Part shown: piece by piece, positions 1-64,000 of the stretch
Layout of the letters: every line of letters begins with the position of its first letter
Numbering within the stretch: the stretch's first letter is position 1
Source of the DNA: Holophagales bacterium UBA5704
Lineage (GTDB): Bacteria > Acidobacteriota > Thermoanaerobaculia > Multivoradales > UBA5704
Assembly (NCBI GenBank): GCA_002420005.1
Contig: DIHE01000052.1
Span: forward strand, 855 to 64,854
Direction: 5' to 3'
DNA length: 64,000 nt
Notes under the pieces: generated by a model
Database searches by the model: none
The model's input: only the letters and a program-made list of their open reading frames with translations
What the model was told of the DNA's origin: nothing
Program-made: the position numbers and the translations under genes

Positions 1-1229
1 ATGGCTCGCTCGCCATGACCGGCAAAGGGCATGGCACCGACCGCGCGGTGCTGATCGGGCTCGAAGGCGAGACCCCCGAGGGCGTCGATCCCGGGTGGAT
101 GCCGCGGCGGGTGGCCGAGATCCGCGCCACCGGCCGCATCGCGCTTCTCGGCCGGCGGGAGATCCCGTTCGACGAAAAGCCCGACCTCGTGTTCAACCGC
201 AAGGAGATCCTGCCGCTCCACTCGAACGGCCTGCGCTTCGCCGCGTTCGACGACGCGGGGCAGAGGCTCGACGAGCGGACGTTCTACTCGGTCGGCGGCG
301 GCTTCGTGGTCGACGAGAGCACGGCGGGGGAGGACCGGCTGGTCGAGGACCGCACCGAGCATCCCCACCCGTTCACCACCGGGCAGGCCCTGCTCGACCT
401 CGGCAACGCCACCGGCTTCCCGATCTGGCGGCTGATGCTGGAGAACGAGAAGGTCTGGCGCACGGAGGAGGAGATCCGCGCCGGCCTGCTGCGCATCTGG
501 GCGGCCATGCAGGCGTGCGTGGACCGCGGGTGCCGCGAGGAGGGCGTGCTGCCCGGAGGCCTCAAGGTGCCGCGCCGCGCACCGCAGCTTTTCCAGGAGC
601 TGCGCGATCGCCCCGAGGAGGCGATGAAGGACCCGCTGACCGTCCTCGACTGGGTCAACCTCTTCGCGCTCGCGGTCAATGAGGAGAACGCCGCCGGGGG
701 CCGGGTGGTCACCGCGCCCACCAACGGCGCCGCCGGGATCATTCCGGCCGTCTTGCACTATTATCGGAGGTTCACGGCCGGTGCCGATGACGAGGGAGTG
801 CTTCGCTTCCTCCTGACGGCCGGCGGAATCGGTATCCTGTATAAAGAGAACGCCTCCATCTCCGGCGCCGAGGTCGGCTGCCAGGGGGAGGTGGGGGTCG
901 CCTGCTCGATGGCCGCGGCCGGCCTGGTGGCGGCGCTCGGCGGCAGCAACGAGCAGGTGGAGAACGCCGCCGAGATCGGCATGGAGCACAATCTGGGACT
1001 GACCTGTGACCCCGTGGGGGGGCTGGTCCAGATCCCCTGTATCGAGCGCAACGCCATGGGGTCGGTGAAGGCGATCAACGCCGCCCGCCTGGCGCGTCGT
1101 GGCGACGGTTTCCACGTGGTCTCGTTGGACCGCGTGATCAAGACCATGCGGGAGACCGGCGCCGACATGAAGTCCAAATACAAGGAGACCTCGCGCGGAG
1201 GTCTCGCGATCAACGTGATCGAGTGTTGA
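1..1229 (+). CDS. sdaA: L-serine ammonia-lyase (Fe-S dependent L-serine dehydratase, single-chain form); 5' end lies outside the window
   Basis: The reading frame is open from the window start (track ORF 15..1229). [27 protein letters not shown] and [20 protein letters not shown] match the Fe-S serine dehydratase family. By comparison with E. coli SdaA, roughly 50-60 N-terminal residues are missing. Confidence 0.85.
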
Positions 1230-1246
1230 CCGAGAGGAGTCACCCT

Positions 1247-1783
1247 ATGCTCGCCAGCGACAAGCTCATCGAGGCCTTCAACCAGCAGATCGGCAACGAG
1301 ATGGGCGCTTCCATGCAGTACATCGCCATCGCGTCCTACTTCGACTCCGAGACCCTGCCGCAGCTCGCCGCCTTCTTCTACCGGCAGTCCGAGGAGGAGA
1401 GGACCCACGCGATGCGTTTCGTCAAGTTCATCAACGACGTCGGAGGCCGGGTGAAGATCCCCGCCCTTCCCGCGCCGCAGAGCGACTTCGCCTCCGCCGA
1501 GGAGGCTGTCGGCAAGGCCCTCGAATGGGAAGAGGAGGTCACCCGCCAGATCTACGACCTGGTGGAGATCGCCCGCGGCGACCGCAGCTACGTCGGCGTC
1601 CGCTTCCTCGACTGGTTCGTCGAAGAGCAGCTCGAAGAGGTCTCCTCGATGAGCGACCTCCTCGCCGTCATCCGCCGCGCCGGCCAGGACCGGCTGCTCT
1701 ATGTCGAGGAATACCTCTCGCGCCAGGGCAAGGCCGGCCTCGCCAGCCCCGCGGCTCCGGCGGGGGGGGAGGCGGCGGAGTAG
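1247..1783 (+). CDS. ftnA: Ferritin (bacterial non-haem ferritin)
   Basis: Track ORF 1223..1783. ATG at 1247 is preceded by GAGAGGAG 7 nt upstream. Ferroxidase-centre residues occur in ferritin spacing (NEMGAS, EEERTHAMRF, LEWEEEV, FVEEQLEE). Confidence 0.85.
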   Translation: MLASDKLIEAFNQQIGNEMGASMQYIAIASYFDSETLPQLAAFFYRQSEEERTHAMRFVKFINDVGGRVKIPALPAPQSDFASAEEAVGKALEWEEEVTRQIYDLVEIARGDRSYVGVRFLDWFVEEQLEEVSSMSDLLAVIRRAGQDRLLYVEEYLSRQGKAGLASPAAPAGGEAAE

Positions 1784-1895
1784 GCCCGGGCCGGAGCAAA
1801 CCGGCGGCAATCTCGTTCCAGATGTATCCTTTTCGGCCGGTTGCGGCACCTTGGCATTGTGGGCCTGAACGGATGCCCCTTCAGAGGAGGATATT

Positions 1896-3137
1896 ATGGA
1901 CGAAAAAGTGCACCGGTTTCGAAACAATGACAAAGCCATCGCCTTGGGCAATCCGGCCTGGGACGAGGCGCAGGCCCACCACCTGATCGACCTGCGGGTG
2001 CGGGTGGTGGGCAACGACCGGTTGCAGGAGGTGGACACGGGCTTCCCGTTCGTCAACCTGTCGTCCTGCTCGTATCTGGGATTGCACAACCATCCGGCGA
2101 TCCTCGAAGGCGCGATCAACGGCCTGCGCGACGCCCAGGTCCTTTGGGTGCCGGTGTCGCGCATCCGGATGCGGCTCGCGATCATGGACCAGGTGGAGGA
2201 GGGGCTGTCCGAGATCTTCCGCGCCCACTGCATCGCGACGACCACCGCCAGCGCGGCGACGGCCGGCGTGCTGCCGCTGATCGCCTCGCGGCACCTGCTG
2301 GACGGCAAGGCGCCGGTGATGGTGTTCGACCGCCTGTGCCACTTCTCGATGAACCTGATCAAGCCGATCTGCGCCGACGAGACCACGGTGCTCACCTCGC
2401 CGCACAACGACCTCAACTACATTGAGGATGCGTGCAAGAAATACCCGCGGGTGGCCTACGTCGCCGACGGCGCCTATTCGCTGGGCGGCACGGCTCCGGT
2501 GGAGGGGCTGCTGGAGCTGCAGGACCGCTACGGCCTGTTCCTGTTCTTCGACGACTCCCATTCGCTGTCGGTCACCGGGGCGATGGGGGAGGGCTATGCG
2601 CGCTCGCTGATGCCGGACCAGCTCAACCCGCTGACCACGATCGTGGCGTCCCTCGGCAAGGCGTTCGGTGGGAGCGGCGGGGTGATCATGCTGCCCTCGG
2701 CGAAGCACCACGACCTGACCGTCCGCTTCGGCGGGCCGCTCGCCTGGTCGCAATGGCCGAACAGCGCCGGCCTGGGTGCGGCGCTCGCCTCGATCGAGAT
2801 TCACAAGTCGCCGCTTCTCCGGGAGCTGCAGGGCAAGCTGCGGGAGAACCTCGCCTATTTCGACAGCCGCATCCAGACGGCGGAGCGGGGGGACAACTCG
2901 TCGATCCGTCTGGTGGTCATCGGCGACGAGATGCTGACCTCGGAGATCTCCGGTGAGATCTTCCGCCGCGGCTTCTACACCTCGCCGGTGTTCTTCCCGG
3001 TCGCCGAGAAGGGCAAGGCGGGTTTGCGGGTGATGATCCGGGCCGACAACAACCTGGAGGATCTGGCCACCTTCTGCGACGCCGTCGAGGGGCTGACCGC
3101 CGCCCGGTGCAAGGACGCCGAGGTGGCGGTCGCCTGA
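1896..3137 (+). CDS. PLP-dependent alpha-oxoamine synthase family protein (BioF / serine-palmitoyltransferase-like); substrate unassigned
   Basis: ATG 1896 follows AGAGGAGGA. Motifs SCSYLGL and DDSHSLSVTG are present, with the PLP-lysine context SLGKAFGGSGG, typical of class-II aminotransferase / AONS enzymes. Confidence 0.7.
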   Translation: MDEKVHRFRNNDKAIALGNPAWDEAQAHHLIDLRVRVVGNDRLQEVDTGFPFVNLSSCSYLGLHNHPAILEGAINGLRDAQVLWVPVSRIRMRLAIMDQVEEGLSEIFRAHCIATTTASAATAGVLPLIASRHLLDGKAPVMVFDRLCHFSMNLIKPICADETTVLTSPHNDLNYIEDACKKYPRVAYVADGAYSLGGTAPVEGLLELQDRYGLFLFFDDSHSLSVTGAMGEGYARSLMPDQLNPLTTIVASLGKAFGGSGGVIMLPSAKHHDLTVRFGGPLAWSQWPNSAGLGAALASIEIHKSPLLRELQGKLRENLAYFDSRIQTAERGDNSSIRLVVIGDEMLTSEISGEIFRRGFYTSPVFFPVAEKGKAGLRVMIRADNNLEDLATFCDAVEGLTAARCKDAEVAVA

Positions 3138-3190
3138 GACGTCCCATCACCTGCTATACTGCCCGGTGTTCGAGACTTGGGGATTTCCGT

Positions 3191-5026
3191 ATGCGAGCTC
3201 TGACCCTCTGGAGCGCCGGGCTCCTTCTGACCGTCCTCACCGGGTGCGCGGGCACACCTGCGCCCCGGGTCAAGATCAGCTACACCGACATCGCGCCGGC
3301 CCCGTCCCCACCCCCTCCCGCGGCCGCCGAGGCACCCTCGCCCGAGCCGGCTCCCGCCGAAGCCTCCCTGGGGGCGCCGATCACCACCAAGCAGGCCCTG
3401 GAGCAGGCCCTGAGCTGGGCTGCCGACGGCCTGCGTGCGTTCGAGCGGGGTGAGGCGGAGGCGGCACACAAGAATCTCTCCGATGCGCGCATCATCCTCA
3501 TCGAGGCCGACCTGCCGGATTTCCTGGAAAACCAGGGCCTGGGCGCGCTGCGGGCGGGCCTGCCGGAGGAGCTGCAGCGTTATGACGCCGAGGCGATTCT
3601 GCGCGACCTCGAGCGGACGGACCTGCCGGACCCGGCGGCGCAGGCCGAGCGCGCGTTCATCGAGCGCGAGGTGCGTCGCATCCTGTGGCAGTTCGGCGAC
3701 ACCACGCCGGACGAGCCCTACGTCCGGGTGCTGATCGACGAGACCCAGCACCACGTCAACTTTTTCCGCGGGCGCTACCGCGAGTTCTTCGAACGGGCCT
3801 TCCTGCGCAAGCACAAATACTGGCCGATCGTGCAGGAGGTCTTCACGGAGAAGAAGATCCCTCCGGACCTGGGCTATATCGCGCTGGTCGAGAGCGGCTT
3901 CAACCCGAGGGCGTCGAGCCGGGCGAACGCGAACGGCGTGTGGCAGTTCATCCCCGAGACCGGCCGCCGCTATGGATTGCAGGGCCCCGACGACTGGAGC
4001 GACGTGCGCAAGTCCACGGTGGCGGCGGCCGACTATCTGCTCGACCTGATCAGCATCTTCGGTTCGCGCTCGTTCCTGCTCGCCACCGCCGCCTACAACG
4101 CGGGCGAAGGACGGATCATGGGCTGCCTGCGCAAGGTCGACGATCCCTTCCAGAAGCGCAGTTTCTGGGAGATCCGGGGCTGCCTGGCCCTGGAGACCCA
4201 GGAGTACGTGCCGCGGGTGATGGCGGCGGCGGTGATCGGTGCCGATCCGCAGCGGTTCGGGTTCGACCTGCCGACCGAGGAGGAGATGCGGCAGCGCTAC
4301 GACGTGGTCGTCGTGCCGCAGGTGACTCCGGTGGCGCGGCTGGCGGAGCTGGCCGGGGTGAGCGTCGCGGACCTGCGGCTGGCCAACACCGAGCTGACCG
4401 CCTCCTCGACACCGGGCCGCAACTTCCCGCTCTACGTGCCGGTGGGAACGAGGGACCAGCTCGCCGCCGCCCTCACCGCGCCGCCGGAGGGCCGGCTCCC
4501 CGAGGTGCCGGCGGCTGCGCCGATCGAGCTGGCGGGGCAGGCGAGGGACGAGCGGCCGGCTCCCCGCACCCATGTCGTCCGCCGCGGCGACACCCTGGGG
4601 GAGATCGCCGCCAAGTACGGCCTCGACGTGAAGACGCTCGCCGCCTGGAACAGCCTGCGCAAGCCCTACACCCTGAGCGTCGGCCAGCGCCTGGAGGTCC
4701 CTTCCGGCGGCGCGGCGCCGCGGCTCGTCTACACGGTGAAGAAAGGCAACGACCTCGCCGCCGTGGCCGACCTCTTCGGCGTCCGCGGCAGCGACATCAA
4801 GAGCTGGAACGACCTGCGCAGCAGCAAGCTCAAGGCGGGCCAGAAGCTCACCATCCATCCCTCCGGCGCCGTGGAGACCCACACCTACAAGGTGCGCCGG
4901 GGAGACAACCTGAGCCAGATCGCCGAGCGCTTCGGCGTCACCATCGCCAGCCTGATGACCGCCAACGGCCTGCGGTCGAGCGCGCTGCGCGCCGGGCAGA
5001 TGCTGGTCGTGTACGTCGGGGGGTAG
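3191..5026 (+). CDS. Lipoprotein lytic murein transglycosylase with SLT domain and three C-terminal LysM repeats (MltD-like)
   Basis: Track ORF 3107..5026. ATG 3191 gives MRALTLWSAGLLLTVLTGC, a signal peptide with lipobox LTGC. The SLT catalytic region is ALVESGFNPRASSRANANGVWQF. Three LysM repeats are present (HVVRRGDTLGEIAAKYG, YTVKKGNDLAAVADLFG, YKVRRGDNLSQIAERFG). Confidence 0.85.
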   Translation: MRALTLWSAGLLLTVLTGCAGTPAPRVKISYTDIAPAPSPPPPAAAEAPSPEPAPAEASLGAPITTKQALEQALSWAADGLRAFERGEAEAAHKNLSDARIILIEADLPDFLENQGLGALRAGLPEELQRYDAEAILRDLERTDLPDPAAQAERAFIEREVRRILWQFGDTTPDEPYVRVLIDETQHHVNFFRGRYREFFERAFLRKHKYWPIVQEVFTEKKIPPDLGYIALVESGFNPRASSRANANGVWQFIPETGRRYGLQGPDDWSDVRKSTVAAADYLLDLISIFGSRSFLLATAAYNAGEGRIMGCLRKVDDPFQKRSFWEIRGCLALETQEYVPRVMAAAVIGADPQRFGFDLPTEEEMRQRYDVVVVPQVTPVARLAELAGVSVADLRLANTELTASSTPGRNFPLYVPVGTRDQLAAALTAPPEGRLPEVPAAAPIELAGQARDERPAPRTHVVRRGDTLGEIAAKYGLDVKTLAAWNSLRKPYTLSVGQRLEVPSGGAAPRLVYTVKKGNDLAAVADLFGVRGSDIKSWNDLRSSKLKAGQKLTIHPSGAVETHTYKVRRGDNLSQIAERFGVTIASLMTANGLRSSALRAGQMLVVYVGG

Positions 5027-5030
5027 CTCG

Positions 5031-5426
5031 ATGCCGTATCAGAAGTACGCCGTGGTCCTCTCCAAGCTGGACCTCCGGGTGAAGGCGTTGTCGGCCAACA
5101 TTGGGGAGTTTCCTCATCTCGCGAAGCCACTGGCACAGTTGGGCGAGATGCTGGAGCTTCTGCGGGAGCGCATGGCCGAGCAGGCGCGCCTGACCGCCCA
5201 GCGCCAGGAGGTCTCGAAGCAGGTCGCAGAGCTGAGCAGTCAGGCGCAGAAGCTGATGACCTTTCTGGATGCCGGCGTCCGGCAGCACTATGGAAACCGG
5301 TCGGAGATGCTCCTTGCCTACGGCCTGCAACCGTTCCGCAGCAAGCCGCGCGTGCGGATGGTCGACGCGGACGGCCATCCGGTGAAGCGAACCGGCGACG
5401 ACGCCACCCCGCAAGAGCCGGAGTAG
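5031..5426 (+). CDS. Hypothetical helical protein (131 aa)
   Basis: The ORF starts 4 nt after the mltD-like stop. It has coding-like composition and a predicted coiled-coil-like sequence. I recognise no motif. Confidence 0.5.
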   Translation: MPYQKYAVVLSKLDLRVKALSANIGEFPHLAKPLAQLGEMLELLRERMAEQARLTAQRQEVSKQVAELSSQAQKLMTFLDAGVRQHYGNRSEMLLAYGLQPFRSKPRVRMVDADGHPVKRTGDDATPQEPE

Positions 5427-5450
5427 CGCGGGGCCGCGGCTCGCGCCTCC

Positions 5451-5905
5451 GTGAGAGGAGTCGGTCCCTCGCAGACTTCAGTCGATGCCTCACCGACGCA
5501 AGGCGGCCTCGTACCGACACCGGTCGGTGTCAATCCGACTCAGGTCGCCTTCTCATCGACGACGGTAGGTGCGAAGCCGACATCGGTAGGTCACATACAG
5601 CCGCAAGTCGGCAAGCCACCGACTTGCGTCGCGTCCTCATCAACTTGCGTCGGTTGGCTGACGACTTCAGTCGGGCAGTTTCAGGCGGAAGTCGGTTTAA
5701 GGCCGACTCTTGTCGGTGCCTCACCGACTCAAGTCGGCGATCGACAGACTGAAGTCGAAGAAGAGCCGACTCCAGTTGTCAAGTCACCGACTTGAGTCGG
5801 TGGTCGTACGACCTACGTCGGTTTTGAACAGACCAGGGTCGGTCTCTTGCAGACTTGCGTCGGATCGGCGGCGGCGGCCGTCGGTACCCGGCCGACCGGA
5901 TGGCC
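5451..5905. repeat. Tandem array of about 22 units of 21 bp, each with a 14-bp dyad (consensus CCGACTnnAGTCGG) and a 7-bp variable linker
   Basis: Unit starts fall at 5451+21k with no indel across the array. Examples: 5514 ccgacaccggtcgg, 5703 ccgactcttgtcgg, 5724 ccgactcaagtcgg, 5787 ccgacttgagtcgg, 5850 cagacttgcgtcgg. The right arm GTCGG is kept in about 16 of 22 units. No single reading frame spans the array. Confidence 0.9.
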
Positions 5906-5951
5906 CATCACGCTCGTGGATCTCGCGTAGACAAGTGAGCCGTGTGAGCTC

Positions 5952-5980
5952 TTGACGAGCCTTGGGGCCAACCCTAGACT
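5952..5980 (+). promoter_or_regulatory. Candidate sigma70-type promoter of the plus-strand operon (TTGACG - 17 bp - TAGACT)
   Basis: TTGACG at 5952-5957, a 17-nt spacer, then TAGACT at 5975-5980, in a locally AT-richer stretch just downstream of the repeat array. Pattern match only. Confidence 0.3.
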
Positions 5981-7739
5981 AAGAATTCTGCCAGGGTTTA
6001 CAGCATGCGGGGCAGTCGGCTCAGGAGTGCTTCTTGTAGGCTCTCAAGGGAGATTGAATTTGCCGGACAGCGATGACCTCAGCCATCACGAAACGCAGAC
6101 CGCGTTGCCGGGCCCCCTTCTCGTAACCGGATTCTGGGACAAGGTGGGGACCTGGGCTTTGCCGGCGTCCTCGCTCTCCCTGGCCTCGGCCTTCGTCCTG
6201 GTGGTGACGATTCTGTTCCTGGTCCGCAACCGGGAAATGCGCTCCCTTTTCCTGCTCTCCTGGAAGAGCGGTCTCGTCATCGCGGTCGTGGCGGCGGCTA
6301 TCGCCTGGTCCATCGTGATCCTGTGCGGCCGGCGTCCTGGACGCCTCTGGCCCCGGGTGTGGGCGCTCATCGTGGCCGGTCTGTGCACCGCCTCGGTGAT
6401 CCTCGTGCCGCTTTTCCCCGAGGCCACCTGGGTCAGTGCCTTGACCGTCGCCGGCGCTGCCGCAGCCGTGACCCTGGGTTCGCGCCTCGTGCGGCTGCCG
6501 CCGGACAGCGGGATGATCCCGAAGATCGCACCTCTGACAGCCCTCCTGGTTCTTGCGGGTGTCCTTCCCGCGGTTGCGTGGCTGGGCGACTCCATCGTGG
6601 CCGGCAAGAGGGAACGGGTCGCCGCCATGATCGAGCAGGTCCGGCGGTGGACCACCGAGGTCGCGGCGGTGGCAGGCCGCGACTGGACCGGCGGCGGGTG
6701 GGAGGACGCCAACCGTGCCGCCGCGTCGCTCGCGCAGATTCAGCCGGCCGCCAAGCTCGACCTCTCTCTCTGGCGCGAGGCCTTCTACCTGGAAAGGGAC
6801 CAAGAGCTCGCCCAGGAGGTGGGAAAGCTTCTGCAGGCGACCGCCCAGGGATTCGACGAGGACCGGGTGCCCCGGGTCTCGCGCCTGCGCGATCCCGCCT
6901 TCTATTTCGACCCGGTGGCGAAGCGCTGGGAAGAGAGCGCGGTCTTTCCCGAGGCGAGCGAGACGGTCGGCCGCTACTTCCAGGAGATGGGGCGCATCTT
7001 TCAGGAGCTGGACCTCCAGGTGGGCCTCGCCGAGAGCACGGCTCTAGCGGAGCTGAAGAAGAGCTATCTGGAGGAGAGCCGGCCGGGCGTGGTGAAACAA
7101 CTGAGCGGGCAGATGCAGGAATGGACGGACCATTGGGCCGTCTTCCGTGTCCCCGGGCACGACACTCTGCTCGGCTTCTCGGAGATGCCCCTCGGCAAGC
7201 TGCTGAAAAGCCCGATTCCGACCCTGGGCATCCCTGCGTCGGATCTCCCGGTTCTTCTGAGCCTCTCGTTTCAGCGTGTCCGCAGTTTCAAGCTCATCCC
7301 CGGCTGCCGGCCCCTGGCGCCCTACACGGAGACGAAGGATGGGTCGTCGCGCCAGTACTCGCGGCTCGATTGTTTCTCCTATGGACCCCGGACGGACACC
7401 TTGGGGGCCTGGCCGCGGATCGAGATGCGGCTGGTCTATGCATCGCAGGCGAACAGAGGTCTCCTGAGCGACCAGAAGCCGTCCGAGATCTACTTCCTTT
7501 TCCCTCTACCGGAAGGCCGGGTGGAGAATGAGTTTCAGAAGCAGGTGATGTCGGATCTCGCGGAGGCGGTTCGCGAGACCACGGAGCGGGAGGTGGCGCC
7601 GATCGACCGGAGCGGCTCGACCGAGAACGGCTTCCGTGTTCGCGGCGAGGGCTTGACGATCACCGTCTACAAGCCCTCTTTCGAGCCGCTGTACGAGAAG
7701 CGCAAGGCCCTGGTGGTCCGGGCGGAGAGGAAAGGATGA
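5952..7739 (+). CDS. Hypothetical polytopic membrane protein (about 6 N-terminal TM helices plus about 370-aa soluble domain); first gene of the plus-strand operon
   Basis: Track ORF 5952..7739. The TTG at 5952 coincides with the putative -35 box, so the true start is probably later, e.g. TTG 6060 preceded by AAGGGAGA. Hydrophobic segments include SLASAFVLVVTILFLV, GLVIAVVAAAIAWSIVIL, WALIVAGLCTASVILVPLF and LTALLVLAGVLPAVAWL. The stop overlaps the next gene's ATG (ATGA at 7736). Confidence 0.6.
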   Translation: MTSLGANPRLRILPGFTACGAVGSGVLLVGSQGRLNLPDSDDLSHHETQTALPGPLLVTGFWDKVGTWALPASSLSLASAFVLVVTILFLVRNREMRSLFLLSWKSGLVIAVVAAAIAWSIVILCGRRPGRLWPRVWALIVAGLCTASVILVPLFPEATWVSALTVAGAAAAVTLGSRLVRLPPDSGMIPKIAPLTALLVLAGVLPAVAWLGDSIVAGKRERVAAMIEQVRRWTTEVAAVAGRDWTGGGWEDANRAAASLAQIQPAAKLDLSLWREAFYLERDQELAQEVGKLLQATAQGFDEDRVPRVSRLRDPAFYFDPVAKRWEESAVFPEASETVGRYFQEMGRIFQELDLQVGLAESTALAELKKSYLEESRPGVVKQLSGQMQEWTDHWAVFRVPGHDTLLGFSEMPLGKLLKSPIPTLGIPASDLPVLLSLSFQRVRSFKLIPGCRPLAPYTETKDGSSRQYSRLDCFSYGPRTDTLGAWPRIEMRLVYASQANRGLLSDQKPSEIYFLFPLPEGRVENEFQKQVMSDLAEAVRETTEREVAPIDRSGSTENGFRVRGEGLTITVYKPSFEPLYEKRKALVVRAERKG

Positions 7740-8989
7740 GCGAGCAGGAGACGGGCAGGTCCGATTATGTAGACGACGAGGACGAGGGCGAGAGCCCGCT
7801 CTTGTCGTCGGTGCCGGAGGAGCCCTCTTCCAAGTGGGGGGATCGCCCGATTCCGCTCCCTCCGTCATCGCTGCCGCCGGTCGAGCCGGAGGAGGAGAGG
7901 GACCAAACAGGTCCGTCTTCCTCTCAGGAGCCTCCCCGAGCCGGGTCTGCCGCTCCCGCTGCCCGGCCGGGGCCTGCGGACGCGCTCGTGGAAGAGACCG
8001 AAGAGGGAGCTCCCTTCAACCTGCCGGGGGTGGAGAAGCTGGGGATCATCGGCGGCAAGGGGGTGGGGAAGAGCTTTCTCTTCCAGGCCATGGTCTTCCG
8101 TGCCTATTCGAAAAGCCAGGCGGGCGCGATGAGCCTCTTTCTCGAGAAGGTCCGGCTCTTTCATGCCCTGCAGAGGTCGGATAAAGCGCGCCCGCTCAGC
8201 CTCGGCGAGTTCGGAAAACGATACATGACCTGGGGGCGCCTGCCGCAGACCCTCCTGTCGAATCAGGCCTGGTACCGCCTCCGTCTGCACTGCCGAACCG
8301 GGCTTTTGCGCGAGAAGGAGTCAACCCTGGATGTCGAGTTTTTCGACGGCTCCGGGGAAGGGTTTTTCGAGGCCGCCAGGAGGCGCGGGATCAGCGAGAT
8401 CTGGCGGGACGGGTATCTGGACGCCAAGGTGATGGTCTTCTGCCTGCCCCTCTGGGTGGCCTTCCCGGGGAGCCGGATGACCACGGCGGATCGGCGGGAG
8501 CGCAACGTGGTTCTCGAGGGATTCGAAAGGGTCGTCCAGAACTACGAAGCCCTGCGGAGTGAGGGGGGGCGCGAGAACCAGCGGGTCAAGAGCATTCTGG
8601 CCCTCACCATGGCGGACGATCCCCGCACTGCCCTCGGCACGTTGTATGAAAAGTGGATTTCCCCCTATCTGGCCTCGCCGCACTCGTATCTGCCCCATCT
8701 GCAGAAAGAATCGGGGGTCGCCCGCTACCTGGCGAATGCGCGCCAGGTGTCGGAAGCCCTGCACCGGGAGCTGGCCGCGAGCCGCGACCCGCGTGTCAGC
8801 TCGATCTCCCAGACGCTGGACTATCGCGGTGGCAGGCCCTGGCTGATCCCTCTCAGCGCCGTCGAAGGAACCCGCCTCGACCGGATCGAGCGCGAGAAGC
8901 AGACCGGCGAGCGCCTCGCTCCGGTACCGGTCCATGCCGAGCTCCCTCTGCTCGTGGCTCTCTGCGAGCGGTACAATGCCCTGATGTGA
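7736..8989 (+). CDS. P-loop GTPase-like protein with acidic/Pro-rich N-terminal tail
   Basis: G1 is GIIGGKGVGKS, G3 is FFDGSGEG (DxxG), a G4-like motif is LTMADD, and a G5-like motif is LSAVEG. The first roughly 100 aa are low-complexity (DDEDEGE, PPVEPEEE). ATGA overlap with the upstream gene. Confidence 0.7.
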   Translation: MSEQETGRSDYVDDEDEGESPLLSSVPEEPSSKWGDRPIPLPPSSLPPVEPEEERDQTGPSSSQEPPRAGSAAPAARPGPADALVEETEEGAPFNLPGVEKLGIIGGKGVGKSFLFQAMVFRAYSKSQAGAMSLFLEKVRLFHALQRSDKARPLSLGEFGKRYMTWGRLPQTLLSNQAWYRLRLHCRTGLLREKESTLDVEFFDGSGEGFFEAARRRGISEIWRDGYLDAKVMVFCLPLWVAFPGSRMTTADRRERNVVLEGFERVVQNYEALRSEGGRENQRVKSILALTMADDPRTALGTLYEKWISPYLASPHSYLPHLQKESGVARYLANARQVSEALHRELAASRDPRVSSISQTLDYRGGRPWLIPLSAVEGTRLDRIEREKQTGERLAPVPVHAELPLLVALCERYNALM

Positions 8990-9008
8990 CGGCCAAGGGA
9001 GATCACTC

Positions 9009-12000
9009 GTGAGCACAGCTCCTGCGTCGCTCTCCGTCTACCGCGGCCAGCAGGCGCTCCGGGGACGGATTGGTGAAGGCGGGGGACGGCTGGTCGCCCA
9101 GGGGGAGCAATACCTCGACGCCGAGCCGCCGCTCGATCGGGACGCCGATCTGCTCGACGCGATTCGCCCCTGGATGAGCCTCGACTCGGATCCCGTGGAC
9201 CATCAGGTGCTCGCAGACCGCCTGGAGGCCTGGTCGTTCTTCACCTGCGGCGACCGGCAGCTGGTCGCGCGCCTGGTCTCGGCCGGCATCTATGATCGCC
9301 GCGCCGCCTACTTCGCGCACGGCCGCCTCTGGCCTCTGCCTGCCGGGCCCGGCATCGACCCGGGCCTGCACGTCGGCCGTTCCGAGGCTTTTGAAGCTCC
9401 TTGGCGCGATGACGGCCCACGCCGGCCTGTTCCCGAACCGGCGCCGGCTTTCCTCGGCGTGGAGCCGATCAAGGCGGAGCCCGAGGCGGCCTCTCTCTTC
9501 CTGGGCCATCTGCTCCAGAGTGCCGTGCGCGGGCGGCCTCTGGCGGTTCTGGCTCCGCTGTCCGACTTCGCCGTCGGGGCACCGTTTCACAAGCTCCTGT
9601 CGTTCGCCCGGGGCTCCCTGCCGGCGGACCTCCGCCAGACGACCCGGGTGCGCATCTACACCCGCACGCCGGAGCTTTTCCTGCGCGACTCCGGGCCTGC
9701 GCTGATCGCGGTGCCCGCGGACATGGAAGAGCGGGTGAAGAGCTTCCGCCGCGATGCTCTGCTGATCGACCGGCAGGGGAGAGCCCTTTCCGGGGAGCCG
9801 CCCGATCCGGCGGCCCTGGAGTACGCCCGCGCCGTGGTCCGGCGCGCCGCCAAGACCCCCAGGAGCCTCACCCGGTTCGGAGAGCGGTTCCGGGACCGGC
9901 ACCCCCGCGCGGCGGGCGAGCTGCCCGGCCCTCGCGACGTGCTCGCCGTCCCCATCATCTACAACTTGGCGGACGCGCTGGCCGGCTCTTCCGAGGACCG
10001 CACCGGCTTCGTGGTCGACTTTCTGCCGCAGATCGGCCCCAAGCTCGGAGCCGTCGTGGACTGGCAGCAGCTCCTCTCCGGCGAGGAGTGGCGGACGTTT
10101 CCCCTGGACCCGGTGCTCGAGCTCCTGCTCCAGGATTCCCAGGGGATGCCGCCCGGGATGCAGGAGATCCAGAAGGCCATCGAGCGGGCGGAGCGGCTCA
10201 AGCACGCGATGGAGCGGGGAGAGGTCGACCGGTTCCGCGTTCAGACGATCCTGCAGTCCGCGCCGCCCTCCCGGCTGGCGGCGGTTGTCCGCGAGATCCT
10301 CCAGGTTCCCGGCCTGTTCGAGAAGGACGGACCCTGGGGCGACGTTCTGGCACGCCTCCTGGAGACGCTCCGCCGCCTTCGGGGCCTGCCGCCGGAGCTG
10401 GCCGCCGCGCTCGTCCAGTCGCTGGTCGACGAAGGCAAGCTCCGCCATTCGTGGCTGGCTTCCCTGGCTCCGCAGTGGATCGAGCACGAAGATCTGCTCA
10501 AGGCGCTCGGAGTGGACGCGCTGCTCGATTTGGCCCGCTTTCTGGAAGCGGAACAAAGCCTGAGGACGGTGTTCGCTCACGTGGACGTCCGGATGGGCGC
10601 CGACCCCCGGTCCACCACCGATGCCCTGATCCGCACCGGCTGGTGGACGGCTTGGCGGAGGATGTCCGATTTGATGATCCAAGAAGGGGAGAAGAAGCTC
10701 CAGGCGGCGGAGGCCTGGCTCAGCTCGCCCCTCTGGACCGCAGGCGGGGCGAGGCGGGAGGCGAAACGGGAGGACTGGACGCGGGTGATGGATGACCTGC
10801 CGGCCAGCCTGTATGAAGCGGGCCGTCCGGCACCCTGGAGCGGCGCCGAGGAGCCGCGCCGCCGCCTGTGGCCGTGGATTCCTCCTTTTGAAGAGGAGCA
10901 GATCCAGGACCTGGCCGAGCGGGTTCCGGATCTCCCGTCTCTCGCCGGGCTGGCGGACACCCTGGAGACGACGAAAGATCCGGGGCTGGACGTCGGTGAG
11001 GCCATCTGGCGCTTCGTCCTGCGCAAGTCGAGGTTCCATCGCCATTTCGCGAGCGAGGATGCGCTGGGCTGGCTGCTGGAGACGCGGCCTGACGGGCTGC
11101 CGCCGCTGAGCCTGGCGGATTCCCTTCGGCTCTGGCAGATGGCGGGTCCTCGCCGGAACCAGGCGGGCCGGGCGCGGCTGGCCTCGGTCTGCCATGGTCT
11201 CGAGAACGACGCGCAGGCGAGGGAAGGCATCCTTGGTGCCGATGATCCATACCTCTGGGACAAGCCCACGTTTGCCCAGGCGGTGGCCTTCTGGATGCAC
11301 CGGCGCGGGTCGGTGGAGAAAATCGGCTTGGATGTCCTCGACAAGATCGAGCAGCAGATCGCCGCCGAGCCCTTGCGGCGCCCCTCGGCCACGCGACAGC
11401 TGGTCGATGAGCTCGTGCGGCGCAATCTCACGAAATGCGCCGCGCTCCTGAGTCCGAACCTCGCCGGAGTTGTCGCTCTGGAGAACCTGGTGGAGTCGGC
11501 GGTCGATGCCCTTGCAGAGGGAGCGCACGATCACCCGTGCTGGAAGAACCTGGCGGACCTGACGGAGCGTGGCGCCACGGACAAGCATCTGCTCTCCTCG
11601 CTCGCGGAGCGGGTTCGGAACACGACGGGCGAGCAGAAGGCCGCTCTCCTGCGGAACGGATGGCGCACGTTCGAAGCCGCCACCCAGGCGCAGCCGTTCT
11701 TGACCCACGTACGTCCCGAGCAGGCCGATCTGCCGGTCTTCGATCTCGCGGCGAGCCTGTCGAAACCGGGCGGGCTGGGGACCGCGGTGCTCGGCGTGAT
11801 CTTCCTGGCCAACGCGAGCCAGAAGGCAAAGCCGGAATGGTGGGGGGGGCTCCTGCGCGAGTTTTTCAAGTGGCGCCGGTATCCTCCCAGGGATTGCGCA
11901 GACGACCGGAGGGACGTGGCGATGGCTCTCGTGGTGCGCCTTCTCGGAGATCTCAAGCCCGAGGAGCGGAAGGCTTTCTGGAAGGCCATGGGACAGAGAA

Positions 12001-12032
12001 ACGATTGGGACCTTTTGGTGGGAGCTCAATGA
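9009..12032 (+). CDS. Large (1007 aa) mostly alpha-helical hypothetical protein, candidate GTPase-associated partner
   Basis: GTG 9009 lies 6 nt after AAGGGAGA. The single long ORF has coding-like composition and no catalytic motif that I recognise. The N-terminal segment (LDSDPVD...AWSFFTCGDRQLVARL...YDRRAAYFAHGRLW) weakly resembles the N-domains of the two minus-strand proteins at 14380-17546. The stop overlaps the next ATG. Confidence 0.65.
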   Translation: MSTAPASLSVYRGQQALRGRIGEGGGRLVAQGEQYLDAEPPLDRDADLLDAIRPWMSLDSDPVDHQVLADRLEAWSFFTCGDRQLVARLVSAGIYDRRAAYFAHGRLWPLPAGPGIDPGLHVGRSEAFEAPWRDDGPRRPVPEPAPAFLGVEPIKAEPEAASLFLGHLLQSAVRGRPLAVLAPLSDFAVGAPFHKLLSFARGSLPADLRQTTRVRIYTRTPELFLRDSGPALIAVPADMEERVKSFRRDALLIDRQGRALSGEPPDPAALEYARAVVRRAAKTPRSLTRFGERFRDRHPRAAGELPGPRDVLAVPIIYNLADALAGSSEDRTGFVVDFLPQIGPKLGAVVDWQQLLSGEEWRTFPLDPVLELLLQDSQGMPPGMQEIQKAIERAERLKHAMERGEVDRFRVQTILQSAPPSRLAAVVREILQVPGLFEKDGPWGDVLARLLETLRRLRGLPPELAAALVQSLVDEGKLRHSWLASLAPQWIEHEDLLKALGVDALLDLARFLEAEQSLRTVFAHVDVRMGADPRSTTDALIRTGWWTAWRRMSDLMIQEGEKKLQAAEAWLSSPLWTAGGARREAKREDWTRVMDDLPASLYEAGRPAPWSGAEEPRRRLWPWIPPFEEEQIQDLAERVPDLPSLAGLADTLETTKDPGLDVGEAIWRFVLRKSRFHRHFASEDALGWLLETRPDGLPPLSLADSLRLWQMAGPRRNQAGRARLASVCHGLENDAQAREGILGADDPYLWDKPTFAQAVAFWMHRRGSVEKIGLDVLDKIEQQIAAEPLRRPSATRQLVDELVRRNLTKCAALLSPNLAGVVALENLVESAVDALAEGAHDHPCWKNLADLTERGATDKHLLSSLAERVRNTTGEQKAALLRNGWRTFEAATQAQPFLTHVRPEQADLPVFDLAASLSKPGGLGTAVLGVIFLANASQKAKPEWWGGLLREFFKWRRYPPRDCADDRRDVAMALVVRLLGDLKPEERKAFWKAMGQRNDWDLLVGAQ

Positions 12033-13267
12033 GCAAGCAGATCACGTTCTTTTGGGACAGGCGGCAGGCGGGCCATGTGTATGATTTCGAGATCGACGAT
12101 GGCGCGCGGCGGCAAAGGTTTTCGGTGTTCTCCCAGAAGCCCCTGGAGGAAAAGCTGGTCAAGAACCGGCCGCTCCCCAAGGAGAACAAGGGAGACCTCC
12201 AGCCCGAGATCGAGAGGATCAAGGCGATTCTGCAGGGGCAGGGAGGCGTGATCTCCCTGGTCCACGATAAGGGCCTGAATCAAGTCTCCCTCCGGACGAT
12301 TCCGGTCGCCACCCAGGCCGGGGCTGCGATCGCTTCTGTCGGCATTCTCCGGCCGGGCCACCCCTCGTTGGCGCTGGAGGCCTTGAACGAGCCCCAGGGA
12401 GCACCCTTTCCCGTGGGCTCGCATGCGTTGATTCCGGTCGACCCGGAGACCGAGACGCAGCTACGTGGCTTAAAGGAAAACCTCGGGCATCTGCCCGGGG
12501 ATCTGGAATCGCTGGCCCTTCACGCCATCCGGGAGCCGAGCCTGGAGTCGCGGGTCGGTCTTCTGGAGGCGCTCAACCGAAAAGGCGGGGATGATTCGCC
12601 GACGGGTCCGAAATGGCTGCGCCGTCTCCTGGAGAAGACCTCCTGGGGCGGCCGTCCCGCCTCGCTCTGGCCGGCGGTCGCGGCCCTTCTGGGACTGGTG
12701 CTGGTGGCCAATACAGTCGTCCTGTACTCGATCCTGAAGACGGACAACGGCTCGATCGTGGTGCCTTTGATGTCTGCGGGAAGAACCCCTCCGGCCGCGG
12801 CGGCCACACCGGGCCAGAAGATCTTCGCGCTCACCGAGGCGGTTCGCGGCAAGGCGGAAGATGCCCGGATGAAGGCTCTGGCGGAGGGTCACTTTGTCAG
12901 TGTGCAGAAGGAAGATGAGGTCGAACGCATCCTGACCCCAGGGGAAGAGGGAGTGCTTCTGGTGCGCGGCCTCATGAAGCTGGAAGCTCTCCGTCTGAAT
13001 CAGGAGGATGCGGCCGGCCTCTTCGACAGTGCCAACAATCCGACCCAGGTCAACAACTTCTATAAGGGGCGCGCTCTGAACGCTCGATCCAGGGACCTGC
13101 TGGCGGCGCTGGCCTGCGTCGCCTTCGGAGCCCCGGGATTGCCGAAGACCTCGACGGCGGACCCTGTCCCGTTCGCCGAGGAAGGGAAGGATTGCACGAG
13201 CTACCCGCTCGACAAGGCGTCGCCGGGGCTCGACGACTTGTTGAAGCTCCTTCAGGACACCCGTTAG
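12029..13267 (+). CDS. Hypothetical single-pass membrane protein (412 aa)
   Basis: ATG 12029 overlaps the stop of the previous gene (ATGA). The track ORF 11435..13267 is an upstream shadow extension inside the previous gene. A central TM helix is LWPAVAALLGLVLVANTVVLYSIL. Confidence 0.65.
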   Translation: MSKQITFFWDRRQAGHVYDFEIDDGARRQRFSVFSQKPLEEKLVKNRPLPKENKGDLQPEIERIKAILQGQGGVISLVHDKGLNQVSLRTIPVATQAGAAIASVGILRPGHPSLALEALNEPQGAPFPVGSHALIPVDPETETQLRGLKENLGHLPGDLESLALHAIREPSLESRVGLLEALNRKGGDDSPTGPKWLRRLLEKTSWGGRPASLWPAVAALLGLVLVANTVVLYSILKTDNGSIVVPLMSAGRTPPAAAATPGQKIFALTEAVRGKAEDARMKALAEGHFVSVQKEDEVERILTPGEEGVLLVRGLMKLEALRLNQEDAAGLFDSANNPTQVNNFYKGRALNARSRDLLAALACVAFGAPGLPKTSTADPVPFAEEGKDCTSYPLDKASPGLDDLLKLLQDTR

Positions 13268-13276
13268 ACCGGCGGC

Positions 13277-14377
13277 ATGGAAACGCTTTCTCTGCGCGTC
13301 GTCGCCCCGCCGGAGGCCGAGATCCGGACAATTCCCCTGCCTCTGGAAGCGGGCGGCTCCCCCTGCTCGGTCTACCTGCGCTGCCTTCCGGGGGCGGCGG
13401 CGATCCATTGTGCCTTTGTGAACGGTGACGGCTCCATCGTGCTGCGCACCGAGGTCCAGGCCACCGGCGGCGAGAAGGTCCGGATCGGCGTGGCCCTGGG
13501 GACGGAGCGCGAGATGCGGGTGTGGAGCCCCGGGCGCAAGGTGCTGACCCTTCCCAAAGAGGCACCGTACGAGCCGCCGCCCACCCTCCGCGTCGCCGGC
13601 TCGGGGACCCGCCTCGACCTCGCCTTCGTCATCGACGGAACCGCCCGCCGCTTCTCGTTCGACGGCAAGCAGTCCGTCTCCGAGCCGTGGCTGGGCAAGC
13701 AGGTCTGGGAGGAGCCGGTGAACCTCCTCGCGGGCTTCGCGGCGGCTCTCGTCGAAGGCTCGCAGGGGAGCCGTTTTTCCGTTCTGGCGTTCGGCGACGA
13801 AGGGATGAAAGGCGTCGAACCGGAGGATCTCGCCGACGGCTACCTTCTGCGGCCGCCTGCGGGGGCTGGGAGGTTCTTTCCCTGGAGCCCGGAGCGGTGC
13901 CGCGAGGCTCTGTCCGCGGTCGAGCCGACGCCGGGGGGCGACTTCGTCGATGCTCTCGCCGAGGCTCTCCATGCCTGCCGGAGCCTGCCGTGGGGCGAAG
14001 GGACGCGCCGGATCGTGTTGGTCTGCGGAGATTCTCCAGGGCACTCCGTGGCGCATCCTCTCCCTCCCGGCGCCGATGCCCGGGTACGCAGGCTGGACGT
14101 CGACGTCGAGGCCGAGCATCTGCACGAGAGGGGGGTCGAGATCGCCACGCTGTACTTCGATCCTCAGGGGAATGCCGGTCTTGGTCAGGCGGTCTTCCGG
14201 AAGGAGCTTCTCGCCGCGGCCCGCGACCAGTACCGGAGGCTGGCCTCCCTCCCGGAGATGGCCTTCGAGCTGTCCCGCTTCCAGTCCGAGGAGGCGGCCC
14301 GGGTGGTCAAGGACGTGCAGGGGCTGCTCGCCCGCCGGGCCGCGCCCGGCGAGCTGATCGGGGTTTCGGAGCCCTGA
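13277..14377 (+). CDS. von Willebrand factor A (vWA) domain protein with about 100-aa N-terminal beta-rich domain
   Basis: vWA strand/MIDAS region LDLAFVIDGTARRF, then SRFSVLAFGDEG and RRIVLVCGDSPGH, in the typical vWA order. The MIDAS position reads DGTAR instead of DxSxS. Confidence 0.65.
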   Translation: METLSLRVVAPPEAEIRTIPLPLEAGGSPCSVYLRCLPGAAAIHCAFVNGDGSIVLRTEVQATGGEKVRIGVALGTEREMRVWSPGRKVLTLPKEAPYEPPPTLRVAGSGTRLDLAFVIDGTARRFSFDGKQSVSEPWLGKQVWEEPVNLLAGFAAALVEGSQGSRFSVLAFGDEGMKGVEPEDLADGYLLRPPAGAGRFFPWSPERCREALSAVEPTPGGDFVDALAEALHACRSLPWGEGTRRIVLVCGDSPGHSVAHPLPPGADARVRRLDVDVEAEHLHERGVEIATLYFDPQGNAGLGQAVFRKELLAAARDQYRRLASLPEMAFELSRFQSEEAARVVKDVQGLLARRAAPGELIGVSEP

Positions 14378-14379
14378 CG

Positions 14380-15870
14380 TCAGCTTTTCCCGGCGGCCGT
14401 CAGCTCTTCCTGGATCAGGGCCTTCACCCAGGGCTTCCGTTTCACCGGCGGCCATTCGCGCAGCGCCTGTTCGAGCCGCCGTGTCCAGGGGTTTGCCGGG
14501 CACTTCAGGCTGTTCCGGAGGGCGTTCCGGAGATCGGTCTGTCCCATTTCTGCCAGCAGGCCGGGGCTCACAGAGAGGGCGAAGAGCAGCTCCGGGACCC
14601 GGCGGCTCTCGAAGGCTCCGACGGAATCGGGATTCGTACCGGGACGCAGGACCAGCGCAGCGCTGCGCAGCACGTCCAACTTGACCTTCCACTGTGCGTC
14701 ATCCACGGCATCGGGCTTGAGCTCTCGGAGCGTCCTGATCCAGGAGGGGAAGAGGGTCTCGTGAATTGGAACGAGCTCCGAAATGGGATGGCGTGACCAC
14801 CGGCCCAGGTCAGGCCAGCGAGCTTCGACGGCACAGGCGAAGGTATGGAGTGCTTCGAGCCAGGCCGGCGCCCCCTTGGGCGGGGCCGGCAGGGCGATCC
14901 TGGCGTCCGGCCGCACGGCCTCCAGGGGTGTGAGGGGGAGGGTATGCACGGCGACCGGCGGCTCCGCAGGGGGGCGGGCCGAAGACCCTGCCGCTTGCAC
15001 AGGCACGCTGGGGACGAGCACGGCCCTCTCCGGCTGGAGCTCCAGGAGAGCCTTGGCGAGAGGCCAGCCCTGGTCGTCGGCCGGCTCCTGCCGGTGAGCC
15101 TGCTCCACGAGATGGGGAGGAACGGCGATCACGTCCCAGCGCCTCCCGAGGTCCGCGAGAGAGGCGCGTCCCGAGGGAATCCAGCCGGCGAGCGAGAGGG
15201 TCTCGGCGATCGTGCGCGGGAGGGGGAGAAGAAGGACGGCGAGCGCGAGGGGAGAAAGGGGGGCTTCGAGACCCGTCAGACAGGCGGGCTTGCGTCCTGC
15301 CAGGATCTGGGTGTAGAGCCCGGCCAGGCTCTCGCGCTCCACGGATGCGTGCAGCTCCTCCACCCCTCGCGCCACCAGAGACTCCAGGTTTCCAGGAATC
15401 GGTGTGGGCTCCTCGGCGGCGAGCTGGAGGAAGAACCAGGGATCCTGCCAGGCTCGCTCCTCCCTATAGAGCGTCCAGACCTTCGCATCGAACGAGGCCA
15501 CCTGCTCGAGGAGGAGGAGGGCTCCCAGGGCGGCGGGCGTGCCGCGGCCCGGGGTCCAGGTGAGCAGCTGCTTTTCAAGGAAGTTCGACCGGCCCACGGC
15601 ATCCGAGGCCGGGCTCCGGTAGATCGCGGCTGCGCAGTACCGATCTCCCTGGCGCAGCCAGAGTGGTGCCGGGACCGGCTGGTCCTCGGAGCCGAGGGTG
15701 AGTTGTTCTGCCAGTCCTTCGGTATCGAAGCCGCTGCTCCGGGCGATCCAGCGGTAGTCGGTGGAGGCGCCCGGCGCCTTGCCCCAGATGCCCCGTTCGC
15801 AGTGGAGCCTCCCGGAGGGCAGAGCCTTGAGCTGGGCGAAGGCCGGCCATTGCAGGATCGAGGTGCTCAT
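14380..15870 (-). CDS. Hypothetical protein; its N-terminal roughly 290 aa are paralogous to the upstream GTPase-fusion protein, and it has no GTPase domain
   Basis: The true start is ATG 15870 (MSTSILQWPAF...), overlapping the upstream stop (ATGA). The track ORF 14380..16047 carries a shadow extension. Shared blocks with the neighbour are ERGIWGKAPGASTDYRWIA, LGSED, GRSNFLEKQLLTW and LLLPLPR. Confidence 0.7.
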   Translation of the reverse strand: MSTSILQWPAFAQLKALPSGRLHCERGIWGKAPGASTDYRWIARSSGFDTEGLAEQLTLGSEDQPVPAPLWLRQGDRYCAAAIYRSPASDAVGRSNFLEKQLLTWTPGRGTPAALGALLLLEQVASFDAKVWTLYREERAWQDPWFFLQLAAEEPTPIPGNLESLVARGVEELHASVERESLAGLYTQILAGRKPACLTGLEAPLSPLALAVLLLPLPRTIAETLSLAGWIPSGRASLADLGRRWDVIAVPPHLVEQAHRQEPADDQGWPLAKALLELQPERAVLVPSVPVQAAGSSARPPAEPPVAVHTLPLTPLEAVRPDARIALPAPPKGAPAWLEALHTFACAVEARWPDLGRWSRHPISELVPIHETLFPSWIRTLRELKPDAVDDAQWKVKLDVLRSAALVLRPGTNPDSVGAFESRRVPELLFALSVSPGLLAEMGQTDLRNALRNSLKCPANPWTRRLEQALREWPPVKRKPWVKALIQEELTAAGKS

Positions 15871-17546
15871 GCCGCCTTCGTGACCTCGTCGAGCAGCCAG
15901 GCGAAAGGCTCCATCACGTTGACCGGGCTCCCTCCGGGGCCGATGCGGGGGCTCAGCTCGTTGTCGTAGAAAACGACCGACTCGACCAGCCCGTAACGCA
16001 CGCGGACTCCGGCGGCGGAGACCGGGAAGAACCTGAAGAGGGTGCAATAGTGGCCGAGCAGGTCGGCCAGTCCCATCTTATCGTGCCGGCGGACGAAGTC
16101 GTCCGGATTCTCGGTGGCGCGCTGCAGGTCGGCTTCTGTCCGGATCAGGAGGTCCGCCTTGGAGAGGCAGACGGCGATCGGCCGCGGGTCCTTTCCGGTT
16201 CGCTCATGAAAGAGGCTTTCGAGCGTGCTCAGCACCTGGCTGTACAGCGTGTCGCCCTGGGCGGTGGGGTCGAACAGCAGGATCAAGCCGTTCGCCTCGG
16301 TCAGATGCCGGCGATGCTGGTTCATGGCCTCCGTCAAGTCGGTGGAGGCGCTCCCGAAGCTGGTGGAGGCGCTGCCGGCCCGGTCCTCCAGCCGCAGAGA
16401 CACCCCGCGGCTGGTCGCGCGGTGCTGGAAGTGGTATTCGACCGGCTCGGCCTCGAGACCGGTGGCCGACGGGAACTTGCGCTCCTTGCGGATCAGGTCT
16501 CGCATGTTCCGGAAGAAGTCTCTGGAGGCAGGCGCAGGATAGGCGTCATAGGTGTTCGACCGGTTTCCCAGATTGGCGAGGTAGAGCTGGGCCAGGAGGG
16601 CGGTCTTGCCGGCTGCGGAGGCCCCCCAGAGGGCGAGCTGGACCGGGCGCCGTTCCGGCGCCGGTACGCTGCGGAGCGGCCGGCCCGAGGTCGGGGCCGG
16701 ATTGCGGCTGAAGATGGCGCGCGCCAGACGGCGGCCCCGTTCCTGATGCTCCGGCGTGGGCTCCGTCGCCGGAGCGACGGGTGCCTCCCCTCCCAAGGTT
16801 GCATTCCAGCAGCTCTGGAGGCTCTCGACGCCGGCTCGCCGCGAGGGCAGCCAGCCGGCCACGGAAAGCCTGTCGGCGACGTCCCGCGGCAGGGGGAGGA
16901 GGAGGGCGGCCAGAGCTTCGGGGCCCAAGGGAGCGGCGAGGCCGTCCAGAGGCACGGCCCGGTGGCCGGCGATGAGGCGTGCATAGAACGCGGCGAGAGA
17001 CTCCTCGGACACGGTCGTCTCCAGCTCGGAGAAACCAGTCTCCACCGTCTCTTCGAGCTCACCGAGAGAGACGGCGAACGGTGCGTGGTCCTGGGGGGAG
17101 AGGAGGAGAGGATCTTCCCCGTTGAAGGAGCCGCGCCGGTCCCACCAGATCCCTGCGTTCGTCTGGGCGACGCGGGGGAGGAGCGCCATCGCGCCGAGGG
17201 TGGCCGGGATGGCCGCGGCGCGCCGCCAGGTGAAAATCTGTTTCTCCAGAAATCCCGAGCGTCCCGCGGCATCGGCCGCCGGGCTTGCGTAGGTCGCCAT
17301 GGCGACGTACAGCTCGCCGAGGCTCCGCCAGTGTGTGGCGGTTCGGGGGGCGTCCTCGCTTCCCAGCACGAGTTGCTGCTCGATCCTCTCACGGCGGGGG
17401 AAGGCGGAGCTGGCGGCGATCCACCGGAAATCCGAGCTGGAGCCGGGGACCTTGCCCCAGACGCCGCGCTCATGGTCGATGCGGGGAGGCAGAGATCCGC
17501 CTTCGAGGGCGGGCCAGGCGGCAAGAGAGCGGCCGAGCGAGGTCAT
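15867..17546 (-). CDS. Fusion protein: conserved N-terminal domain (paralog of 14380-15870) plus C-terminal P-loop GTPase
   Basis: The true start is ATG 17546 (MTSLGRSL...), overlapping the kinase stop (ATGA). GTPase motifs: G1 LWGASAAGKT, G3 LEDRAG, G4-like CLSKAD, G5-like VSAAG. Confidence 0.75.
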   Translation of the reverse strand: MTSLGRSLAAWPALEGGSLPPRIDHERGVWGKVPGSSSDFRWIAASSAFPRRERIEQQLVLGSEDAPRTATHWRSLGELYVAMATYASPAADAAGRSGFLEKQIFTWRRAAAIPATLGAMALLPRVAQTNAGIWWDRRGSFNGEDPLLLSPQDHAPFAVSLGELEETVETGFSELETTVSEESLAAFYARLIAGHRAVPLDGLAAPLGPEALAALLLPLPRDVADRLSVAGWLPSRRAGVESLQSCWNATLGGEAPVAPATEPTPEHQERGRRLARAIFSRNPAPTSGRPLRSVPAPERRPVQLALWGASAAGKTALLAQLYLANLGNRSNTYDAYPAPASRDFFRNMRDLIRKERKFPSATGLEAEPVEYHFQHRATSRGVSLRLEDRAGSASTSFGSASTDLTEAMNQHRRHLTEANGLILLFDPTAQGDTLYSQVLSTLESLFHERTGKDPRPIAVCLSKADLLIRTEADLQRATENPDDFVRRHDKMGLADLLGHYCTLFRFFPVSAAGVRVRYGLVESVVFYDNELSPRIGPGGSPVNVMEPFAWLLDEVTKAA

Positions 17547-20500
17547 GCCCGGCCTCCCCGCGCCTGCGAGCGGCGGTCCCGGGCTTCGAGGACCCGTTGG
17601 CGGACGGACCAGGGGGGCAGCGCTCCGGAGGGGCACCGGCGCAGCTCTGCCAGGAGAGTGTCGTCGTCCGGGGCTTCCTGGCCCGGCCATAGGTCCTGGG
17701 CGGCCAGCGCCAGCTCCTCGGCGGCCAGGCGCAGCGTGTGGTGCTCGGCGAGGTCGAGAAGCTTGCGGGCATCGTCGAGCTGCTCCTGAGCCGCCTGCCA
17801 GTCCCAGGGTGGGTCGGCAACCCCATAGACGAGCCCTGCGATGCGATGGGTGAGCTCCGGACAGAACTTCCGCAAGTCGACCGCCTCGGCTCGTTCCAGG
17901 CGGTGCTTGAGCGCGTCGCGCAGCTCACGGGCCTTGCGTTGATCCTGGTGCAGGCGGCCGAGGAGCGGCGCGCACTCCTCGATGAGCCGCTGCCGGCGTT
18001 CGAGCCGGGTGACCGGACGGCCGCCCTCCGCCATCTCCCGGTCGATGTCCGCCAGGCGCGCCTCCGCCGCTCTGCGCTCATCCGGACCCAGCACCCCGGA
18101 GTGATCCTGTCCGAGGGCGGAGCGCGCCTCTTGCAGGATCTCGCCCTGCATCCGGAAGGCCTGCTCCGCCGCCTGCTGCGCCTGCATGGCGATCTCGTGT
18201 CCGGCGGCGGCCGCCCGGGCGGCTTCCTGCGGAGAGGCGCCGCCCGCCAGCCTGGGCGGTGCCGGCAGGGAGACCGGACGGCCGATCCGTTCCAGCACCT
18301 GTGAGATCGAGGTCGCTTCGGCCATGCTCGCGTCGAGGAGCTTCCGGCACCGCGCCGCGAAATCGCTCCGCAGGGCTTCCAGCTCGGAGTCCAGGGAGCT
18401 CGCCGTCGCCTGGGCGGCATCCAGAGAGCCTGCGGCGCCGAGGGCATCGATCCTTTGCAACAGGTCGGCCGCCCCGTCGATCTCGATGGAACCGGCCGCC
18501 GCCCGCAGCTCGGCATGCCGGGCGAGCAGACGGTTCTCGCGCTCCTCCAGCTCCTTCAAGCCCTCGGCGGCCTGCCGGCGCAGCTCTTCGAGATGGCGTT
18601 CGATCTCGCCGGTGCGGCGGAGCCGGTGCAGGGTCTGCCCGTCTCCTGGGTGGCGGGTGAGGTCGCGGATCTCGTCCTCCAGGTTCTCCGACTCCTGCCG
18701 TACGGCGGCCGACAGAGGCATGCCGCGGAGCGTTCGCAGCCGTTCGTGGAGGTGCTCGACATGGCGCGCGAGGCCCTCCCCGAGGGGGCCTTCCTGGTTC
18801 CTCGCGGTCGTCAGGAACCGCTTGCGGAGCTCCTCGAACGATTCCAGCCAGCCGGTGTGGTCCGGCGGGTTCTCGACCTGGCGCCTGCGCAGCGCCCGCA
18901 GCTGTTCCTCCAGGGCCGGCTGGGAACCGGCCACGGCGATGAGCATCTTCACCTCCTGGTCGAGCCCGGCGAGCTGGCCCTCCCGCAGCGCACGGGCCTT
19001 CTGGGCGAACCGCTCGCGCAGCTCCCGGGCGTCGGTCAGCACCGCCTCCACGTCGGGGAGCCGCGGCGCAAAACCGAGGCTGCGGTGGCGCCGGTCGATG
19101 TCGCCGACCTCCCGGTGCCACTCGCCCGACTGTCCGGACCAGGCCTGGAGCTCCTTGACCAGAGCCGGGATCTTGCCCACCTCTTCGAGCGGGTCCCTGG
19201 CCTGTTTTGCGGCTTCGCGGAGCGGTTGCACCAGGCTTTCGAGGCGTGCGAGCCAGGCCTCCGAGGCGCCCTCGTTGCGGAGCTGCTCCTGAAGATGGGG
19301 CAGCGCGCCGAGATCCTTTGAAAGCTCTGAGCCGTCGAGCCGGGAGACCATCCTGTCGGCTTCGCCGAGCTTTTCCAGGACGATTCCATGGAGCCGGATC
19401 TCCTCCCGGAGCCTCTGCACCTGGTCCCGGTCGTCCTCCAGCTCCGCCATGCGGCGGATCTCGACGCCGATCCTCTCGAGGTCCGTGGCCCAGCGTGTGC
19501 AAAGGGTTGCGAACCAATCTCGGGTCAAGGCGTCGGACAAGCCCTGGGAATCCGCCGCCAGGCCGCGGGCTTCGCTTTCGGCCTTCTGGGCTTCGCCGAT
19601 GAGGTCGGAGAGCGGAAGGGCCATGCGGTCGAGCTGATCGGCGCGCTCCTTGTACAGCTCGATCTGAGCGTCTCCGATCCAGATCTGGCGCGCCGTCCTC
19701 TCCATCTCCTCGTGCAGCCCTGCGGCGGCCTTGGCGAAGTGGCGCGCCCGATCCGGGACGCCCGCGCGCACCCGGCGCAGACCGTCCTGGATCTGTTGCA
19801 GCCTGGCGCGCGGCGTGGCGGAAAGGCGCTCGATCCAGCGGGTCCAGAACGGCGACCCGGGTGTCGGGGTGGGAGGAGCGGGCGGCGCCGGTACCGGCAG
19901 CGGCTCCGGCTGGGGGAGAGAGGAGAAGGTTCGTCCGGTCGGGACGCCCCCCCGGCCTCCGGCGAAGGAACCCTCCTGGAGGTCGATTCCCATCAGAGCC
20001 TGCTTCAGAGCGGCTGCGTCGGGATAGCGTGCGGCGGGGTCCTTTTCCAGGCAGCGGGCAAGAACCGGTTGCAGCTGGGCCGGGAGGGTGGCGGGAAGAA
20101 AGGGCTGACGCAGACGGCCCTGCCGGATCTGATCCTTCAGATCCTCATCGGATTCGGCGTCGTGGGGGAGCTGGCCGGTGAGCATCTGGTAGAGCACGAT
20201 GCTCACGGACCAGAGGTCGGATTCCGCCCCGGCCTGGTTGTCCTTCAAGCGTTCCGGAGAGAGGTAGGGGATGCTGCCGAAGATATGGCCGGTGAATTTC
20301 CGGCTCCTGGAGACGCTTTTGGCAACGCCGAAATCCAGCAGGCGGACACGGCCGCCGTTTTCGATCCGGATGTTCTCCGGCTTGATGTCGCCATGCACCA
20401 CGCGTTCGTTGGGCCCCAATCCCTGGAGCGGCACCCGGCCGCAGGCGTCCAGAATGATGCAGAGCTGCACGGCGAAGTCGAGGGCGCGGCGCGGAGGAAG

Positions 20501-20803
20501 GGGGCCATGCAGCAGCTCCGAGAGATCGTCGCCCGCCACGTACTCCATCGCGATGAAGAACCGGCCTTCGATGTTGCCCTTCTCGAAGATGCGCGCGATC
20601 TGGGGGACTTCCCGGCTGAGCTGCTCCTGGATCTCGGCGCCCCGCCTTTCGGCCTCGAGCACCTCGGTATCGACGGAGGTGATGACCTTCAGTGCGACCT
20701 CCCGGTTGTAGTCCGGGTCGAACACGAGATGGACGTCACCGGCGAACCCGTGTCCGAGCCGCCTCTTCACCTGGAACCGGCCGATCCTTCTCTCGTAGGT
20801 CAT
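17543..20803 (-). CDS. Eukaryotic-like Ser/Thr protein kinase with Pro-rich linker and about 780-aa coiled-coil/helical C-terminal region
   Basis: Kinase subdomains: GHGFAGDV (Gly loop), VALKV (catalytic Lys), HGDIKPENI (catalytic loop), LLDFGVAKS (DFG), SPE. The linker is PQPEPLPVPAPPAPPTPTP. The long E/R/L/A-rich tail has heptad-like character. ATG 20803 follows AAGGAAAA. Confidence 0.85.
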   Translation of the reverse strand: MTYERRIGRFQVKRRLGHGFAGDVHLVFDPDYNREVALKVITSVDTEVLEAERRGAEIQEQLSREVPQIARIFEKGNIEGRFFIAMEYVAGDDLSELLHGPLPPRRALDFAVQLCIILDACGRVPLQGLGPNERVVHGDIKPENIRIENGGRVRLLDFGVAKSVSRSRKFTGHIFGSIPYLSPERLKDNQAGAESDLWSVSIVLYQMLTGQLPHDAESDEDLKDQIRQGRLRQPFLPATLPAQLQPVLARCLEKDPAARYPDAAALKQALMGIDLQEGSFAGGRGGVPTGRTFSSLPQPEPLPVPAPPAPPTPTPGSPFWTRWIERLSATPRARLQQIQDGLRRVRAGVPDRARHFAKAAAGLHEEMERTARQIWIGDAQIELYKERADQLDRMALPLSDLIGEAQKAESEARGLAADSQGLSDALTRDWFATLCTRWATDLERIGVEIRRMAELEDDRDQVQRLREEIRLHGIVLEKLGEADRMVSRLDGSELSKDLGALPHLQEQLRNEGASEAWLARLESLVQPLREAAKQARDPLEEVGKIPALVKELQAWSGQSGEWHREVGDIDRRHRSLGFAPRLPDVEAVLTDARELRERFAQKARALREGQLAGLDQEVKMLIAVAGSQPALEEQLRALRRRQVENPPDHTGWLESFEELRKRFLTTARNQEGPLGEGLARHVEHLHERLRTLRGMPLSAAVRQESENLEDEIRDLTRHPGDGQTLHRLRRTGEIERHLEELRRQAAEGLKELEERENRLLARHAELRAAAGSIEIDGAADLLQRIDALGAAGSLDAAQATASSLDSELEALRSDFAARCRKLLDASMAEATSISQVLERIGRPVSLPAPPRLAGGASPQEAARAAAAGHEIAMQAQQAAEQAFRMQGEILQEARSALGQDHSGVLGPDERRAAEARLADIDREMAEGGRPVTRLERRQRLIEECAPLLGRLHQDQRKARELRDALKHRLERAEAVDLRKFCPELTHRIAGLVYGVADPPWDWQAAQEQLDDARKLLDLAEHHTLRLAAEELALAAQDLWPGQEAPDDDTLLAELRRCPSGALPPWSVRQRVLEARDRRSQARGGRA

Positions 20804-20957
20804 CGTTTTCCTTGGGCTTCAGTCATGGTGGAGCGATCGGTATCGAATTCTAACCCATGAGTGCACCCAAAGCCTTGCCCCCACCCTGTCTCCCTTGCTA
20901 CACTGAAGTGCACCTTACAGGCACCGAACAGCGCCCTCCCAAGCGGCGGGCTCGGCT

Positions 20958-22937
20958 TTGTCCATGAATGCGCTCGATGCGATCGACGACCCGTCCTCTG
21001 CAGCGCGCGAGCGCTCGGCGGCGGAGGCGCTGCGCGAGAGCGAGCAGCGGTTCCGTGCTTTGATGGAGTGCTCGCCGGACTTCACGGTCCTCCTGTCGCG
21101 CACAGGCGACATCCTCTACATCAACCGCACCGTTCCGGAACAGACGCCGGAGGAGGTCATCGGCCAGAACGTCTCGGCTCTTTTCCCACCGGAGGAGGTG
21201 GCGCGGCAGCTCGAGGTGCTGGAGATCCTGTTCACCACCGGGGAGGGGACCACGCGCGAGGTGCGCATGGACGAGCACTGGTTTCTCTCCCGCTGTGTTC
21301 CGGTGCGGCGCGGTGGCAAGATCACCGAGGCCCTGTTCGTCGCCACCGAGATCACCGCCCAGAAACGCACCGAAGCGGCCTTGCGGGCGGCCGAAAGCCG
21401 GCTGAGTCTCGCGCTGGAGGCGGGACGGATCGGTACCTGGGAGTGGGACGTTGCCAGCGGAAGGCTCGTCTGGGATGCCCGGCAGCTGGAGCTGTTCGGC
21501 CTGTCGGAGGACACCTTCGACGGGACGGTCGAGGGGTTCCTGGAGCGCGTCCACCCGGACGACCGGGATCGGATGCAGGCCGCGGCCGAGGCGCAGATGT
21601 CCAGCCATGGACGCAGCCGCGACGAATTCCGTATCGTCCGGCCCGATGGCTCGATCCGCTGGCTGATGGGGGACGGCCTGGCCGTGCGTTCGGTGGACGG
21701 CGTGGCGGTCGCCCTCTGTGGCATCAACCACGACGTGACCGAGCGCAAGCTGTTCGAGCTGGCGCTCGCCGAGGCGCGCGACCGGGCGGAGGCCGCCAAC
21801 CGGGCGAAAAGCACGTTCCTCGCCACCATGAGCCATGAGATCCGCACGCCGATGAACGGCATGCTGGGGATGGCCGAGCTGCTGCTCCACAGCGGCCTGA
21901 CCGAGCCCCAGCGCCGGCTCGCCGAGACGCTGCGCTCCTCGGGGCAGGCCCTGATGCGGGTGCTCAACCAGGTGCTCGACCTGTCCAAGATCGAGGCCGG
22001 ACACATGGAGCTGGCCGAGGGCCGGTTCTCTCCCCGCAGCTTGATGACCGATGCGGTCGACCTGGTGCGCCCTCGCGCGCTGGAGCGCGGGCTCGCTCTG
22101 GTGCTGGAGCTGGACTGGCCCGAAGGCCGCGACGTGGTGGCCGATGAGATGCGCATCCGGCAGATTCTTCTGAACTACCTGGACAACGCGCTGAAGCACA
22201 CCGATGCCGGGACCGTGAAGGTGACCCTGTCCGGCCGGCCGTTGGCGGGTGGGGCGACGGATCGCTGGATGCTGCGTCTCGCGGTCGCCGATACCGGCCG
22301 GGGGATCGCCGCGGAGGACCAGGATCGCCTGTTCCAGCCGTTTCAGCAGCTCGAAGGAGCCCCGGTGTGCGGCGGGACGGGGCTCGGGCTCGCCATCTGC
22401 CGCCGGCTGGCGGAGCTTCTACAGGGTGCGGCCGGCTGCGAAAGCCGGCCGGGCTCCGGATCGACGTTCTGGGTCGAGGTGCCGGTGCTCACCGTGCCGG
22501 TGCCGCTCGCGCAAGAAGACCCCGTGCTTCAGGATGCCGTCCTCCGCCGGCCCTGGTCGGGGCGGCGCGTGCTGCTGGCCGAGGACGACGCGATCAACCA
22601 GCGGGTCGCCCAGGCGATGCTGGAGATCCTCGGCGTCATCGTCGAGGTCCGCAACGACGGCCGCGAGGTGGTGGACCTGTGGCGGGACGGCGCCTGGGAT
22701 GCCGTGCTCATGGACTGCCAGATGCCGCGCCTCGACGGCTGGCAGGCCACCGGCTGGATCCGCGCCCGTGAGGCCGAGACCGGGAGGCTCGGGCGCATCC
22801 CGATCGTCGCCCTCACCGCCTATGCGCTGGACGCCGACCGGGACCGCTGCCTGAAAGCGGGGATGGATGACGTCCTGGTCAAGCCGATCACGCTGCAATC
22901 CCTCTCCGGAATGCTCGACCGCGCTTGGGCGGTGTGA
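20958..22937 (+). CDS. Hybrid sensor histidine kinase / response regulator with two PAS domains
   Basis: PAS/PAC segments are FRALMECSPDF... and GTWEWDV...VHPDDRDR...GINHDVTERK. The H-box is SHEIRTPMNGMLG and the HATPase G-boxes are DTGRGI and GTGLGLAICRRL. The receiver is VLLAEDDAINQ...LMDCQMPRLDG...KP. Confidence 0.85.
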   Translation: MSMNALDAIDDPSSAARERSAAEALRESEQRFRALMECSPDFTVLLSRTGDILYINRTVPEQTPEEVIGQNVSALFPPEEVARQLEVLEILFTTGEGTTREVRMDEHWFLSRCVPVRRGGKITEALFVATEITAQKRTEAALRAAESRLSLALEAGRIGTWEWDVASGRLVWDARQLELFGLSEDTFDGTVEGFLERVHPDDRDRMQAAAEAQMSSHGRSRDEFRIVRPDGSIRWLMGDGLAVRSVDGVAVALCGINHDVTERKLFELALAEARDRAEAANRAKSTFLATMSHEIRTPMNGMLGMAELLLHSGLTEPQRRLAETLRSSGQALMRVLNQVLDLSKIEAGHMELAEGRFSPRSLMTDAVDLVRPRALERGLALVLELDWPEGRDVVADEMRIRQILLNYLDNALKHTDAGTVKVTLSGRPLAGGATDRWMLRLAVADTGRGIAAEDQDRLFQPFQQLEGAPVCGGTGLGLAICRRLAELLQGAAGCESRPGSGSTFWVEVPVLTVPVPLAQEDPVLQDAVLRRPWSGRRVLLAEDDAINQRVAQAMLEILGVIVEVRNDGREVVDLWRDGAWDAVLMDCQMPRLDGWQATGWIRAREAETGRLGRIPIVALTAYALDADRDRCLKAGMDDVLVKPITLQSLSGMLDRAWAV

Positions 22938-22940
22938 GGT

Positions 22941-24119
22941 TCAGGCGCCGAGCCCGGCAACCAGGGCGGCGACGGCCCGCTCGGGATCGGCCGGTGCTCC
23001 CGCCTCCCGCAGCGCCTCCGCCACGGCTTCCACGGTGCGCTGCAGGTAGTCCGGGCGGGTGATCGCGTATCCCATGTGGCCGATGCGAAAACTCGTGGTC
23101 CGGATCGCGGGGTGCAGGCCGCCGGCCACCACCACGCCGCGGGCCGTGATGCGCGGCAAGAAGCCGGCGTCGACGCCTTCCGGGTAGTGGAGCACGGAGA
23201 GCGTGTTGCCCGTCACGGCCTCGCTCCTCGGGACCTGCCGCAGACCGAGGACCTCCCAGGCGGCGCGCAGGGCGGCGGCGGCCCGGGCATGGGCGGCGAT
23301 CCGGGCCTCGACACCGGCGGCCAGGATCTCGTCGAGACCGGCGGCCAGCGCCATCACCAGCGAGGTTGCCGGAGTCGCGAAGTAGCTCGGCCGGCGCTCC
23401 TCATAGGCGCGGTGGATGGGGAGCCAGGAGTCCCAATCGAGAAAGAGGGGAGGAGGCGGCGCCTGCCGCAGGGACCGCAGGGTGAGAGCCCGCTCGCCGG
23501 CCACCAGCAGAGCGAGCCCGGGCGGCAGGCCGAGCGCCTTCTGGGAGGCGGTGAAGCAGACGTCCGCCCCCCAGTCGTCCATGGCGAAGCGCTCGCCGCC
23601 GGTGGCACAGACGCCGTCGAAGACCGAGAGGACGCCCGCCTCGCGCGCCAGCCGGCAGAGGGGCTCCGGGTCCACCCGGACCCCGGTCGAGGTGTCCACA
23701 TGGGTGGCGAACAGGGCCTTGAACGGCCCCTCGCGCTCCAACGCCTCCCGGATCTCGGCGAGCGGCGGCACCGCCCCCACCGGCGCCGTCACCTGGGTGA
23801 CCGCGGCACCGTGGCGGCGCAGGATCTCCGCCATGCGATCCGAGAAATAGCCGGTCCCCACCACCAGCGCCGCCTCGCCGGGCTCGATCAGGTTCGCCGC
23901 CGCCATCTCCATGGCGAGCGTGCCGCTGCCGGAGAGGATGAACGGCTGGCTCGATCCGTCCGCTTGGAAGACCTCGCGCAGAAGCTCGATGGAACGCCCG
24001 AAGGCTTCGAGGACGCGGGGAGACAGGTGGCCGGGGGGAGGACCCGCGGCGGCGGCAAGGACGGCCGGCGACACTTCGACCGGGCCGGGGATCATCAGCA
24101 GGGGGGCAGGCGCCGTCAT
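22941..24119 (-). CDS. Class-V PLP aminotransferase (serine-pyruvate / alanine-glyoxylate aminotransferase family)
   Basis: LMIPGPVEV N-terminus, SGSGTLAMEMA, PLP-lysine context FTASQKALGLPPG, and C-terminal FRIGHMG. It converges on the histidine kinase gene with a 3-nt gap. Confidence 0.8.
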   Translation of the reverse strand: MTAPAPLLMIPGPVEVSPAVLAAAAGPPPGHLSPRVLEAFGRSIELLREVFQADGSSQPFILSGSGTLAMEMAAANLIEPGEAALVVGTGYFSDRMAEILRRHGAAVTQVTAPVGAVPPLAEIREALEREGPFKALFATHVDTSTGVRVDPEPLCRLAREAGVLSVFDGVCATGGERFAMDDWGADVCFTASQKALGLPPGLALLVAGERALTLRSLRQAPPPPLFLDWDSWLPIHRAYEERRPSYFATPATSLVMALAAGLDEILAAGVEARIAAHARAAAALRAAWEVLGLRQVPRSEAVTGNTLSVLHYPEGVDAGFLPRITARGVVVAGGLHPAIRTTSFRIGHMGYAITRPDYLQRTVEAVAEALREAGAPADPERAVAALVAGLGA

Positions 24120-24274
24120 GATGGAGGAATCGTATCAGCGATGGAGCGGTGATGTGGCGGCGACGGGGTAGGGGAGGCGGCAGCGGGAGGTGGAGGCCCG
24201 GGCTGCCGACTGTCAGCCCCGAGAGGTGCCGCCCACGCCCCCTGGGAGCGCTGGCGTCTCGCCGGCCTTCAAGT

Positions 24275-24293
24275 AAAACGGGCCGCAGGCCCG
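24275..24293 (-). terminator. Candidate rho-independent terminator downstream of vapBC
   Basis: The minus strand reads CGGGCC-TGC-GGCCCG followed by TTTT, about 20 nt after the vapC stop. The stem is short (6 bp), so confidence is modest. Confidence 0.4.
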
Positions 24294-24313
24294 GCCCCTC
24301 TTGGGAAGGGGGG

Positions 24314-24730
24314 CTAGGTGGGCTTCTTCACCAGGGGTTCGAAGATCTCCACCTCGACCTGTGTGACGTGGCGAAAGTGGGGGTCCGTCGTCAGGAGGAT
24401 GGACCTACTTTGCCGGGCACCCGCCGCGATCCAGATGTCGTTCGTGGGGATCGGTGTGCCGGCTTTTCGCAGCGGGTCGAAGAGAGCCGCATAGTGCGCC
24501 GAGGTTGCCTCGTCCACTGGAATGACGCCGACCCGGGGAGAGTCCAGGAAGTGCGCGAGCTCGGCCAGATTCTCTTTGAGCCGCGTCCCGTGGAGAAAGC
24601 CGGCGTGCAACTCGCCCAGCACAACCGGGTTGAGGCGGATCTGGGACGCTTCTTGAATGCGATACCGGAGCTCCGGGTGGTTTCGTTTGAACGCGGAGTA
24701 GGCCGATGTGTCGAGGAAGATGCGGCTCAA
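24314..24730 (-). CDS. vapC: PIN-domain ribonuclease toxin (VapC family)
   Basis: IFLDTSAY (first acidic residue), VLGEL and LLTTDPHF match the PIN acidic quartet spacing. The start overlaps the stop of the upstream small gene (ATGA-type overlap at 24727-24730). Confidence 0.8.
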   Translation of the reverse strand: MSRIFLDTSAYSAFKRNHPELRYRIQEASQIRLNPVVLGELHAGFLHGTRLKENLAELAHFLDSPRVGVIPVDEATSAHYAALFDPLRKAGTPIPTNDIWIAAGARQSRSILLTTDPHFRHVTQVEVEIFEPLVKKPT

Positions 24731-24978
24731 CCCCAGATCTCCGGGTCGACTTTGCGCTGTGCGGCCAGGGCGGCATCGAAGCCGGCAGCTTCCTCGGCCG
24801 TCCAGGTGCCGGCCAGGTGATCCAGGTCATGGTGAAGAGTCGGTGTCGCGTTCTGACCAGCCGCTTCTTCCAGCATGCGGATCACCGTTCTGCTGAAGCT
24901 CAGGCCCGCCGTTTGGGCGCGCTGCTCGATGACCTTCTGGAGCCCGAGAGGGATGTTTCGCAAGGTGATGGTGGTCAT
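24727..24978 (-). CDS. vapB: Antitoxin of the VapBC pair (ribbon-helix-helix-like, 83 aa)
   Basis: ATG 24978 (MTTITLRNIPLGLQKVIEQRAQ...) is preceded by GGAAGGAG. The track ORF 24727..25044 extends upstream without an RBS. The N-terminal beta-strand plus helix pattern is typical of RHH/FitA-like antitoxins. Confidence 0.7.
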   Translation of the reverse strand: MTTITLRNIPLGLQKVIEQRAQTAGLSFSRTVIRMLEEAAGQNATPTLHHDLDHLAGTWTAEEAAGFDAALAAQRKVDPEIWG

Positions 24979-25085
24979 CGCAGGCTCCTTCCCGCCGTCC
25001 GTTCGCGCGCGGCTTCGCTTCATCAGCAGAGCCCATGATACCACCGCCCCTTCCGCTACAATCTTCGTGACTCCCGGAACACCCC

Positions 25086-27959
25086 ATGACCAGCGGCCCG
25101 ACCGTCTTCATCAGCTACAGCCACAAGGACGAGTCCTGGAAGGACCAGTTCGTCACCCAGTTGCGCGTCCTGGAGCTGGAAGGCGCCTTCGTGCTCTGGG
25201 AAGACCGGCAGATCGCCGCGGGCGACGACTGGCGGGCCGAGATCGAGACCGGCCTGAGCGCCGCCCGGGCCGCCGTGCTGCTCATCTCGGCCGACTTCCT
25301 CACCTCGAAGTTCATCCGCGACACGGAAATCCCCCGCCTCCTCGAACGCCGGGCGGCAGAAGGGGTTCGGATCCTCCCGCTCATCGTGCGGCCCTGCCCC
25401 TGGCGGCGGGTTGAGTGGTTGGCGGCCATTCAATGCCGCCCGAAAGACGGCCGGGCTTTGACTGAGGGGGCTCCGGTGCAGATCGAGAAGGACCTCTCCG
25501 CCCTCGCCGAGGAGGTCGCAGACCTCCTGAAACTGCCTTCTCCCCTCTCCCGGGGAAGGGCTGGGCGGGAGATGGGAGAGGGGCCGGGGGTGAGGACTCC
25601 CGCGCCACAGACTCCCGTTCACCTCGACCTCAACCGCCTCCCCGTCCCCGGCCCCCACTTCGTCGGCCGCGACCGCGAGCTCGCCCGCCTCGACGCCGCC
25701 TGGGAGGACCCGCGCACGCACGTCCTCACCCTCGTCGCCTTCGGAGGCGTCGGCAAGTCCGCCCTGGTGGCCCGCTGGCTGGACCGGATGTCCGCGGAGG
25801 GCTGGCGCGGCGCCACGCGGGTGCTCGACTGGTCGTTCTACAGCCAGGGCTCCGAGGACCGCACCACCTCCGCCGAGCCGTTCATCGCTCACGCCCTGCG
25901 CTTCTTCGGAGATCCCGATCCCAAGGCCGGCTCGCTGCACGACCGCGGCGCCCGGCTCGCCGGGCTGATCCGGAAGGAACGGAGCCTTCTGATCCTCGAC
26001 GGCATCGAGCCGCTGCAATACCCGCCGGGGCGGCCGGAGGTCGCGGGGCGGCTCAAGGACCCCGGTCTCGCCGCGCTCTTGAAGGGGCTCGCCGCGGGCA
26101 ATCCGGGTCTCTGCGTGGTCACCACCCGCGAACGCATCGCCGACCTCGCCGGCTCGCCGACCACGGCGCCCCAGATCTCCCTGGAGGAGTTGGAGGTCGG
26201 CGCGGCGGTGGCGCTGCTTCGCCAGCTTGGGGTGGACGGTCGAGAGAAGGAGATGACCGTGGCGGCGGAGGAGTTTCAGCGGCACGCCCTCACCCTGACG
26301 CTCCTCGGCAACTTTCTGCGCCGCGCGCATGGTGGTGACGTGCGCAAGCGTCGGGAGATCGACCTGCATCGGGCGGACGAGACCCAGGGAGGCCACGCCT
26401 TCCGGGTGATCGCCGCCTATGCGCGCTGGTTGGGGGAGGGGCCGGAGCTGGCGATCCTCCGTCTTCTCGGTCTGTTCGACCGGCCCGCGGCGGCCGGGGC
26501 CTTGAAAGCCCTGCGCGCCGCGCCACCGATTCCGGGGCTCACGGAGCCGCTGGTGGGTCTGGCAGACGAAGACTGGCGGCTCGCCGTGGCCACGCTGCGG
26601 GAGCACAGCCTGCTGGCGGAGGCGGATGGTGGGGAGGCAGGGGCCCTCGACGCCCACCCGCTGGTGCGCGCCTGCTTCGCGGAAGATCTCGAAAGCCAGC
26701 GCCCCGCCGCCTGGCAGGAAGGCAACCGTCGGCTCTACGAACACCTGTGCCAAGCGGCGCCGGACCTCCCCGACACTCTGGAAGAGATGCAACCCCTCTA
26801 CGCCGCCATCGTCCACGGTTGCCGGGCGGGGCGGCAGCAGAAGGCGCTGGACGAGGTCTACCAGCGGCGGATTCTGCGGGGGAACGAGCACTTCAGTTGG
26901 AAGAAGCTCGGGGCCTTCGGCTCGGAGCTGACGGCGCTGGCGGGCTTCTTCGATCGCCCCTGGTCCCAGCCCTCCGCCCGCCTCACCGTGGCGGATCAGG
27001 CGTTCGCTTTGAGCGTGGCCGCCTTCCACCTGCGCGCCCTGGGCCGGCTGGCGGAGGCGGTCGAGCCGATGCAGGCGAGCCTGGAGATGGACATCGAGCG
27101 CAAGGAGTGGGAAGGTGCCGCGATCAGCGCCAGCAACCTCAGCGAGCTGACCCTGACCCTGGGGGAGGTGGCGCGCGCTGTGGCGTTCGGCGAGCAGAGC
27201 GTCGAGCTGGCCGACCGCAGCGGCGATGCCGACGAGCGGATGGTCAACCGGACGACGTGGGCCGGCGCCCTGCACCAAGCGGGCCGGTGGGAGGAGAGCG
27301 CGGCGGCCTTCCGCGAGGCCGAGGCGATGCAGGCAGAGATACAGCCGGAGTACCCCCGGCTGTACTCGCTCCAGGGTTTTCTGTACTGCGATCTGCTGCT
27401 GGGCCGTGCGGAGGCGGAGTCGGCGGAGCGGTTCCGGCAGGCCTGCCGGGAGGTGGTGGAGCGGGCGAAATACGCACTGGAGGACGGGGAAGATAAGCAC
27501 TTTCTCCTAGACTTTGCCCTCGACCACCTCAGCCTGGGCCGCGCTCACCTCGGCCTGGCCGTGACGGCCGCCGAGCCGGCGGCTCCCGGGGAGGACCGCA
27601 CCGTCGTACTTGCCCAAGCCGCCGAGCACCTGGAACGGGCGGTGGCCGGCCTGCGGCGGGCCGGCCAGGAGATCCTTCTCCCTGCCGGCCTCCTGGCCCG
27701 CGCGGGCCTGCGGCGGGTTCGGTTCGACTTCGCGGGTGCCGCGGCGGACTTGACCGAGGCGTTGGAGATTGCGGAGCGCGGGGGGATGCGGCTTCATGAG
27801 TGCGATGTGCACCTGGAGTGGGCTCGGTTGTGCCGGGAGCGTGGGGAGGTGGAGGCGATGCGGGGGCATGTGGCGCGGGCGGGGGAGCTGGTGGCGGCGA
27901 CGGGGTATGGGCGGCGGGAGGGGGAGGTGGAAGCCTGGGGTCCCCACCCCAGGCTTTAA
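25086..27959 (+). CDS. TIR - NB-ARC (STAND ATPase) - TPR protein (bacterial NLR-like)
   Basis: TIR domain: VFISYSHKDESWKDQF...AAVLLISADFLTSKFIRDTEIPRL. STAND region: VGRDRELARLD then Walker A VAFGGVGKSALVARWL and Walker B SLLILDGIE. The C-terminal roughly 350 aa are TPR-like helical repeats. The last codons lie inside a hairpin repeat. Confidence 0.85.
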   Translation: MTSGPTVFISYSHKDESWKDQFVTQLRVLELEGAFVLWEDRQIAAGDDWRAEIETGLSAARAAVLLISADFLTSKFIRDTEIPRLLERRAAEGVRILPLIVRPCPWRRVEWLAAIQCRPKDGRALTEGAPVQIEKDLSALAEEVADLLKLPSPLSRGRAGREMGEGPGVRTPAPQTPVHLDLNRLPVPGPHFVGRDRELARLDAAWEDPRTHVLTLVAFGGVGKSALVARWLDRMSAEGWRGATRVLDWSFYSQGSEDRTTSAEPFIAHALRFFGDPDPKAGSLHDRGARLAGLIRKERSLLILDGIEPLQYPPGRPEVAGRLKDPGLAALLKGLAAGNPGLCVVTTRERIADLAGSPTTAPQISLEELEVGAAVALLRQLGVDGREKEMTVAAEEFQRHALTLTLLGNFLRRAHGGDVRKRREIDLHRADETQGGHAFRVIAAYARWLGEGPELAILRLLGLFDRPAAAGALKALRAAPPIPGLTEPLVGLADEDWRLAVATLREHSLLAEADGGEAGALDAHPLVRACFAEDLESQRPAAWQEGNRRLYEHLCQAAPDLPDTLEEMQPLYAAIVHGCRAGRQQKALDEVYQRRILRGNEHFSWKKLGAFGSELTALAGFFDRPWSQPSARLTVADQAFALSVAAFHLRALGRLAEAVEPMQASLEMDIERKEWEGAAISASNLSELTLTLGEVARAVAFGEQSVELADRSGDADERMVNRTTWAGALHQAGRWEESAAAFREAEAMQAEIQPEYPRLYSLQGFLYCDLLLGRAEAESAERFRQACREVVERAKYALEDGEDKHFLLDFALDHLSLGRAHLGLAVTAAEPAAPGEDRTVVLAQAAEHLERAVAGLRRAGQEILLPAGLLARAGLRRVRFDFAGAAADLTEALEIAERGGMRLHECDVHLEWARLCRERGEVEAMRGHVARAGELVAATGYGRREGEVEAWGPHPRL
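25535..25595. repeat. G/C-rich hairpin element, copy a (in frame, in the TIR / NB-ARC linker)
   Basis: cccctctccc (25542-25551) pairs with gggagagggg (25574-25583), followed by the ccgggggtgagg tail. Translated in frame as LPSPLSRGRAGREMGEGPGVRT. Confidence 0.7.
27931..27957. repeat. Hairpin repeat (left copy) aagcctggggtccccaccccaggcttt
   Basis: Stem gcctggggt/accccaggc. An inverted counterpart lies at 28078-28103. It overlaps the last codons and stop of the TIR-STAND gene. Confidence 0.7.
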
Positions 27960-28077
27960 CATGCCGTCCCTTCGGGACTCGCCCCCTCGCGAGGCGGACC
28001 CGTTTCGGCGATGGCGGCCTGGCGCGATACGGCACCGGGGCCGTGGGGGCCAGCCCCCGAAGGGGCCGGTATTTTAG

Positions 28078-28103
28078 AGCCTGGGGTGGGGACCCCAGGC
28101 TTT
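28078..28103. repeat. Hairpin repeat (right copy, loop reverse-complemented) agcctggggtggggaccccaggcttt
   Basis: This is the reverse complement of the 27931-27955 copy. Together they bracket about 120 bp of structured GC-rich intergenic DNA upstream of the PKS-NRPS gene. Confidence 0.7.
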
Positions 28104-28206
28104 CTTGTAGGGGCTCTCCCGGGCGGCCTGCGGTACCATTCCCTTCCTTTCGCCCGGCTGCCCCTTTTGAGAGGCCGCCCGGCACTTCGACGTTAGAAGG
28201 TGTGCC

Positions 28207-31200
28207 ATGTGTGCCGTGTTGTCCTCCGATCCGTCCCTCTCCGACCCGTCCACGGAGCCCTCCTCTCCCGATGGCATCGCCATCGTGGGGATGGCGGGGC
28301 GTTTTCCGGGGGCTTCCGATGTCGAAGCGTTCTGGCGCAATCTGCGCGCGGGCGTTGAATCCATCTCCGTGTTGAGCCGCGAGGAGCTGGCCGCGGCGGG
28401 GATCGAGCCGGCGTTGCTCGACGATCCGCGGCTGATTCCGGCCGGTGGCGTGCTCGACGGGATCGAGCTGTTCGATGCCTCGTTCTTCGGCTTCGCCGCG
28501 CGCGAGGCGGAGGCGATGGACCCGCAGATCCGGCAATTTCTCGAAGTCTCGTGGGAGGCGTTCGAGAACGCGGGGTATGACACCGAGAGCTTCAGCGGCT
28601 CGGTCGGCATCTTCGGCGGCATGGGATCGAGCGGCTATCTGCTGCGCCATCTGCTGGCGCATCCGGAGGTCCTCGCCGCCCTGGGGCCTCTCCAGGCGCG
28701 GATTCTGACCGACAAGGACTTCCTCGTCTCCCTCGCGGCGTTCAAGATGAACCTGACGGGGCCGAGCCTCAACGTGCAGACGGCGTGCTCGACGTCCCTG
28801 GTGGCCACGGTGCTGGCGTGCCAGAGCCTGGTGACCTACCAGTGCGACGTGGCGCTCGCCGGGGGCTCGACGATCCTGCTGCCGCAGGCCGGGTATCTGC
28901 CGCAGGAGGGCGTGTCGTCGCCGGACGGCCGGTGCCGGGCGTTCGATGCGAGCTCCCAGGGGACGGTCGGTGGCAGCGGCGCCGGGGTGGTGGTGCTCAA
29001 GCGGCTGGCGGATGCGCTCGCCGAGGGGGATACGATCCACGCCGTCCTCAAGGGCTTCGCCACCAACAACGACGGCTCGTTCAAGATGGGTTTCACCGCG
29101 CCGGGGATCGAAGGCCAGATCCAGGTGGTGGCGATGGCCCAGGCCGTGGCGGGCATCCGCGGCGACACGATCACCTATGTGGAGGCGCATGGCACCGGCA
29201 CGCCGCTCGGCGATCCGATCGAGGTGGATGCGCTCACCGAGGTGTTCCGCTCCGCCACCGACCGCACCGGCTATTGCGCGCTCGGCTCGGTCAAGACGAA
29301 CGTCGGCCATCTGGACACCGCGGCGGGTGTCGCCAGCCTGATCAAGACGACGCTCGCGCTCGCACACCGCGAGATCCCGCCGAGCCTGGGCTTCGAGCGG
29401 CCGAATCCGCAGATCGACTTCGCGGCGAGCCCGTTCTTCGTCAACACCGCGCTGCGGCCGTGGACGACCGACGGCGTGCCGCGGCGCGCCGGGGTCAGCT
29501 CGTTCGCGATCGGCGGCGTGAATGCCCATGTGATCGTGGAGGAGGCGCCGCCGGTGCCGCCCGGCGATCCGGCGTCCGACCGCCAGCTCCTCCTCCTCTC
29601 CGCGAAGACGGAGACCGCGCTCGACGCCGCGACCGAGCGGCTGGCCCGCCATCTGCGCGAGCACCCGGAGGTGGACCTGGCCGACGTCGCCTACACCCTC
29701 CAGGTGGGCCGCCGCGCCTTCCGCCACCGCCGCGCCCTGGTCTGCCAAGGCCGGGAGGACGCCCTCGCCGCCCTGGAAGCCCGCGATCCGCGCCGGCTGC
29801 TGACAGGCACCGCGGACAGCCGCGACGCCCGCGTCGCCTTCCTCTTCCCCGGCCTCGGCAACCACCACGTAGGCATGGCGAGAGACCTCTACCGAGAAGA
29901 GCCCCGCTTCCGGGAGATCCTCGACGAATGCGCCGATCTCCTGACCCCTGAGCTGGGCCTCGACCTCCGGAAGACTCTCTTTCCTGAAGGTCTTTCCCCC
30001 CTCTCCCGCGGCGCTGGAGCGGGGGAGGGGGTGAACCTGCGAGCGTTGCTCGGCCGTGGCGCCGCGCAGGAGTCTCCCGCCGAGGCCGAGGCGGCGCGCC
30101 GGTTGCGGCGCACCGAGCTGGCGCAGCCGGCGGTGTTCGCGGTGGAGTACGCGCTCGCCCGGTTGCTCCAGGAGCTGGGGCTGCGGCCGGAGGCGCTGCT
30201 CGGCTTCAGCGTCGGCGAGTACGTGGCGGCGTGCCTCTCCGGCGTGTTCGCGCTGGGCGACGCGATGCGCCTGGTGGCGCGGCGGGCCAAGATGATCGCC
30301 GAGCTGCCCACGGGGGCGATGCTCGCGGTGCCTCTCGCCGAGGTGGAGGCGGGGCGCCTGGCGGGGATGGAGCTGTCGATCGCGGCGTTGCTCGGGCCGG
30401 AGCTGACCGTGGTGGCCGGGCCGGAGCCGGCGGTGGCGGCGCTCGAAGCGCGGCTGGCGGGGGAGGGGCTCCAGGTGCGCCGCCTGGAGACCGAGCATGC
30501 GTTCCACTCGCGGATGATGGACCCCATCGCCGGCCGGTTCCGCGAGCTGTTCCGCGGCGTGCGCATGCAGGCGCCGGAGATCCCGTTCGTCTCGAACGTC
30601 ACCGGCACCTGGATCACCGCGGAGCAGGCGACCGATCCCGGCTACTGGGCGGAGCACCTGCGCAAGGCGGTGCGCTTCGCGGACGGCGTCGCGCTGCTGT
30701 GGGGCGAGCCGGGGCGGGCGCTGGTCGAGGCCGGGCCGGGGCAGACGCTCACCTCGTGGGCGTTGCAGCACCCGGCCGCCGACGGCGCGCGCGACGGCGT
30801 GGCGGTCGCCACCATGCGCCACGGGCTCGACCGCCAGGACGATCAGGCCTTCCTGCTCACCGCCCTCGCCCGCCTGTGGCTCGCCGGGGTGCGGATGGAC
30901 TGGCCCGCGTTCCACGCCGGAGCGCGCCGCCTGCGCGTGCCGCTGCCCACCTATCCCTTCGAGCGCAAGCGGTATTGGCTGGCGCCCGGCGCGCCGCTGA
31001 TGTTCTCCGCGGCGCCGCCGGCGGTGGCGATCGCCGAAAAGGAGGAGGTTCGCGAGCGCGCTGCCGGGGGCTTGGGGGGACGGGTACGCCCGGAGCTTCC
31101 GGTGCCGTTCGCCGCGCCGCGCGACGAGGTGGAGCGCTTGGTGGCCCTGGTGTGGAAGGACCTGCTGGGGATCGACCGGATCGGCGTCTGGGACGGCTTC

Positions 31201-34200
31201 TTCGACCTGGGCGGCGACTCGATCCTCGCCACCAAGCTGGTGACCCGCCTGAACGAGGCGTTCGCGGCCGGCTTCTCGCTGCGCCTGGTGTTCGAGAAGC
31301 CGACCGTGGCGGACATGGCGGCCGTCATCCACGCGCAGCGCGCCGAAGGGGGCCGGATCGAGGAGGAGCGCATCCCGCGCATCCCGCGCGATGGGGGACC
31401 TTTGCCGGTCTCCTTCGCGCAGCGGCGGCTGTGGTTTCTGGATCAGCTCGCGCCGGGCGATCCGTTCTACAACGTGCCGGCGGCGGCGGAGCTGTCGGGA
31501 CCGGTCGATGCGGGCGTGCTCGGGCGGTGTTTTCTGGAGATCGTCCGCCGCCATGAGACGCTGCGCACGCGCCTGGCGAGCGTGGACGGCGAGCCGTTCC
31601 AGGTGGTGGAGGCGCCGCCGGCTTCCTGGACGGTGCCGCTGGTCGATCTGCGCGGCTTGCCGGCCGACCGCCGCGAGCCGGAGACCCGCACGCTCGCGGC
31701 GGCGGAGGCGCGGCGGCCGTTCGATCTCGCCGTGGCGCCGCTTCTGCGTACGCTCCTGGTGCGGCTGGAGGAGCAGCGCCACGCGATCTGCGTGACGATG
31801 CACCACACGGTCTCGGATGGCTGGTCGAACGTCGTCTTTCTGACCGAGATGGCGGCGCTGCACCAGGCGTTGCGGGACGGCCGGGAGCCGATCCTGCCGG
31901 AGCTGCCGATCCAATATGCCGACTTTGCAGCCTGGCAGCTCGCGCAGTTCGAAGGCGGCGTGCTGGCCGAGCAGCTCGCCTGGTGGACGGAGCAGCTCAC
32001 CGGCCTGCCGCCCGGCCTCGACCTGCCCACCGACCGGCCGCGCCCGCCGGTACAGACGTTCGGCGGCGCGCGGATTCCCCTGGTGGTCGAGCCCGCGGTG
32101 GCCGAGGGCCTGCGCCGCCGCGCCCGCGAGGAGGGCGCGACGCTCTACATGCTGCTCCTCGCCGCGATGGACGTGCTGCTCTACCGCCACACCGGCCAGA
32201 CCTCGTTCGCCGTCGGCACGGCGGTGGCGAACCGCAACCGGCGGGAGACGGAGAACCTGATCGGCTTCTTCACCAACACCCTCGTGCTGCGCGCCGCGAT
32301 GGACCCGGAGGAGAGCTTCCGTGCCCTGCTGCGGCGCACCCGCGACGTGGCGCGCCAGGCGTTCCAGCACCAGGACCTGCCGTTCGAGAAGATCGTCGAG
32401 GAGCTGCAGCCGGAGCGCGATCTCTCCCGCTCGCCGTTCTTCCAGGTGATGATGGTCGAGACCCTGGTCGAGAACCGCATGCTCGACGACATGGGCATCC
32501 GCCAGCTGGAGGTCGATCCCGGCGTGGCGCGGTTCGACTTCCTGTTCGACATGAGCGACCAGGGCCGGGAGCTGACCGGCGTCCTGGAATACAACTCCGA
32601 TCTCTTCGACGCCACCAGCGCCGACCGCATCGTCGGCCGCTGGCTCACCCTGCTCGCCGCGATCGCCGAGGACGGCGAGGCGCGGGTGGGGGAGATACGG
32701 TTGCTGGGGGCGGAGGAGTGGGCCGTGGTGGCGGCGGGACCCTCACCCCCCTGCCCCCTCTCCCACCCGTGCTCGCTCCCTCCCGGGAGAGGGGGAGAGC
32801 TGGCAGAAGCAACAGCGCTGGTCGGCTTGGATGGCGTGGAGACCACCTATGCGGAGCTGCGGGCGCGCAGCAACCGGCTGGCCGCGTGGCTGCGGCGCCA
32901 GGGGGTGGGGCCGGACGTGTTGGTGGCCTTTACACTGGAGCGGTCGGTGGAGCTGCTCGTCGTTTTCCAGGCGATCCTCACGGCGGGCGGGGCGTACGTG
33001 CCGGTCGATCCCGAGCTCCCGGAGGAGCGGCGGGCGTTGATCCTGGAGGACTCGGGCGCGCGGATCGTCCTCACCCGGCCGGTTCTGGAAGCGCTCGACC
33101 TGTCCTCGGAAAGCGCGGAGGACCTGCCGCCTCTCGCCGGGCCGGAGAACCTGGCCTATCTGCTGTACACCTCCGGCTCCACCGGGCGGCCGAAGGGCGT
33201 CGCGATGACCCGCGGTGCCCTGGACAACCTGATCGCCTGGCAGCTGGCGTCCTTGCCGGGTGCCTGGCGGACGCTGCAATTCACCGCCTTGAGCTTCGAC
33301 GTCTCGTACCAGGAGATCGTCTCCACCTGGGCCGCGGGAGGAACGCTCGTCCTCATCGGCGAGGAGGACCGGCGCGATCCGGCGGCGCTCTTGGCGGTGC
33401 TCCGTGCGCAGCGGGTGGAGCGGTTGTTTCTGCCGTTCGTGGCCTTGCAGCAGATCGCCGAAGCGGCGCGGGAGGAGGAGCTGCCGGAGAGCCTGCGCGA
33501 GGTGATCACGGCGGGCGAGCAGCTGCGCATCACCCCGGCCCTGGCCGCGATGTTCCGCCGCCTGCCCGGAGCCCGGCTGCACAACCAGTACGGGCCGACC
33601 GAGACGCACGTCGTCACCTCCTCGACGCTCGCGGGCGATCCCGCGCTCTGGCCGGCGCTGCCGCCGATCGGCCGGGCGTTCCCCGGTACGTGGGGGGTGG
33701 TGCTCGACCCGCACGGCGGGCCGGCCCCCCTGGGCGTCCCCGGCGAGCTGATGCTCGGCGGCGTCTGCCTCGCCCGCGGCTACCTCGGCCGCCCCGACCT
33801 CACCGCGGAGCGCTTCATCCCCGATCCGCTGGGTGATCCGTCCGATCCGTCCAATCCGTCCGATTCCCCGGGCGGGGGCCACCGCCTCTACCGCACCGGC
33901 GACCGCGCCCGCCTGCAACCGCGCGCCGGCGGCCCGCCCGAGCTGGAGTTCCTCGGCCGGCTGGACGACCAGGTGAAGATCCGCGGCTACCGCGTCGAGC
34001 CCGGCGAGGTGGAGGCGGTGCTCGCCGGCCATCCGGGGGTGGCGGCGGCGGCGGTGGCGGTGCGCGAGTCCGCGGCGGGTCTGCGGCTGGTGGCCTGGGT
34101 GGTGGCGGAGAAGGGGGCACCGGCGGATCTGCGGGCCTTCCTCGCCGCGCGCCTGCCGGATCACGCGGTGCCGTCGTCGATCACCGTGCTCGACGCCTTC

Positions 34201-37200
34201 CCGTTGACCTCCAGCGGCAAGGTGGACCGCCGGGCGCTGCCGGCCCCGGCCCTGGAGACCGGCGGCGGCCAGCTCGTCGCGCCGCGCACGGAGACCGAGG
34301 CGGTCCTGGCCGGCATCTGGCGCGAGGTGCTGGAGATCCCGCGCCTCGGCGTCACCGACGACTTCTTCGCCCTGGGCGGCCATTCGCTCCTCGCCACCCG
34401 TATCACCTCGCGGGTGCGGGCGGCGTTCGGCGTCGCCCTGCCGGTGCGCACGCTGTTCGAGGCGCCCACGGTGGCGCGGCTCGCGGCGCGCATCGACGAG
34501 GCGGCGGCCGGCGCTCCGGCACCGGAGGCACCGCCGCTCCTGCCGGTCCCGCGCGGCGGCGACTTCCCGCTGTCCTATGCGCAGCGGCGCCTCTGGTTCC
34601 TGCACACGCTGGACCCGGACACCGCGGCGTACCACATGACCGGCGCGTTCCGCCTGAGCGGCCCGCTCGCTCCGGCGGCTCTGGCCGGTGCGCTGCTCGC
34701 GATCGCCCGCCGGCATGAAGCCCTGCGCACCACCTTCCATCCCTCCGCCGGAGAGCCGGTGCAGCGGATCGCCGCCGCGGCGGCCCTGGCGCTGCCGCTG
34801 CTCGACCTGTCCGCCCTGCCGGAGGCGGTGCGCGACCGCGAGGCGCGGCGCATCGCCGAGAGCGAGGGGCGGCGGCCGTTCGACCTGGAGCAGGCGCCGC
34901 TCCTGCGCACCGCGCTGCTGCGCCTGGCGCCCGCGGAGCACCTGCTCACCACCACGCTCCACCACGCGGTGGGCGACGGCTGGTCCCTCGGCGTGCTGGC
35001 CGGCGAGCTGGCGGCGCTCTATCCGGCGGTCCTCGCCGGGGTGCCTCCCGCGCTGCCGGCGCTGCCGGTGCAGATGGTGGACTACGCGGTCTGGCAGCAG
35101 GGCTGGCTGCAAGGCGAGACGCTGCAGCGGCTGCTCCTGTGGTGGCGCGCGCACCTCGCCGGGGCCGAGGCGGCGCTGCGCCTGCCCACCGACCGGCCGC
35201 GGCCGGCGGGGCTGCTGCGCCACGCGCGCACCCTGCGCTTCCGGCTCCCCGGCGCGCTCGCCGAGGCGCTGGAGGCGCTCGGCCGGGAGCGCGGGACGAC
35301 CCTCTTCATGCTCCTCCTCGCCGGCTGGGAGGCCGTGCTGCACCGCTGGTCCGGGCAGGGCGATTTCACCGTCGGCTCGCCGATCGCCAACCGCCACCCG
35401 GCCGCGGTGGAGGGGGTGATTGGCTGCTTCGTGAACACCTTGGCGCTGCGCGCCCGGGTGGCGGGGGACGAGCCGTTCGGCGCCCTGCTGGCGCGGGTGC
35501 GCGACGAGACCCTGGGCGCCTACGACCACCAGGACCTGCCGTTCGAGGTGCTCGTCGAGGCGCTGCAGCCCGACCGCGAGCTGTCGCGCGCGCCGATCTT
35601 CCAGGTCCTCTTCGCCCTCCAGAACACGCCGATGCCGCGCTTCGAGCTGGCCGGCCTGGTGCTCGGCGCGGAGCCGGTCGATCTCGACACGCCGAAGCTC
35701 GACCTCTCGCTGATCCTGGAGCGCGGCGCGGAGGGCATCGACGCGGTGCTCGAATTCGCCGCCGACCTGTTCGACGAGGCGACGGTCGCCCGCCTGGCGC
35801 GCCACTGGGAGAACCTGCTCGGCGGTGCCGCCGCGGCGCCGGGGACGGCGGTGGGCCTGCTGCCGCTCCTCACCGCCGAGGAGCGGCGCGAGCTGCTGAT
35901 CGACAAGGTGCCGGCGCCGCTGCCGCTCGGTGGCCCCGCCCTGCTCCACGAGCGCTTCGCAGAGTGGGTGCGGCGGACGCCGGAGGCTCCCGCCCTGCGC
36001 GACGGCGACGCCGAGCTGACGTACCGCCAGCTCGCGGACAAGACGGATCGGCTCGCCGCCGCGCTGTGCGCCGCGGGCGTACGCCCCGGGGACCGCGTGG
36101 CCGTCGGCCTGCCGCGCAATGGCGCCGTGCCGGTGGCCGCCCTCGCCATCCTCAAGGCCGGCGCCGCCTGGCTGTATCTCGATCCCGCCTTGCCGCACGA
36201 CCGCATCGCCTTGATGGCCGCGGACGCCGGGGTCACCGCGCTCTGCACCGACGCGCCCGGCGAGGCCCTCCTGCGGCCGTTGATGCCCGCCGGGACCCCG
36301 GTGCTCGCCGTCGATCTGGAGCCCGTCGCGCCGGGAGAGCCGGTCGTGCTGCCGGGGCTCGATCTGCCGGGGACGGCGCTCGCCTACGTGATCTACACCT
36401 CGGGCTCCACCGGCCGGCCGAAAGGAGTCTGCGGCACCCACCATGGCGCGCTCAACCTGGCGGAGGCGCTGCAGCGCCACTCCCGCGTGCCGCCGGGCAC
36501 GGTGTGCAGCCAGTGGGCCAGTTACCTGTTCGACGCCTCGGTGCTGGAGCTGGCCGGCTGGTGGCTGGTCGGCGGCTGCCTCGACGTGGTGCCCGAGGCG
36601 GTGCGCACCGACGGCCCGGCGCTCGCCGCCTGGATGGAGCGGCGGCGGGTGGGCTGCGTCTTCCTGGCGCCCGCGATGCTGGTCGATTTCGCCGCCGGCT
36701 TCGAGCAGGCGGACGTGCCGCTCCTCCAGCTCACCTCCGGCGGCGAGGCGATGCTGACCGCGCCGCTCCAGTCCATCGCGCGGCGCCGGCCGCGGGCCTC
36801 GGTGTTCGACGTCTACGGCCCCACCGAGACCTCGATCGTGACCTCGTTCTGGCGCTATCCCATCGAGCGCGGCGAGGACCTCGCGGCCCACCAGCTCTAC
36901 GCGCCGATCGGCACGCCGTACGCCAACCAGCGGGTGTATCTGCTGAGCCCGCAGGGGGAGCCGGTGCCGGTGGGGGTGGCCGGCGAAGTCTGCTCCGGTG
37001 GCGGGTATCTCGCCCAGGGCTACCTGGCGCGGCCCGACCTGACCGCCGAGCGCTTTGTTCCCGACCCCTTTGGGCAGTTGCTGGATCCGACGGATCGGTC
37101 GGATCGGTCGGATCGGACGGATCAATCACTCCACGGTGGCCGCCTCTATCGCACGGGTGACCTCGCGCGGTGGCGGCCGGACGGCCTTCTGGAGTTCATC

Positions 37201-40200
37201 GGCCGGGTGGACCACCAGGTGAAGATCCGCGGCCAGCGCATCGAGCTGGGGGAGATCGAGGCGGCGTTGCAGCGCCTGCCGCAGGTGGTGGAGGCCGCGG
37301 TGCTCGCCAACCTGCGCGACGGCGAGAAGCGGCTGGAGGCCTATGTGGTGGCCGCGCCGGGCACGGAGCCGACGGCCGCGGAGCTGCGCCAGAGCCTCGC
37401 GGCGACGCTGCCGGACTTCATGCTGCCTTCGGCCTTCGCCTTCCTCGACGCCTTGCCGCGCAACACCAGCGACAAGGTGGACCGCGGCCGGCTCGCCGCC
37501 CTCGTGCCGGAGGCCACCGCGGCGGCGGCCGTCTACATGGCGCCGCGCACGCCCGCGGAGGAGCTGGTGGCCGGCGTGTGGGCCGAGGTGCTCGGCGTGG
37601 CGCAGGTGGGCGCGACCGACGACTTCTTCACCCTGGGGGGGCACTCCCTCCTTGCGACGCGCGTCGTCTCCCGCCTCCAGAAGCTCGCCGGGGTCACGCT
37701 CCCCGTGCGCGCCCTCTTCGAAAGCCCGACCGTCGAGTCCCTGGCGGCGAAGCTTGCGGGGATGGGCGGCGGCGCCCCTCTCCCGGGAGAGGGGAGAGCG
37801 GTGGGAGAGGGGGCGGGGGTGAGGCCCGTGCCGCGCGACCGGCCGCTGCCGCTGTCCTTTGCGCAGGAGCGCATCTGGTTCCTGGAGCAGCTCCAGCCGG
37901 GGAGCACCGCCTACCACCTGCCGGCGGCGATCGATCTCAAGGGCGACCTCCGGCCCGCGGCGCTCGCCGCGGCACTGGCGGAGATCCTGCGCCGCCACGA
38001 GGCGTTGCGCACCGTCTTCCGCGAAGAAGGAGGCCGGCCGGTGCAGGTGATCCTGCCGGCGCCGCCGCCGGAGCTGCCGGCGATCGACCTCGGCGGTCTG
38101 CCGGAGGCGGCGCGCGCGGCGGAGGCCGGGCGGCTCGCGGCGGCGTGGTTCAGCCGTCCGTTCGATCTCCAGGCGGAGCCGATGCTCAACGCCGCGCTGC
38201 TCGCCCTCGCGCCGGGCCTGCACCGGCTGCTCCTGCTGCAGCACCACATCGCCTCGGACGGCTGGTCGCTCGGCGTCCTGGTGCGCGAGGTGGCGGCGCT
38301 CTATCCGCTCGCCGCGGGCCTTCCGGGGGGCACCCGGCTGCCCGAGCCACCGATCCAGTTCGCCGACTTCGCGGTCTGGCAGCGCGAGCGGCTGCGCGGC
38401 GCCCTTCTGGAATCTCTGATCGAGGCCGGGCGCGCGCAGCTCGCCGGAGCGCCGCCGGCCACCGACCTGCCCACCGACCGGCCGCGCCCGCGCACCCAGA
38501 GCTTCCGTGGCGAGATCCTGAACGTCACCTACAGCGAGCGCGGCGCCGCCTCCATGGCGGCGCTCGCCCGGCGGGAAGGAGCGACGCTGTTCATGGCGCT
38601 CCTCGCGGTGTTCCAGGCGCTCCTCCAGCGCTGGAGCGGCGAGGACGACGTGGTGGTGGGCACGCCGGTCGCCGGGCGCACGCGGCCGGAGCTGGAGAAC
38701 CTGATCGGCGTGTTCATCAACACCCTGGCCCTGCGCGGCCGGCTGGACGGCGCGCCCACCTTCCGCCAGATGGTGGGCCGGGCGCGCGAGGCCGCGTTTG
38801 CCGCCTTCGCGATCCAGGAGCTGCCGTTCGAGACCCTGGTGGAGAAGCTGCACCCGGTGCGCGATCTCTCCCGGCCGCCGGTCTTCCAGACCATGTTCGC
38901 GCTCCAGAACGCGCCGCTCGGCCGCCTGGAGCTGCCCGGCCTGGTGCTGGAGCCGCTGCCCGCGGACGCCGGTGGCGCCAAGCTGGAGCTGCTCCTCTCG
39001 CTGACCGAGGAGGGGAGCACGCTCGCGGGGGGTCTGGAGTACAACACCACCCTCTTCGACCGCGCCACGGCCGAGCGGTTCCTGCGGCATTTCGGAGCCC
39101 TGGTGGAGGCCGCGGCGGCGGCGCCCGACGTGCCGCTCGCCCGCCTCTCGATCCTCGGGGCCGAGGAGCGGGCACAGCTCCTCGGCGCCTGGGCGGACGG
39201 CGGCGCCGTGCCGGCGGGCTCCGAGGAGCTGCTGCACGCCCGTTTCGCCGCCCTCGCGCTGGCCGAGCCCGCGGCGCCCGCGCTCACCTGGAACCGCCGC
39301 GACGTCTCCTATGGCGAGTTGGCGGCCCGCGCCTGGCGGCTGGCCCGCCACCTGCGCTCGCTGGGGGTGGGGCCGGAGGTGCGGGTGGGGATCTGCCTGG
39401 AGCGCTCGCCGGACCTCGTGGTCGCCCTCCTCGCGGTGCTCGCGGCCGGTGGCGCCTATGTGCCGCTCGATCCCACCCTGCCCGTCGAGCGGCGGGCGTT
39501 CCTGGTGCGCGACACCGCGATGCCGGTGCTCGTCGCCCGCCGCGGCCTGCTCGCCGGCCTGGCGCTGGACGGCCTCCACGTCGTCGATCCCGCCGAGGAG
39601 ACGGCGGCCCTCGCCGCCCTCTCCGCGGAGCCCTTGCCGCCCTCCGCGGACCCCGGCAACCTCGCGTATCTCATCTACACCTCCGGCTCGACCGGCGTCC
39701 CCAAGGGCGTCGCCATCACGCACCGCAACGCCTCCGCGTTCCTGCGCTGGGCCACGGGCTTCTGGAGCCGTGAGGACCTCGCCGCCGTGCTCGCCGCCAC
39801 CTCGGTGAGCTTCGATCTTTCGGTGTTCGAGCTGTTCGCCCCGCTCTCGGTGGGCGGCCGGGTGGTGCTGGTGGACAACGCGCTGCGCCTCCCGGAGGTG
39901 GCGGCGGACGGCGGCGTCACCCTGCTCAACACCGTGCCCTCCGCGCTGGCCGAGCTGCTGCGCCTGGGAGCGCTCCCCGCCACCCTGCGGGTGGTGAACC
40001 TGGCGGGCGAGCCGCTGCGCCGTCCGCTCGCCGACGCCCTCCACCAGGCCGGCGTGCCGCGCCTCTTCAACCTCTACGGCCCCTCCGAGGACACCACCTA
40101 TTCCACCTGGGAGGAGATCCTCCCGGGAAGCGTGGGGGAGCCCGGCATCGGCCGCCCCATCGCCGGCACCCGCGCCTGGGTGCTCGACCCCGAAGGCCAG

Positions 40201-43200
40201 CCGGCCCCGGCCGGCGTCCCCGGCGAGCTCTGCCTCGGCGGAGCCGGCCTCGCCCGCGGCTACCACGACCGGCCCGAGCTGACCGCGGAGAAGTTCGTCC
40301 CCAACCCCTTTGGAGATCCGTCGGATCCGTCGGATCGGTCGGATCCGTCCGATTCCCACGGAGCCCGCCTCTACCGCACCGGCGACCGCGCGCGCCGGCG
40401 GCCCGACGGCACCCTGGAGTTCCTCGGCCGGCTCGACCACCAGGTGAAGATCCGCGGTTTCCGCATCGAGCTGGGGGAGATCGAAGCCGCGCTCGCCACT
40501 TGCTCCGGAGTGGCGGAGGCGGCGGTGCAGGTGCGCGAGCGCGAAGGGGACCGCCGGTTGGAGGCCTTCCTGGTGGCGGCACCGGGGCCGGAGCCGGGCC
40601 TGGCGGCGCTCCGCGCCGAGCTGGGCCGGCGCCTGCCCGAGCCGATGATCCCCTCCGCCCTGATCTTCCTGCCGGCCCTGCCGCGCACCGCGACCGGCAA
40701 GGTGGACCGCCGCGCCCTGGCCGGGATCGAGGCGACCCCGGGCGGCATCCGGCGCGAGTACGTGCCGCCGCGGACGGACATCGAAGAGTGGGTGGTGGCG
40801 ACCTGCGCGCGGCTCCTCGGCGTGCCGCAGGTGGGCCTGCGCGACCGTTTCTTCGACCTCGGCGGGCACTCGCTCCTGGCCACCCAGCTCATCGCCCACC
40901 TGCGCGACGAGTGGTCCATCGAGCTGCCGCTCCCGGAGGTCTTCGCCGCGGTGGACATCGGCGACCTCGCCGACCGCATCACCGACCTGGGCCTCGGGCA
41001 GGCGGAGGACGCCGACCTCGCCGCCGCGCTCGCCGAGCTGGGCATCGACGCGCCCGGCGACGACCCGGAGGCCGAGATCCCGGCCGAGGTCCCGGCGCCG
41101 GCCGCCTTCGCCCCGCCGCCGCTCCAGCGCCTGCCGCGGCCGGCCGATCCCGCGGCGCCGTTCGAAGCGCCGCTCTCCTTCGCCCAGCTCCGCCTCTGGC
41201 TCATCGACCGCATCGAGCCCGGGAGCCCCACCTACAACGTCGGCCTCGCCGAGCGGCTGACCGGTGTGCTCGACCCCGCGCTCCTGGCCGGCGCGCTGGC
41301 CGCGGTGGTGCGCCGGCACGAGGCGGTGCGCACCACCTTCGCCGTGCGCGCCGGCGATCCGGTGCAGGTGATCCATCCGCCGGCACCCGTGCCGGTGCCG
41401 CTCCTCGACCTCACCGGCCTGCCGGAGGCCCTCCGCCGCGCCGAAGCGGCGCGCCTGGGGGTCGACGAGGAGATCCGGCCGTTCGATCTGGAGCACGGGC
41501 CGCTGCTGCGCACCTCCCTGCTGCGTCTCGCGCCGCAGGAGCACGTGCTGTTCCTCACCTTGCACCACATCGTCTGCGACGAGTGGTCGAACCGGTTGCT
41601 GCTGCGCGAGGCGATCCTGCTCTACGCGGCGCTCGCCACCGGCCGGCCCGCGGTGCTCCCGGCCGTGCCGGTGCACTATGCCGACTACGCGGTCTGGCAG
41701 CGCGGCTGGCTCACCGGCCCGGCGCTCGCCGCCCAGCTCGCCTTCTGGCGCGAGCGCCTCGCCGATCCGCCGGTCCTCGAGCTGCCCACCGACCGGCCGC
41801 GTCCGCCGTTGCAGACGTTCCGCGGCTCGCAGGTCCCGCTGCCGTTTCCGGCGGCCACGGCGGCCGGGCTCCTGTCGCTCAGCCACCACCACCGTCGCCA
41901 TGGCGCCACGCCGTTCATGACCCTCCTCGCCGCCTTCCAGGCCCTCCTGGCGCGTACGGCGGGGCAGACCGACCTCACCGTGGGGACGCCGATCTCCGGC
42001 CGCAACCGCACCGAGGTGGAGAACGTGGTCGGCTTCTTCCTGAACACCCTGGTGCTGCGCGCCGACCTCGCGGGCGATCCGGCTTTCGGCGAGATCCTGG
42101 ACCGCACCCGCGCCGGCGCCCTGGAGGCCTTCGGGCGCCAGGACCTGCCGTTCGAGAAGCTGGTGGACGAGATCGGCGTGCGCCGGAGCCTCGGCCATTC
42201 CCCGCTCTTCCAGGTGCTGTTCGTGCTCCTGCATGGCGCGCCCCTGCCCGCCACCGCGGCGGGCCTCGCCGCCGAGCCGTTCCCGGTCGAGGCGAAGACC
42301 GCCAAGTTCGATCTCACCGTGTCGCTCAGGGTCGACGGCGAGGCCCTGGGCGGGGTGATCGAGTACAACACCGACCTGTTCGACCGCACCACCGTGCTGC
42401 GCTTCGCCGAGCGCTTCCGCGTCCTCTGCGCCGCCGTGGTGGCCGACCCGGAGCGCCGGCTCGCCGCGCTGCCGCTCCTCACGGAGAGCGAAGCGCACCA
42501 GACGCTCCGCGAGCTGAGCGGTGCGCCGGCCCCGGCTGCCGCGGAGGTCGCGCTGCCGGAGCTCCTCGCCGCCTGGGCCGCCCGGGAGCCGGAGCGGATC
42601 GCGGTGGAGTGGGAAGGGGGCTCGCTCACCTACGCCGCGCTGGTGGACCGCGCCCGGGCGCGCGCCGCCGCGCTGCGGTCGGCTGGTGTGGGGCCGGAGG
42701 TGCCCGCCGCCTGCCTCGCCGGCCGCGGGCCCGAGCTGCCGGTCGACCTCCTCGGCGCCTTCTTCTCCGGCGGCGCCTGGCTGCCGATCGATCCCGCCTG
42801 GCCGGAGGAGCGGCGGCGGCTCGTCCGCGAGGAGAGGGGGGATGCGGGCTCCTCCTACGTCATCTACACCTCCGGCTCGACCGGGCGGCCGAAGGGGGTC
42901 GCCGTCCCCGCGCGGGTGCTGACCAACCTCGTGCTCTGGCAGATCGATCCAAGGCGCCCTGGGGCCACGCCGGACGCGGCGCGGACGCTGCAATTCTCGT
43001 CGCCGAGCTTCGACGTCTCGCTGCAGGAGATGCTCTCCACCTGGTGCACCGGCGGCACGCTCGTCCTCTCCACGGAGGAGGACCGGCGCGATCCCGCCGC
43101 GCTCGCCCGCCACCTGCGGGAGGCGCGGATCGAGCGGCTGTTCCTGCCCACGGTGGCCCTGCAGCAGCTCGCCGTCTGCCTCGCCCGGCCCGAGACCCCG

Positions 43201-44313
43201 GTCCCCGGCCACCTGCGCCGCGTGCTCACCGCGGGCGAGCAGCTCCAGGTGACGCCGCAGGTGGTCGAGGCCTTCCGCCGCCTCTCGGAGGCCACCGGAG
43301 GCACGGCGCTGCACAATCACTACGGGCCGTCCGAGACGCATGTGACGACCGAGCTGATCCTGGACGGCGATCCGGCCTCCTGGCCCGCCCGGCCCACGAT
43401 CGGCCGCCCGCTCGCCGGCACCACCGCCTACGTGCTGGACGCCGCCCTGGAGCCGGTGCCCCTGGGAGTCCCCGGCGAGCTGTTCCTGGGGGGCATCTGC
43501 CCGGCCACCGGCTACCGCGGAAGCCCCGACCTCACCGCCGAGCGCTTTCTTCCCGATCCCTTTGGAGATCCGTCGGCTCGCCTCTACCGCACCGGCGACC
43601 GCGCGCGCCTCCTGCCGGACGGCACCCTGGAGTTCCTCGGCCGCCTCGACCACCAGGTGAAGGTCCGCGGCTACCGCGTGGAGCCGGGGGAGGTGGAGGC
43701 CGTGCTGGCGGAGCACCCGCGGGTGCGGGCGTGCGCCGTGGCGCTGGTCGCCGGGCCGCCCGAAGACCGCCTGGTCGCGTGGTACGTGGCGGACGGCGAG
43801 GTGGCGCCGGGCGAGCTGCGCGATCCACTGCGCGACCATCTGCGCGCGCGCCTGCCGGAGCCGCTGGTGCCGGCCGCCTTCGTGCCGCTCGCCGCCCTGC
43901 CGCTCTCCGCCACCGGCAAGGTGCAGCGCTCCGCCCTCCCCGCGCCGGAGGGCGAGCGTCCGGCCACGGCGCCCTACGTGGAGCCGCACACCACCCTGGA
44001 GCGCACGATCGCCGCCGTGTTCCGCGAGGAGCTGGGCCTCGACCGCGTCGGCCGCGAGGACAACTTCTTCGACCTCGGCGCCCACTCCCTCACCCTGGTG
44101 CGCGCCGCCGACCGGCTCGCCGCGGAGCTCGGCCGGCCGGTCGCCGTGCTGGAGCTGTTCCGCACCCCCACCGTCGCCACGCTCGCCCGCCGGCTCGAAG
44201 GCGAGGAGGAGAGCCTGCCGTCCCGCGAGACTCTGGAAGAGCGCACGGCCACCCGCCGGCAATCGCTGGAACGGCGGCGCGAGCTGCGTTCGCGCAAGGG
44301 GGGGGAGGGGTGA
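28207..44313 (+). CDS. Hybrid PKS-NRPS megasynthase (5368 aa): KS-AT-ACP-(C-A-T)x4
   Basis: Approximate domain map from core motifs. KS 28270-29550 (TACSTSLVA with Cys codon near 28786, EAHGTGT, NVGHLDTAAG). AT 29830-30980 (GFSVGE; HAFH, the malonyl-type signature). ACP about 31120-31330 (LGGDSI). C1 31400-32700 (MHHTVSDGWS), A1 32820-34250 (LLYTSGSTGRPKGV), T1 about 34290-34500. C2 34560-35880, A2 35930-37480, T2 about 37550-37760. C3 37845-39170, A3 39230-40720, T3 about 40780-40990. C4 41170-42480 (LHHIVCDEWS), A4 42540-43940, T4 about 43990-44200 (LGAHSL). No E, KR, MT, TE or R domain. Confidence 0.9.
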   Translation: MCAVLSSDPSLSDPSTEPSSPDGIAIVGMAGRFPGASDVEAFWRNLRAGVESISVLSREELAAAGIEPALLDDPRLIPAGGVLDGIELFDASFFGFAAREAEAMDPQIRQFLEVSWEAFENAGYDTESFSGSVGIFGGMGSSGYLLRHLLAHPEVLAALGPLQARILTDKDFLVSLAAFKMNLTGPSLNVQTACSTSLVATVLACQSLVTYQCDVALAGGSTILLPQAGYLPQEGVSSPDGRCRAFDASSQGTVGGSGAGVVVLKRLADALAEGDTIHAVLKGFATNNDGSFKMGFTAPGIEGQIQVVAMAQAVAGIRGDTITYVEAHGTGTPLGDPIEVDALTEVFRSATDRTGYCALGSVKTNVGHLDTAAGVASLIKTTLALAHREIPPSLGFERPNPQIDFAASPFFVNTALRPWTTDGVPRRAGVSSFAIGGVNAHVIVEEAPPVPPGDPASDRQLLLLSAKTETALDAATERLARHLREHPEVDLADVAYTLQVGRRAFRHRRALVCQGREDALAALEARDPRRLLTGTADSRDARVAFLFPGLGNHHVGMARDLYREEPRFREILDECADLLTPELGLDLRKTLFPEGLSPLSRGAGAGEGVNLRALLGRGAAQESPAEAEAARRLRRTELAQPAVFAVEYALARLLQELGLRPEALLGFSVGEYVAACLSGVFALGDAMRLVARRAKMIAELPTGAMLAVPLAEVEAGRLAGMELSIAALLGPELTVVAGPEPAVAALEARLAGEGLQVRRLETEHAFHSRMMDPIAGRFRELFRGVRMQAPEIPFVSNVTGTWITAEQATDPGYWAEHLRKAVRFADGVALLWGEPGRALVEAGPGQTLTSWALQHPAADGARDGVAVATMRHGLDRQDDQAFLLTALARLWLAGVRMDWPAFHAGARRLRVPLPTYPFERKRYWLAPGAPLMFSAAPPAVAIAEKEEVRERAAGGLGGRVRPELPVPFAAPRDEVERLVALVWKDLLGIDRIGVWDGFFDLGGDSILATKLVTRLNEAFAAGFSLRLVFEKPTVADMAAVIHAQRAEGGRIEEERIPRIPRDGGPLPVSFAQRRLWFLDQLAPGDPFYNVPAAAELSGPVDAGVLGRCFLEIVRRHETLRTRLASVDGEPFQVVEAPPASWTVPLVDLRGLPADRREPETRTLAAAEARRPFDLAVAPLLRTLLVRLEEQRHAICVTMHHTVSDGWSNVVFLTEMAALHQALRDGREPILPELPIQYADFAAWQLAQFEGGVLAEQLAWWTEQLTGLPPGLDLPTDRPRPPVQTFGGARIPLVVEPAVAEGLRRRAREEGATLYMLLLAAMDVLLYRHTGQTSFAVGTAVANRNRRETENLIGFFTNTLVLRAAMDPEESFRALLRRTRDVARQAFQHQDLPFEKIVEELQPERDLSRSPFFQVMMVETLVENRMLDDMGIRQLEVDPGVARFDFLFDMSDQGRELTGVLEYNSDLFDATSADRIVGRWLTLLAAIAEDGEARVGEIRLLGAEEWAVVAAGPSPPCPLSHPCSLPPGRGGELAEATALVGLDGVETTYAELRARSNRLAAWLRRQGVGPDVLVAFTLERSVELLVVFQAILTAGGAYVPVDPELPEERRALILEDSGARIVLTRPVLEALDLSSESAEDLPPLAGPENLAYLLYTSGSTGRPKGVAMTRGALDNLIAWQLASLPGAWRTLQFTALSFDVSYQEIVSTWAAGGTLVLIGEEDRRDPAALLAVLRAQRVERLFLPFVALQQIAEAAREEELPESLREVITAGEQLRITPALAAMFRRLPGARLHNQYGPTETHVVTSSTLAGDPALWPALPPIGRAFPGTWGVVLDPHGGPAPLGVPGELMLGGVCLARGYLGRPDLTAERFIPDPLGDPSDPSNPSDSPGGGHRLYRTGDRARLQPRAGGPPELEFLGRLDDQVKIRGYRVEPGEVEAVLAGHPGVAAAAVAVRESAAGLRLVAWVVAEKGAPADLRAFLAARLPDHAVPSSITVLDAFPLTSSGKVDRRALPAPALETGGGQLVAPRTETEAVLAGIWREVLEIPRLGVTDDFFALGGHSLLATRITSRVRAAFGVALPVRTLFEAPTVARLAARIDEAAAGAPAPEAPPLLPVPRGGDFPLSYAQRRLWFLHTLDPDTAAYHMTGAFRLSGPLAPAALAGALLAIARRHEALRTTFHPSAGEPVQRIAAAAALALPLLDLSALPEAVRDREARRIAESEGRRPFDLEQAPLLRTALLRLAPAEHLLTTTLHHAVGDGWSLGVLAGELAALYPAVLAGVPPALPALPVQMVDYAVWQQGWLQGETLQRLLLWWRAHLAGAEAALRLPTDRPRPAGLLRHARTLRFRLPGALAEALEALGRERGTTLFMLLLAGWEAVLHRWSGQGDFTVGSPIANRHPAAVEGVIGCFVNTLALRARVAGDEPFGALLARVRDETLGAYDHQDLPFEVLVEALQPDRELSRAPIFQVLFALQNTPMPRFELAGLVLGAEPVDLDTPKLDLSLILERGAEGIDAVLEFAADLFDEATVARLARHWENLLGGAAAAPGTAVGLLPLLTAEERRELLIDKVPAPLPLGGPALLHERFAEWVRRTPEAPALRDGDAELTYRQLADKTDRLAAALCAAGVRPGDRVAVGLPRNGAVPVAALAILKAGAAWLYLDPALPHDRIALMAADAGVTALCTDAPGEALLRPLMPAGTPVLAVDLEPVAPGEPVVLPGLDLPGTALAYVIYTSGSTGRPKGVCGTHHGALNLAEALQRHSRVPPGTVCSQWASYLFDASVLELAGWWLVGGCLDVVPEAVRTDGPALAAWMERRRVGCVFLAPAMLVDFAAGFEQADVPLLQLTSGGEAMLTAPLQSIARRRPRASVFDVYGPTETSIVTSFWRYPIERGEDLAAHQLYAPIGTPYANQRVYLLSPQGEPVPVGVAGEVCSGGGYLAQGYLARPDLTAERFVPDPFGQLLDPTDRSDRSDRTDQSLHGGRLYRTGDLARWRPDGLLEFIGRVDHQVKIRGQRIELGEIEAALQRLPQVVEAAVLANLRDGEKRLEAYVVAAPGTEPTAAELRQSLAATLPDFMLPSAFAFLDALPRNTSDKVDRGRLAALVPEATAAAAVYMAPRTPAEELVAGVWAEVLGVAQVGATDDFFTLGGHSLLATRVVSRLQKLAGVTLPVRALFESPTVESLAAKLAGMGGGAPLPGEGRAVGEGAGVRPVPRDRPLPLSFAQERIWFLEQLQPGSTAYHLPAAIDLKGDLRPAALAAALAEILRRHEALRTVFREEGGRPVQVILPAPPPELPAIDLGGLPEAARAAEAGRLAAAWFSRPFDLQAEPMLNAALLALAPGLHRLLLLQHHIASDGWSLGVLVREVAALYPLAAGLPGGTRLPEPPIQFADFAVWQRERLRGALLESLIEAGRAQLAGAPPATDLPTDRPRPRTQSFRGEILNVTYSERGAASMAALARREGATLFMALLAVFQALLQRWSGEDDVVVGTPVAGRTRPELENLIGVFINTLALRGRLDGAPTFRQMVGRAREAAFAAFAIQELPFETLVEKLHPVRDLSRPPVFQTMFALQNAPLGRLELPGLVLEPLPADAGGAKLELLLSLTEEGSTLAGGLEYNTTLFDRATAERFLRHFGALVEAAAAAPDVPLARLSILGAEERAQLLGAWADGGAVPAGSEELLHARFAALALAEPAAPALTWNRRDVSYGELAARAWRLARHLRSLGVGPEVRVGICLERSPDLVVALLAVLAAGGAYVPLDPTLPVERRAFLVRDTAMPVLVARRGLLAGLALDGLHVVDPAEETAALAALSAEPLPPSADPGNLAYLIYTSGSTGVPKGVAITHRNASAFLRWATGFWSREDLAAVLAATSVSFDLSVFELFAPLSVGGRVVLVDNALRLPEVAADGGVTLLNTVPSALAELLRLGALPATLRVVNLAGEPLRRPLADALHQAGVPRLFNLYGPSEDTTYSTWEEILPGSVGEPGIGRPIAGTRAWVLDPEGQPAPAGVPGELCLGGAGLARGYHDRPELTAEKFVPNPFGDPSDPSDRSDPSDSHGARLYRTGDRARRRPDGTLEFLGRLDHQVKIRGFRIELGEIEAALATCSGVAEAAVQVREREGDRRLEAFLVAAPGPEPGLAALRAELGRRLPEPMIPSALIFLPALPRTATGKVDRRALAGIEATPGGIRREYVPPRTDIEEWVVATCARLLGVPQVGLRDRFFDLGGHSLLATQLIAHLRDEWSIELPLPEVFAAVDIGDLADRITDLGLGQAEDADLAAALAELGIDAPGDDPEAEIPAEVPAPAAFAPPPLQRLPRPADPAAPFEAPLSFAQLRLWLIDRIEPGSPTYNVGLAERLTGVLDPALLAGALAAVVRRHEAVRTTFAVRAGDPVQVIHPPAPVPVPLLDLTGLPEALRRAEAARLGVDEEIRPFDLEHGPLLRTSLLRLAPQEHVLFLTLHHIVCDEWSNRLLLREAILLYAALATGRPAVLPAVPVHYADYAVWQRGWLTGPALAAQLAFWRERLADPPVLELPTDRPRPPLQTFRGSQVPLPFPAATAAGLLSLSHHHRRHGATPFMTLLAAFQALLARTAGQTDLTVGTPISGRNRTEVENVVGFFLNTLVLRADLAGDPAFGEILDRTRAGALEAFGRQDLPFEKLVDEIGVRRSLGHSPLFQVLFVLLHGAPLPATAAGLAAEPFPVEAKTAKFDLTVSLRVDGEALGGVIEYNTDLFDRTTVLRFAERFRVLCAAVVADPERRLAALPLLTESEAHQTLRELSGAPAPAAAEVALPELLAAWAAREPERIAVEWEGGSLTYAALVDRARARAAALRSAGVGPEVPAACLAGRGPELPVDLLGAFFSGGAWLPIDPAWPEERRRLVREERGDAGSSYVIYTSGSTGRPKGVAVPARVLTNLVLWQIDPRRPGATPDAARTLQFSSPSFDVSLQEMLSTWCTGGTLVLSTEEDRRDPAALARHLREARIERLFLPTVALQQLAVCLARPETPVPGHLRRVLTAGEQLQVTPQVVEAFRRLSEATGGTALHNHYGPSETHVTTELILDGDPASWPARPTIGRPLAGTTAYVLDAALEPVPLGVPGELFLGGICPATGYRGSPDLTAERFLPDPFGDPSARLYRTGDRARLLPDGTLEFLGRLDHQVKVRGYRVEPGEVEAVLAEHPRVRACAVALVAGPPEDRLVAWYVADGEVAPGELRDPLRDHLRARLPEPLVPAAFVPLAALPLSATGKVQRSALPAPEGERPATAPYVEPHTTLERTIAAVFREELGLDRVGREDNFFDLGAHSLTLVRAADRLAAELGRPVAVLELFRTPTVATLARRLEGEEESLPSRETLEERTATRRQSLERRRELRSRKGGEG
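29996..30036. repeat. G/C-rich hairpin element, copy b (in frame, inside the AT domain)
   Basis: ccccctctcccgc (29996-30008) pairs with gcgggggaggggg (30019-30031) with one mismatch, followed by the tgaacc tail. Translated LSPLSRGAGAGEGVNL, between DLRKTLFPE and the conserved TELAQPAVFAVEYAL. Confidence 0.65.
32741..32800. repeat. G/C-rich hairpin element, copy c (inverted orientation, in frame, in the C1-A1 linker)
   Basis: cctcaccccc (the reverse complement of the gggggtgagg tail), then ccccctctccc (32754-32764) pairing with gggagaggggg (32785-32795). Translated PSPPCPLSHPCSLPPGRGGELAEA. Confidence 0.65.
33835..33867. repeat. 9-bp GATC microsatellite, locus 1 (A1 domain, loop before the RLYRTGD core)
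   Basis: gatccgtcc gatccgtcc aatccgtcc gattcc. Translated DPSDPSNPSDS. Confidence 0.85.
37083..37127. repeat. 9-bp GATC microsatellite, locus 2 (A2 domain, same loop)
   Basis: ggatccgac ggatcggtc ggatcggtc ggatcggac ggatcaatc. Translated DPTDRSDRSDRTDQS. Confidence 0.9.
37773..37824. repeat. G/C-rich hairpin element, copy d (in frame, in the T2-C3 linker)
   Basis: cccctctccc (37775-37784) is directly abutted by gggagagggg (37785-37794), then agagcggtgggagagggggcgggggtgagg. Translated APLPGEGRAVGEGAGVRP. Confidence 0.7.
40314..40355. repeat. 9-bp GATC microsatellite, locus 3 (A3 domain, same loop)
   Basis: agatccgtc ggatccgtc ggatcggtc ggatccgtc cgattcc. Translated DPSDPSDRSDPSDS. Confidence 0.9.
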
Positions 44314-45101
44314 GGGGGGCCGGGGACGCCCGACGGCTACGTCCGAGCGGGGGCTATCGCAACCTGCGGTCGTTCCAGGTCTCCACGCTCATCTATGACG
44401 CGACGGTCTCGTTCTGCGATCGCTTCCTGGACAAGCGGTCCCGCACCGTGGACCAGATGGTGCAGGCGGCGCGCAGCGGGCGGCAGAACATCGCCGAAGG
44501 CAGCCGGGCCTCGGCCACCTCGTCGCAGACCGAGCTGCGCCTCGTCAACGTCGCGCGGGCGAGCCTCGACGAGCTTCTGCTGGACTACGAGGACTTCCTG
44601 CGCCAGCGCAGCAAGCGCCAATGGGCGAAGGATGACCGCGAAGCCCGGGAGGTGCGGGCGGTCGGGAGAGCCGGCTCCGCCGCCGCCGCCCCGTACGCTC
44701 CCTGGCTGAGCCACGCCGACCCGGGCGTGGTGGCGAACGCAGTGATCTGCCTGATCCACCAGGCCAACTACTTGCTCGACCAGCAGATCGCCGCGCTGGA
44801 GCGCGATTTCATCCACCAGGGCGGCTACAGCGAGACCCTTGCGGCAGCCCGGCTCGCCGAACGCGACCGCCAGCGGCACCGGGGCCTTGTGGATCGGACG
44901 GATCCGACGGATCGGACTGATCCGTCCGATGACTTGGCCCCGACTGCCGCGGAGGCCCCGCCGGCTTGCCCGGCCTGTGGCAAGGCCATGGCCTTGCGGA
45001 TCGCCCGACAGGGTGCCCGTGCCGGGTCCCGGTTCTGGGGTTGCACGGGCTACCCGCACTGCAAGGGAACACGGCCGATCGAAGGCGTGCCGCCATGCTG
45101 A
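44310..45101 (+). CDS. Four-helix-bundle protein (23S rRNA intervening-sequence protein family) with C-terminal topoisomerase-type C4 zinc finger
   Basis: The frame is open from GTG 44310, which overlaps the NRPS stop as GTGA; there is no in-frame ATG before the conserved core. The core is YRNLRSFQVSTLIYDATVSFCDRFLDKRSRTVDQMVQAARSGRQNIAEGS...ELRLVNVARASLDELLLDYEDFL. The C-terminus is CPACGKAMALRIARQGARAGSRFWGCTGYPHCKGT. The start codon is uncertain. Confidence 0.75.
   Translation: MRGAGDARRLRPSGGYRNLRSFQVSTLIYDATVSFCDRFLDKRSRTVDQMVQAARSGRQNIAEGSRASATSSQTELRLVNVARASLDELLLDYEDFLRQRSKRQWAKDDREAREVRAVGRAGSAAAAPYAPWLSHADPGVVANAVICLIHQANYLLDQQIAALERDFIHQGGYSETLAAARLAERDRQRHRGLVDRTDPTDRTDPSDDLAPTAAEAPPACPACGKAMALRIARQGARAGSRFWGCTGYPHCKGTRPIEGVPPC
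44891..44930. repeat. 9-bp GATC microsatellite, locus 4 (linker of the four-helix-bundle / zinc-finger protein)
   Basis: ggatcggac ggatccgac ggatcggac tgatccgtc cgatgac. Translated DRTDPTDRTDPSDD. Confidence 0.9.
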
Positions 45102-48100
45102 GCCTCTCCCACACCCAGCGTGGCCTCTGGTTCCTTCACCGCCTGCACCCGGGGAGCACCGCCTACCACATGGCCACCCTCACCCGGGTGGTGGGCGATG
45201 TGCCCGTGGAGGCCATCCGTGCCTCGTTCCAGCGGATGCTCGACCGCCATCCCGCGCTGCGCACCACGTTTCCGCTGGTGGGAGACGAGCCGGCGCAGGT
45301 GATTCCGGAGGCGGGGGAGGTGGCGTTCGAGGTGGTCGAGGCGACGGGGTGGAGCGCGGGGGCGCTGCGCGCCGCGATGGAGGCGGCGGCGTACCGGCCG
45401 TTCGACCTCCAGCGCGGGCCGATCTTCCGCGCCACGGTGTTCGTCCACGGCGCGGAGCGCTACCTGGTGGCTGCGATGCACCACATCGTCTCCGACTTCG
45501 CCGCGCTGGCGAATCTCCTGCGCGAGGCGCCGCCGGAGGGGAAGAGCTTTGCGCAGTTCGTCGCCTGGCAGGCGGAGATGCTCGCCGGGCCGGAGGGGGA
45601 GAGGCTGGAGGCGTTCTGGCGCGAGCGGCTGGACGGCCTGCCGGAGCTGAATCTTCCCGCCGACCGGGTCAAGCCCGCCCATGCGCCGGAGCAGGCGGGC
45701 GCCGTCTGGCGCACGATTGCGCCCGCCACCCTCGGCCCGCTCAAGGCGCTCGCCCGGGCCGAAGGAGCCACCCTCTACGTGGTCCTTCTCGCCGCCTGGC
45801 AGACGCTGCTCTCGCGCTACACCGGGCAGGAGGACTTCGCCGTCGGCTCTCCGGTGGCCGGCCGGCCGGCGGGCTACGGCCGGGTGTTCGGCTACTTCAC
45901 GAATCCCCTGGTGCTGCGCGCGGATCTGGCGGGCGATCCGCCGTTTCGCACGCTGGTGGAGCGCACCCGGCGGCGGGTGGTGGAGGCGCTGGATCATCAG
46001 CACTTCCCTCTGCCCCTTCTGGTCGAGCGCCTGCGCGCCCGCTCCGAGCTGTTCCGCACCCTCTTCGTCTTCCACCGCGCGCCCGCCGGGGCCGAGGGGC
46101 TGGTCGGCTTCTCGCTGGGCCGCGGGGGCGCCCGCCTGCCGATCGACGGCTTCGCGCTGGAGTCGCTCCCGAACGCCCCGCGTGGCTCGCAATTCGACCT
46201 GACCCTCGCGGCCGGCGAGATGGCGGGCGCCCTGGAGCTGCAGATCGTCTACGACGCCGCCCGCTTCGACGCGCCGACGCCCGCGCGCTGGCTGCAGCAC
46301 TTCGACCGCCTGCTCGCCGGGGTGGCGGAGAACCCCGAGTGTCCGCTCTCCGCCTTGCCCTTGCTCACCCCCTGGGAGCGCCACCACCTGCTCGCCGAGG
46401 TCAACGACGGCGCGGACGCCGGTCTCCCCTGGCCCACCCTGCACGAGGGCTTCGAGCGCCAGGCGCGGCAAACCCCACAGGCGACCGCCCTGATCGACGG
46501 CCTCCGCCGCCTCACCTACCAGGAGCTGGACGAGCGCGCCACCGCCCTCGCCGAGGACCTCCGCCGCCGCGGGGCCGGCCCGGAGACCGTGGTGGCCGTC
46601 AAGCTGCCGCGCACCGCGGAGCTGATCGTGGCTTTGCTGGGCGTGTTGAAGAGCGGCGCGGCGTACCTGCCGCTCGACCCCACCTACCCGGAGGAGCGGA
46701 TCGCGTTCATGTTGGCGGATGCGGGGGCCGAGTGGTTGCTGGGGCCTGGTGGGATCGGACGGATGGGACCGATCCGACCGATCCGACCCATCGAAGGCGA
46801 CGCCGGCTCCCGCCGGCTCGCTTACCTCATTTACACCTCCGGCTCCACCGGCCGCCCGAAGGGCGTCGCCATCGAGCATGCCGCCGCGGTGCGGCTGGTG
46901 GCCTGGGCGCGCGCGGCGTTTTCCCCGGCGGAGCGGGCGGGGGTGCTGGCGGCCACCTCGGTGAATTTCGACCTGTCGATCTTCGAGATCTTCGTCCCGT
47001 TGTCGACGGGGGGCGCGGTGATCCTCGCCGAGAACGCGCTGGCCCTCCCGGAGCTGCCGGCGCGGGGCGAGGTCACCCTCGTCAACACCGTCCCCTCCGC
47101 GCTCGCCGGGCTGTTGGAGATGGGACCGCTGCCGCCCTCCGTGCGCACGGTCAACCTGGCCGGCGAGCCGCTGCGGCGCGCCCTGGCGGACCAGATCCTC
47201 GCCACCGGGGTCAAGCTGTGGGATCTCTACGGCCCTTCCGAGGACACGACCTACTCGACCGGCGCGGTGGTGGCGGGAGAGCCCGGGGAGCCCTTGATCG
47301 GCTGGCCGCTCGCCGGCTCGCGCGCCTTCGTGCTCGACCGCCGGGGAGACCCGGCGCCGCTCGGCGTCCCCGGCGAGCTGTGCCTGGGCGGGGGAGGCCT
47401 CGCCCGCGGCTACCTCGGCCGCCCCGAGCTGACCGCCGAAAAGTTCATCCCCGCACCGTTTGATCTGGCTGATCCCCGCGGCGCGCGCCTCTACCGCACC
47501 GGCGACCTCGTGCGCCGCCGCCCCGACGGCGCCCTCGAGTACCTGGGGCGCCTCGACCACCAGGTGAAGATCCGCGGGTTCCGCATCGAGCTGGGCGAGG
47601 TCGAGGCGGCGCTGCTGGCCCTCCCCGGCGTGCGCGAGACGGTGGTGGTGGCACAGGGCGGGGCGCTCGTCGCCTACGTGGTGGGCGAAGCCGGCGCTCT
47701 GGAGGAGGCCCTGCGGCAGCGGCTGCCGGCGCCCTTCGTGCCGTCGTTCTTCGTCGCTCTCGATGCGCTGCCGCGCACCCCGAACGGCAAGGTGGACCGC
47801 AAGGCCCTGCCGGCTCCGGTGGTGGCCGAGGAACATGCCACGGAGGCGCCGGTCGGGCCGGTGGAGGAGGCGGTGGCGGCGGTCTGGGCGGCGGTCCTGG
47901 GGCGTGAGCGGATCGGCCGGTTCGAGCGCTTCTTCGAGCTGGGCGGCCATTCGCTCCTGGCCGCGCGGGTGGTGGCGCGGCTGCGCGAGGCGCTCGGGCT
48001 CGATCTGCCGTTGACCGCGCTGTTCGACGCTCCCACGGTGGCGGGTCTCGCGCTGCGCATCGCCGCGGCGCGGGCGGCGGCGGAGGCGCCGCTCGTACCG

Positions 48101-51100
48101 GTGCCGCGCGACCGTCCCTTGCCGCTTTCCTTCGCCCAGCACCGCCTCTGGTTCCTGGATCGCCTGGAGCCCGGCAGCCCCCTCTACAACGTGCCGATCG
48201 CCTTCGCCCTGCACGGGCCGTTCGCGCCGGCGCGCCTGGAGGGGGTCCTCTCCGCGATCGAGCGGCGGCACGAGGCGCTGCGCACGGTGTATCCCGCGGC
48301 GGCCGGCGTCCCCCGCCAGGAGATCCTGCCGGCGCAGCCGTTCTCCCTGCCGGCGGTCGACCTCTCCGGCCTGCCGGAGGCCGTGCGGGAGACGGTCGCC
48401 CGCGGGCTGCGCGCGGCCGAGGCGCGGCGGCCGTTCGACCTGGAGCGCGGCCCGGTCTGGCGGGCGCTCTGCGTGCGGCATGGGGAGACGCGCCACGAGG
48501 TTCTGCTGACCCTCCACCACATCGCCGGCGACGGCTGGTCGCTGGATGTCCTGGAGCGCGACGTGGCCGCCCTTTTCACCGGGGATACGCTGCCGCCCTT
48601 GCCGGTGCAGCCGGCCGACGCCGCGGTCTGGCAGCGCGAGCGGCTGACCGGGGCGCGCCTGGCGGCGGACCTCGCGTGGTGGCGGACGCGGCTGGCCGGC
48701 GCGCCGCCGCTCGACGTCCCCGGGGACCGCCCGCGCCCCGCCGCGCCCACCGTGCGCGGCTTCCACATCGTGGCGCCGTTTCCGGCGGACCTCGCCACGG
48801 ACCTGCGGGCGTTGCGCCGCCACGCCGCCGGGGACCTGACGCTCTACCAGGTCCTGCTCGCCGGCTTCGTGGCCCTCCTGGGGCGCTGGAGCGATCAGCG
48901 CGACGTGGTGCTCGGTGCGCCGGTGGCCGGCCGCGGACGCACCGAGCTGGACGGCGTGATCGGCCTCTTCGTCAACACGCTCGTCCTGCGCTTCGACCTG
49001 ACGGCCGAGCCGGGCTTCGCGGCGCTCGCCGGGCAGGCGCGGTCGGTCGTCGTGGAAGCCCAGGCGCAGGGCGAGATGCCGTTCGAGCGGCTGGTCGAGG
49101 AGCTGGCACCGGATCGCGCCGCCGGCCGGGCACCGCTCGCCCCGGTGCTGTTCGACCTCGCCCACGCGGCACCACCGCGCGAGCTGCCGGGCGGCCTGCG
49201 CCTCCGCCGCCTCCCGGTCGCCTCCGGCACCGCCAAGCTCGACCTCATCCTGCACGTGCAGGAGGAGGGAGACACCCTGACCGCCGATCTGGAGGCGAGC
49301 GCCGACCTGTTCGACCGCACCACCGGCCGGCGGCTCGTCGAGGCCTGGCTGCGCCTGCTCGCCGCGGCCGTGCGGGCGCCGGAGGTCCGGTTCACCGATC
49401 TCCCCCTGCTCTCCGCCGTCGAGCAGGCCGAGATCGTCTGCGAATGGAACGACACCGCCGGGGAGGCGCCGCGCGCCGCCCATCTCTACGATCTGTTCGA
49501 CCGCCATGTGCGCGAGCGCCCGGACTCTCTGGCCGTGGTGTGGAACGAGACCCGGCTCACCTGGGAGGAGCTCGCCGCCCGGGTGAGCGCGCTCGCGCAG
49601 CCTCTGCGCGCGCTGGGCGTGGGACCGGAGGTGCCGGTCGCCTTCTGCCGCGAGCGCGGCCCAGGGCGGCTCGTCGCCCTGCTGGCGATCCTCCAGGCCG
49701 ACGGGCTCTACGTCCCCCTCGACCCCGCCTGGCCGGACGAGCGGCTCGCCTGGATTCTCGACGACTGCGCCGCACCGGTCCTGCTCACCGAATCCTCCTT
49801 GCAGGACCGGTTCCGCGGCTTCCGCGGGACGCTCCTGCGCGAGGGCGACGAGGTGGGCGCGCCGGCCTCCACGCCTCTTCGGCCCCGCGGAACGGGTGCC
49901 GCCTACCTCATCTACACCTCGGGCTCCACCGGTCGCCCCAAGGGCGTGCTCATCGAGCACCGCGCGGCGGCCTCGCACGCTTCGAGCTTCGCCGCGTCAT
50001 TCGGTCTCGGGCCGGACGACCGCATGCTGCAAGTCGCCTCGATCGGCTTCGATCTGAGCGTCGAGGAGATCTTCGTCGCCTTCGCCGCCGGGGCCGTGCT
50101 GCACATCGGTCCCGCCGAGATGGCGCTGTCCGCCACCGTCTTCCTGGACCTGTGCCGGCGGTGGGGGCTTACCATGGTCACCCTGACGACCGCGTTCTGG
50201 CACGAGATCGTCCGCGAGATCGAGGCACGCCCGGAGGCGCTGCCGCCGACCCTGCGGCTGGTCACCATCGGCGGCGAAACCGTGCTGCCGGAGCGGGTCG
50301 CCGCCTGGTGGCGCCACGCCGGGCCGGACGTCCGCCTGTTCAACACCTATGGCCCCACCGAGGCCACGGTCATCGCCACCGGGCTCGTGGTGGGGGAGGA
50401 CACGCTCGGCGGCCCGTTCGGCGTCCCCCTCGGCCCGCCCTTGCCGCACATCCGCGCCTACGTTCTCGACCGCGCGCTGCGGCCGGTGCCCCCGGGCGTC
50501 CCGGGCGAGCTCTGCATCGGCGGCGCCGGCGTCGGGCGCGGCTACCTGGGCCGGCCGGATCTCACCGCGGAGCGCTTCGTCCCGGACCCGTTCGGCCTTG
50601 GGGGCGACCGCCTCTACCGCACCGGCGACCGCGCCCGCCACCGCCCGGACGGCCGCCTCGAATTCCTCGGCCGTGTCGACCACCAGGTGAAGATCCGCGG
50701 CTTCCGCATCGAGCCGGGCGAGACGGAGGCCGTGTTGGCCACCTGCCCCCTGGTGGCCGGGGTGGCGGTCCTCGCCCTGCCGGACGACCGGGGGGAGCTG
50801 CGCCTCGCCGCCTTCGTGGTCCCCGCTCCCGGTGCGGCTCCCACGCCGTCCGCGCTGCGCGCCTTCCTGCTCGCTCGCCTGCCGGAGCACCAGGTGCCGT
50901 CCGCCTTCACGATCGTGCCGGCCCTGCCGCTCACGCCGAACGGCAAGCTCGACCGGCGCGCCCTGGCCCGGCTCCGGCCGACGGAGGACGCCGCCGCGCC
51001 GCCGGCCCGGTGGCTGCCGCGCGATCCGGTGGAGGAGCAGGTGGCCGCCGTGTGGGCCGAGGTCCTGGAGGTCCCGGTGGAGCAGATCGGGCCGCGCGCC

Positions 51101-54100
51101 GACTTCTTCGCTCTCGGCGGGCACTCGCTCCTCGCCACCCGCATCGGCGCGCGGCTGCACCAGGCGTTCGGTGTGGACGTGCCCCTGCGCGACGTCCTGG
51201 AGGTCCCGGTGATCGAGGAGCTGGCGGCGCGCGTCCGCGGCCTGCTGGCCGGCACCTCCGCGGAGGCCCCGGTGCCGCCGCTCCTGCCGGTGCCACGGAC
51301 CTCCCCGCCGCCGCTCTCGTTCGCACAGCTCCGGCTGTGGATCATCGACCGCATCGAGCCCGGCTCCGCGGCCTACAACGTCGCCCTGGCCGTCCGCCTG
51401 GAGGGGGCTCTGGAGCCTGCGCTGCTCGCCGCGGCGCTGGGGGAGGTGGCGCGCCGGCAGGAGGCGGTGCGGACCACGTTCAGGGTGGAGGGCGGTGATC
51501 CGGTGCAGATCGTCCATCCGCCGGCCCCGGTCCCCCTGCCGCTCCTCGATCTCGGCGCCTTGCCGGACGCCGCGCGGGCCGCCGAGGCGCTGGCGTGGGC
51601 GCGGGCGGAGGAGAGCCGGCCGTTCGACCTGGAGAACGGCCCCCTGCTGCGTGCCGCCGTGCTGCGGCTCGCGCGGGAGGAGCACCTGCTGCTCCTCAAC
51701 CTGCATCACGCCATCTGCGACGAATGGTCGCTGCGTCTGCTGTTCGGCGAGGTCGTCACCCTCTATGCCGCCGGCCGTTCCGGCACGGCGGCGACGCTGC
51801 CGGTGTTGCCGGTGCAGTACGCGGACTTCGCCGTCTGGCAGCGCGGCTGGCTGACCGGCCCGGTGCTCGCCGCGCAGCTCGCGTTCTGGCGGGAGCGGCT
51901 CGCCGATCCGCCCGTCCTCGAGCTGCCCACCGACCGGCCCCGGCCGCCGGTGCAGACCAACCGCGGTGCGCGTCTTCCCTTCGTGGTGCCGCCTGCGACC
52001 GGTGCGGCGCTGCGCGCCCTGGGGCGGAGCCGGGGAGCCACCGCCTTCATGACCTGCCTCGCCGTCTGGCAGGCGCTCCTCGCGCGCACCGCCGGGCAGA
52101 CCGACCTGACCGTCGGCACGCCGATCACCGGCCGCTCCCGCGCCGAGGTGGAGAGCCTGATCGGCTTCTTCCTGAACACCCTGGTGCTGCGCGCCGATCT
52201 CTCCGGCGATCCCGGATTCGCCGAGATGGTGGACCGCGCCCGCGTCCGCGCCCTGGAGGCCTTCGCCCACCAGGACCTGCCGTTCGAAAAGCTGGTGGAC
52301 GAGCTCGGCGTGCGCCGCAGCCTCGGCCATGCGCCGCTCTTCCAGGCCCTCTTCGTCCTCCTCCACGCCACGCCGCTCCCCGCCGCGGCCACCGGCCTGC
52401 GGGCCACCCCGTTCGCCACCGGCGGGGCGACCGCGAAGTTCGACCTGACCCTGGACCTGGAAGCCGACGGCGACGCGCTGACCGGTGTGATCGAGTACAA
52501 CACCGACCTGTTCGACGCCACCACGGCGCGGCGGCTCGCCGCCCGCTTCTGTGCCCTCGCCGCGGGAGCCGCAGCCGATCCGGAGTGTCCCCTCTCGGCC
52601 CTCCCCGTCCTCCCGGAGGGCGAGGCGCACCAGATCCTCCACGAATGGAACGACCGGCCGCCGCGCCACGACGTGGAGGTGCCTCTGCACGGCCTCGTCG
52701 AAGCCTGGGCGGACACCGATCCGGAGCGCCCCGCGGTGGAGTGGGAGGGGGGCTCCTTCACCTACGCGGAGCTGGTCGGCCGCGCCCGCGCGCTCGCCGT
52801 CCGCCTGCGTTCGCTGGGCGTCGGGCCGGACGTCCCGGTCGCCGTCTACGCCGAGCGGGGACCCGAGCTCGCCGTCGCCTTCCTGGCCATCCTGGAAGCG
52901 GGCGGCGCGTATCTCCCGATCGATCCCTCCTACCCGCAGGAGCGCCAGCTCTTCATGCTGCAGGACTCCGGTGCTCCGGTGCTGCTGGTGCCCGAAAGCC
53001 TCCTGGAGGCGGCGCCGCCGACGTCGGCCCGGGTGGTGGCCCTCACCTCTGCATCGGACGGATCGGTCGGATCGGTCGGATCGATCCGATCCGGTCCTGG
53101 AAGCGAGGCCACCGCCTACTTGATCTACACCTCCGGCTCCACCGGGCGCCCGAAAGGCGTCGCGGTGCCGCACCGGGTGCTGGCCAACCTGATCCTCTGG
53201 CAGCTCGACCCTGCACGGCCGGGCTCGTTGCCGGGTGCCTGGCGGACGCTCCAGTTCGCCTCGCCGAGCTTCGACGTGTCGCTCCACGAGATGCTCGCCA
53301 CCTGGTGCGCCGGGGGCACCCTGGTGCTCGCCTCGGAGGAGGACCGCCGCGATCCGGAACGCCTGGTGCGCCACCTGGCCGAGGCGGGTGTCGAGCGCCT
53401 GTTCCTCCCCTTCGTCGCCCTGCAGCAGCTCGCCGACCGGCTGGCGCGGCCGGAGACGCCGGTCCCGGCGCGCTTGCGGCGCGTGATCACCGCCGGTGAG
53501 CAGCTCCAGGTCACCCCGCAGGTCGTCGAGGCCTTCCGCCGGCTCTCGGCGGCGACCGGTGGCACCGCGCTCCACAACCACTACGGGCCGTCGGAGACCC
53601 ACGTGGTCACCGAGCTGATCCTCGACGGCGATCCGGCGCTCTGGCCCGCGCTGCCCGCGATCGGCCGGCCCCTCTCCGGCGTCACCACCCACCTGCTCGA
53701 CCGCGCCTTCCAGCCGGTGCCGGTGGGCGTGGTGGGGGAGCTGTTCCTGGGAGGCCTCTCCCCGGCGCGAGGCTACCTCGGCCGCCCCGACCAGACCGCC
53801 GAGCGCTTCCTCCCCGATCCCTTCAGCGATGCGTCCCACCCCGGAGGCCGCCTCTACCGCACCGGCGACCGGGCGCGCCTCCTTCCCGACGGCACCGTCG
53901 AGTTCCTCGGCCGCATCGACCACCAGGTGAAGATCCGCGGCTACCGCATCGAGCCTGGGGAGATCGAGGCCGTGCTCGCGGCGCATCCCAAGGTGCGGGA
54001 GTGCGCGGTGGGGGTGCGGGAGGGTCATCGCGAGAAAGGGCCGGGCGACCGGCGCCTCATCGCCTGGGTGGTGACCACGGGCGAGCTCGGCCCGACCGAG

Positions 54101-54580
54101 CTGCGCGACCACCTGCGCGAGCGGCTGCCCGAGCCGATGGTGCCCTCCGCCTTCGTGCAGCTCGACGCCCTGCCGCTCACCGGCTCCGGCAAGGTGCAGC
54201 GCTCGGCCCTGCCGGCACCGGAAGGGGAGCGCCATGCCGCCTCCCCCTACGTCGAGCCGCAGAGCGTCCTGGAGAAGGAGATCGCCGATGTCTTCCGCGC
54301 CGAGCTGGAGCTCGACCGCGTCGGGCGCGACGACAACTTCTTCGACCTCGGCGGCCACTCGCTCACCATGGTCCGCGCCGCGGGCCGGCTCTCCGAGCGC
54401 CTCGGCCGGCCGGTCGCCGTGCTCGACCTCTTCCGCACCCCGACGGTCGCCTCCCTCGCCCGCCAGCTCGGCGGCGGCGAGGAGACCCTGCCGGCTCGCG
54501 AGACCTTGGAGGAACGCGCGGCGACGCGCCGGCAATCGTTGGGGCGGCGGCGCGAGCTGCGGGAGAAGGGCCGGGGCTGA
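45095..54580 (+). CDS. NRPS (3161 aa): (C-A-T)x3, no release domain
   Basis: ATG 45095 (MLSLSHTQRGLWFLH, the C1 motif) overlaps the upstream stop (ATGCTGA). The track start 44966 lies inside the previous gene. C1 45100-46390 (MHHIVSDFAA), A1 46440-47800, T1 about 47850-48060. C2 48115-49440 (LHHIAGDGWS), A2 49480-50970, T2 about 51030-51240. C3 51300-52620 (LHHAICDEWS), A3 52680-54200, T3 about 54260-54470. Each A domain has YTSGSTGRPKGV and each T has GGHSL. Confidence 0.9.
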   Translation: MLSLSHTQRGLWFLHRLHPGSTAYHMATLTRVVGDVPVEAIRASFQRMLDRHPALRTTFPLVGDEPAQVIPEAGEVAFEVVEATGWSAGALRAAMEAAAYRPFDLQRGPIFRATVFVHGAERYLVAAMHHIVSDFAALANLLREAPPEGKSFAQFVAWQAEMLAGPEGERLEAFWRERLDGLPELNLPADRVKPAHAPEQAGAVWRTIAPATLGPLKALARAEGATLYVVLLAAWQTLLSRYTGQEDFAVGSPVAGRPAGYGRVFGYFTNPLVLRADLAGDPPFRTLVERTRRRVVEALDHQHFPLPLLVERLRARSELFRTLFVFHRAPAGAEGLVGFSLGRGGARLPIDGFALESLPNAPRGSQFDLTLAAGEMAGALELQIVYDAARFDAPTPARWLQHFDRLLAGVAENPECPLSALPLLTPWERHHLLAEVNDGADAGLPWPTLHEGFERQARQTPQATALIDGLRRLTYQELDERATALAEDLRRRGAGPETVVAVKLPRTAELIVALLGVLKSGAAYLPLDPTYPEERIAFMLADAGAEWLLGPGGIGRMGPIRPIRPIEGDAGSRRLAYLIYTSGSTGRPKGVAIEHAAAVRLVAWARAAFSPAERAGVLAATSVNFDLSIFEIFVPLSTGGAVILAENALALPELPARGEVTLVNTVPSALAGLLEMGPLPPSVRTVNLAGEPLRRALADQILATGVKLWDLYGPSEDTTYSTGAVVAGEPGEPLIGWPLAGSRAFVLDRRGDPAPLGVPGELCLGGGGLARGYLGRPELTAEKFIPAPFDLADPRGARLYRTGDLVRRRPDGALEYLGRLDHQVKIRGFRIELGEVEAALLALPGVRETVVVAQGGALVAYVVGEAGALEEALRQRLPAPFVPSFFVALDALPRTPNGKVDRKALPAPVVAEEHATEAPVGPVEEAVAAVWAAVLGRERIGRFERFFELGGHSLLAARVVARLREALGLDLPLTALFDAPTVAGLALRIAAARAAAEAPLVPVPRDRPLPLSFAQHRLWFLDRLEPGSPLYNVPIAFALHGPFAPARLEGVLSAIERRHEALRTVYPAAAGVPRQEILPAQPFSLPAVDLSGLPEAVRETVARGLRAAEARRPFDLERGPVWRALCVRHGETRHEVLLTLHHIAGDGWSLDVLERDVAALFTGDTLPPLPVQPADAAVWQRERLTGARLAADLAWWRTRLAGAPPLDVPGDRPRPAAPTVRGFHIVAPFPADLATDLRALRRHAAGDLTLYQVLLAGFVALLGRWSDQRDVVLGAPVAGRGRTELDGVIGLFVNTLVLRFDLTAEPGFAALAGQARSVVVEAQAQGEMPFERLVEELAPDRAAGRAPLAPVLFDLAHAAPPRELPGGLRLRRLPVASGTAKLDLILHVQEEGDTLTADLEASADLFDRTTGRRLVEAWLRLLAAAVRAPEVRFTDLPLLSAVEQAEIVCEWNDTAGEAPRAAHLYDLFDRHVRERPDSLAVVWNETRLTWEELAARVSALAQPLRALGVGPEVPVAFCRERGPGRLVALLAILQADGLYVPLDPAWPDERLAWILDDCAAPVLLTESSLQDRFRGFRGTLLREGDEVGAPASTPLRPRGTGAAYLIYTSGSTGRPKGVLIEHRAAASHASSFAASFGLGPDDRMLQVASIGFDLSVEEIFVAFAAGAVLHIGPAEMALSATVFLDLCRRWGLTMVTLTTAFWHEIVREIEARPEALPPTLRLVTIGGETVLPERVAAWWRHAGPDVRLFNTYGPTEATVIATGLVVGEDTLGGPFGVPLGPPLPHIRAYVLDRALRPVPPGVPGELCIGGAGVGRGYLGRPDLTAERFVPDPFGLGGDRLYRTGDRARHRPDGRLEFLGRVDHQVKIRGFRIEPGETEAVLATCPLVAGVAVLALPDDRGELRLAAFVVPAPGAAPTPSALRAFLLARLPEHQVPSAFTIVPALPLTPNGKLDRRALARLRPTEDAAAPPARWLPRDPVEEQVAAVWAEVLEVPVEQIGPRADFFALGGHSLLATRIGARLHQAFGVDVPLRDVLEVPVIEELAARVRGLLAGTSAEAPVPPLLPVPRTSPPPLSFAQLRLWIIDRIEPGSAAYNVALAVRLEGALEPALLAAALGEVARRQEAVRTTFRVEGGDPVQIVHPPAPVPLPLLDLGALPDAARAAEALAWARAEESRPFDLENGPLLRAAVLRLAREEHLLLLNLHHAICDEWSLRLLFGEVVTLYAAGRSGTAATLPVLPVQYADFAVWQRGWLTGPVLAAQLAFWRERLADPPVLELPTDRPRPPVQTNRGARLPFVVPPATGAALRALGRSRGATAFMTCLAVWQALLARTAGQTDLTVGTPITGRSRAEVESLIGFFLNTLVLRADLSGDPGFAEMVDRARVRALEAFAHQDLPFEKLVDELGVRRSLGHAPLFQALFVLLHATPLPAAATGLRATPFATGGATAKFDLTLDLEADGDALTGVIEYNTDLFDATTARRLAARFCALAAGAAADPECPLSALPVLPEGEAHQILHEWNDRPPRHDVEVPLHGLVEAWADTDPERPAVEWEGGSFTYAELVGRARALAVRLRSLGVGPDVPVAVYAERGPELAVAFLAILEAGGAYLPIDPSYPQERQLFMLQDSGAPVLLVPESLLEAAPPTSARVVALTSASDGSVGSVGSIRSGPGSEATAYLIYTSGSTGRPKGVAVPHRVLANLILWQLDPARPGSLPGAWRTLQFASPSFDVSLHEMLATWCAGGTLVLASEEDRRDPERLVRHLAEAGVERLFLPFVALQQLADRLARPETPVPARLRRVITAGEQLQVTPQVVEAFRRLSAATGGTALHNHYGPSETHVVTELILDGDPALWPALPAIGRPLSGVTTHLLDRAFQPVPVGVVGELFLGGLSPARGYLGRPDQTAERFLPDPFSDASHPGGRLYRTGDRARLLPDGTVEFLGRIDHQVKIRGYRIEPGEIEAVLAAHPKVRECAVGVREGHREKGPGDRRLIAWVVTTGELGPTELRDHLRERLPEPMVPSAFVQLDALPLTGSGKVQRSALPAPEGERHAASPYVEPQSVLEKEIADVFRAELELDRVGRDDNFFDLGGHSLTMVRAAGRLSERLGRPVAVLDLFRTPTVASLARQLGGGEETLPARETLEERAATRRQSLGRRRELREKGRG
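46752..46792. repeat. 9-bp GATC microsatellite, locus 5 (NRPS2 A1, just upstream of the LAYLIYTSGSTG core)
   Basis: ggatcggac ggatgggac cgatccgac cgatccgac ccatcg. Translated in another frame as GIGRMGPIRPIRPIEG. Confidence 0.85.
53051..53095. repeat. 9-bp GATC microsatellite, locus 6 (NRPS2 A3, just upstream of the AYLIYTSGSTG core)
   Basis: gcatcggac ggatcggtc ggatcggtc ggatcgatc cgatccggt. Translated SDGSVGSVGSIRSG. Confidence 0.9.
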
Positions 54581-54603
54581 GGGCTCTGGCATAATACGCC
54601 GCC

Positions 54604-55434
54604 ATGCACGAAGACCTGTTGGACACCGCCACCACCGCCGCCCGCGCCGGCGCCGCCATCTTGCAAAGCTATTTCCGGCGCGACGGCCTGCAGGTGAGCC
54701 GCAAAGGGCAGAACGATTTCGTCACCGAGGCGGACAAGGCGAGCGAGGCCGCCGTCCTCGGCGTGATCCGGCAGGGCTTCCCGGACCACCGCATCCTCGC
54801 CGAGGAAGGCGGCGGCGCGGATCTGAACGAAGGCAGCGCCTACGAATGGCTGGTCGATCCGCTGGACGGCACCACCAACTTCCTCCAGGGGCTGCCGGTC
54901 TGGTGCGTCTCGGTCGCCTGCCGCCACGAGGGAGAGATCGTGGCCGGCGTGGTGCTCGATCCGGAAGGGAACAACCTGTTCGCGGCGCGCCGCGGCGGGG
55001 GCGCCACCTGGAACGGCCGTCCGATGACTGCCTCGCGCCATCCGGGCCTCGACGGCGCCTTCCTCGCCACCGGGTACCCGTTTCGCGCCTTGCCGACCCT
55101 CGACCTCTACCTGAACGTCTTCCGCGACGTCTTCCGCCGCTCCAAGGCGATCCGCCGCTGCGGCTCGGCGGCCCTCGACCTGGCCTATACCGCGGCCGGC
55201 GTCTACGACGGTTTCTTCGAGTTCCGCCTCTCCCCCTGGGACATCGGAGCGGGCGTCCTGTTGATCGAAGAAGCGGGCGGGACGGTCACCGATCTCGACG
55301 GCGGGGCGGGCTACTTCCGCGGCGGCAATGTCGTCGCCGGGGGCCGCGAGGTGCACCGCGGGCTCTGGGAGGTGATCGCCGGGCATGCCTGCGAGGCGGA
55401 GCTCGACCGTCTGAATCCGGTGGGCGCGGCGTGA
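54604..55434 (+). CDS. suhB: Inositol monophosphatase family protein (SuhB-like)
   Basis: Motifs ILAEEGG, WLVDPLDGTTNF and SPWDIGAGVLLIEEAGG are characteristic of the IMPase/SuhB family. Confidence 0.8.
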   Translation: MHEDLLDTATTAARAGAAILQSYFRRDGLQVSRKGQNDFVTEADKASEAAVLGVIRQGFPDHRILAEEGGGADLNEGSAYEWLVDPLDGTTNFLQGLPVWCVSVACRHEGEIVAGVVLDPEGNNLFAARRGGGATWNGRPMTASRHPGLDGAFLATGYPFRALPTLDLYLNVFRDVFRRSKAIRRCGSAALDLAYTAAGVYDGFFEFRLSPWDIGAGVLLIEEAGGTVTDLDGGAGYFRGGNVVAGGREVHRGLWEVIAGHACEAELDRLNPVGAA

Positions 55435-55442
55435 AACCCGGC

Positions 55443-56489
55443 ATGGAGAGCTGGACGGTCGAGATCCAGGTGCACCCGGCCAACATCCGGCGGCCGGTGC
55501 GGTCTCTCTTGTTCCATCGCTACCAGACCACCCTCGTCTCGATCGCCATCCTCATCTACATCCTCTTCCTCGCCCTGGGGGCCGGCCTCGCGCCGGGGGT
55601 GATCAGCGCCTGGCTGAACGACAAGGAATACGGCGCCCTGGCCTCCGAGCGGGCGCGCCAGGGGAAGCTTCTGCAGGCCCGCCTGGAAAGCCTGGCCGAG
55701 CTGGAGAGGAGAACCGACGGCCTCTACCTGGACCTGTACAAGCTTTTTCTCGCCTACGGGCTGCCGAAAGCGCCACCGGCGCCTGCACCGGCGGGTCCGC
55801 TGTTCGCGACCGAGGAGGTCCCCGAATCCGTTTACGCCACTGCGGTGCAGGAGGGAAACCGTCGGAGCTTTCGCATCCGCCAGAGGCTGGCACACCTCGA
55901 CACGTCCCTCGGTACGGTGCGGGCTTTCGAGCGCAGCCATCCGGAGCGGGTCCGGCTCACCCCGGCGATCTGCCCGCTGCGCGGGGAGCTGGTGATCACC
56001 AGCTCCTTCCGGCGGCGGCGCAGCCCGTTCACCAAGGAGCTGGACTTTCACCCGGCCCTCGACCTGGCGGCCCCGGTGGGTACGCCCGTGCTGGCCACGG
56101 CGGACGGTGTGGTCGCTTTCGCCGGTCAGGTTCCGGCAGGGCGCAATCCCGCCTGGTGGCGCCTCGGCAACCTGGTGATCCTGCGCCACGGGAACCTCTT
56201 TGTCACCGCCTACGGGCACTGCCAGGAGCTGCGCGTCCGCGCCGGCCAGAGCGTGCGCCGGGGTGACGTGGTGGCCACCGTGGGCAACACCGGGTGGAGC
56301 CCCAGCCCCCACCTGCATTACGAAGTGCGCCGCAACACCACCGCCAACGGCCTGGACTTCCGCCCCATCGACCCGGCCGTCTACATCCTCGACCGCCGCT
56401 GGCAGGCCGACGAGCGTCTCCTGATGGGGAAATCCATCACCGCCCCCCGGGGCTCGTGGGAGCCGCTGCCGCCGGGCCTCGTGCGGTAA
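55443..56489 (+). CDS. M23 family metallopeptidase with N-terminal membrane anchor
   Basis: ATG 55443; the alternative GTG 55431 overlaps the suhB stop. TM helix TTLVSIAILIYILFLALGAGL. M23 motifs HPALDLAAPVGTPV and GNTGWSPSPHLHYEV. Confidence 0.8.
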   Translation: MESWTVEIQVHPANIRRPVRSLLFHRYQTTLVSIAILIYILFLALGAGLAPGVISAWLNDKEYGALASERARQGKLLQARLESLAELERRTDGLYLDLYKLFLAYGLPKAPPAPAPAGPLFATEEVPESVYATAVQEGNRRSFRIRQRLAHLDTSLGTVRAFERSHPERVRLTPAICPLRGELVITSSFRRRRSPFTKELDFHPALDLAAPVGTPVLATADGVVAFAGQVPAGRNPAWWRLGNLVILRHGNLFVTAYGHCQELRVRAGQSVRRGDVVATVGNTGWSPSPHLHYEVRRNTTANGLDFRPIDPAVYILDRRWQADERLLMGKSITAPRGSWEPLPPGLVR

Positions 56490-56491
56490 CG

Positions 56492-57022
56492 TCAGCCCGT
56501 CTCCTCCCGGAGAACCACTTCCAGGGCCCTCCGGAAGGCGGCCGGGTCGATCGCCGGGTACCGGTAGAGGTACGGCTCGATCTGCTCGAATCGCTGGCGA
56601 AGCTCCGCAGGCTCGATCAATCGCCGGTCGAGCATCTGGCGGACATCCAGGCGGTCCTGGGAATGTCCTCGCTGGATCTTGGAGAGCGCCTGGGCGTAGA
56701 AGTCGTAGTGGAAGAACGACAACTGTCCTTCGCGGGCGATGAAGGCGCTCCGCTCGTGCCAGCCGGGGAGCTCCGGGATGAACTGATCCGGGGAGGCCAG
56801 CTCGATGTTGATTTCAAGCTGGTCCTTGATGCGCGGAAACGACCGGAGGAGGCGATCCGCGTCAGGCTCCAGCTTGATGTCGACGTCGATCGTGCTCGAT
56901 CGCCAACCGAAGAGAACCGCCGTGGCCCCACCGGTGAAGTAGAGGCGGCTCTCCGTTTCCGCTTCTCGCCCCAGCTCCCGCATCAAGCGCCGGAGCCGTT
57001 CCGCGTCTACAGGCCGGCGCAT
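56492..57022 (-). CDS. Nucleotidyltransferase-fold protein (minimal pol-beta-type NTase; possible toxin-antitoxin-like component)
   Basis: YFTGGATAVLFGWRSSTIDVDI fits the GG-x-A...G-x-R-x-T-x-D-x-D minimal NTase signature. It overlaps the upstream small gene by 16 nt. Confidence 0.5.
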   Translation of the reverse strand: MRRPVDAERLRRLMRELGREAETESRLYFTGGATAVLFGWRSSTIDVDIKLEPDADRLLRSFPRIKDQLEINIELASPDQFIPELPGWHERSAFIAREGQLSFFHYDFYAQALSKIQRGHSQDRLDVRQMLDRRLIEPAELRQRFEQIEPYLYRYPAIDPAAFRRALEVVLREETG

Positions 57023-57285
57023 TCTGCCGCGTTCTCGAAGCTGACGAGGCGCCGAACGAGCGCGTTGTACCGGGAGTGCGCCGAATCCGGATCGGATGCC
57101 GCCAGACGATCGTAGAGGCGATGCTCGGGCGAGGGGATCACTCCTACCGGGACCGCCAAACCGATGCTGCGCAGGCGCGGTGCGCCGATGGAGACTAGGA
57201 GCGCGGGGATGGAGTCCCGGCCGATGGACAGGTCGGCGAGCCCTTCCTCGACCAGATCGCCGCCGGGGAACGCAGCGAGTGACAT
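57007..57285 (-). CDS. Small hypothetical protein (92 aa), partner of the NTase-fold gene
   Basis: ATG 57285 (MSLAAFPGGDLVEEG...); the rest of track ORF 57007..57549 overlaps the AraC gene end. I recognise no motif. The call rests on operon position and the overlap. Confidence 0.4.
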   Translation of the reverse strand: MSLAAFPGGDLVEEGLADLSIGRDSIPALLVSIGAPRLRSIGLAVPVGVIPSPEHRLYDRLAASDPDSAHSRYNALVRRLVSFENAAECAGL

Positions 57286-57322
57286 GGCCAGGAGTATAGC
57301 CGAAGCAGGGCCCGGGACCCGC

Positions 57323-58342
57323 TCAGGCGGCGCTCGGGCGCTCCGGCGCCGTGACCGCCCGTTGCCGGAAGGTCCGCGGCGAGAGGCCGAGCTGGCGCTT
57401 GAAGGCTTTGCTGAAGGCGGCCTCCGATTCGTAGCCGGAGCGCTCGGCCAGCTCGCGCAGGGTGAGCTGGCCATCGCGCAGCAGGCTCGCGGCGAGGCGC
57501 ATCCGCCAGCGTGTGAGGTAGGTGAGCGGCGGCTCGCCGACCAGCTCACGGAAGCGCGCCGCGAAGGGAGAGCGGGAGAGGCCGACCGCCGCGGCCAGCT
57601 CGGTCACGCTCCAGTCGCGCTCCGGCTCGCGGTGCAGGTGCGCGAGCGCCGCGCCCACCTGGGGATCGCGCAACGCGCCGAGCCAGCCGCCGCCCCCCTC
57701 CGGCTGTGCGTCGAGCCAGACGCGCACCGCCTGCACGAAGATGACGTCGGTGAGCCGGGTGAGGATGGTGCCGGTGCCCGGCCGGGGCTGGCGCGCTTCG
57801 TGGAGGAGCAGCTGGAGCAGCGGGCCGAGCCAGGCGCCGGTGCCCGCGCTCTGGCCGGGCACGTGGAGCACCGGCGGCAGCGCCGCGAGGACGGGATTGT
57901 CGCTTCCCAGGCCGAGCTCGAAGGCGCCGCAGAGGATCTGCGTCGCGGCGCCGCTCCCGCCATGCCGCAGCACGTAGTGGCCTCCGGCTTCCTGGCGCGG
58001 CAGGCGCTCCAGCGGCACCGGCGGCGCGTCCGGTGTGTCGGCGAGCGTGTGGCCGCGGCCGTGCGGAACGATCACCAGGTCACCCGTGGCGAGCGGCAAC
58101 GCCTCGCGCCGGCGCTCCAGCCGCAGCCAGGCGTTGCCCTGCTCGACGACGTGGAAGTGGGCGTAGTCGCAGGAGCGCAACGTCATCGCCCAGGGCGCCC
58201 GCAGGTCGCTGCGGCAGAAGACGCGGCTGCGCAACCGCAGCGTGCCCAGCACGTCGGCGAGAACGTCGCCGCCGTTCGACCGATATCGGATGGCCCCGGT
58301 GCTTTCAGGACGATCGGACAAGAAATCGGGCGCTTCAGACAT
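57323..58342 (-). CDS. AraC family transcriptional regulator with N-terminal cupin-type domain
   Basis: The C-terminal double HTH is VTELAAAVGLSRSPFAARFRELVGEPPLTYLTRWR...LRELAERSGYESEAAFSKAFKRQLGLSPRTFR. It is divergent from the DJ-1/PfpI gene. Confidence 0.85.
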   Translation of the reverse strand: MSEAPDFLSDRPESTGAIRYRSNGGDVLADVLGTLRLRSRVFCRSDLRAPWAMTLRSCDYAHFHVVEQGNAWLRLERRREALPLATGDLVIVPHGRGHTLADTPDAPPVPLERLPRQEAGGHYVLRHGGSGAATQILCGAFELGLGSDNPVLAALPPVLHVPGQSAGTGAWLGPLLQLLLHEARQPRPGTGTILTRLTDVIFVQAVRVWLDAQPEGGGGWLGALRDPQVGAALAHLHREPERDWSVTELAAAVGLSRSPFAARFRELVGEPPLTYLTRWRMRLAASLLRDGQLTLRELAERSGYESEAAFSKAFKRQLGLSPRTFRQRAVTAPERPSAA

Positions 58343-58398
58343 TCATCCTCCTCGCTCCACCCGCTACTCTACCAGCGGCCTCAGGAAAGGAGCAGGTG

Positions 58399-59169
58399 AT
58401 GAGCTTGAAAGACCCGAATGTCGTCTCCCCGGGCCGCCCGAAGCGGGTGGCCGTCGTCGTCGCCAATCCGGCCGTGTCCACCACCACCGGCTGGCCGGTC
58501 GGTTTCTGGTGGAGCGAGCTGACCCACCCCTATTACGAGCTGACCGAGAAGGGCTACGAGGTCGAGATCTTCAGTCCCGCGGGCGGCCGCTGCGAAGCCG
58601 ACGCGATGAGCGATCCGCGCGATCCGAGCGGCTATTCGGCGAGCGATCTGATCAGCCTGGGCTTCCTCCACACCCCGCGCCTCGCCGCCCTCCTCGACGA
58701 CACGCGCCCCGTCTCCGCCATCGCGCTGGATCGTTTCGACGCCTTGGTGGTCGCCGGCGGTCAGGCTCCGATGTTCACCTTCGAGAGCGCCACCGATCTC
58801 CACCGCATCTTCGCCGCCTTCTATGAAGCGGGCAAGATCGCCTGCGCCCTCTGCCACGGCGTCGCCGTCCTGCGCTATGCCCGGCTGTCCAACGGCGAGC
58901 TGCTGGCCAAGGGCAAGACGGTGACCGGTTTCGCCAACGTCGAGGAGGACTTCGCCGACGAGGCGGTCTGGGGCATGGGCCTCCTGCCGCGCGACCGCCA
59001 CGTGATGCCCTGGCGGATCGAGGACGAGCTGCGGCGCCTCGGTGCCAACTACGTCCAGGCCGGCCGCTGGCGCGGTTTCGCCGTCCGCGACGGCAACCTG
59101 GTGACCGGCCAGCAGAACTTCTCGGGAGGGGAGACCGCCCGCCTGCTCATCCAGGCCCTTGGCGAGTGA
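58399..59169 (+). CDS. DJ-1/PfpI (type-1 glutamine amidotransferase-like) family protein
   Basis: ATG 58399 follows AGGAAAGGAGCAGG. The nucleophile-elbow context is KIACALCHGVAVL and the fold blocks are VAVVVAN...FDALVVAGG. Confidence 0.75.
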   Translation: MSLKDPNVVSPGRPKRVAVVVANPAVSTTTGWPVGFWWSELTHPYYELTEKGYEVEIFSPAGGRCEADAMSDPRDPSGYSASDLISLGFLHTPRLAALLDDTRPVSAIALDRFDALVVAGGQAPMFTFESATDLHRIFAAFYEAGKIACALCHGVAVLRYARLSNGELLAKGKTVTGFANVEEDFADEAVWGMGLLPRDRHVMPWRIEDELRRLGANYVQAGRWRGFAVRDGNLVTGQQNFSGGETARLLIQALGE

Positions 59170-59205
59170 GAGGCGAGTGAGGGGCGCGTCCTTGGTCCTC
59201 CTCTC

Positions 59206-59234
59206 TTGACCTGACCGACCGGTCGTGCTATTTT
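59206..59234 (+). promoter_or_regulatory. Candidate promoter (TTGACC - 17 bp - TATTTT) with embedded 10-bp palindrome CGACCGGTCG, upstream of the TetR gene
   Basis: The -35 is at 59206-59211 and the -10 at 59229-59234. The palindrome at 59216-59225 sits in the spacer. The ATG at 59241 is only 6 nt after the -10, which suggests a leaderless or near-leaderless mRNA. Confidence 0.4.
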
Positions 59235-59240
59235 CTCCCC

Positions 59241-59831
59241 ATGGCCAAGGGAGAGACGACCAAGGACGCCATTCTCGACCGCGCGCTCGCTCTCGCGACG
59301 CAGTCCGGGCTCGAAGGGCTCACCATGGGGAGCCTGGCGAAGGAGGTTCATCTCTCCAAGAGCGGCCTGTTCGCCCACTTCCAGTCGAAGGAGCAGCTCC
59401 AGCTCGACGTGCTGGAGACCGCGGTCGCCCGCTTCATCGAGATGGTCATCGCGCCGGCTCTGCGCGAGCCGCGCGGCGAGCCGCGGGTGCGGGCGCTGTT
59501 CGAGCGCTGGCTGGAGTGGGAGGACGCCAAGTTCCTGCCCGGCGGCTGCCCGTTCATCTCGCTCGCCAATGAGCTCGACGACCGGCCCGGCCCGCTGCGC
59601 GACCGGCTCGTCGGCTATCAGAAGGACTGGATGCAGGCGCTCGCCACGGCCGCCCGCATCGCGATGACCGAAGGCCATTTCCGCGCCGACCTCGATCCCG
59701 GCCAGTTCGCCTACGACCTCTACGCGATCATCCTCGCCTATCACCACTTCAGCCGGCTGCTGCGCGATCCGGCGTCCGAGGCGCACGCGCGCCAGTCCTT
59801 CGCGGCGCTGCTCGCCGCGAGCCGTTCCTGA
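59241..59831 (+). CDS. TetR/AcrR family transcriptional regulator
   Basis: The N-terminal HTH is KDAILDRALALATQSGLEGLTMGSLAKEVHLSKSGLFAHFQSKEQL. Confidence 0.85.
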   Translation: MAKGETTKDAILDRALALATQSGLEGLTMGSLAKEVHLSKSGLFAHFQSKEQLQLDVLETAVARFIEMVIAPALREPRGEPRVRALFERWLEWEDAKFLPGGCPFISLANELDDRPGPLRDRLVGYQKDWMQALATAARIAMTEGHFRADLDPGQFAYDLYAIILAYHHFSRLLRDPASEAHARQSFAALLAASRS

Positions 59832-59874
59832 GACCTGTGTGAAGACCGCCCCCGACCTGGAGGAGATCTCTGTC

Positions 59875-60771
59875 ATGGCCAAGAAAAGCACGATCGGTCG
59901 TACTCTGATGATGGGTAGCCTGCGCGCCGGCTTCGCCGCCGGCGGTGCGCTCGCGCCCGGGCTCACCGGCACGGCGGCGGCGCGCCTGTTCTTGAGCACC
60001 CGTCGGCATCCGGTGCCGGAGCGGGACCGCGAGGGGCTCGCGGCGGCCCGCCGGTGGAGTCTCGACACGCTGTGGGGTCCGCTGGCCGCCTGGACCTGGG
60101 GAGCGGAGGAGGGGCCGACGATTGCGCTTCTGCATGGCTGGGAGGGGCGGGCCGCGCAGCTCGGAGGCTTCGCCGCGCCTCTCACCGCCGCCGGGTTCCG
60201 GGTGGTCGCGCTCGATGCACCGGGGCATGGCGAGTCGCCCGGCCGCAGCTCCTCGCTGGTGGCGATGGGCCGGGCCCTGCTGGCGCTGGGCGAGCACGTC
60301 GGTCCCCTGGCCGGTGTGGTGGCCCATTCGGCCGGCACGGTGGCGGCGATCCATGCGCTGCGGCGGGGGCTCGCCGCGGAGCGCCTGGTCAGCGTCGCGC
60401 CGGGGGTCGATCTGGAAGACTATGCCCGCGGGTTCGCCCGTCTGTTCGGCCTCAACGCCGCGGTGAGCGCCCGCATGCGGCAACGGATCGAGCGCGTTCT
60501 CGGCGTGCACTGGGAAGAGCTCGATCCGCGCCGTACGCCGCGGAAGGATCAGGTTCCTCTCCTGGTGGTCCACGACCGCGGCGACCGCGAAGCGCCGTTC
60601 AGCGGCGGCGGGGAGCTCGCCGAAGCCTGGAGTGCCCGGCTGATCCCCACCGAAGGGCTCGGTCACACCCGCATTCTGCGCGATCCCGCGGTCCTCGCCG
60701 CTGCGACGGCGTTTCTCCTGGAGGCGCCGGTGGAGCAGCGCGCACCGCGCCGGGCGGGCGCCCGGTCCTGA
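59875..60771 (+). CDS. Alpha/beta hydrolase fold protein
   Basis: ATG 59875 follows GGAGGAG; the track ORF starts at GTG 59839. Motifs are LLHGWEGRAAQ, LDAPGHGES and the nucleophile-elbow-like VVAHSAGT. Confidence 0.7.
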   Translation: MAKKSTIGRTLMMGSLRAGFAAGGALAPGLTGTAAARLFLSTRRHPVPERDREGLAAARRWSLDTLWGPLAAWTWGAEEGPTIALLHGWEGRAAQLGGFAAPLTAAGFRVVALDAPGHGESPGRSSSLVAMGRALLALGEHVGPLAGVVAHSAGTVAAIHALRRGLAAERLVSVAPGVDLEDYARGFARLFGLNAAVSARMRQRIERVLGVHWEELDPRRTPRKDQVPLLVVHDRGDREAPFSGGGELAEAWSARLIPTEGLGHTRILRDPAVLAAATAFLLEAPVEQRAPRRAGARS

Positions 60772-60862
60772 GCCGATCCGAAAGGCTCACGTTTCCCTGG
60801 ACGGACCCTCGGCGTCGCCGGGGGGCGACTTCCGGTTGCTCCGAGGGTCCGGCTTTTTGCAC

Positions 60863-61921
60863 TCACCGCCAGCGGAAGATCTTGAGCGCCACCGCGAAGC
60901 ACGCCACGCCCCAGGCGGCCACGATGGCGAGCGGGAGGGCGATCTCGGTCAGGCTGCTGCCTTCGATCATCACGCCGCGCAGCGCCTGATTGAGCGCGGT
61001 GAGCGGCAGGGCCTTGACCACCGGCTGGACGACGTCCGGGAAACGCTCCGAGGAGAAGAAGACGCCGGAGAGCAGCCACATGGGAAGCATCACCAGGTTG
61101 GCCAGGCCGCTCGCTCCTTCCATCGTCTCCACCCGCGAAGCGATCAGCAGGCCCATGCCGCAAAACGTCATGGCACCCAGGAGGCATGTGGCGGTCAGCA
61201 GCAGGAGCGAGCCGCGCACGGCGACGTCGAAGAGCAGCCAGCCGCCCCCGACGAGGACGATCATCTCCGGAATGAGAAACCCGAGCCGGCCGAGGATCTG
61301 CGACAGCAGATAGTCGCTCTTGCGCATCGGCGTCGCCACCAGACGCTTCAGGATCTTGCGGTTGCGCGCGTTGGTCACCGAAAACGCCAGGCTCCAGATG
61401 CCCGTTCCCATCAGGTTCATCCCGAGCAGGCCGGGGACCAGGAAATCGATGTAGCGCGAGCCCTTCTCGGTCACCTTTTCAGCCCTGACCTGGAGTGCAT
61501 CCCGGCGCCCAGCCGCCTGTTGCAGCGCGTCGTCGGCTTCCAACCGGGCGATCCGCGAGTCGGGCCGGGTCTCGTCGAAGCGAAAGACCGGCGGCGTCTG
61601 CATCTCCACCAGGAGGGAGATCTTGCCGGTGCGCAGCGCTTCGCGGCCTTCCGTCTCTTCATACCGGCGGGGGAGGAGGACGGGCGATCCGGCGAGGGTG
61701 GTGACGGCGCGGTCGGCGGCGGCACGAGAGGCCGCGTCTCCGGCCGGAGCGACGACGCCGACCGGAATCTGGTCCGGACCCTTCTCGCGAAACGCGAATC
61801 CCAGGGCGACGGCGAGCAGCATGGGGAAGGCGAACACCCAGAACACCGCCTCCGGCTCGCGGATGAATTCCTTCGCCCGGCACAGGGTCAGCTCGAGGAG
61901 GGGGGAAGAGCGTCGGCTCAT
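60863..61921 (-). CDS. ABC-2 type transporter permease
   Basis: A 352-aa protein with one N-terminal TM helix, a large loop, then five C-terminal TM helices, as in ABC-2 permeases. It lies immediately downstream of the ATPase gene. Confidence 0.75.
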   Translation of the reverse strand: MSRRSSPLLELTLCRAKEFIREPEAVFWVFAFPMLLAVALGFAFREKGPDQIPVGVVAPAGDAASRAAADRAVTTLAGSPVLLPRRYEETEGREALRTGKISLLVEMQTPPVFRFDETRPDSRIARLEADDALQQAAGRRDALQVRAEKVTEKGSRYIDFLVPGLLGMNLMGTGIWSLAFSVTNARNRKILKRLVATPMRKSDYLLSQILGRLGFLIPEMIVLVGGGWLLFDVAVRGSLLLLTATCLLGAMTFCGMGLLIASRVETMEGASGLANLVMLPMWLLSGVFFSSERFPDVVQPVVKALPLTALNQALRGVMIEGSSLTEIALPLAIVAAWGVACFAVALKIFRWR

Positions 61922-61933
61922 GGGGGATCGTCC

Positions 61934-62866
61934 TCAGTCTTCGCGCAGCGCCCGGCCGGTGTGGGCGACGAAGACGTCCTCCAGCGTCGCCCGGTGGGTC
62001 GTGAGGTGGACGAGCCGCGAGCCCGAGCGCTCGATCAACGCGAGCAGAAGCGGCACGGTCTGGGCGAGAGCGCCCACCGGCAAGGCCCAGTTGGGACCGC
62101 GCCGGTGCGGCCCGGTGACCCCGGGGAGCACGCGGAGGGCGGCCTCGTCGAGGTCCGGCTCGGCGAGAAATTCGATCACGTTCGCGGCCTGCAGCGAGCT
62201 GATCAGCTCCGCGGGGGTGCCGAGGGCGATGACCTGCCCGTGGTCGACGATCGCGACGCGGTCGCACAGGCGCTCCGCCTCGTCCATGTAGTGCGTGGTC
62301 AACAGCACCGTGCCGCCGCCGGCGCGGAAGTCGGTGATCTGTTGCCAGAGCTCCAGCCGGCTCTGTGGATCGAGCCCGGTGGTCGGCTCGTCGAGAAACA
62401 GGATCTCCGGGTCGCCCACCAGGGCGCAGGCCACGGCGATCCGCTGTTTCTGTCCGCCGGAGAGCTTGCCCACCCGCGCCTTCCGCTTTTCATCGAGCGA
62501 CAACCGGGCGAGCACCTCTTCGGGGTCGCGCCCCGTGCGGTAGAAGGACCGGAAAAGGCGGATCGTCTCGAGCACCGTGAGCTTCTCGGCGAGCTGGGTC
62601 TCCTGGAGCGAGATGCCGAGCCGCTCCCGCAGCCGGTCTCCCTCGCGCGCCCAGGTGGTGCCCAGAATCTCGACCTCACCGGCGTCCGGCTCGGTCAATC
62701 CTTCGAGAATCTCGATCGTCGTCGTCTTGCCCGCGCCGTTGGGACCGAGCAGTCCGAAGCACTCGCCGCGGATCACCTCCAGGTCCAGACCGTTGACCGC
62801 CACCACGTCCGCATAGCGCTTGACGAGGCCGCGGCAGCGGACGGCGGTCGAGGAGGAGCCGGTCAT
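61934..62866 (-). CDS. ABC transporter ATP-binding protein
   Basis: Walker A GLLGPNGAGKTTT, signature LSGGQKQR, Walker B ILFLDEPTTGLD. Confidence 0.9.
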   Translation of the reverse strand: MTGSSSTAVRCRGLVKRYADVVAVNGLDLEVIRGECFGLLGPNGAGKTTTIEILEGLTEPDAGEVEILGTTWAREGDRLRERLGISLQETQLAEKLTVLETIRLFRSFYRTGRDPEEVLARLSLDEKRKARVGKLSGGQKQRIAVACALVGDPEILFLDEPTTGLDPQSRLELWQQITDFRAGGGTVLLTTHYMDEAERLCDRVAIVDHGQVIALGTPAELISSLQAANVIEFLAEPDLDEAALRVLPGVTGPHRRGPNWALPVGALAQTVPLLLALIERSGSRLVHLTTHRATLEDVFVAHTGRALRED

Positions 62867-62895
62867 CAGGATTGTGAGTATATCCGACAGGGGTT

Positions 62896-63315
62896 CTAGG
62901 CCTGCCCGGCGAGGCGGCGAAACGGCTGGGCGACCACCTCCGGCGCCCGGCAGGGCCGGCCGCTGGCCGCTTCGACCCAGATGTGCTCGGTGGCGCCGGT
63001 CACCAGCAGCTCCTCCTGCTTGCGGACCTCATAGGCGAAGCGCAGACCGCGGCTCCCCATGTGCTCCGTCCAGCACACCACCTGCACCGTGTCTCCGTAC
63101 CGCGCCGGGCGCCGGTAGCGCACCTCGACGCCGGTGACCATGAGCAGGGTGCCCATCTTCTCGATCTCCGCGTAGTGAAAGCCCGAGAGCGCGCAGAGCC
63201 GGGTGCGGGCCAGCTCGAACCACACCACGTAGTTGGCATGATGGACGACCCCCATCTGGTCGGTCTCGGCATAGCGCACCTCGACCTCGGTGGTGCAGCG
63301 CATCGGCTCGCTCAT
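62896..63315 (-). CDS. Acyl-CoA thioesterase, 4HBT/YbgC hotdog family
   Basis: VRYAETDQMGVVHHANY is the catalytic Asp region of YbgC-like thioesterases. The 139-aa length fits a hotdog fold. Confidence 0.8.
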   Translation of the reverse strand: MSEPMRCTTEVEVRYAETDQMGVVHHANYVVWFELARTRLCALSGFHYAEIEKMGTLLMVTGVEVRYRRPARYGDTVQVVCWTEHMGSRGLRFAYEVRKQEELLVTGATEHIWVEAASGRPCRAPEVVAQPFRRLAGQA

Positions 63316-63410
63316 CCGGTCTCCCCCCTTGTCGGTGCCCTTGTTTCGGTGCCATGGCCCCGTGGCGGGGAGATCCTATCGCGGCCTCCCATCTGCGATA
63401 AACTTCCTCC

Positions 63411-64000
63411 ATGCGGCCCGTCTTCGCCGATCCCAAGACCGACTTCGTCTTCAAGCGCATCTTCGGCAGCGAGGTGCACAAGCCGCTGCTGATCGAGCTG
63501 CTGAATGCGCTGCTGGAGCTGTCCGGGGACCACCGGATCGTCGACCTCAAGTACCTGTCGTCGGAGCAGAGGGTGCCGGTCGAGCAGCTCAAGCTGTCGG
63601 TGGTGGACGTCAAGTGCTACGACGAGCGGGGCCGTCACTACGTGGTCGAGATGCAGGTGCTCAACGTCGAGGGGTTCGAGAAGCGGGTGGTGTACAACAC
63701 CTCGAAGGCCTACGTGACCCAGTTGCGGGCGGGGGAGGACTACCCCGGTCTCGACGACGTGGTGGGGGTGACGATCTGCGACTTCCTGCTCTGGCCGGTG
63801 CCGCCGGTGCCGGGCGGCGCGCCGGTGCCGATGCTCAGCCGTTGGCGGATGCAGGAGCAGCACCACGGTGCGCTGGGGCTGTCGCAGGTGCAGTACGTCT
63901 TCCTGGAGCTGCCGAAGTATGCGGCGGGTGACGATCCGCAGGGGACGATCGACCGTTGGGCCTATTTCTTTCGCGAGGCGGAGACCCTGGAGGTGGTGCC
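63411..64000 (+). CDS. PD-(D/E)XK nuclease family transposase-like protein (Rpn-like), 3' end outside the window
   Basis: This ORF is not in the track because it runs off the window end. My translation from ATG 63411 is MRPVFADPKTDFVFKRIFGSEVHKPLLIELLNALL...LSVVDVKCYDERGRHYVVEMQVLN...YNTSKAY. That is the typical N-terminus and D...E-x-Q nuclease core of this family. Confidence 0.75.
   Translation, partial: MRPVFADPKTDFVFKRIFGSEVHKPLLIELLNALLELSGDHRIVDLKYLSSEQRVPVEQLKLSVVDVKCYDERGRHYVVEMQVLNVEGFEKRVVYNTSKAYVTQLRAGEDYPGLDDVVGVTICDFLLWPVPPVPGGAPVPMLSRWRMQEQHHGALGLSQVQYVFLELPKYAAGDDPQGTIDRWAYFFREAETLEVV

Follow-up and report, generated by a model that had tools for sequence, protein, structure and literature searches.

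A phased array of 21-bp dyads linked to the gene of a 131-aa protein in Thermoanaerobaculia

In an Acidobacteria MAG, the 633-bp intergenic region between the gene of a 131-aa protein and a five-gene operon carries short inverted repeats set at strict intervals of 21 bp. A preliminary description of the window (the whole 64-kb stretch of DNA that was analysed) placed this array directly upstream of the operon, taken as the candidate system. The locus raises two questions, namely to which of its neighbours the array belongs, and whether it acts as DNA, as RNA, as a coding sequence or not at all. The features concerned are the following.

5031 to 5426, plus strand: gene of the conserved 131-aa protein, which co-occurs with the array in relatives and is without a known domain
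5427 to 5450, plus strand: junction of 24 nt from the TAG stop codon to the first unit, with no terminator
5451 to 5912, no strand assigned: phased 21-bp dyad array of 22 units x 21 bp, with orthologous arrays in L145, L146 and L148
5724 to 5737, no strand assigned: perfect extended dyad CCGACTCAAGTCGG, 6+6 form
5787 to 5800, no strand assigned: perfect extended dyad CCGACTTGAGTCGG, 6+6 form

When the sequence was laid out from position 5451 in steps of 21, the 22 perfectly phased units reported before were reproduced with no indel; the well-formed part of the array runs from 5460 to 5896, units 0, 20 and 21 being marginal. The consensus unit, CCGACTTGAGTCGGTGCCTCA, carries two half-sites that are inverted relative to each other, CCGAC at unit positions 1-5 and GTCGG at positions 10-14, and two nested dyads, CCGAC-N4-GTCGG and GTCGG-N7-CCGAC, can be read in the array. 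The core cCGAC-N4-GTCGg was retained in 18-21 of the 22 units, with the GAC of positions 3-5 kept in 21, 19 and 21 units and the GTCG of positions 10-13 in 21, 20, 18 and 21. The inner four bases of the unit were approximately random, as were most of the outer seven, and the linkers were near random at positions 7-8 and 16-20. Between 5440 and 5920, all 13 exact GTCGG pentamers lay in phase 9, all ten exact CCGAC pentamers in phase 0, and 17 of the 18 GTCG tetramers in phase. The GTCGG arm occurs in its exact form in 13 units and not in about 16. Similarly, the perfect dyads first noticed at 5724 and 5787 are both real and show the extended 6+6 form CCGACTnnAGTCGG, but the perfect 5+5 dyads are four in all (5514, 5703, 5724 and 5787). 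A GC content lower than that of the surroundings was also confirmed (0.613 for the array vs 0.712 for the window).

The dyad proved to be a property of the array. The 64-kb window contained four exact copies of CCGAC-N4-GTCGG (0.36 expected) and five of GTCGG-N7-CCGAC (0.34 expected), every one of them within the array; when one mismatch was allowed, 12 of 14 and 15 of 15, respectively, were within it. The rest of the window held 0 and 2 copies, against about ten expected from shuffles. This apparent avoidance was not significant, because control dyads of the same composition ranged from 0 to 27. The strain comparison of unit number covered five assemblies of the same Acidobacteria MAG population, and in these the arrays were identical. 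Tandem Repeats Finder did not report the array even at a score of 30, and it would therefore stay unannotated. An 11-nt perfect inverted repeat (5373-5383 and 5895-5905) brackets the array; at this GC, chance alone would by our estimate produce about 0.5 such pairs, and no counterpart was found in L145.

The affiliation of the array was examined in four lineages of the 131-aa gene, listed here with the identity of the encoded protein to that of the window.

Window: reference protein; 22 units x 21 bp after the stop codon, then the five-gene operon
L145: 72% identity; 33-35 perfectly phased 21-bp units, then a convergent PKS gene and no operon
L146/147: 71% identity; three degenerate 21-bp units including GTCGGGTTCAACCCGAC, then a convergent gene
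L148/149/150: 61% identity; 13 copies of a 42-bp unit formed by GTCGGGTTCAACCCGAC and a second hairpin

In each of the four lineages, half-sites were found directly 3' of the 131-aa stop codon, the array starting 24-36 nt past it on the coding strand. The first unit of the window, GTGAGAGGAGTCGG, matches GCGAGAGGAGTCGG of L145, where CCGAC-N4-GTCGG was retained in at least 30 units and where, over 33-35 units, GTCGG was in phase in 24 of 24 cases and CCGAC in 23 of 24. In L148, a register of 42 bp (2 x 21) is held over the 13 copies, and the second hairpin, TTCCC-N9-GGGAA, occupies the place of a GTCGG/CCGAC pair. The minimal version in L146/L147 consists of one good hairpin, GGTCGGGTTCAACCCGAC, and a second one, TCCGG-CTCAA-CCGGA, where (L146) the pair G13:C2' has become C:G. 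L146 and L148 share the same GTTCAAC loop, and two more arrays with a GTTCAAC-loop hairpin (P0206 and P0207) were seen only as translated ORFs (VGFNPT repeats). Very recent duplications yielding identical units were observed in L148 and in part of L145. The upstream neighbour of the 131-aa gene, a LysM/SLT transglycosylase gene in the window, is not constant, the neighbours being different in L146 and L148. The 131-aa gene, named before as a candidate among the neighbours, was in fact the one gene consistently linked to the array, and operon homologues without it were also without the motif. Half-sites behind the 131-aa stop codon in four lineages, together with bare operon homologues, therefore identify the array as the companion of the 131-aa gene. 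Judged from these comparisons, it is to this upstream gene that the array belongs genetically, and its place before the operon is incidental.

The 131-aa family comprises about 60 homologues of 92-206 aa (most of 125-138 aa), and those carrying organism names are from Thermoanaerobaculia. The AlphaFold2 model of the protein (pLDDT 81) is all-helical, a helix at residues 2-22 and a long helix at 28-87 forming a helical hairpin, and the conserved C-terminal tail is basic and predicted to be disordered (QPFRSKPRxR..GPDGKP). No match was obtained in Pfam, NCBIfam, PHROG, PDB sequences or a fold search with the AlphaFold2 model. Neither an RHH nor an HTH could be recognised, and the protein is predicted to be without an N-terminal strand. 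No partition NTPase linked to the gene was found. This coiled-coil product is a candidate binder of the array, unproven and nominated by genetic linkage alone.

A comparison between the window and L145 was informative with regard to what has been maintained in the array. The 131-aa genes were 81% identical in DNA (72% in protein) and the non-coding junction about 54% (counted by eye). The linkers were identical at a mean of 3.1 of 11 positions, which is no better than chance, and no collinear chain could be drawn between the two sets (17 against 14 +/- 1.6). The cores, in contrast, were kept to about 90% in both arrays, and there was no indel over 55 units. Unrelated linkers that nevertheless separate the same cores at exactly the same spacing point to selection acting on the core sequence and on the phasing.

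We believe that the best explanation for these results, advanced tentatively, is that the array is a set of phased dyad sites for a dimeric, sequence-specific DNA-binding protein, in a layout like that of sopB-sopC and with the 131-aa protein as the candidate binder. That the array acts as DNA and not as RNA, that it is bound by protein, and that the 131-aa product is the binder are three points that we infer. The array would be a cis-acting double-stranded DNA element bearing about 44 pentamer half-sites (CCGAC or GTCGG) in alternating orientation. Since these are 9 and 12 bp apart, the 21-bp unit would amount to two helical turns and every site would be on the same face of the helix. A sequence-specific dimeric protein would then bind the dyads side by side to build a long cooperative nucleoprotein filament or a wrapped complex, and a continuous filament of dimers would fit the arrangement of the half-sites, roughly one to each helical turn on a single face. 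The element would pertain to the 131-aa gene as a site array placed behind its own gene, as in plasmid F. Possible roles for such a complex are those of a chromosomal landmark or anchor, of a titration array, or of a silencer or roadblock that separates the upstream genes from the next transcription unit. The support, drawn from sequence comparisons in four lineages, includes the lengths of the N4 and N7 spacers, both invariant over the 55 units of the window and L145. A helical-phase constraint explains the two together, whereas a hairpin model constrains only one. Moreover, adjacent arms paired no better than shuffled arms in the 22- and 33-unit arrays, and arm mismatches showed no G.U excess on the plus strand; the array is conserved to a consensus sequence and not to complementarity. 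Against this explanation, the 131-aa protein appears from its model to be without a recognisable DNA-binding fold or structural neighbour.

Comparison with known systems helps to place the array. The gene order in plasmid F is sopA-sopB-sopC, and the dyad array is like sopC (type Ia) in having tandem units with one short inverted repeat each in unconserved surroundings, in lying directly after the gene of the presumed binding protein, and in a unit number that is variable and above need. It differs from sopC, which has 12 nearly identical 43-bp units, in its 22-35 units of 21 bp with randomised linkers, in being without a ParA/SopA NTPase or a ParB-type HTH protein, and in being chromosomal, in uncultured Acidobacteria, with nothing similar among plasmids. 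The ParR-parC systems of R1 and pSK41 and the omega heptad arrays of pSM19035 also have contiguous short repeats on which small dimers sit side by side in a superhelical complex, and the pSK41 repeat, of about 20 bp, is close to the 21-bp unit. Nevertheless, the repeats of these arrays number 4-10, are mostly direct, precede the operon and are bound by RHH proteins, whereas the protein adjacent to the dyad array is predicted to be all-helical and has no ParM or ParA partner. The inverted repeats of sopC and the OB sites are short, within longer iterons whose flanks are not conserved, and in type II parC centromeres small dimers bind tandem repeats to form a superhelix (PMC5016525). Repeat arrays of the type II parC/omega kind can, in addition, overlap or abut promoters and repress them (PMC5016525).

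As a putative partition centromere, the array has the expected architecture, with 22 phased units and a conserved dyad. However, no ParB-HTH, RHH or winged-helix neighbour was found, the 131-aa protein being a predicted helical hairpin with a basic tail, and no partner NTPase (ParA, ParM or TubZ) was found in the cassette. Neither the 131-aa family nor the array had a match in a database of 72,556 plasmids, and viral contigs yielded no 131-aa homologue, although one unrelated two-hairpin site fitted the DNA pattern. The missing NTPase and these absences also count against the explanation that we prefer. On three counts, namely the fold of the protein, the missing NTPase and a context that is not that of a plasmid, the array does not qualify as part of a partition system. 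Since the layout is that of sopB-sopC or ParR-parC but the partition tests failed, we therefore regard the array as being of a known kind, a phased tandem binding-site array beside a gene, and of an undescribed family; literature searches found no description of it.

Other repeat classes fitted less well. REP/BIME elements are like the dyad array in being short palindromes of alternating orientation at gene 3' ends that are probably transcribed, and the L148 unit resembles a BIME pair in its two hairpins with the loop in opposite orientation. REPs, however, are associated with RAYT transposases and occur as tens to hundreds of scattered copies, whereas the dyad array is local and in a strict 21-bp register. 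The dyad had no exact copy outside the array in 64 kb (2 and 0 with one mismatch) and was absent from the flanks of L127-L131 and L145-L150, which argues against REP/BIME and against the generic dispersed repeat that the preliminary description had considered. Plasmid iterons (R6K, F and P1) share a period of about 21-22 bp, or two helical turns, but they are 3-14 direct repeats accompanied by a neighbouring rep gene, DnaA boxes and an AT-rich stretch. The units of the array are dyads, there is no rep gene, its GC is 61%, and no GC-skew switch was found, so that replication iterons or an origin were rejected. A CRISPR, in which repeats of 23-55 bp are separated by unique spacers about as long, was likewise rejected, the conserved part of the unit being 5+5 bp and the variable parts of 4 and 7 bp being far too short for spacers.

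The alternative that survives best, although we consider it unlikely, is that the array acts as RNA, either as the 3' UTR of the 131-aa mRNA or as a processed RNA, in the form of about 20 small hairpins. In each, GUCGG and CCGAC would pair over 5 bp around a 7-nt loop or, in the reverse order, around a 4-nt loop, and the hairpins would serve as a scaffold or sponge for a bound protein (possibly the 131-aa product) or else protect the 3' end of the message. The array is always 3' of the 131-aa gene, on the same strand and with no terminator between (no GC-rich hairpin followed by a T run in 4900-6200), so it is probably transcribed, which also weighs against a DNA element. Its constant position 24-36 nt past the stop codon suits an RNA, and the minimal L146/L147 version resembles a 3' stem-loop. 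The swapped pair in the second L146 hairpin, the second, unrelated hairpin at the homologous position in L148, and the GTTCAAC loop shared by these two lineages and recurring in the P0206 and P0207 ORFs are hints of conserved pairing between lineages, and as such they count against a DNA element. The array region also folds far better than shuffles (-257.6 kcal/mol, z = -5.5), but a z-score of this size is expected for any palindrome array and is uninformative, and in the predicted fold long-range pairing between units dominates over local hairpins. Neither compensatory covariation nor a G.U bias was detected in the arrays of 22 and 33 units, stems of 5 bp are weak, and independent hairpins would not need two spacers of invariant length over 55 units. 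A search of Rfam 15 gave no match at the gathering score and only chance-level miRNA matches (E up to 10). The 'tRNA-Leu(taa)' called by ARAGORN at 5662-5738 is regarded as a false positive, because it is made up of three array hairpins and is not supported by the Rfam tRNA model. On inspection, tRNA mimicry was rejected too, since the linkers do not follow the U33 and R37 rule of anticodon loops and the GTTCAAC loop is out of T-loop register. On balance, action as DNA is provisionally favoured over action as RNA.

A second alternative, to which we give little credit, is that the array is a functionless minisatellite, in which an ancestral 3' hairpin of the 131-aa gene was expanded by slippage and the cores persisted through mutational or repair bias. 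Protected stems and exposed loops, and not selection, would preserve the cores, and the conserved positions are exactly those that form stems in either hairpin register. The unit number, in addition, varies widely among lineages (3, 22, 26 and 33-35), and the duplications in L148 and in part of L145 are very recent. However, the arms do more than match each other, since they keep one sequence in lineages whose proteins are 61-72% identical, and there are no indels despite saturated linkers. A scan of 185k public species genomes with a permissive pattern, three phased GAC-N4-GTCG units, yielded at least 119 loci, found in every phylum and nearly all of them ordinary homogeneous 21-bp tandem repeats. 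Among the matches listed, none was syntenic, none was accompanied by the gene of the 131-aa protein, and the linkers of these 119 GAC-N4-GTC arrays were 71-93% conserved; ordinary young minisatellites therefore differ from the dyad array. Some of the public arrays, again among the matches listed, were real coiled-coil coding repeats, e.g. KTDV heptads.

We think it still less probable that the array is an upstream control element or insulator of the five-gene operon, which it would silence or, as a roadblock, shield from read-through out of the genes before it. The operon encodes proteins of 559 aa (a membrane protein), 417 aa (P-loop), 1007 aa, about 415 aa and 366 aa, its first gene starting at TTG 6060. 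A promoter scan recovered at 5952-5980 the promoter-like pair TTGACG-17-TAGACT that had been noted before, and the array ends only about 40 bp before it, with no intrinsic terminator between the upstream genes and the operon. The operon is conserved in relatives, and its promoter, TTGAC-N17/18-TAnAnT, was invariant in ten loci, yet eight of these ten were without an upstream array. In the closest operon relatives, L141 (74%) and L128 (75%), a LysM/SLT gene or its remnant is followed directly by the promoter, and the gene of the 417-aa P-loop protein is unlinked to the array in relatives. Conversely, L145 has the 131-aa gene and the array, with a convergent PKS gene next and no such operon within 5 kb downstream. 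A metagenome scan with a profile of the 559-aa protein gave nine loci, mostly overlapping the operon loci from other searches. In favour of a link to the operon, short dyads phased at 21 bp also form an array in L129 (54% operon identity), where they lie about 160 bp ahead of the operon promoter (locus 7114-7720) and have a different core, TCGC-N-GCGA in both orientations. This may reflect some affinity of such arrays for the upstream region of the operon; L143, a close relative of L129, has no array. The framing of the array by its place directly upstream of the candidate system is not supported. What stands of the preliminary interpretation is that the array is real, non-coding and non-dispersed, with sites for a dimeric protein still its best, if provisional, reading.

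Finally, it is very unlikely that the array encodes, or recently encoded, a PTxVGxx heptad peptide, whether as a read-through extension of the 131-aa gene or as an ORF of its own (GTG 5451-TGA 5795). The PTxVG frame does continue the reading frame of the 131-aa gene, in four of four lineages and by two independent offsets, and in the window it contains a single stop, the TGA at the 5787 dyad, vs 6.3 expected from column shuffles (P = 0.003), a deficit that is unexplained; gene callers also called ORFs over the L148/L149 arrays. In L145, however, the same frame has three stops, matching the chance expectation, and homologues of the 131-aa protein terminate at the same place. Codon log-odds against the window's own genes were negative in all six frames of the array (-0.38 to -0.75; -0.66 in the PTxVG frame), as compared with +0.29 to +0.60 for real genes, and GC by codon position was flat in the PTxVG frame (0.63/0.61/0.60), against about 0.7/0.45/0.9 in local genes. 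This frame would use rare codons, ACT for 11 of 18 Thr (genome usage 3%) and GGT for 11 of 16 Gly (genome usage 9%). At the 'Pro' codon, G was kept in the wobble position in 21 of 22 units, whereas the first two bases were kept in 16 and 15, which makes sense only if the palindrome itself is under selection. No gene was called over the array in the five assemblies, and its translation had no Pfam match. A phmmer search with this translation against 1.84 billion representatives returned mostly YPPTAVG-type satellites, which look eukaryotic, and unrelated heptad proteins, P0158 being the sole match that resembles a similar degenerate array. The heptad-repeat protein envisaged at the outset has no coding signature in its frame and is already largely refuted; the array is non-coding.

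For the reading of the window, the practical consequence is that the candidate system downstream, whose conserved promoter is its own, should not be taken to include the array. A conserved 5+5-bp core with free linkers and a strict period is a type of repeat that standard tools miss; on such arrays Tandem Repeats Finder is silent, gene callers skip them or call false ORFs, and ARAGORN finds a false tRNA. L025, another Thermoanaerobaculia MAG, has a 470-bp intergenic region in which about 13 diverged units of 21 bp contain GCGACC-NN-GGTCGC, and this array and that of L129 hint at a possibly wider class of repeats in the phylum, so far unrecognised, in which dyads are phased and linkers free. 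A bolder proposal, which we hold to be improbable as a whole, is that the 131-aa coiled-coil protein and the array form an undescribed two-part nucleoprotein module of Thermoanaerobaculia. The protein would polymerise on 20-35 dyads, of DNA or of the transcript, into a large scaffold, the module would grow and shrink by whole units, and the binder would be of a new class with neither an RHH nor an HTH fold. Should the array indeed be a platform for the 131-aa protein, the latter would represent a new family of DNA- or RNA-binding proteins, and the complex would be a chromosomal nucleoprotein landmark of a new kind, in an uncultured class of Acidobacteria that has been little studied.

The genes downstream of the array of 22 phased 21-bp dyad units form a conserved operon, which also occurs at related loci.

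Window 5952-14377: conserved operon whose encoded proteins have no Pfam family.

The first gene, starting at TTG 6060, encodes a 559-aa membrane protein; the remaining four specify a 417-aa P-loop protein (motif GGKGVGKS) and products of 1007, ~415 and 366 aa. The operon is present at no fewer than ten loci, at which the promoter TTGAC-N17/18-TAnAnT is invariant, while the neighbours differ from locus to locus (IS110 in L128, one of the two closest relatives, and YoeB/Phd in the related locus L127), a varied context that is typical of a mobile island. The LysM/SLT gene that precedes the operon is duplicated in the other closest relative (L141:934-3854) and survives in L128 as a mere fragment adjoining the IS110 transposase (L128:1857-2330), which suggests that the upstream junction has undergone rearrangements.

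Phased 21-bp units were also found at two other loci, one of them carrying a homologous operon (L129) and the other in a further Thermoanaerobaculia genome (L025).

L129:7114-7720 (JGI 3300028380): second 21-bp-phased array, distinct from that of the window.
L025:5782-6060 (Thermoanaerobaculia MAG SMAG_U5499): ~13 diverged 21-bp units with the dyad GCGACC-NN-GGTCGC.

The L129 array lies upstream of a homologue of the 559-aa gene (54% identical), with the conserved operon promoter ~160 bp past it. Its core, (A/G)TCGCGGCG, occurs as forward copies in 7387-7710 and as the reverse complement at 7114, 7198, 7282 and 7303, separated by free, AT-richer linkers; the array is absent from L143, a syntenic relative of L129. 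A gene caller predicted a 232-aa ORF across this array. The L025 units are inside a 470-bp intergenic region flanked by codirectional GSDH/FG-GAP and amidohydrolase genes, and no homologue of the 131-aa protein was found near them.

Further features were recorded elsewhere in the window.

Window 15867-17690, minus strand: 607-aa protein matching Pfam DO-GTPase2 (Double-GTPase 2; E = 9e-10).
Window 27934-27979, plus strand: Acido-Lenti-1 RNA (Rfam RF01687; score of 47.3 bits, exceeding the gathering threshold).
Window 28207-44313, plus strand: giant PKS/NRPS ORF of 5368 aa.
Window 44966-54580, plus strand: giant PKS/NRPS ORF of 3204 aa.

The gene of the 607-aa protein, whose family is known from predicted conflict systems, is oriented facing the operon. 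The RNA, immediately preceded by a G-rich tandem repeat (39-bp / 21-bp, window 27843-27931), is at the end of a 957-aa ORF, with a PKS/NRPS gene ~230 bp further on. The two giant ORFs together make up a hybrid PKS/NRPS, encode KS-AT, condensation, AMP-binding and PP-binding domains and contain several 9-bp repeats (GGATCGGAC / GATCCGTCC).

The entire window array is flanked by a perfect 11-nt inverted repeat, GGCCATCCGGT / ACCGGATGGCC (5373-5383 / 5895-5905), one arm of which falls within the 131-aa coding sequence. A repeat of this kind is roughly in line with chance expectation at the GC content here, and no counterpart was seen in L145, a related locus with both a homologue of the 131-aa gene and an array. 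Within the window array, ARAGORN called a tRNA-Leu(taa) (5662-5738, plus strand), which we rejected: its cloverleaf is made up of hairpins that follow one another in the array, and no match to the tRNA model of Rfam was obtained. This call represents a pitfall for automatic annotation.

Follow-up and report, generated by a model that had tools for sequence, protein, structure and literature searches.

The eight-gene block described here, carried by an uncultured acidobacterium, belongs to a larger system of Acidobacteriota and Gammaproteobacteria, of which it is the subtype with a fused kinase and without a tubulin gene. Its kinase is a clade-specific fusion that takes the place of the Tubulin_2 (FtsZl1) and two-gene module of most relatives. 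A sequence-only reading of the window, by which we mean the whole 64,000-nucleotide stretch of DNA analysed, had listed the kinase among the components of the locus; comparison with the relatives shows that it is confined to one clade.

The block consists of two convergent operons, g1 to g5 on the forward strand and g8-g7-g6 on the reverse strand, and the stop codons of g5 and g6 face each other with 2 nt between them. All eight open reading frames are present, each with a coding-type GC3 of 0.80–0.85, and gene callers applied independently to public copies of this contig arrive at the identical eight genes. The coordinates of the earlier reading stand except for the start of g1. The four ATGA start/stop overlaps that it described, at 7736, 12029, 17543 and 15867, can be read directly in the sequence. 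The product of g1 (6060–7739, forward strand) is a polytopic membrane protein of 559 aa, the length given by gene callers. Its start had been placed at 5952, which is most likely 108 nt too early: the TTG start codon at 6060 has the ribosome binding site AAGGGAGAT approximately 8 nt upstream, a sequence that also precedes g3, while the TTG at 5952 belongs to the −35 hexamer of a sigma-70-like promoter match (TTGACG-17-TAGACT, 5952–5980, forward strand). This consensus match is the sole promoter-like site in 5400–21000 and would serve the g1–g5 operon. Directly upstream of it lies the intergenic repeat array that had been noticed earlier, at 5450–5890, with approximately 14–20 copies of a 14-bp palindrome, CCGAC-N4-GTCGG, set in phase every 21 bp or at multiples of that distance (spacings 168, 21, 63, 84, 42 and 21; repeat family D1). 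Eight of the nine exact matches to CGACNNNNGTCG in the 64 kb window fall in 5515–5820, and the array has no match in Rfam. It may be a phased operator array or a hairpin array, and is possibly linked to the system.

The order and orientation of the eight genes are retained in loci L001, L002, L004–L007, L009, L021, L023 and L035 and, in part, on truncated contigs, and both operons are found end to end in more than 12 loci from two phyla, with 25–70% identity and wholly different flanks. Because this order and orientation are kept across Acidobacteriota and Gammaproteobacteria, both of which contain the eight-gene block, the genes form one co-inherited system, as had been proposed. The common form of the system contains 11 genes, again in two convergent operons. 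The first comprises the Tubulin_2/FtsZl1 gene, genes for proteins of approximately 830 aa (u831) and 960 aa (u959, with a Zn-ribbon), the g8 coiled-coil protein, g7 and g6, while the second comprises g1, g2, g3, g4 and g5. The three-gene module headed by Tubulin_2/FtsZl1, here called the tubulin trio, precedes the g8-g7-g6 operon in at least 20 related loci. The kinase is fused to g8 in only five loci (the window, L001, L064, L065 and L066), and fusion and trio never occur together: none of the five kinase-fused loci carries the trio, and no FtsZl1 gene lies within reach of them, although the genome from which the window comes could encode FtsZl1 at another site.

The flanks differ among all five kinase-type loci, which argues that the block is accessory, in agreement with the earlier view, and no relatives were found on plasmids or phages; the block is a chromosomal accessory system. 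Approximately 36 of 185,579 species representatives, in two phyla, carry it. Lamprocystis purpurea has two loci, paralogous copies occur in some genomes, and within the Chromatiaceae the second operon is variable. Across loci the flanks are mostly ordinary metabolic genes. The neighbours that had been read as VapBC and TIR-STAND are real, the window containing a PIN toxin gene with a small adjoining gene and a TIR-STAND gene, and no defence-island context was found in four of the five kinase-type loci. Within the window a hybrid histidine kinase is encoded in the flank of the block, and in L061 a histidine kinase and a response regulator lie upstream.

The centre of the reverse-strand operon is a pair of paralogues. 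The AF2 model and Foldseek matches of g6 (14380–15870) indicate a TagF-like module at aa 1–280 followed by a helical C-terminal domain at aa 330–496, with no GTPase. In g7, an N-terminal module of the same kind (aa 1–290; 16677–17546), assigned from AF2, Foldseek and alignments A1 and A2, is followed by a C-terminal small GTPase (aa 300–559 plus stop; 15867–16649), assigned from Pfam, Foldseek and the invariant columns of these two alignments. The two N-domains share 44% identity over 285 aa (E 8e-51), confirming g6 as an N-domain-only paralogue of g7. The models have pLDDT values of 88.9 for g6 and 90.7 for g7, and TagF is the top structural match of both N-domains. The best match of g6 is TagF 9t0n (E 3.5e-3, probability 0.99, 340 columns), with TagF 6iz8 also at probability 0.99, followed by the GATOR1 chain 7t3a_B (0.75), DENND10 (0.72), and further matches to the SEA complex, the FLCN-FNIP2 complex and the VAMP7 longin; matches of the g7 N-domain include 9t0n. 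The models thus predict a two-lobed TagF-like, longin/DENN-like module common to g6 and g7. This likeness lies at the level of the fold, with TM-scores of 0.3–0.4 and a best E of 3.5e-3, and no match to TagF or DENN was obtained by sequence or in Pfam. The presence of a shared N-domain had been recognized in the earlier reading, but its TagF-like, longin/DENN-like nature had gone unseen. The module of g7 contains the motif SRAxDAAGRxGFLEKQ, in which D92 is invariant and R96 and E101 are present in at least 90% of 108 sequences; both paralogues conserve these residues (D90, R94 and E99 in g6).

The GTPase of g7 matches Pfam DO-GTPase2 at 39.3 bits, above the cut-off of 27 bits and alone among the eight proteins, bearing out its description as an N-domain and GTPase fusion. 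It has a full set of motifs (G1 WGxxxAGKT, switch-I T362, G3 E387-D388-R-A-G391, G4 SKAD and G5 SAAG), without the catalytic Gln after DxxG, and matches Rab, Ras, Arl, Gtr1 and SR in Foldseek at E 1e-5 to 1e-4. On this modelling, g7 is best described as a TagF-like module fused to a Ras/Arf-like GTPase. An unfused form, with a stand-alone GTPase and one TagF-like protein, is found in L021, L023, L029–L035 and L054, and the occurrence of both pair and fusion suggests that the two domains are functionally linked.

The third protein of this operon, g8, begins with a Ser/Thr protein kinase domain (aa 10–267; 20003–20776, reverse strand) that gives the only Pkinase match among the eight proteins (E 5e-37), as the earlier reading had expected. 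With its HGD catalytic loop, DFG and SPE motifs, the kinase is catalytically intact. The conserved part of the protein is the C-terminal region (aa ~330–1086; 17543–19816, reverse strand): relatives align with g8 in tblastn at positions ~330–1078 only, and the homologues, of 770–930 aa, share this region. The coiled coil attributed to it is inferred from coiled-coil-type Pfam matches below threshold in those homologues, which would make the region coiled-coil or helical. It has no similarity to the C-terminal part of FtsZl1.

The forward-strand operon encodes proteins that are conserved in position and largely outside known families. Hydropathy supports the two membrane proteins described previously: g1, with approximately five TM segments in its N-terminal part and then a soluble C-terminal domain of approximately 385 aa, and g4 (12029–13267), a bitopic protein with an N-terminal domain of approximately 215 aa predicted to be cytoplasmic, one TM segment (aa 217–235) and a C-terminal domain of approximately 175 aa. 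Orthologues of g1 occupy the same position in at least 12 loci, and those of g4, only weakly conserved at 24–51% identity, also keep their position. There was no match for g1 in Pfam, NCBIfam or PADLOC, and no family match for g4. The soluble protein of 1007 aa encoded by g3 (9009–12032) has conserved orthologues, no Pfam or PDB sequence match, and is fused to a g5-type domain in P0349. The g2 product (7736–8989; alignment A4) has a disordered Pro-rich N-terminus followed by motifs in GTPase-like order, GGKGVGKS (Walker A), FFDGSGE, LTMADD and SAxEG, which upholds a P-loop NTPase. Its Pfam matches are at the P-loop level only (ABC_tran, IstB, Roc), with no Pfam GTPase family among them; a profile search against the PDB also returned P-loops only, and hhalign against the g7 GTPase gave E 0.036–0.067. 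It is not demonstrably a GTPase of the same family as g7. Finally, g5 (13277–14377; alignments A3 and A8) has an N-terminal region of approximately 110 aa and then a domain with the motifs VIDGT, AFGD, GGDFVD and GDSPG and a degenerate MIDAS (DxTxR). None of 103 homologues has a Pfam match and the profile has no PDB match. The only Pfam families recurring below threshold among 41 members are VWA_2 (three), VWA (two) and Integrin_beta VWA (one), and from these six matches and the motif order the vWA domain claimed earlier is probable, if weakly supported, as a highly divergent vWA-like domain.

Profile searches of the window proteins detected no GAP1-N1, -N2, -M or -C, GASH, FNIII, Zn-ribbon-GTPase, MoxR or EAD/effector domain, and no GAP1, GASH, FNIII, Zn-ribbon-GTPase or EAD/effector domain could be detected in 57 g6 homologues or 103 g5 homologues. 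Neither was a toxin or nuclease domain detected in the block, and PADLOC recognized only a generic kinase. The locus is therefore not a GAP1/double-GTPase or vWA ternary system as defined, the types to which it had been likened; the remark that no classical effector is visible was correct. A GTPase of the DO-GTPase2 family does stand at its centre, and the placing of the locus in the broad neighbourhood set of Kaur et al. (2020) holds. For these DO-GTPase/GAP1 GTPase-centric systems a conflict role was predicted in 2020; tubulin, kinase and vWA themes exist in the family, the tubulin theme being given as restricted to Firmicutes and Actinobacteria (PMC7159879). The locus resembles them in that g7 passes the DO-GTPase2 threshold and has a Glu beside the Walker-B Asp, the partner gene lies immediately downstream and is sometimes fused, and there are a second P-loop protein and TM components. 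It differs in having a TagF-like partner where those systems have GAP1, a constant gene set with no variable effectors at its core, and different phyla.

For FtsZl1 operons, by contrast, membrane remodelling was predicted in 2010. FtsZl1 was linked with vWA, a diverged GTPase, PKs and TM proteins, and some FtsZl1 proteins, in planctomycetes, carry an N-terminal PK domain (Makarova & Koonin, PMC2875224). The locus shares with these operons a diverged [S/T]KxD P-loop GTPase, a vWA-type protein, Ser/Thr kinase, membrane proteins and large domainless proteins; at least 20 of its relatives have the Tubulin_2 gene heading the g8-g7-g6 operon, and kinase fusions occur in both, there on FtsZl1 itself. 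Unlike them, the window's clade has no FtsZl1 within reach, and its vWA is too divergent for Pfam and has no intact MIDAS. The 2010 survey did not include Acidobacteria, Chromatiaceae/Methylococcaceae or the g1, g3, g4, g6 and g8 coiled-coil families, and did not describe the TagF-like module.

TagF is a checkpoint of type VI secretion system (T6SS) assembly, made of an alpha+beta and an alpha/beta domain (bioRxiv 10.64898/2025.12.08.692957). Its structures (9t0n, 6iz8/2qnu) match both lobes of g6 and of the N-domain of g7, the N-terminal alpha+beta lobe as well as the C-terminal alpha/beta one, and a post-translational brake on the assembly of a large machine is a plausible analogy. Unlike TagF, however, the module here is present in two copies, one of them joined to a small GTPase, and the locus has no T6SS genes. 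Second after TagF in Foldseek were longin-DENN regulators (DENND10, NPRL2/NPRL3 of GATOR1/SEACIT, FLCN-FNIP and C9orf72-SMCR8), at probabilities of 0.57–0.75. In such regulators a longin domain is followed by an alpha/beta lobe; they work on small GTPases as heterodimers of two paralogues, with an Arg finger supplied by the longin. Similarly, g6 and g7 are two paralogues with a small GTPase that has no catalytic Gln, and the Arg is conserved in both; the modelled likeness is of modest significance and could reflect homology or convergence. In PMC3521125, DENN and d-DENN domains had been seen nowhere outside the eukaryotic DENN module.

The best explanation overall, with about an even chance of being right, is that the locus encodes a GTPase switch under checkpoint control and that this switch gates how a membrane-bound complex is assembled. 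The TagF-like modules of g6 and g7 would pair with each other, by analogy with FLCN-FNIP, NPRL2-NPRL3 and C9orf72-SMCR8, and the pair would control which nucleotide the fused Arf/Sar-like GTPase carries. Since this GTPase has no catalytic Gln it should need a residue in trans, and the candidate Arg finger, suggested by residue conservation, is the longin-loop Arg (R96 in g7, R94 in g6). The C-terminal region of g8 would scaffold the pair, with the kinase as input or output in the window's clade and the FtsZl1 polymer module in that role in most relatives. The convergent operon would build the membrane part, in which polytopic g1 and bitopic g4 anchor g2, g3 and the vWA-like g5, and the TagF-like modules would probably hold the assembly in check until a signal arrives, as TagF does in the T6SS. 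We infer the g6-g7 heterodimer, the Arg finger and all contacts between the two operons.

If this mechanism is right, the role that we favour over membrane remodelling is that of a conflict system, in which stress or an invader sets off a response at the membrane, with a probability a little short of even; on the same premise, cell-biological remodelling of membranes is possible but on the doubtful side. A defence role is plausible. The conflict reading is weakened by the lack of an effector domain, the solely generic kinase match in PADLOC, the lack of a defence island in four of the five kinase-type loci and the lack of plasmid or phage copies.

Taken as an explanation of its own, a membrane-remodelling or cytoskeleton-like machine of normal physiology is the strongest rival, albeit an unlikely one. 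Small GTPases and their longin/DENN-like regulators would here organize or reshape membranes or the envelope, with a coiled coil as tether, a vWA protein as adaptor and membrane anchors. The parts list mirrors eukaryotic trafficking (small GTPase, longin-DENN regulator, coiled coil, vWA-like domain and, in relatives, a tubulin homologue), the gene set is constant, toxin and nuclease domains are not found, most flanks are metabolic, and the hosts include Chromatiaceae and Methylococcaceae, which have intracytoplasmic membranes. It is also the role predicted in PMC2875224. A patchy, accessory distribution, insertion sites that differ between close relatives and paralogous copies in some genomes are less easily reconciled with it, and the exchange of tubulin for kinase, together with the variable second operon of Chromatiaceae, looks like the modular shuffling of conflict systems.

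It is improbable that the block is purely a signalling module, in which a Ser/Thr kinase and a small-GTPase switch of MglA/MglB or Roco type control polarity, motility or development, g1, g4 and g5 sense an envelope signal and no structure is built. An intact kinase and the histidine kinases that flank the block in the window and in L061 are consistent with it, as is the combination of small GTPase and longin-type regulator, which recalls the small GTPase MglA and its roadblock partner MglB (PMC3521125). However, most family members have no kinase, the block has no conserved output regulator, and approximately 5,000 aa of large non-enzymatic proteins (g3 and the g8 coiled coil; FtsZl1, u831 and u959 in relatives) exceed the needs of a relay. 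Another reading makes the block an accessory to, or a regulator of, a type VI system or some other contractile or secretion system. It comes to mind because the threonine-phosphorylation pathway of the T6SS likewise contains a TagF fold, a Ser/Thr kinase and a vWA domain, and because TagF is the top structural match. The T6SS kinase PpkA has a vWA domain, and TssM a Walker-A NTPase domain. This reading is very improbable, with no T6SS core gene in the 64 kb window or the annotated related loci, no Pfam match to TagF or IcmF, and a block that is self-contained in many genomes. Least probable of all, two unrelated operons that merely abut, as convergence and separate transcription would allow, are contradicted by the synteny, the two being held together in both phyla while the flanks change completely.

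The conflict reading is thus one of two published hypotheses, since PMC2875224 predicted membrane remodelling for the same family, and the findings here favour neither decisively. We found no experimental study of FtsZl1/GTPase/vWA/kinase neighbourhoods in the literature, and the sequence-only reading of the block as uncharacterised holds. From the exchange of kinase for tubulin in related loci, the locus is therefore an undescribed variant of these neighbourhoods: the family itself had already been predicted computationally, and what is new is its kinase-fused, tubulin-less form.

Pfam recognises only two domains in the eight-gene block, and both lie on the minus-strand operon g8-g7-g6, which converges on the plus-strand operon g1-g5. 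One is a protein kinase domain (Pkinase) at aa 10-267 of g8, which is intact, and the other is a GTPase in g7. Residues 305-476 of g7 match DO-GTPase2 (PF19993), scoring 39.3 bits where the cut-off is 27 (E 7.6e-10). The GTPase motif set is complete across 108 homologues (WGxxxAGKT, the switch-I Thr, E-D-R-x-G, SKAD and SAAG) and lacks a catalytic Gln after DxxG. D388 is invariant in an alignment of 18 sequences, and the E387-D388 pair is kept in at least 90% of the 108. An AlphaFold2 model of g7 built from the same number of homologues reached a pLDDT of 90.7, and in Foldseek searches of the PDB its C-terminal half matched the small GTPases Rab, Ras, Arl, Gtr1 and SR with E-values of 1e-5 to 1e-4.

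The N-terminal 285 aa of g7 are paralogous to g6 (44% identity, E 8e-51), meaning that the block carries this module in duplicate, once fused to the GTPase and once alone. The AlphaFold2 model of g6 (48 homologues, pLDDT 88.9) found TagF as its best Foldseek match (9t0n; E 3.5e-3, probability 0.99, 340 columns), together with Pseudomonas aeruginosa TagF (6iz8, probability up to 0.99); g7 also matches 9t0n, the TagF of Acinetobacter baylyi, over 342 columns. Ranked below TagF were DENND10 (probability 0.72, 267 columns), the GATOR1 chain 7t3a_B (probability 0.75), SEA-complex chains, a FLCN-FNIP2 complex chain and the VAMP7 longin domain, the matches of g6 to longin-DENN regulators having E-values of 0.04-0.6. 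DSSP assignments for the g6 and g7 models give the order beta-beta-alpha-beta-beta-beta-alpha followed by an alpha/beta lobe, and the modelled order fits a longin domain with a DENN-like lobe. The likeness of g6 and the g7 N-domain to TagF and DENN is at the level of the fold only, with TM-scores of 0.3-0.4. No sequence signal to either was detected with Pfam, with profiles against the PDB or among 57 g6 homologues, none of which carries a Pfam domain. Within the family itself the longin-loop motif SRAxDAxGRxGFLEKQ is conserved, its Arg being R96 in g7 and R94 in g6. TagF has the same two-domain build, and its C-terminal alpha/beta domain was stated to be without homology to characterised proteins, with no mention of longin or DENN (bioRxiv 10.64898/2025.12.08.692957). 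No paper tying TagF to either was found in the literature searched. A 2012 survey took DENN and d-DENN domains to be confined to the eukaryotic DENN module, the longin/roadblock part alone having been traced to prokaryotes (PMC3521125).

A g7 profile was scanned against one genome per GTDB species, and all eight proteins were searched against the related loci with tblastn. The scan gave 55 loci, 37 of which encode relatives of the g7/g6 pair, from approximately 36 species. Co-localisation of the orthologues in other genomes had been set beforehand as a check, and it was found: the two operons are co-inherited, and the whole block is present with order and orientation kept in Thermoanaerobaculia, Holophagales, other Acidobacteriota and one uncultured proteobacterium (loci L001, L002, L004-L007, L009, L021, L023 and L035), and some short contigs carry parts of it. 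Chromatiaceae, Methylococcaceae and other Gammaproteobacteria retain g7, g6 and the C-terminal region of g8 (g8cc), usually with g5 and g3 nearby. A stand-alone GTPase gene lies beside a single N-domain protein in L021, L023, L029-L035 and L054, so the fusion in g7 joins partners that also exist apart. Searches of plasmids and phages with g7 by tblastn returned nothing. Distant GTPases with 25-29% identity to the g7 GTPase domain occur in Nonomuraea and Streptosporangium (L037-L055), in a conserved actinobacterial block that also encodes a Ser/Thr kinase, a DUF4407 protein and two proteins without annotation. This block was considered as a canonical GAP1/vWA reference and rejected as a different system, Pfam showing no GAP1, DO-GTPase or vWA in it.

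In at least 20 loci the g8-g7-g6 operon is preceded by three extra conserved genes on the same strand as g8. The first encodes a protein of about 1100 aa with the Pfam domain Tubulin_2, which we take to be equivalent to the FtsZl1 family; the second (about 830 aa) is without a known domain, and the third (about 960 aa) has a C-terminal MZB zinc-binding domain. This trio is found in L059 at 1-7684 (the same locus as L006), L002, L004, L005, L009, L010, L020, L021, L023, L029-L036, L054 and L067. The trio proteins have no match within the 64 kb window, and tblastn with the L059 Tubulin_2 protein found nothing in the window or in L001 and L064-L066. In trio loci the g8 homologues have 770-930 aa and no kinase, and their alignment to g8 is confined to residues from about 330 to 1078. 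The kinase-fused form of g8 occurs only in the clade of the window (the window, L001, L064, L065 and L066; g7 identity of at least 54%), where all five loci possess a complete g1-g5 operon and no tubulin trio lies within 10 kb. The tubulin trio and the kinase fusion are never found together, and this mutual exclusion suggests that the position they occupy is an exchangeable input or output. The possibility that g8 is a decapitated FtsZl1 was rejected, its C-terminal region having no similarity to the coiled-coil/C-terminal part of the L059 FtsZl1. One locus on a 2.98 Mb contig from an uncultured gammaproteobacterium (L061, the same as L026) has neither trio nor kinase; genes for a histidine kinase and a GerE response regulator precede g8cc, g6 and g5 are separated by a SAM methyltransferase gene, and UvrD_C/RecD-like helicase genes occupy the places of g2 and g1. 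The cultured Lamprocystis purpurea DSM 4197 has two g7-g6 pairs on different scaffolds (L020 and L027), the L020 copy being accompanied by the tubulin trio, g8cc, g5 and a g3-like gene.

Proteins g1-g6 gave no significant Pfam match even at E<=10, with g2 matching at the P-loop level only (E 0.1-0.23), and an NCBIfam scan of the block gave nothing significant. With PADLOC v2 the generic kinase domain of g8 matched the PD-T4-6 and mad6 kinase models and nothing else, g2 and g7 matched at the P-loop level only (E 0.007-0.02), and g1 and g3-g6 gave no match. Profile-HMM searches of all PDB sequences with the g5, g2, g3 and g6 families returned P-loop or chance matches only. Both g1 and g4 are membrane-anchored, g1 through approximately five transmembrane segments that precede a soluble domain of about 385 aa and g4 through one central transmembrane segment. 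The sequence-only reading had proposed two GTPases in the block. For g7 the match to DO-GTPase2 bears this out. No GTPase family could be assigned to g2: its motifs follow GTPase order (GGKGVGKS, the DxxG-like FFDGSGE, LTMADD and SAxEG), there is no DO-GTPase Pfam match in its family, and when its family was compared with that of the g7 GTPase by hhalign, the alignment was colinear over G1, G3 and G4 and not significant (E 0.036-0.067).

A metagenomic protein of 1129 aa, P0349, contains a g3-like region (aa ~24-690) fused to a complete g5 domain (aa 757-1128) without g4, and this fusion provides Rosetta-stone evidence for g3 and g5 working together. For the proposal that g5 is a vWA protein there is evidence on both sides. 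Its motif order, with a hydrophobic strand ending D-G-T followed by AFGD, GGDFVD and GDSPG, fits a vWA domain with a degenerate MIDAS, and when 41 members were scanned singly the only recurring Pfam families were VWA_2 (three members), VWA (two) and Integrin_beta VWA (one), all below threshold with a best E of 0.018-0.043. On the other side, none of 103 homologues has a Pfam domain and the family profile found no vWA protein in the PDB. A search of 1.84 billion representatives with the same profile gave 501 matches, of which the best 150 were all family members, with no bridge to annotated vWA proteins among the matches listed; the g3-g5 fusion P0349 came to light in this search. On balance, g5 probably has a divergent vWA fold.

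All eight open reading frames described by the sequence-only reading are present in the window (G+C ~68-75%) at the positions it gave, each with a coding-type GC3 of 0.80-0.85, and the same eight genes appear in independent gene calls from public copies of the contig (the Acidobacteria MAG GCA_003504885.1 and Logan assemblies of two runs). Direct reading of the sequence confirmed the four ATGA overlaps at g1/g2, g3/g4, g8/g7 and g7/g6, and the convergent stop codons of g5 and g6 are 2 nt apart. The start of g1 needs to be moved from 5952: the TTG there overlies the -35 hexamer in the region's only sigma-70-like promoter match (5952-5980). The true start is probably the TTG at 6060, as the gene callers give it, which would yield a protein of 559 aa; the ribosome-binding site AAGGGAGAT precedes both this TTG and g3. 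In the NCBI MAG record DNZC01000467.1 (L056) g3 is called as fragments of 256 and 756 aa and g2 as fragments of 91 and 99 aa, and this record probably carries assembly frameshifts; neither gene is broken in the Logan assembly L057 or in the window, where g3 encodes 1007 aa and g2 417 aa. Frameshifted g3, g5 and g8 are also seen in the long-read MAGs L001 and L002.

Upstream of the g1 operon, the intergenic region at 5450-5890 contains a dense array of 14-bp palindromes, CCGAC-N4-GTCGG, phased at 21 bp or multiples of this. Its 3' end is approximately 60 bp before the promoter-like site, and of the nine places in the window that match CGACNNNNGTCG exactly, all but one fall within it. The array was missed by TRF, and an Rfam scan of 5000-21000 gave no match. 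It looks like a phased operator array or a hairpin array; a CRISPR-like reading was rejected in view of the palindromic 14-mers, the 21-bp phasing and the lack of spacers. On the far side of g8, at a distance of about 4 kb, the predicted VapBC and TIR-STAND genes are present at ~24150-27959 as a PIN toxin gene, a small partner gene and a 957-aa TIR_2, AAA_16 (STAND) and TPR protein. A hybrid histidine kinase and a class-V aminotransferase are located between these genes and g8, so the PIN/TIR genes are not directly linked to the block. Much of the remaining window is taken up by a secondary-metabolite cluster with two megasynthase genes, a hybrid PKS-NRPS of 5368 aa at 28207-44313 (KS-AT, then at least three C-A-PCP modules) and an NRPS of 3215 aa at 44933-54580 (three C-A-PCP modules). 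The flanks differ in all five kinase-type blocks, consisting of a histidine kinase and aminotransferase, cobalamin genes and a peptidase, NYN and DUF2750, lysine-biosynthesis genes, or SMC. Since all five differ, the block is accessory, as had been suggested, and the contexts into which it was inserted, or in which it was retained, vary.

The block is best filed as a new variant of the predicted FtsZl1/DO-GTPase neighbourhoods. What sets it apart is that a TagF-like partner stands where GAP1 would be, that the gene set is fixed, and that there is either a tubulin trio or a kinase fusion. Makarova and Koonin, who defined the FtsZl1 family in 2010, saw it in operons that also encode vWA proteins, a diverged GTPase, Ser/Thr kinases, transmembrane proteins and large uncharacterised proteins, and predicted a membrane-remodelling machine; planctomycete FtsZl1 proteins with an N-terminal kinase domain were noted in the same survey, in which Acidobacteria, Allochromatium and Methylococcaceae do not feature (PMC2875224). 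The diverged GTPase (g7, g2), Ser/Thr kinase (g8) and transmembrane proteins (g1, g4) are shared with these operons, but the Tubulin_2 gene is absent from the block in the 64 kb window and present in at least 20 orthologous blocks. DO-GTPase and GAP1 systems with tubulin, HSP70 or kinase/PP2C/vWA themes were described as conflict systems by Kaur et al. in 2020 (PMC7159879). The block has a GTPase of the DO-GTPase family in common with them (g7, with Glu at Walker B), but the position of GAP1 is taken by g6, with its TagF-like fold. GAP1 Pfam models gave no match at HMMER sensitivity to g6 at E<=10 or to g7 at E<=0.01, and GASH, FNIII and variable effector/EAD domains had no Pfam match in the eight proteins or their orthologues; where those systems have variable effectors, the gene content here is constant across loci. 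The likeness to GAP1/double-GTPase systems drawn by the sequence-only reading fails on these features at HMM sensitivity, and its interpretation is supported in part, the co-inheritance of the genes and the presence of a DO-GTPase being among the points that hold. Its likeness to a vWA ternary system was rejected because there is no AAA+/MoxR domain in the block or the related loci. A T6SS locus was rejected on the absence of core genes from the window and related loci and of any Pfam TagF/DUF2094 match, the likeness of T6SS TagF to g6 and the g7 N-domain being one of fold only. No experimental work on any member of an FtsZl1/Tubulin_2 or related system was found in the literature searched.

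The new variant suggests a possible mechanism. FLCN-FNIP, NPRL2-NPRL3 and C9orf72-SMCR8 pair through their longin lobes, and g6 and the N-domain of g7 may do the same. The resulting pair would set the nucleotide state of the g7 GTPase, with the conserved longin-loop Arg of either protein as the candidate finger. The pair would be scaffolded by g8, whose kinase may replace the FtsZl1 module as input or output, while g1-g5 could form a membrane complex. By analogy with TagF in the T6SS, the TagF-like modules may serve to restrain assembly.

This explanation is at its weakest on the physiological role. Given the mechanism, a conflict system is our tentative choice: the block is accessory and patchily distributed, its insertion sites differ, and tubulin and kinase modules are swapped, as is the second operon in Chromatiaceae, all of which leans towards conflict and counts against a cell-biological machine. 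Towards such a machine, which on the same condition we hold somewhat less probable, point the constant gene set, the lack of any effector or match to defence HMMs, flanks of ordinary metabolic genes and a component list that resembles trafficking machinery. Less probable again, in our estimation, is that g6 and g7 contain a true bacterial homologue of the longin-DENN module that acts as a heterodimeric GAP/GEF on a fused Arf/Sar-like GTPase inside a conserved membrane-organising machine; this we regard as unlikely. If it were true, the full form of the machine would also hold a tubulin homologue, a coiled-coil tether, a vWA adaptor and membrane anchors, giving a prokaryotic system for organising membranes that follows the logic seen in eukaryotic trafficking. 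In that case T6SS TagF would have branched off from the module as a protein on its own, and DENN-type regulators could not be regarded as an invention of eukaryotes alone.

The neighbourhoods of FtsZl1, GTPase, vWA and kinase genes have received rival computational readings, membrane remodelling in 2010 versus conflict in 2020, and no experimental test of either was found in the literature searched. The block is of interest mainly for its TagF/longin-DENN-like module, joined in one protein with a small GTPase, and for the alternation of tubulin or kinase. The acidobacterial and gammaproteobacterial branch has a fixed set of 8-11 genes, in which the DO-GTPase2-type GTPase has as its partner a duplicated TagF-like, longin/DENN-like module, and the two are often fused. 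Lamprocystis purpurea DSM 4197, as a cultured carrier of the full form (L020), is a possible experimental host and makes the 15-year-old FtsZl1 question testable. The duplicated partner gives a concrete, testable regulatory mechanism, and connects the regulators of small GTPases with the T6SS TagF, for which the recent literature consulted gives no fold family.

Follow-up and report, generated by a model that had tools for sequence, protein, structure and literature searches.

A dispersed family of 9-bp GATC-core repeat arrays in peptide synthetase genes and a conserved four-helix-bundle/zinc-ribbon gene of an acidobacterium

Two nonribosomal peptide synthetase (NRPS) genes in a 64,000-nt stretch of an acidobacterial genome (hereafter, the window), together with the small gene between them, carry short tandem arrays of a 9-bp unit, which raises the question of whether these tracts arose separately at each site or belong to a larger family. 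A preliminary description of the window had listed six arrays and one single-unit site, and Tandem Repeats Finder (TRF) and sequence inspection located all of them as claimed (Table 1). For instance, array 1 consists of GATCCGTCC GATCCGTCC AATCCGTCC GAT and is translated as DPSDPSNPSD directly 5′ of RLYRTGD, array 5 occupies the variable stretch from core A2 to core A3, ahead of YTSGSTG, and array 6 also lies before the YTSGSTG core. The arrays are 9-bp tandem repeats of DNA whose unit length is divisible by three and so preserves the frame, and the use of different reading frames is confirmed, with three seen across the six arrays. The window contains 20 matches to the motif GGATCSGWC, compared with 5.8 ± 2.7 for dinucleotide-preserving shuffles, of which none in 100 reached 20. 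That every unit contains GATC holds approximately, a few units reading AATC, CATC or GATG instead. The single unit of the fourth A domain, which had been taken for the unexpanded state, is a minimal state that may be unexpanded or collapsed.

Table 1. Repeat arrays and host genes in the window.
Feature	Position	Strand	Description
First NRPS	28207..44313	+	5368 aa, four A domains; carries arrays 1-3 and the single unit
Array 1	33835..33864	+	TRF period 9, 3.3 copies; loop before core A7, A domain 1, first synthetase
Array 2	37083..37123	+	TRF 4.6 copies; DPTDRSDRSDRTD before A7 (RLYRTGD), A domain 2, first synthetase
Array 3	40315..40353	+	TRF 4.3 copies; DPSDPSDRSDPSD before A7 (RLYRTGD), A domain 3, first synthetase
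Single unit GATCCGTCG (GDPS; FGDPS-ARLYRTGD)	43566..43576	+	Before A7 of A domain 4, first synthetase
Four-helix-bundle/zinc-ribbon gene	44310..45101	+	TIGR02436/PF05635, 4helix_suffix (TIGR04258), topoisomerase-type C4 zinc ribbon (PF01396)
Array 4	44891..44927	+	TRF 3.8 copies at 44891-44924; DRTDPTDRTDPSD in linker of four-helix-bundle/zinc-ribbon gene
Second NRPS	45095..54580	+	About 3160 aa, three A domains; carries arrays 5 and 6
Array 5	46752..46792	+	TRF 4.0 copies; GIGRMGPIRPIRPI, unit frame 3; first A domain, second synthetase
Array 6	53053..53096	+	TRF 4.8 copies; SDGSVGSVGSIRS, unit frame 2; before A3, third A domain, second synthetase

The tracts extend beyond this gene cluster. 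A scan of the 8.02-Mb genome (Thermoanaerobaculia, Acidobacteriota) for at least three units of GATC-S-G-W-C-S found 44 arrays, so the concern that they might be absent elsewhere in the genome does not apply. Megasynthase ORFs, which make up 8.55% of the genome, contain 21 of these arrays; one more lies 40 nt from a megasynthase ORF at a contig end, one is in the four-helix-bundle/zinc-ribbon gene, and about 20 are outside long ORFs, the non-NRPS arrays being mostly intergenic. The NRPS sites comprise the loops before A7 and A3, the A-T and T-C linkers, a C-domain loop and a methyltransferase loop, to which relatives add the loop before A9 and a second C-domain loop. The proposed placement in loops is supported by array 2, which appears as an insertion of 19 to 20 residues when aligned to solved A domains, and by array 4, whose linker is modelled as disordered. 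Array 2 is missing from the closest homologue in a congener (G001). The constraint on the arrays acts on the DNA and not on the peptide, as follows from the codons, the frames and the non-coding copies taken together: Asp codons in arrays are GAT in 51 of 57 cases (89%) versus 27% in the remaining NRPS ORF sequence, and the 22 in-ORF arrays are read as D[PR][ST] (15), GS[VD] (five) or I[RG][PR] (two).

The gene between the synthetases starts with a GTG overlapping the TGA of the first one and ends with a TGA overlapping the ATG of the second (45095), and from this arrangement it is predicted to be translationally coupled within the NRPS operon. Array 4 forms the linker joining its four-helix-bundle-suffix part to its zinc ribbon. 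Domain and fold searches found no recognisable catalytic domain, the best fold match being 2rld. The gene is an orphan in unrelated neighbourhoods and operons, and it has probably spread horizontally. The array site in the linker is conserved across the gene family and variable in length: almost every one of the 120 closest homologues carries (D[RPQ][ST])n there, with n of about 2 to 8, and the Asp codons are nearly all GAT across phyla. Among 68 full-length loci, drawn from more than 10 phyla, the arrays are found at fixed sites, namely the 5′ leader (22), a mid-loop (33), the domain linker (24) and the position directly after the stop codon (14); at least one array is present in 55 of the 68, and just four arrays occur within 159 kb of outer flanks. 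The gene is the stable "home" of the repeat family. It resembles the intervening-sequence cassettes of 23S rRNA in belonging to the TIGR02436/PF05635 superfamily, in being an orphan and in having short repeats at both ends, but it differs in lying in an NRPS operon, in its additional suffix domain and zinc ribbon, in having repeats within the ORF as well and in the orientation of the flanking arrays, which, judged by GAC versus GTC, is direct and not inverted in the four loci that have both. The ORF of those cassettes encodes an S23p four-helix bundle (PF05635), a type to which Avd, an accessory protein of DGRs, also belongs. PF05635 is mentioned in PMC10053308. As a further difference, no reverse transcriptase was found near the gene in the loci seen.

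Across genomes, the family is patchy. The pattern is present in seven of 41 relatives and in four of 401 genomes of the phylum, and a reversed pattern, used as a control, gave no matches in any genome. For example, G001 has 258 matches and its congener G004 has none, and congeners differ in the sites that arrays occupy. Arrays in distant Acidobacteriota are inside or adjoin the four-helix-bundle/zinc-ribbon gene, those of a Phycisphaerae genome are chiefly intergenic, and a Pirellula genome has very long homogeneous ones. Genomes carrying the gene have 0 to 108 matches to a two-spacer pattern. The co-occurrence of gene and arrays is partly trivial, given that some arrays lie within the gene; three genomes (G002, G005 and G074) have arrays and no detected copy of the gene, while four (G004, G010, G018 and G025) lack arrays despite having a 4helix_suffix gene.

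Two further properties are variation in copy number and polarity. Unit number, which had been expected to vary, does so between orthologues: array 4 has 4 units in this genome, about 8 in G001 and 4 in G009, in addition to the range among the 120 homologues, and a scan of metagenomes with the array flanks found nothing. The arrays also have a polarity: within the lineage, 48 end as A..T (GAC ... GTC) and none as T..A, and ATCGGAC...GTCCGAT pairs are spaced 6, 15, 24 and 33 nt apart, with no divergent pairs. These end patterns point to a common source of the arrays within the lineage; the polarity is not kept in the cassette arrays of other phyla.

The density of GATC had suggested Dam-type methylation, a reading that finds no support in the genome: GATC is at an observed/expected ratio of 1.06, no D12-class (Dam-type) methyltransferase gene was found in the 90%-complete genome, and the presence of such genes among relatives is independent of arrays. 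In cyanobacteria, the HIP1 palindrome GCGATCGC has a GATC core, and STRR are arrays of heptamers. The arrays described here are likewise lineage-specific short words kept as DNA, also within genes, but unlike HIP1 they accompany neither over-representation of GATC nor a detected Dam-class methylase, number tens per genome versus thousands of single sites, and have a unit that keeps the frame. Rickettsia palindromic elements (RPE) are single palindromes of about 100 to 150 bp in A+T-rich obligate intracellular bacteria. They were reportedly described by Ogata et al. in 2000. Similar to RPE, the arrays are dispersed, occur between genes and in frame inside coding genes, spare the protein and are patchy among relatives. 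In contrast to RPE, they are 27 to 54 bp long, tandem with a 9-bp period and overall non-palindromic, they are linked to a single conserved gene, and their hosts are free-living bacteria of high GC content from many phyla.

Thus, the tracts are true members of an apparently undescribed short-repeat family with a 9-base GATC-core unit, GATC-N-G-W-C-N in its general form and GATC-S-G-W-C-S, in 3 to 6 units, in this genome. We think it probable, with appreciable room for doubt, that this is a dispersed, lineage-restricted family of arrays that is constrained as DNA, has its home in the four-helix-bundle/zinc-ribbon gene and has been multiplied in some genomes. In some hosts, including this Thermoanaerobaculia genus, arrays would have been multiplied to further loci as short-patch copies of an existing array, preferentially nearby, through conversion, template switching or a trans-acting factor, although the analysis found no enzyme or mechanism that would copy them. 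In line with local spread, the 21 NRPS arrays are in 13 of 92 ORFs where 18.2 ORFs would be expected (P = 0.001), and the contig of this window is the richest, with six. Units would then be gained and lost through replication slippage or unequal exchange, and selection would keep in-frame arrays in permissive, surface-exposed loops and linkers, of which NRPS modules offer many, with the hydrophilic D-[PR]-[ST] as the best tolerated of the three readings.

Several other explanations deserve consideration. The strongest of them, although unlikely, is that the arrays are working cis-sites, bound like iterons by the four-helix-bundle/zinc-ribbon protein or another conserved factor, with GAC versus GTC setting unit orientation; those in NRPS operons could serve regulation, transcript processing or pausing or, alternatively, act as portable short homologies that promote module recombination at domain or subdomain borders. 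Six of the nine unit positions are conserved in genomes of 38 to 70% GC alongside a protein that is 55 to 89% identical across phyla, arrays occur in the leader of its gene and directly 3′ of the stop, and its PF01396 zinc ribbon belongs to a type that binds nucleic acids, with a weak likeness to GRF zinc fingers in the fold search. The gene's apparent coupling in the NRPS operon would also fit, as would its contig being the richest in arrays and the position of pre-A3, pre-A7, pre-A9 and inter-domain linker sites at the borders of exchangeable units. The array density, about 32 per Mb in NRPS ORFs versus, by a rough estimate, about 13 per Mb in intergenic DNA, is too high for tolerance alone; the excess may mean that NRPS genes benefit from arrays or that spread is specific to them. 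Nevertheless, arrays are missing from most NRPS genes and from 137 of 148 A domains, no A domain here has its specificity core flanked by arrays on either side at once, the Phycisphaerae arrays lie chiefly between genes, and the unlike sites used by congeners fit drift better than function.

Somewhat less likely again are plain coding microsatellites, as the tracts had been called, growing by slippage on site from a native seed like GATCCGTCG and shared through A-domain paralogy. The head-to-tail, frame-keeping period of 9 agrees with this, as do the single-unit sites and a greater likeness of adjacent units than in a shuffled pool (0.54 vs. 0.48, P = 0.005), and the Pirellula arrays indicate that slippage-type expansion occurs. 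However, such seeds are rare, since only 4 of the 148 pre-A7 loops have a single unit (that of A domain 4 in the first synthetase and three more) and the 137 domains just mentioned have none at this site. Tract-bearing A domains are scattered on the A-domain tree (five changes for five positives and six changes for six positives) and are no closer to one another in flank identity, and thus paralogy fails to explain the tracts. Neither does a local origin account for the 48:0 polarity, the patchiness among congeners, or the occurrence of one unit in three frames, at more than eight kinds of NRPS site, in intergenic DNA and, alongside a single gene family, in more than 10 phyla. Coding VNTRs and contingency repeats of pathogens are locus-specific and lie in surface or regulatory genes. 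The arrays share with them a unit number that differs between relatives and a multiple-of-three unit that alters protein length without frameshift, but here one unit family is common to dozens of unrelated loci in many phyla.

It is improbable that the arrays are a REP/BIME- or MITE-like element moved by a transposase (RAYT or IS200/IS605-type Y1) that recognises a GAC...GTC hairpin. Dispersed copies with inverted-type ends (ATCGGAC ... GTCCGAT), wide copy-number differences between close genomes and Y1 transposase genes in the genome would suit such an element, but Y1_Tnp genes are found in 35 of 41 relatives whether or not these have arrays, and the four copies in this genome all lack flanking arrays, giving no RAYT link. 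Moreover, the arrays are overall non-palindromic, half of the copies are inside ORFs, and the intergenic ones of this genome showed no common flanks and no larger element. REP/BIME with RAYT form REPtrons, with GTAG- and CGTC-tagged REPs, the GTAG type having a dedicated associated gene, and the same source cites RPE as RPE-4 and RPE-6 (PMC3733652). Like these short repeats of 20 to 40 bp, the arrays are dispersed, variable in copy number and partly intragenic, with inverted-type ends and, as for GTAG REPs, a dedicated gene; the differences are the missing RAYT link, the lack of an unpaired terminal GTAG or CGTC tag, the distinctive 9-bp periodicity, the translation of half of the arrays, and an associated gene that encodes a four-helix-bundle/zinc-ribbon protein and not a transposase.

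Finally, selection for a flexible acidic D-P/R-S/T linker, convergently useful in synthetase loops and the small protein, is very improbable: although the D[PR][ST] frame predominates and the disordered linker keeps its peptide in nearly all homologues, array Asp codons are mostly GAT here despite the genome's preference for GAC, and nearly all linker Asp codons are GAT across phyla; identical DNA is elsewhere translated as GSV or IRP, and copies are also present in leaders, just past stop codons and in intergenic DNA. Returning to the dispersed, DNA-constrained family that we favour, it would have spread in this soil acidobacterium, in frame, into the flexible loops of very large peptide synthetases of the antibiotic type, where the arrays are most likely passive, disordered loop insertions that would be neutral for the enzymes.

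The arrays of the window belong to a DNA-level 9-bp repeat family that is tied to a conserved orphan gene, is patchily distributed and varies in copy number, and in this lineage they lie in frame in permissive loops and are clustered and strongly over-represented in NRPS genes. In the window itself, the preliminary description had reported tracts at six loci, and Tandem Repeats Finder (TRF) gave a period of 9 at all six, with the units head to tail and their length a multiple of three. The pattern GGATCSGWC matches the window 20 times, against 5.8 ± 2.7 matches in shuffled sequences, and no shuffle out of 100 had as many as the window. The peptides reported for the tracts were borne out by direct reading and translation: DPSDPSNPS, DPTDRSDRSDRTD and DPSDPSDRSDPSD stand directly before the RLYRTGD core of A1, A2 and A3, respectively, in the first synthetase (5368 aa), DRTDPTDRTDPSD is the array reading inside the small gene that separates the two synthetases, and GIGRMGPIRPIRPI and SDGSVGSVGSIRS precede YTSGSTG in the second synthetase (3.2 kaa). 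Aligned with solved A domains, the A2 tract forms an insertion of 19-20 residues, and the pre-A3 tract falls inside a poorly aligned, variable segment. The single unit of A4 is also present; it is a minimal state, either unexpanded or collapsed.

Features of the window, with positions in its own coordinates; the six period-9 arrays have 3.3-4.8 copies each
Feature	Position	Description	Basis
Period-9 array, first synthetase, before A7 core of A1	33835 (start)		TRF
Period-9 array, first synthetase, before A7 core of A2	37083 (start)		TRF
Period-9 array, first synthetase, before A7 core of A3	40315 (start)		TRF
Period-9 array, small gene	44891 (start)		TRF
Period-9 array, second synthetase, before A3 core	46752 (start)		TRF
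Period-9 array, second synthetase, before A3 core	53053 (start)		TRF
Small gene	44310-45101	overlaps first synthetase stop and second synthetase start	overlapping signals
GTGA overlap	44310-44313	GTG start of small gene over TGA of first synthetase	
ATGCTGA overlap	45095-45101	TGA of small gene over ATG of second synthetase	
G-rich 39-bp repeat	27843-27931	2.3 copies, immediately upstream of first synthetase gene	TRF, score 106

The assembly of this genome (8.02 Mb, 68.8% GC, 207 contigs, with the window at C133:855-64854), which the source names of close homologues assign to Thermoanaerobaculia (Acidobacteriota), was scanned for chains of units fitting GATCSGWCS, three or more units being counted as an array. 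The same unit forms 44 such arrays, 27-54 bp in size, and this genome-wide search, of the kind proposed earlier, finds the tracts outside the window as well. ORFs with NRPS core motifs (92 ORFs with about 140-160 A domains, 8.55% of the genome) hold 21 of the 44, one more lies at a contig edge adjoining such an ORF, and another is that of the small gene. The NRPS arrays occupy the pre-A7 loop, the variable pre-A3 stretch, the A-T and T-C linkers, one C-domain loop and one methyltransferase loop, and they are bunched, being found in 13 of the 92 ORFs against 18.2 expected (P = 0.001); the contig of the window has the most, with six. Outside NRPS ORFs, a few arrays are in other proteins, and more often they lie outside credible ORFs, several of them just 3′ of stop codons. 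The NRPS-type megasynthase content is in itself an unusually large biosynthetic load, and a regex search found no KS motif in these megasynthase ORFs. Four arrays are within 400 nt of contig ends, so that assemblies may break because of the arrays or of their NRPS context. Two contig ends, C91:379-414 and C180:379-414, are 98.4% identical along 320 nt that surround an A-T-linker array, and the two arrays differ by one C/G at one S position; the MAG could combine different strains here, or the stretch could have been duplicated very recently.

The constraint on these arrays acts on the DNA. Asp is encoded by GAT in 51 of 57 cases within arrays, against 27% outside arrays in the NRPS ORFs, and the arrays are read in three frames, as D[PR][ST] (15), GS[VD] (5) and I[RG][PR] (2); both strands yield the same three readings, as the consensus of the unit equals its reverse complement. 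Adjacent units are only slightly more alike than expected by chance. In the arrays of this genome and in loci L031-L070, units that differ at one of the three variable positions nearly always have the complementary base there (C/G at S, A/T at W) rather than a transition, and the transition variants GATT, GATCTG and GATCAG are common only in carriers of lower GC. The middle W position is polarised: the leftmost spacer is GAC and the rightmost GTC (A..T) in 19 + 29 = 48 arrays of this lineage, and the order T..A occurs in none. ATCGGAC...GTCCGAT pairs are found with gaps of 6, 15, 24 and 33 nt and divergent pairs not at all, and the borders often read CATC at the left and GATG at the right. The lineage-wide polarity argues that the arrays of the lineage descend from, or have been homogenised against, a common source; it fails in the arrays of the gene cassette from other phyla.

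The home of the family is the small gene. Its product matches TIGR04258 (4helix_suffix; 71 bits, cut-off 40) and TIGR02436 (31.6 bits, cut-off 24) and has a topoisomerase-type zinc ribbon (PF01396), and PF05635 is found on its homologues. In the AlphaFold model, a bundle of helices is joined to a small beta zinc ribbon by a disordered linker (residues 190-212), which corresponds to the tract. The best Foldseek match is 2rld, an S23/IVS-family protein; apart from S23/IVS four-helix bundles, the fold search gave only weak matches to zinc fingers, and nothing in it points to a catalytic function. The array is at the same linker in the orthologues of G001, a congener, and of G009, with neighbourhoods that differ from the one studied here, and the gene family generally stands in unrelated neighbourhoods in different genomes. 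Nearly all of the 120 closest homologues carry (D[RPQ][ST])n in a linker of 28-53 residues. Across phyla, the Asp codons of the linker are nearly all GAT, even at 50-60% GC. Species-representative genomes contain at least 527 relatives, the best 80 of which come from Thermoanaerobaculia, Verrucomicrobiota, Planctomycetota, Kiritimatiellia, Lentisphaeria, Myxococcota, delta-proteobacteria, KSB1, Nitrospiria, Armatimonadota, Chlorobium and others; one cultured carrier is Pontiella sulfatireligans F21. Among 68 full-length loci, 55 have at least one array, situated in the 5′ leader (22), mid-loop (33), in the linker (24) or just 3′ of the stop (14), and the outer flanks contain only 4 arrays in 159 kb; the small gene of the window has no flanking arrays. 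Two further 4helix_suffix genes of the same genome (C179:17884-18561 and C161:23445-24113) have neither zinc ribbon nor arrays; therefore, the arrays go with the zinc-ribbon subfamily and not with the suffix domain as such.

The distribution is patchy. The three-unit pattern, whose reversed control gave 0 in every genome, is found in five of the six genomes of the genus, with 258 matches in G001, which has more than 100 arrays, and 0 in another congener, G004. One other genus of the family has it in both of its genomes, and the remaining 33 relatives lack it. Across the phylum, it occurs in 4 of 401 sampled genomes. Full-length homologues of the small gene were found in that sample in the UBA5704 genome, G045, G090 and G304, and a partial one in G072; in G045 and G090, the homologue contains the arrays or adjoins them. 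Arrays are present in three of five gene carriers against 1 of 396 other genomes (P ~4e-6, hypergeometric sum), a value that is overstated, as the gene itself contains arrays. Genomes with the gene have from 0 to 108 matches of a two-spacer pattern. A Phycisphaerae genome shows large expansions, most of them between genes and next to short repeats of other kinds. The Phycisphaerae MAG G443 has about 30 dispersed, mostly intergenic arrays (L176-L194) whose flanks share other short dispersed repeats of 20-90 bp, which suggests composite repeat clusters. For the UBA5704 genome, the idea that its intergenic arrays are parts of a larger composite element was rejected, as these have no common flanks, whereas the Phycisphaerae genome does have neighbouring short repeats.

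Location and copy number also vary among relatives. The arrays of G001, G009 and G019 are mostly in NRPS loops, chiefly pre-A9 and a C-domain loop, both unused in the UBA5704 genome. The comparison with a homologous A domain lacking the tract, proposed earlier, found one in G001, where the best match to A2 (74% nucleotide identity) has no array. Unit number also differs between orthologues: the linker array has 4, about 8 and 4 units in the UBA5704 genome, G001 and G009, and about 2-8 among the 120 homologues. An exact-flank scan found no other copy of the A2 locus in metagenome contigs. A Pirellula sp. MAG (G438) has two homogeneous arrays, one with about 17 units of GATCTGTCT (C23:160121-160277) and one with about 11 units of GATCTGTCC (C28:128511-128613), that are far longer and purer than any in the UBA5704 genome; the arrays of this MAG show slippage-type growth.

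We propose that the arrays would spread by short-patch copying, preferentially nearby, and may grow and shrink through slippage, with selection filtering them for frame and place; those in the synthetases would be passive loop inserts. A different explanation is that the arrays are functional cis-sites, as might be suggested by an array density that is higher in NRPS genes than in intergenic DNA, by the conservation across phyla of six unit positions along with the protein and by the arrays in the small gene's own leader; we consider it unlikely. The arrays and the zinc-ribbon protein co-occur and are conserved together, and a cognate protein might bind the units in an iteron- or centromere-like manner. 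A further, rather improbable, possibility is that the arrays and the zinc-ribbon protein form an undescribed two-part system found across phyla, in which the protein would recognise the arrays as DNA or RNA and promote their copying or exchange, and that in NRPS-rich genomes the arrays would be portable junctions at domain or subdomain borders that speed module recombination.

Several other origins and known systems were considered. As in coding VNTRs, the units are head to tail, have a length that is a multiple of three and differ in copy number between orthologues. Rickettsia palindromic elements are similar in their in-frame insertion in permissive parts of proteins and their intergenic copies, but they are single palindromes of about 100-150 bp rather than 27-54 bp of 9-bp units. 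The rRNA-IVS cassette also has an ORF of the PF05635/TIGR02436 four-helix-bundle family; however, it lies inside the 23S rRNA gene and not between two NRPS genes with overlapping stop and start codons. Its flanking inverted repeats pair into a stem; many loci here have arrays on either side of the gene, ahead of its start codon and beyond its stop codon. In the four informative loci with both flanking arrays, each is mostly of the GAC type, that is, direct rather than inverted, which speaks against an IVS-like stem; no Rfam family matched positions 28000-55000 of the window. REP/BIME are mainly extragenic, while about half of the arrays here are translated inside long ORFs, and, with regard to a REP-like hairpin, the W position gives the arrays inverted ends (A..T in 48, T..A in 0), with a whole-array palindrome score not above shuffles. 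That score, together with a polarity confined to the W position and to this lineage, speaks against a whole-array hairpin model. The REP framework (PMC3733652) does not fit these arrays, and a RAYT/REP model fails because 35 of 41 relatives have PF01797, whether or not they have arrays; no array lies within 800 nt of the four PF01797 (Y1 transposase) copies of the UBA5704 genome. A-domain paralogy is not the source either: in a tree of 138 A domains with the loop left out, the number of gains required equals the number of tract-bearers, both for the five with a pre-A7 tract and for the six with a pre-A3 tract, and the flanks of the bearers are no more similar than those of random A domains. 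The unit is absent from 137 of 148 pre-A7 loops and single in 4, three of which have the right-hand context D-S/H-G-G of expanded arrays; an on-the-spot origin from a locus-specific unit is not supported, given that the unit recurs at 44 loci of this genome, is read in three frames and is found between genes and in other phyla as well. For the potential Dam sites, a Dam/HIP1-type reading has no support: the GATC observed/expected ratio is 1.06 (Markov model), and a search for the D12-class methyltransferase (PF02086) found no match in this genome, with PF02086 in only 5 of 41 relatives and not correlated with arrays.

Our literature search found no paper that names these units or a function of the TIGR04258 family. 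Assemblies are likely to break or be mis-joined at the near-identical arrays of 30-50 bp that are scattered across paralogous megasynthase genes. Beyond this practical aspect, the family is a cross-phylum addition to the few repeat families that insert within protein-coding genes without breaking them, and its link to a conserved gene of the rRNA intervening sequence/Avd superfamily gives an orphan family a testable partner. The arrays also mark sites in A domains, C domains and linkers that naturally tolerate 9-18 extra disordered residues, which makes them useful permissive positions for engineering. Finally, if the arrays do promote exchange, they would have a bearing on the reshuffling of synthetase modules.
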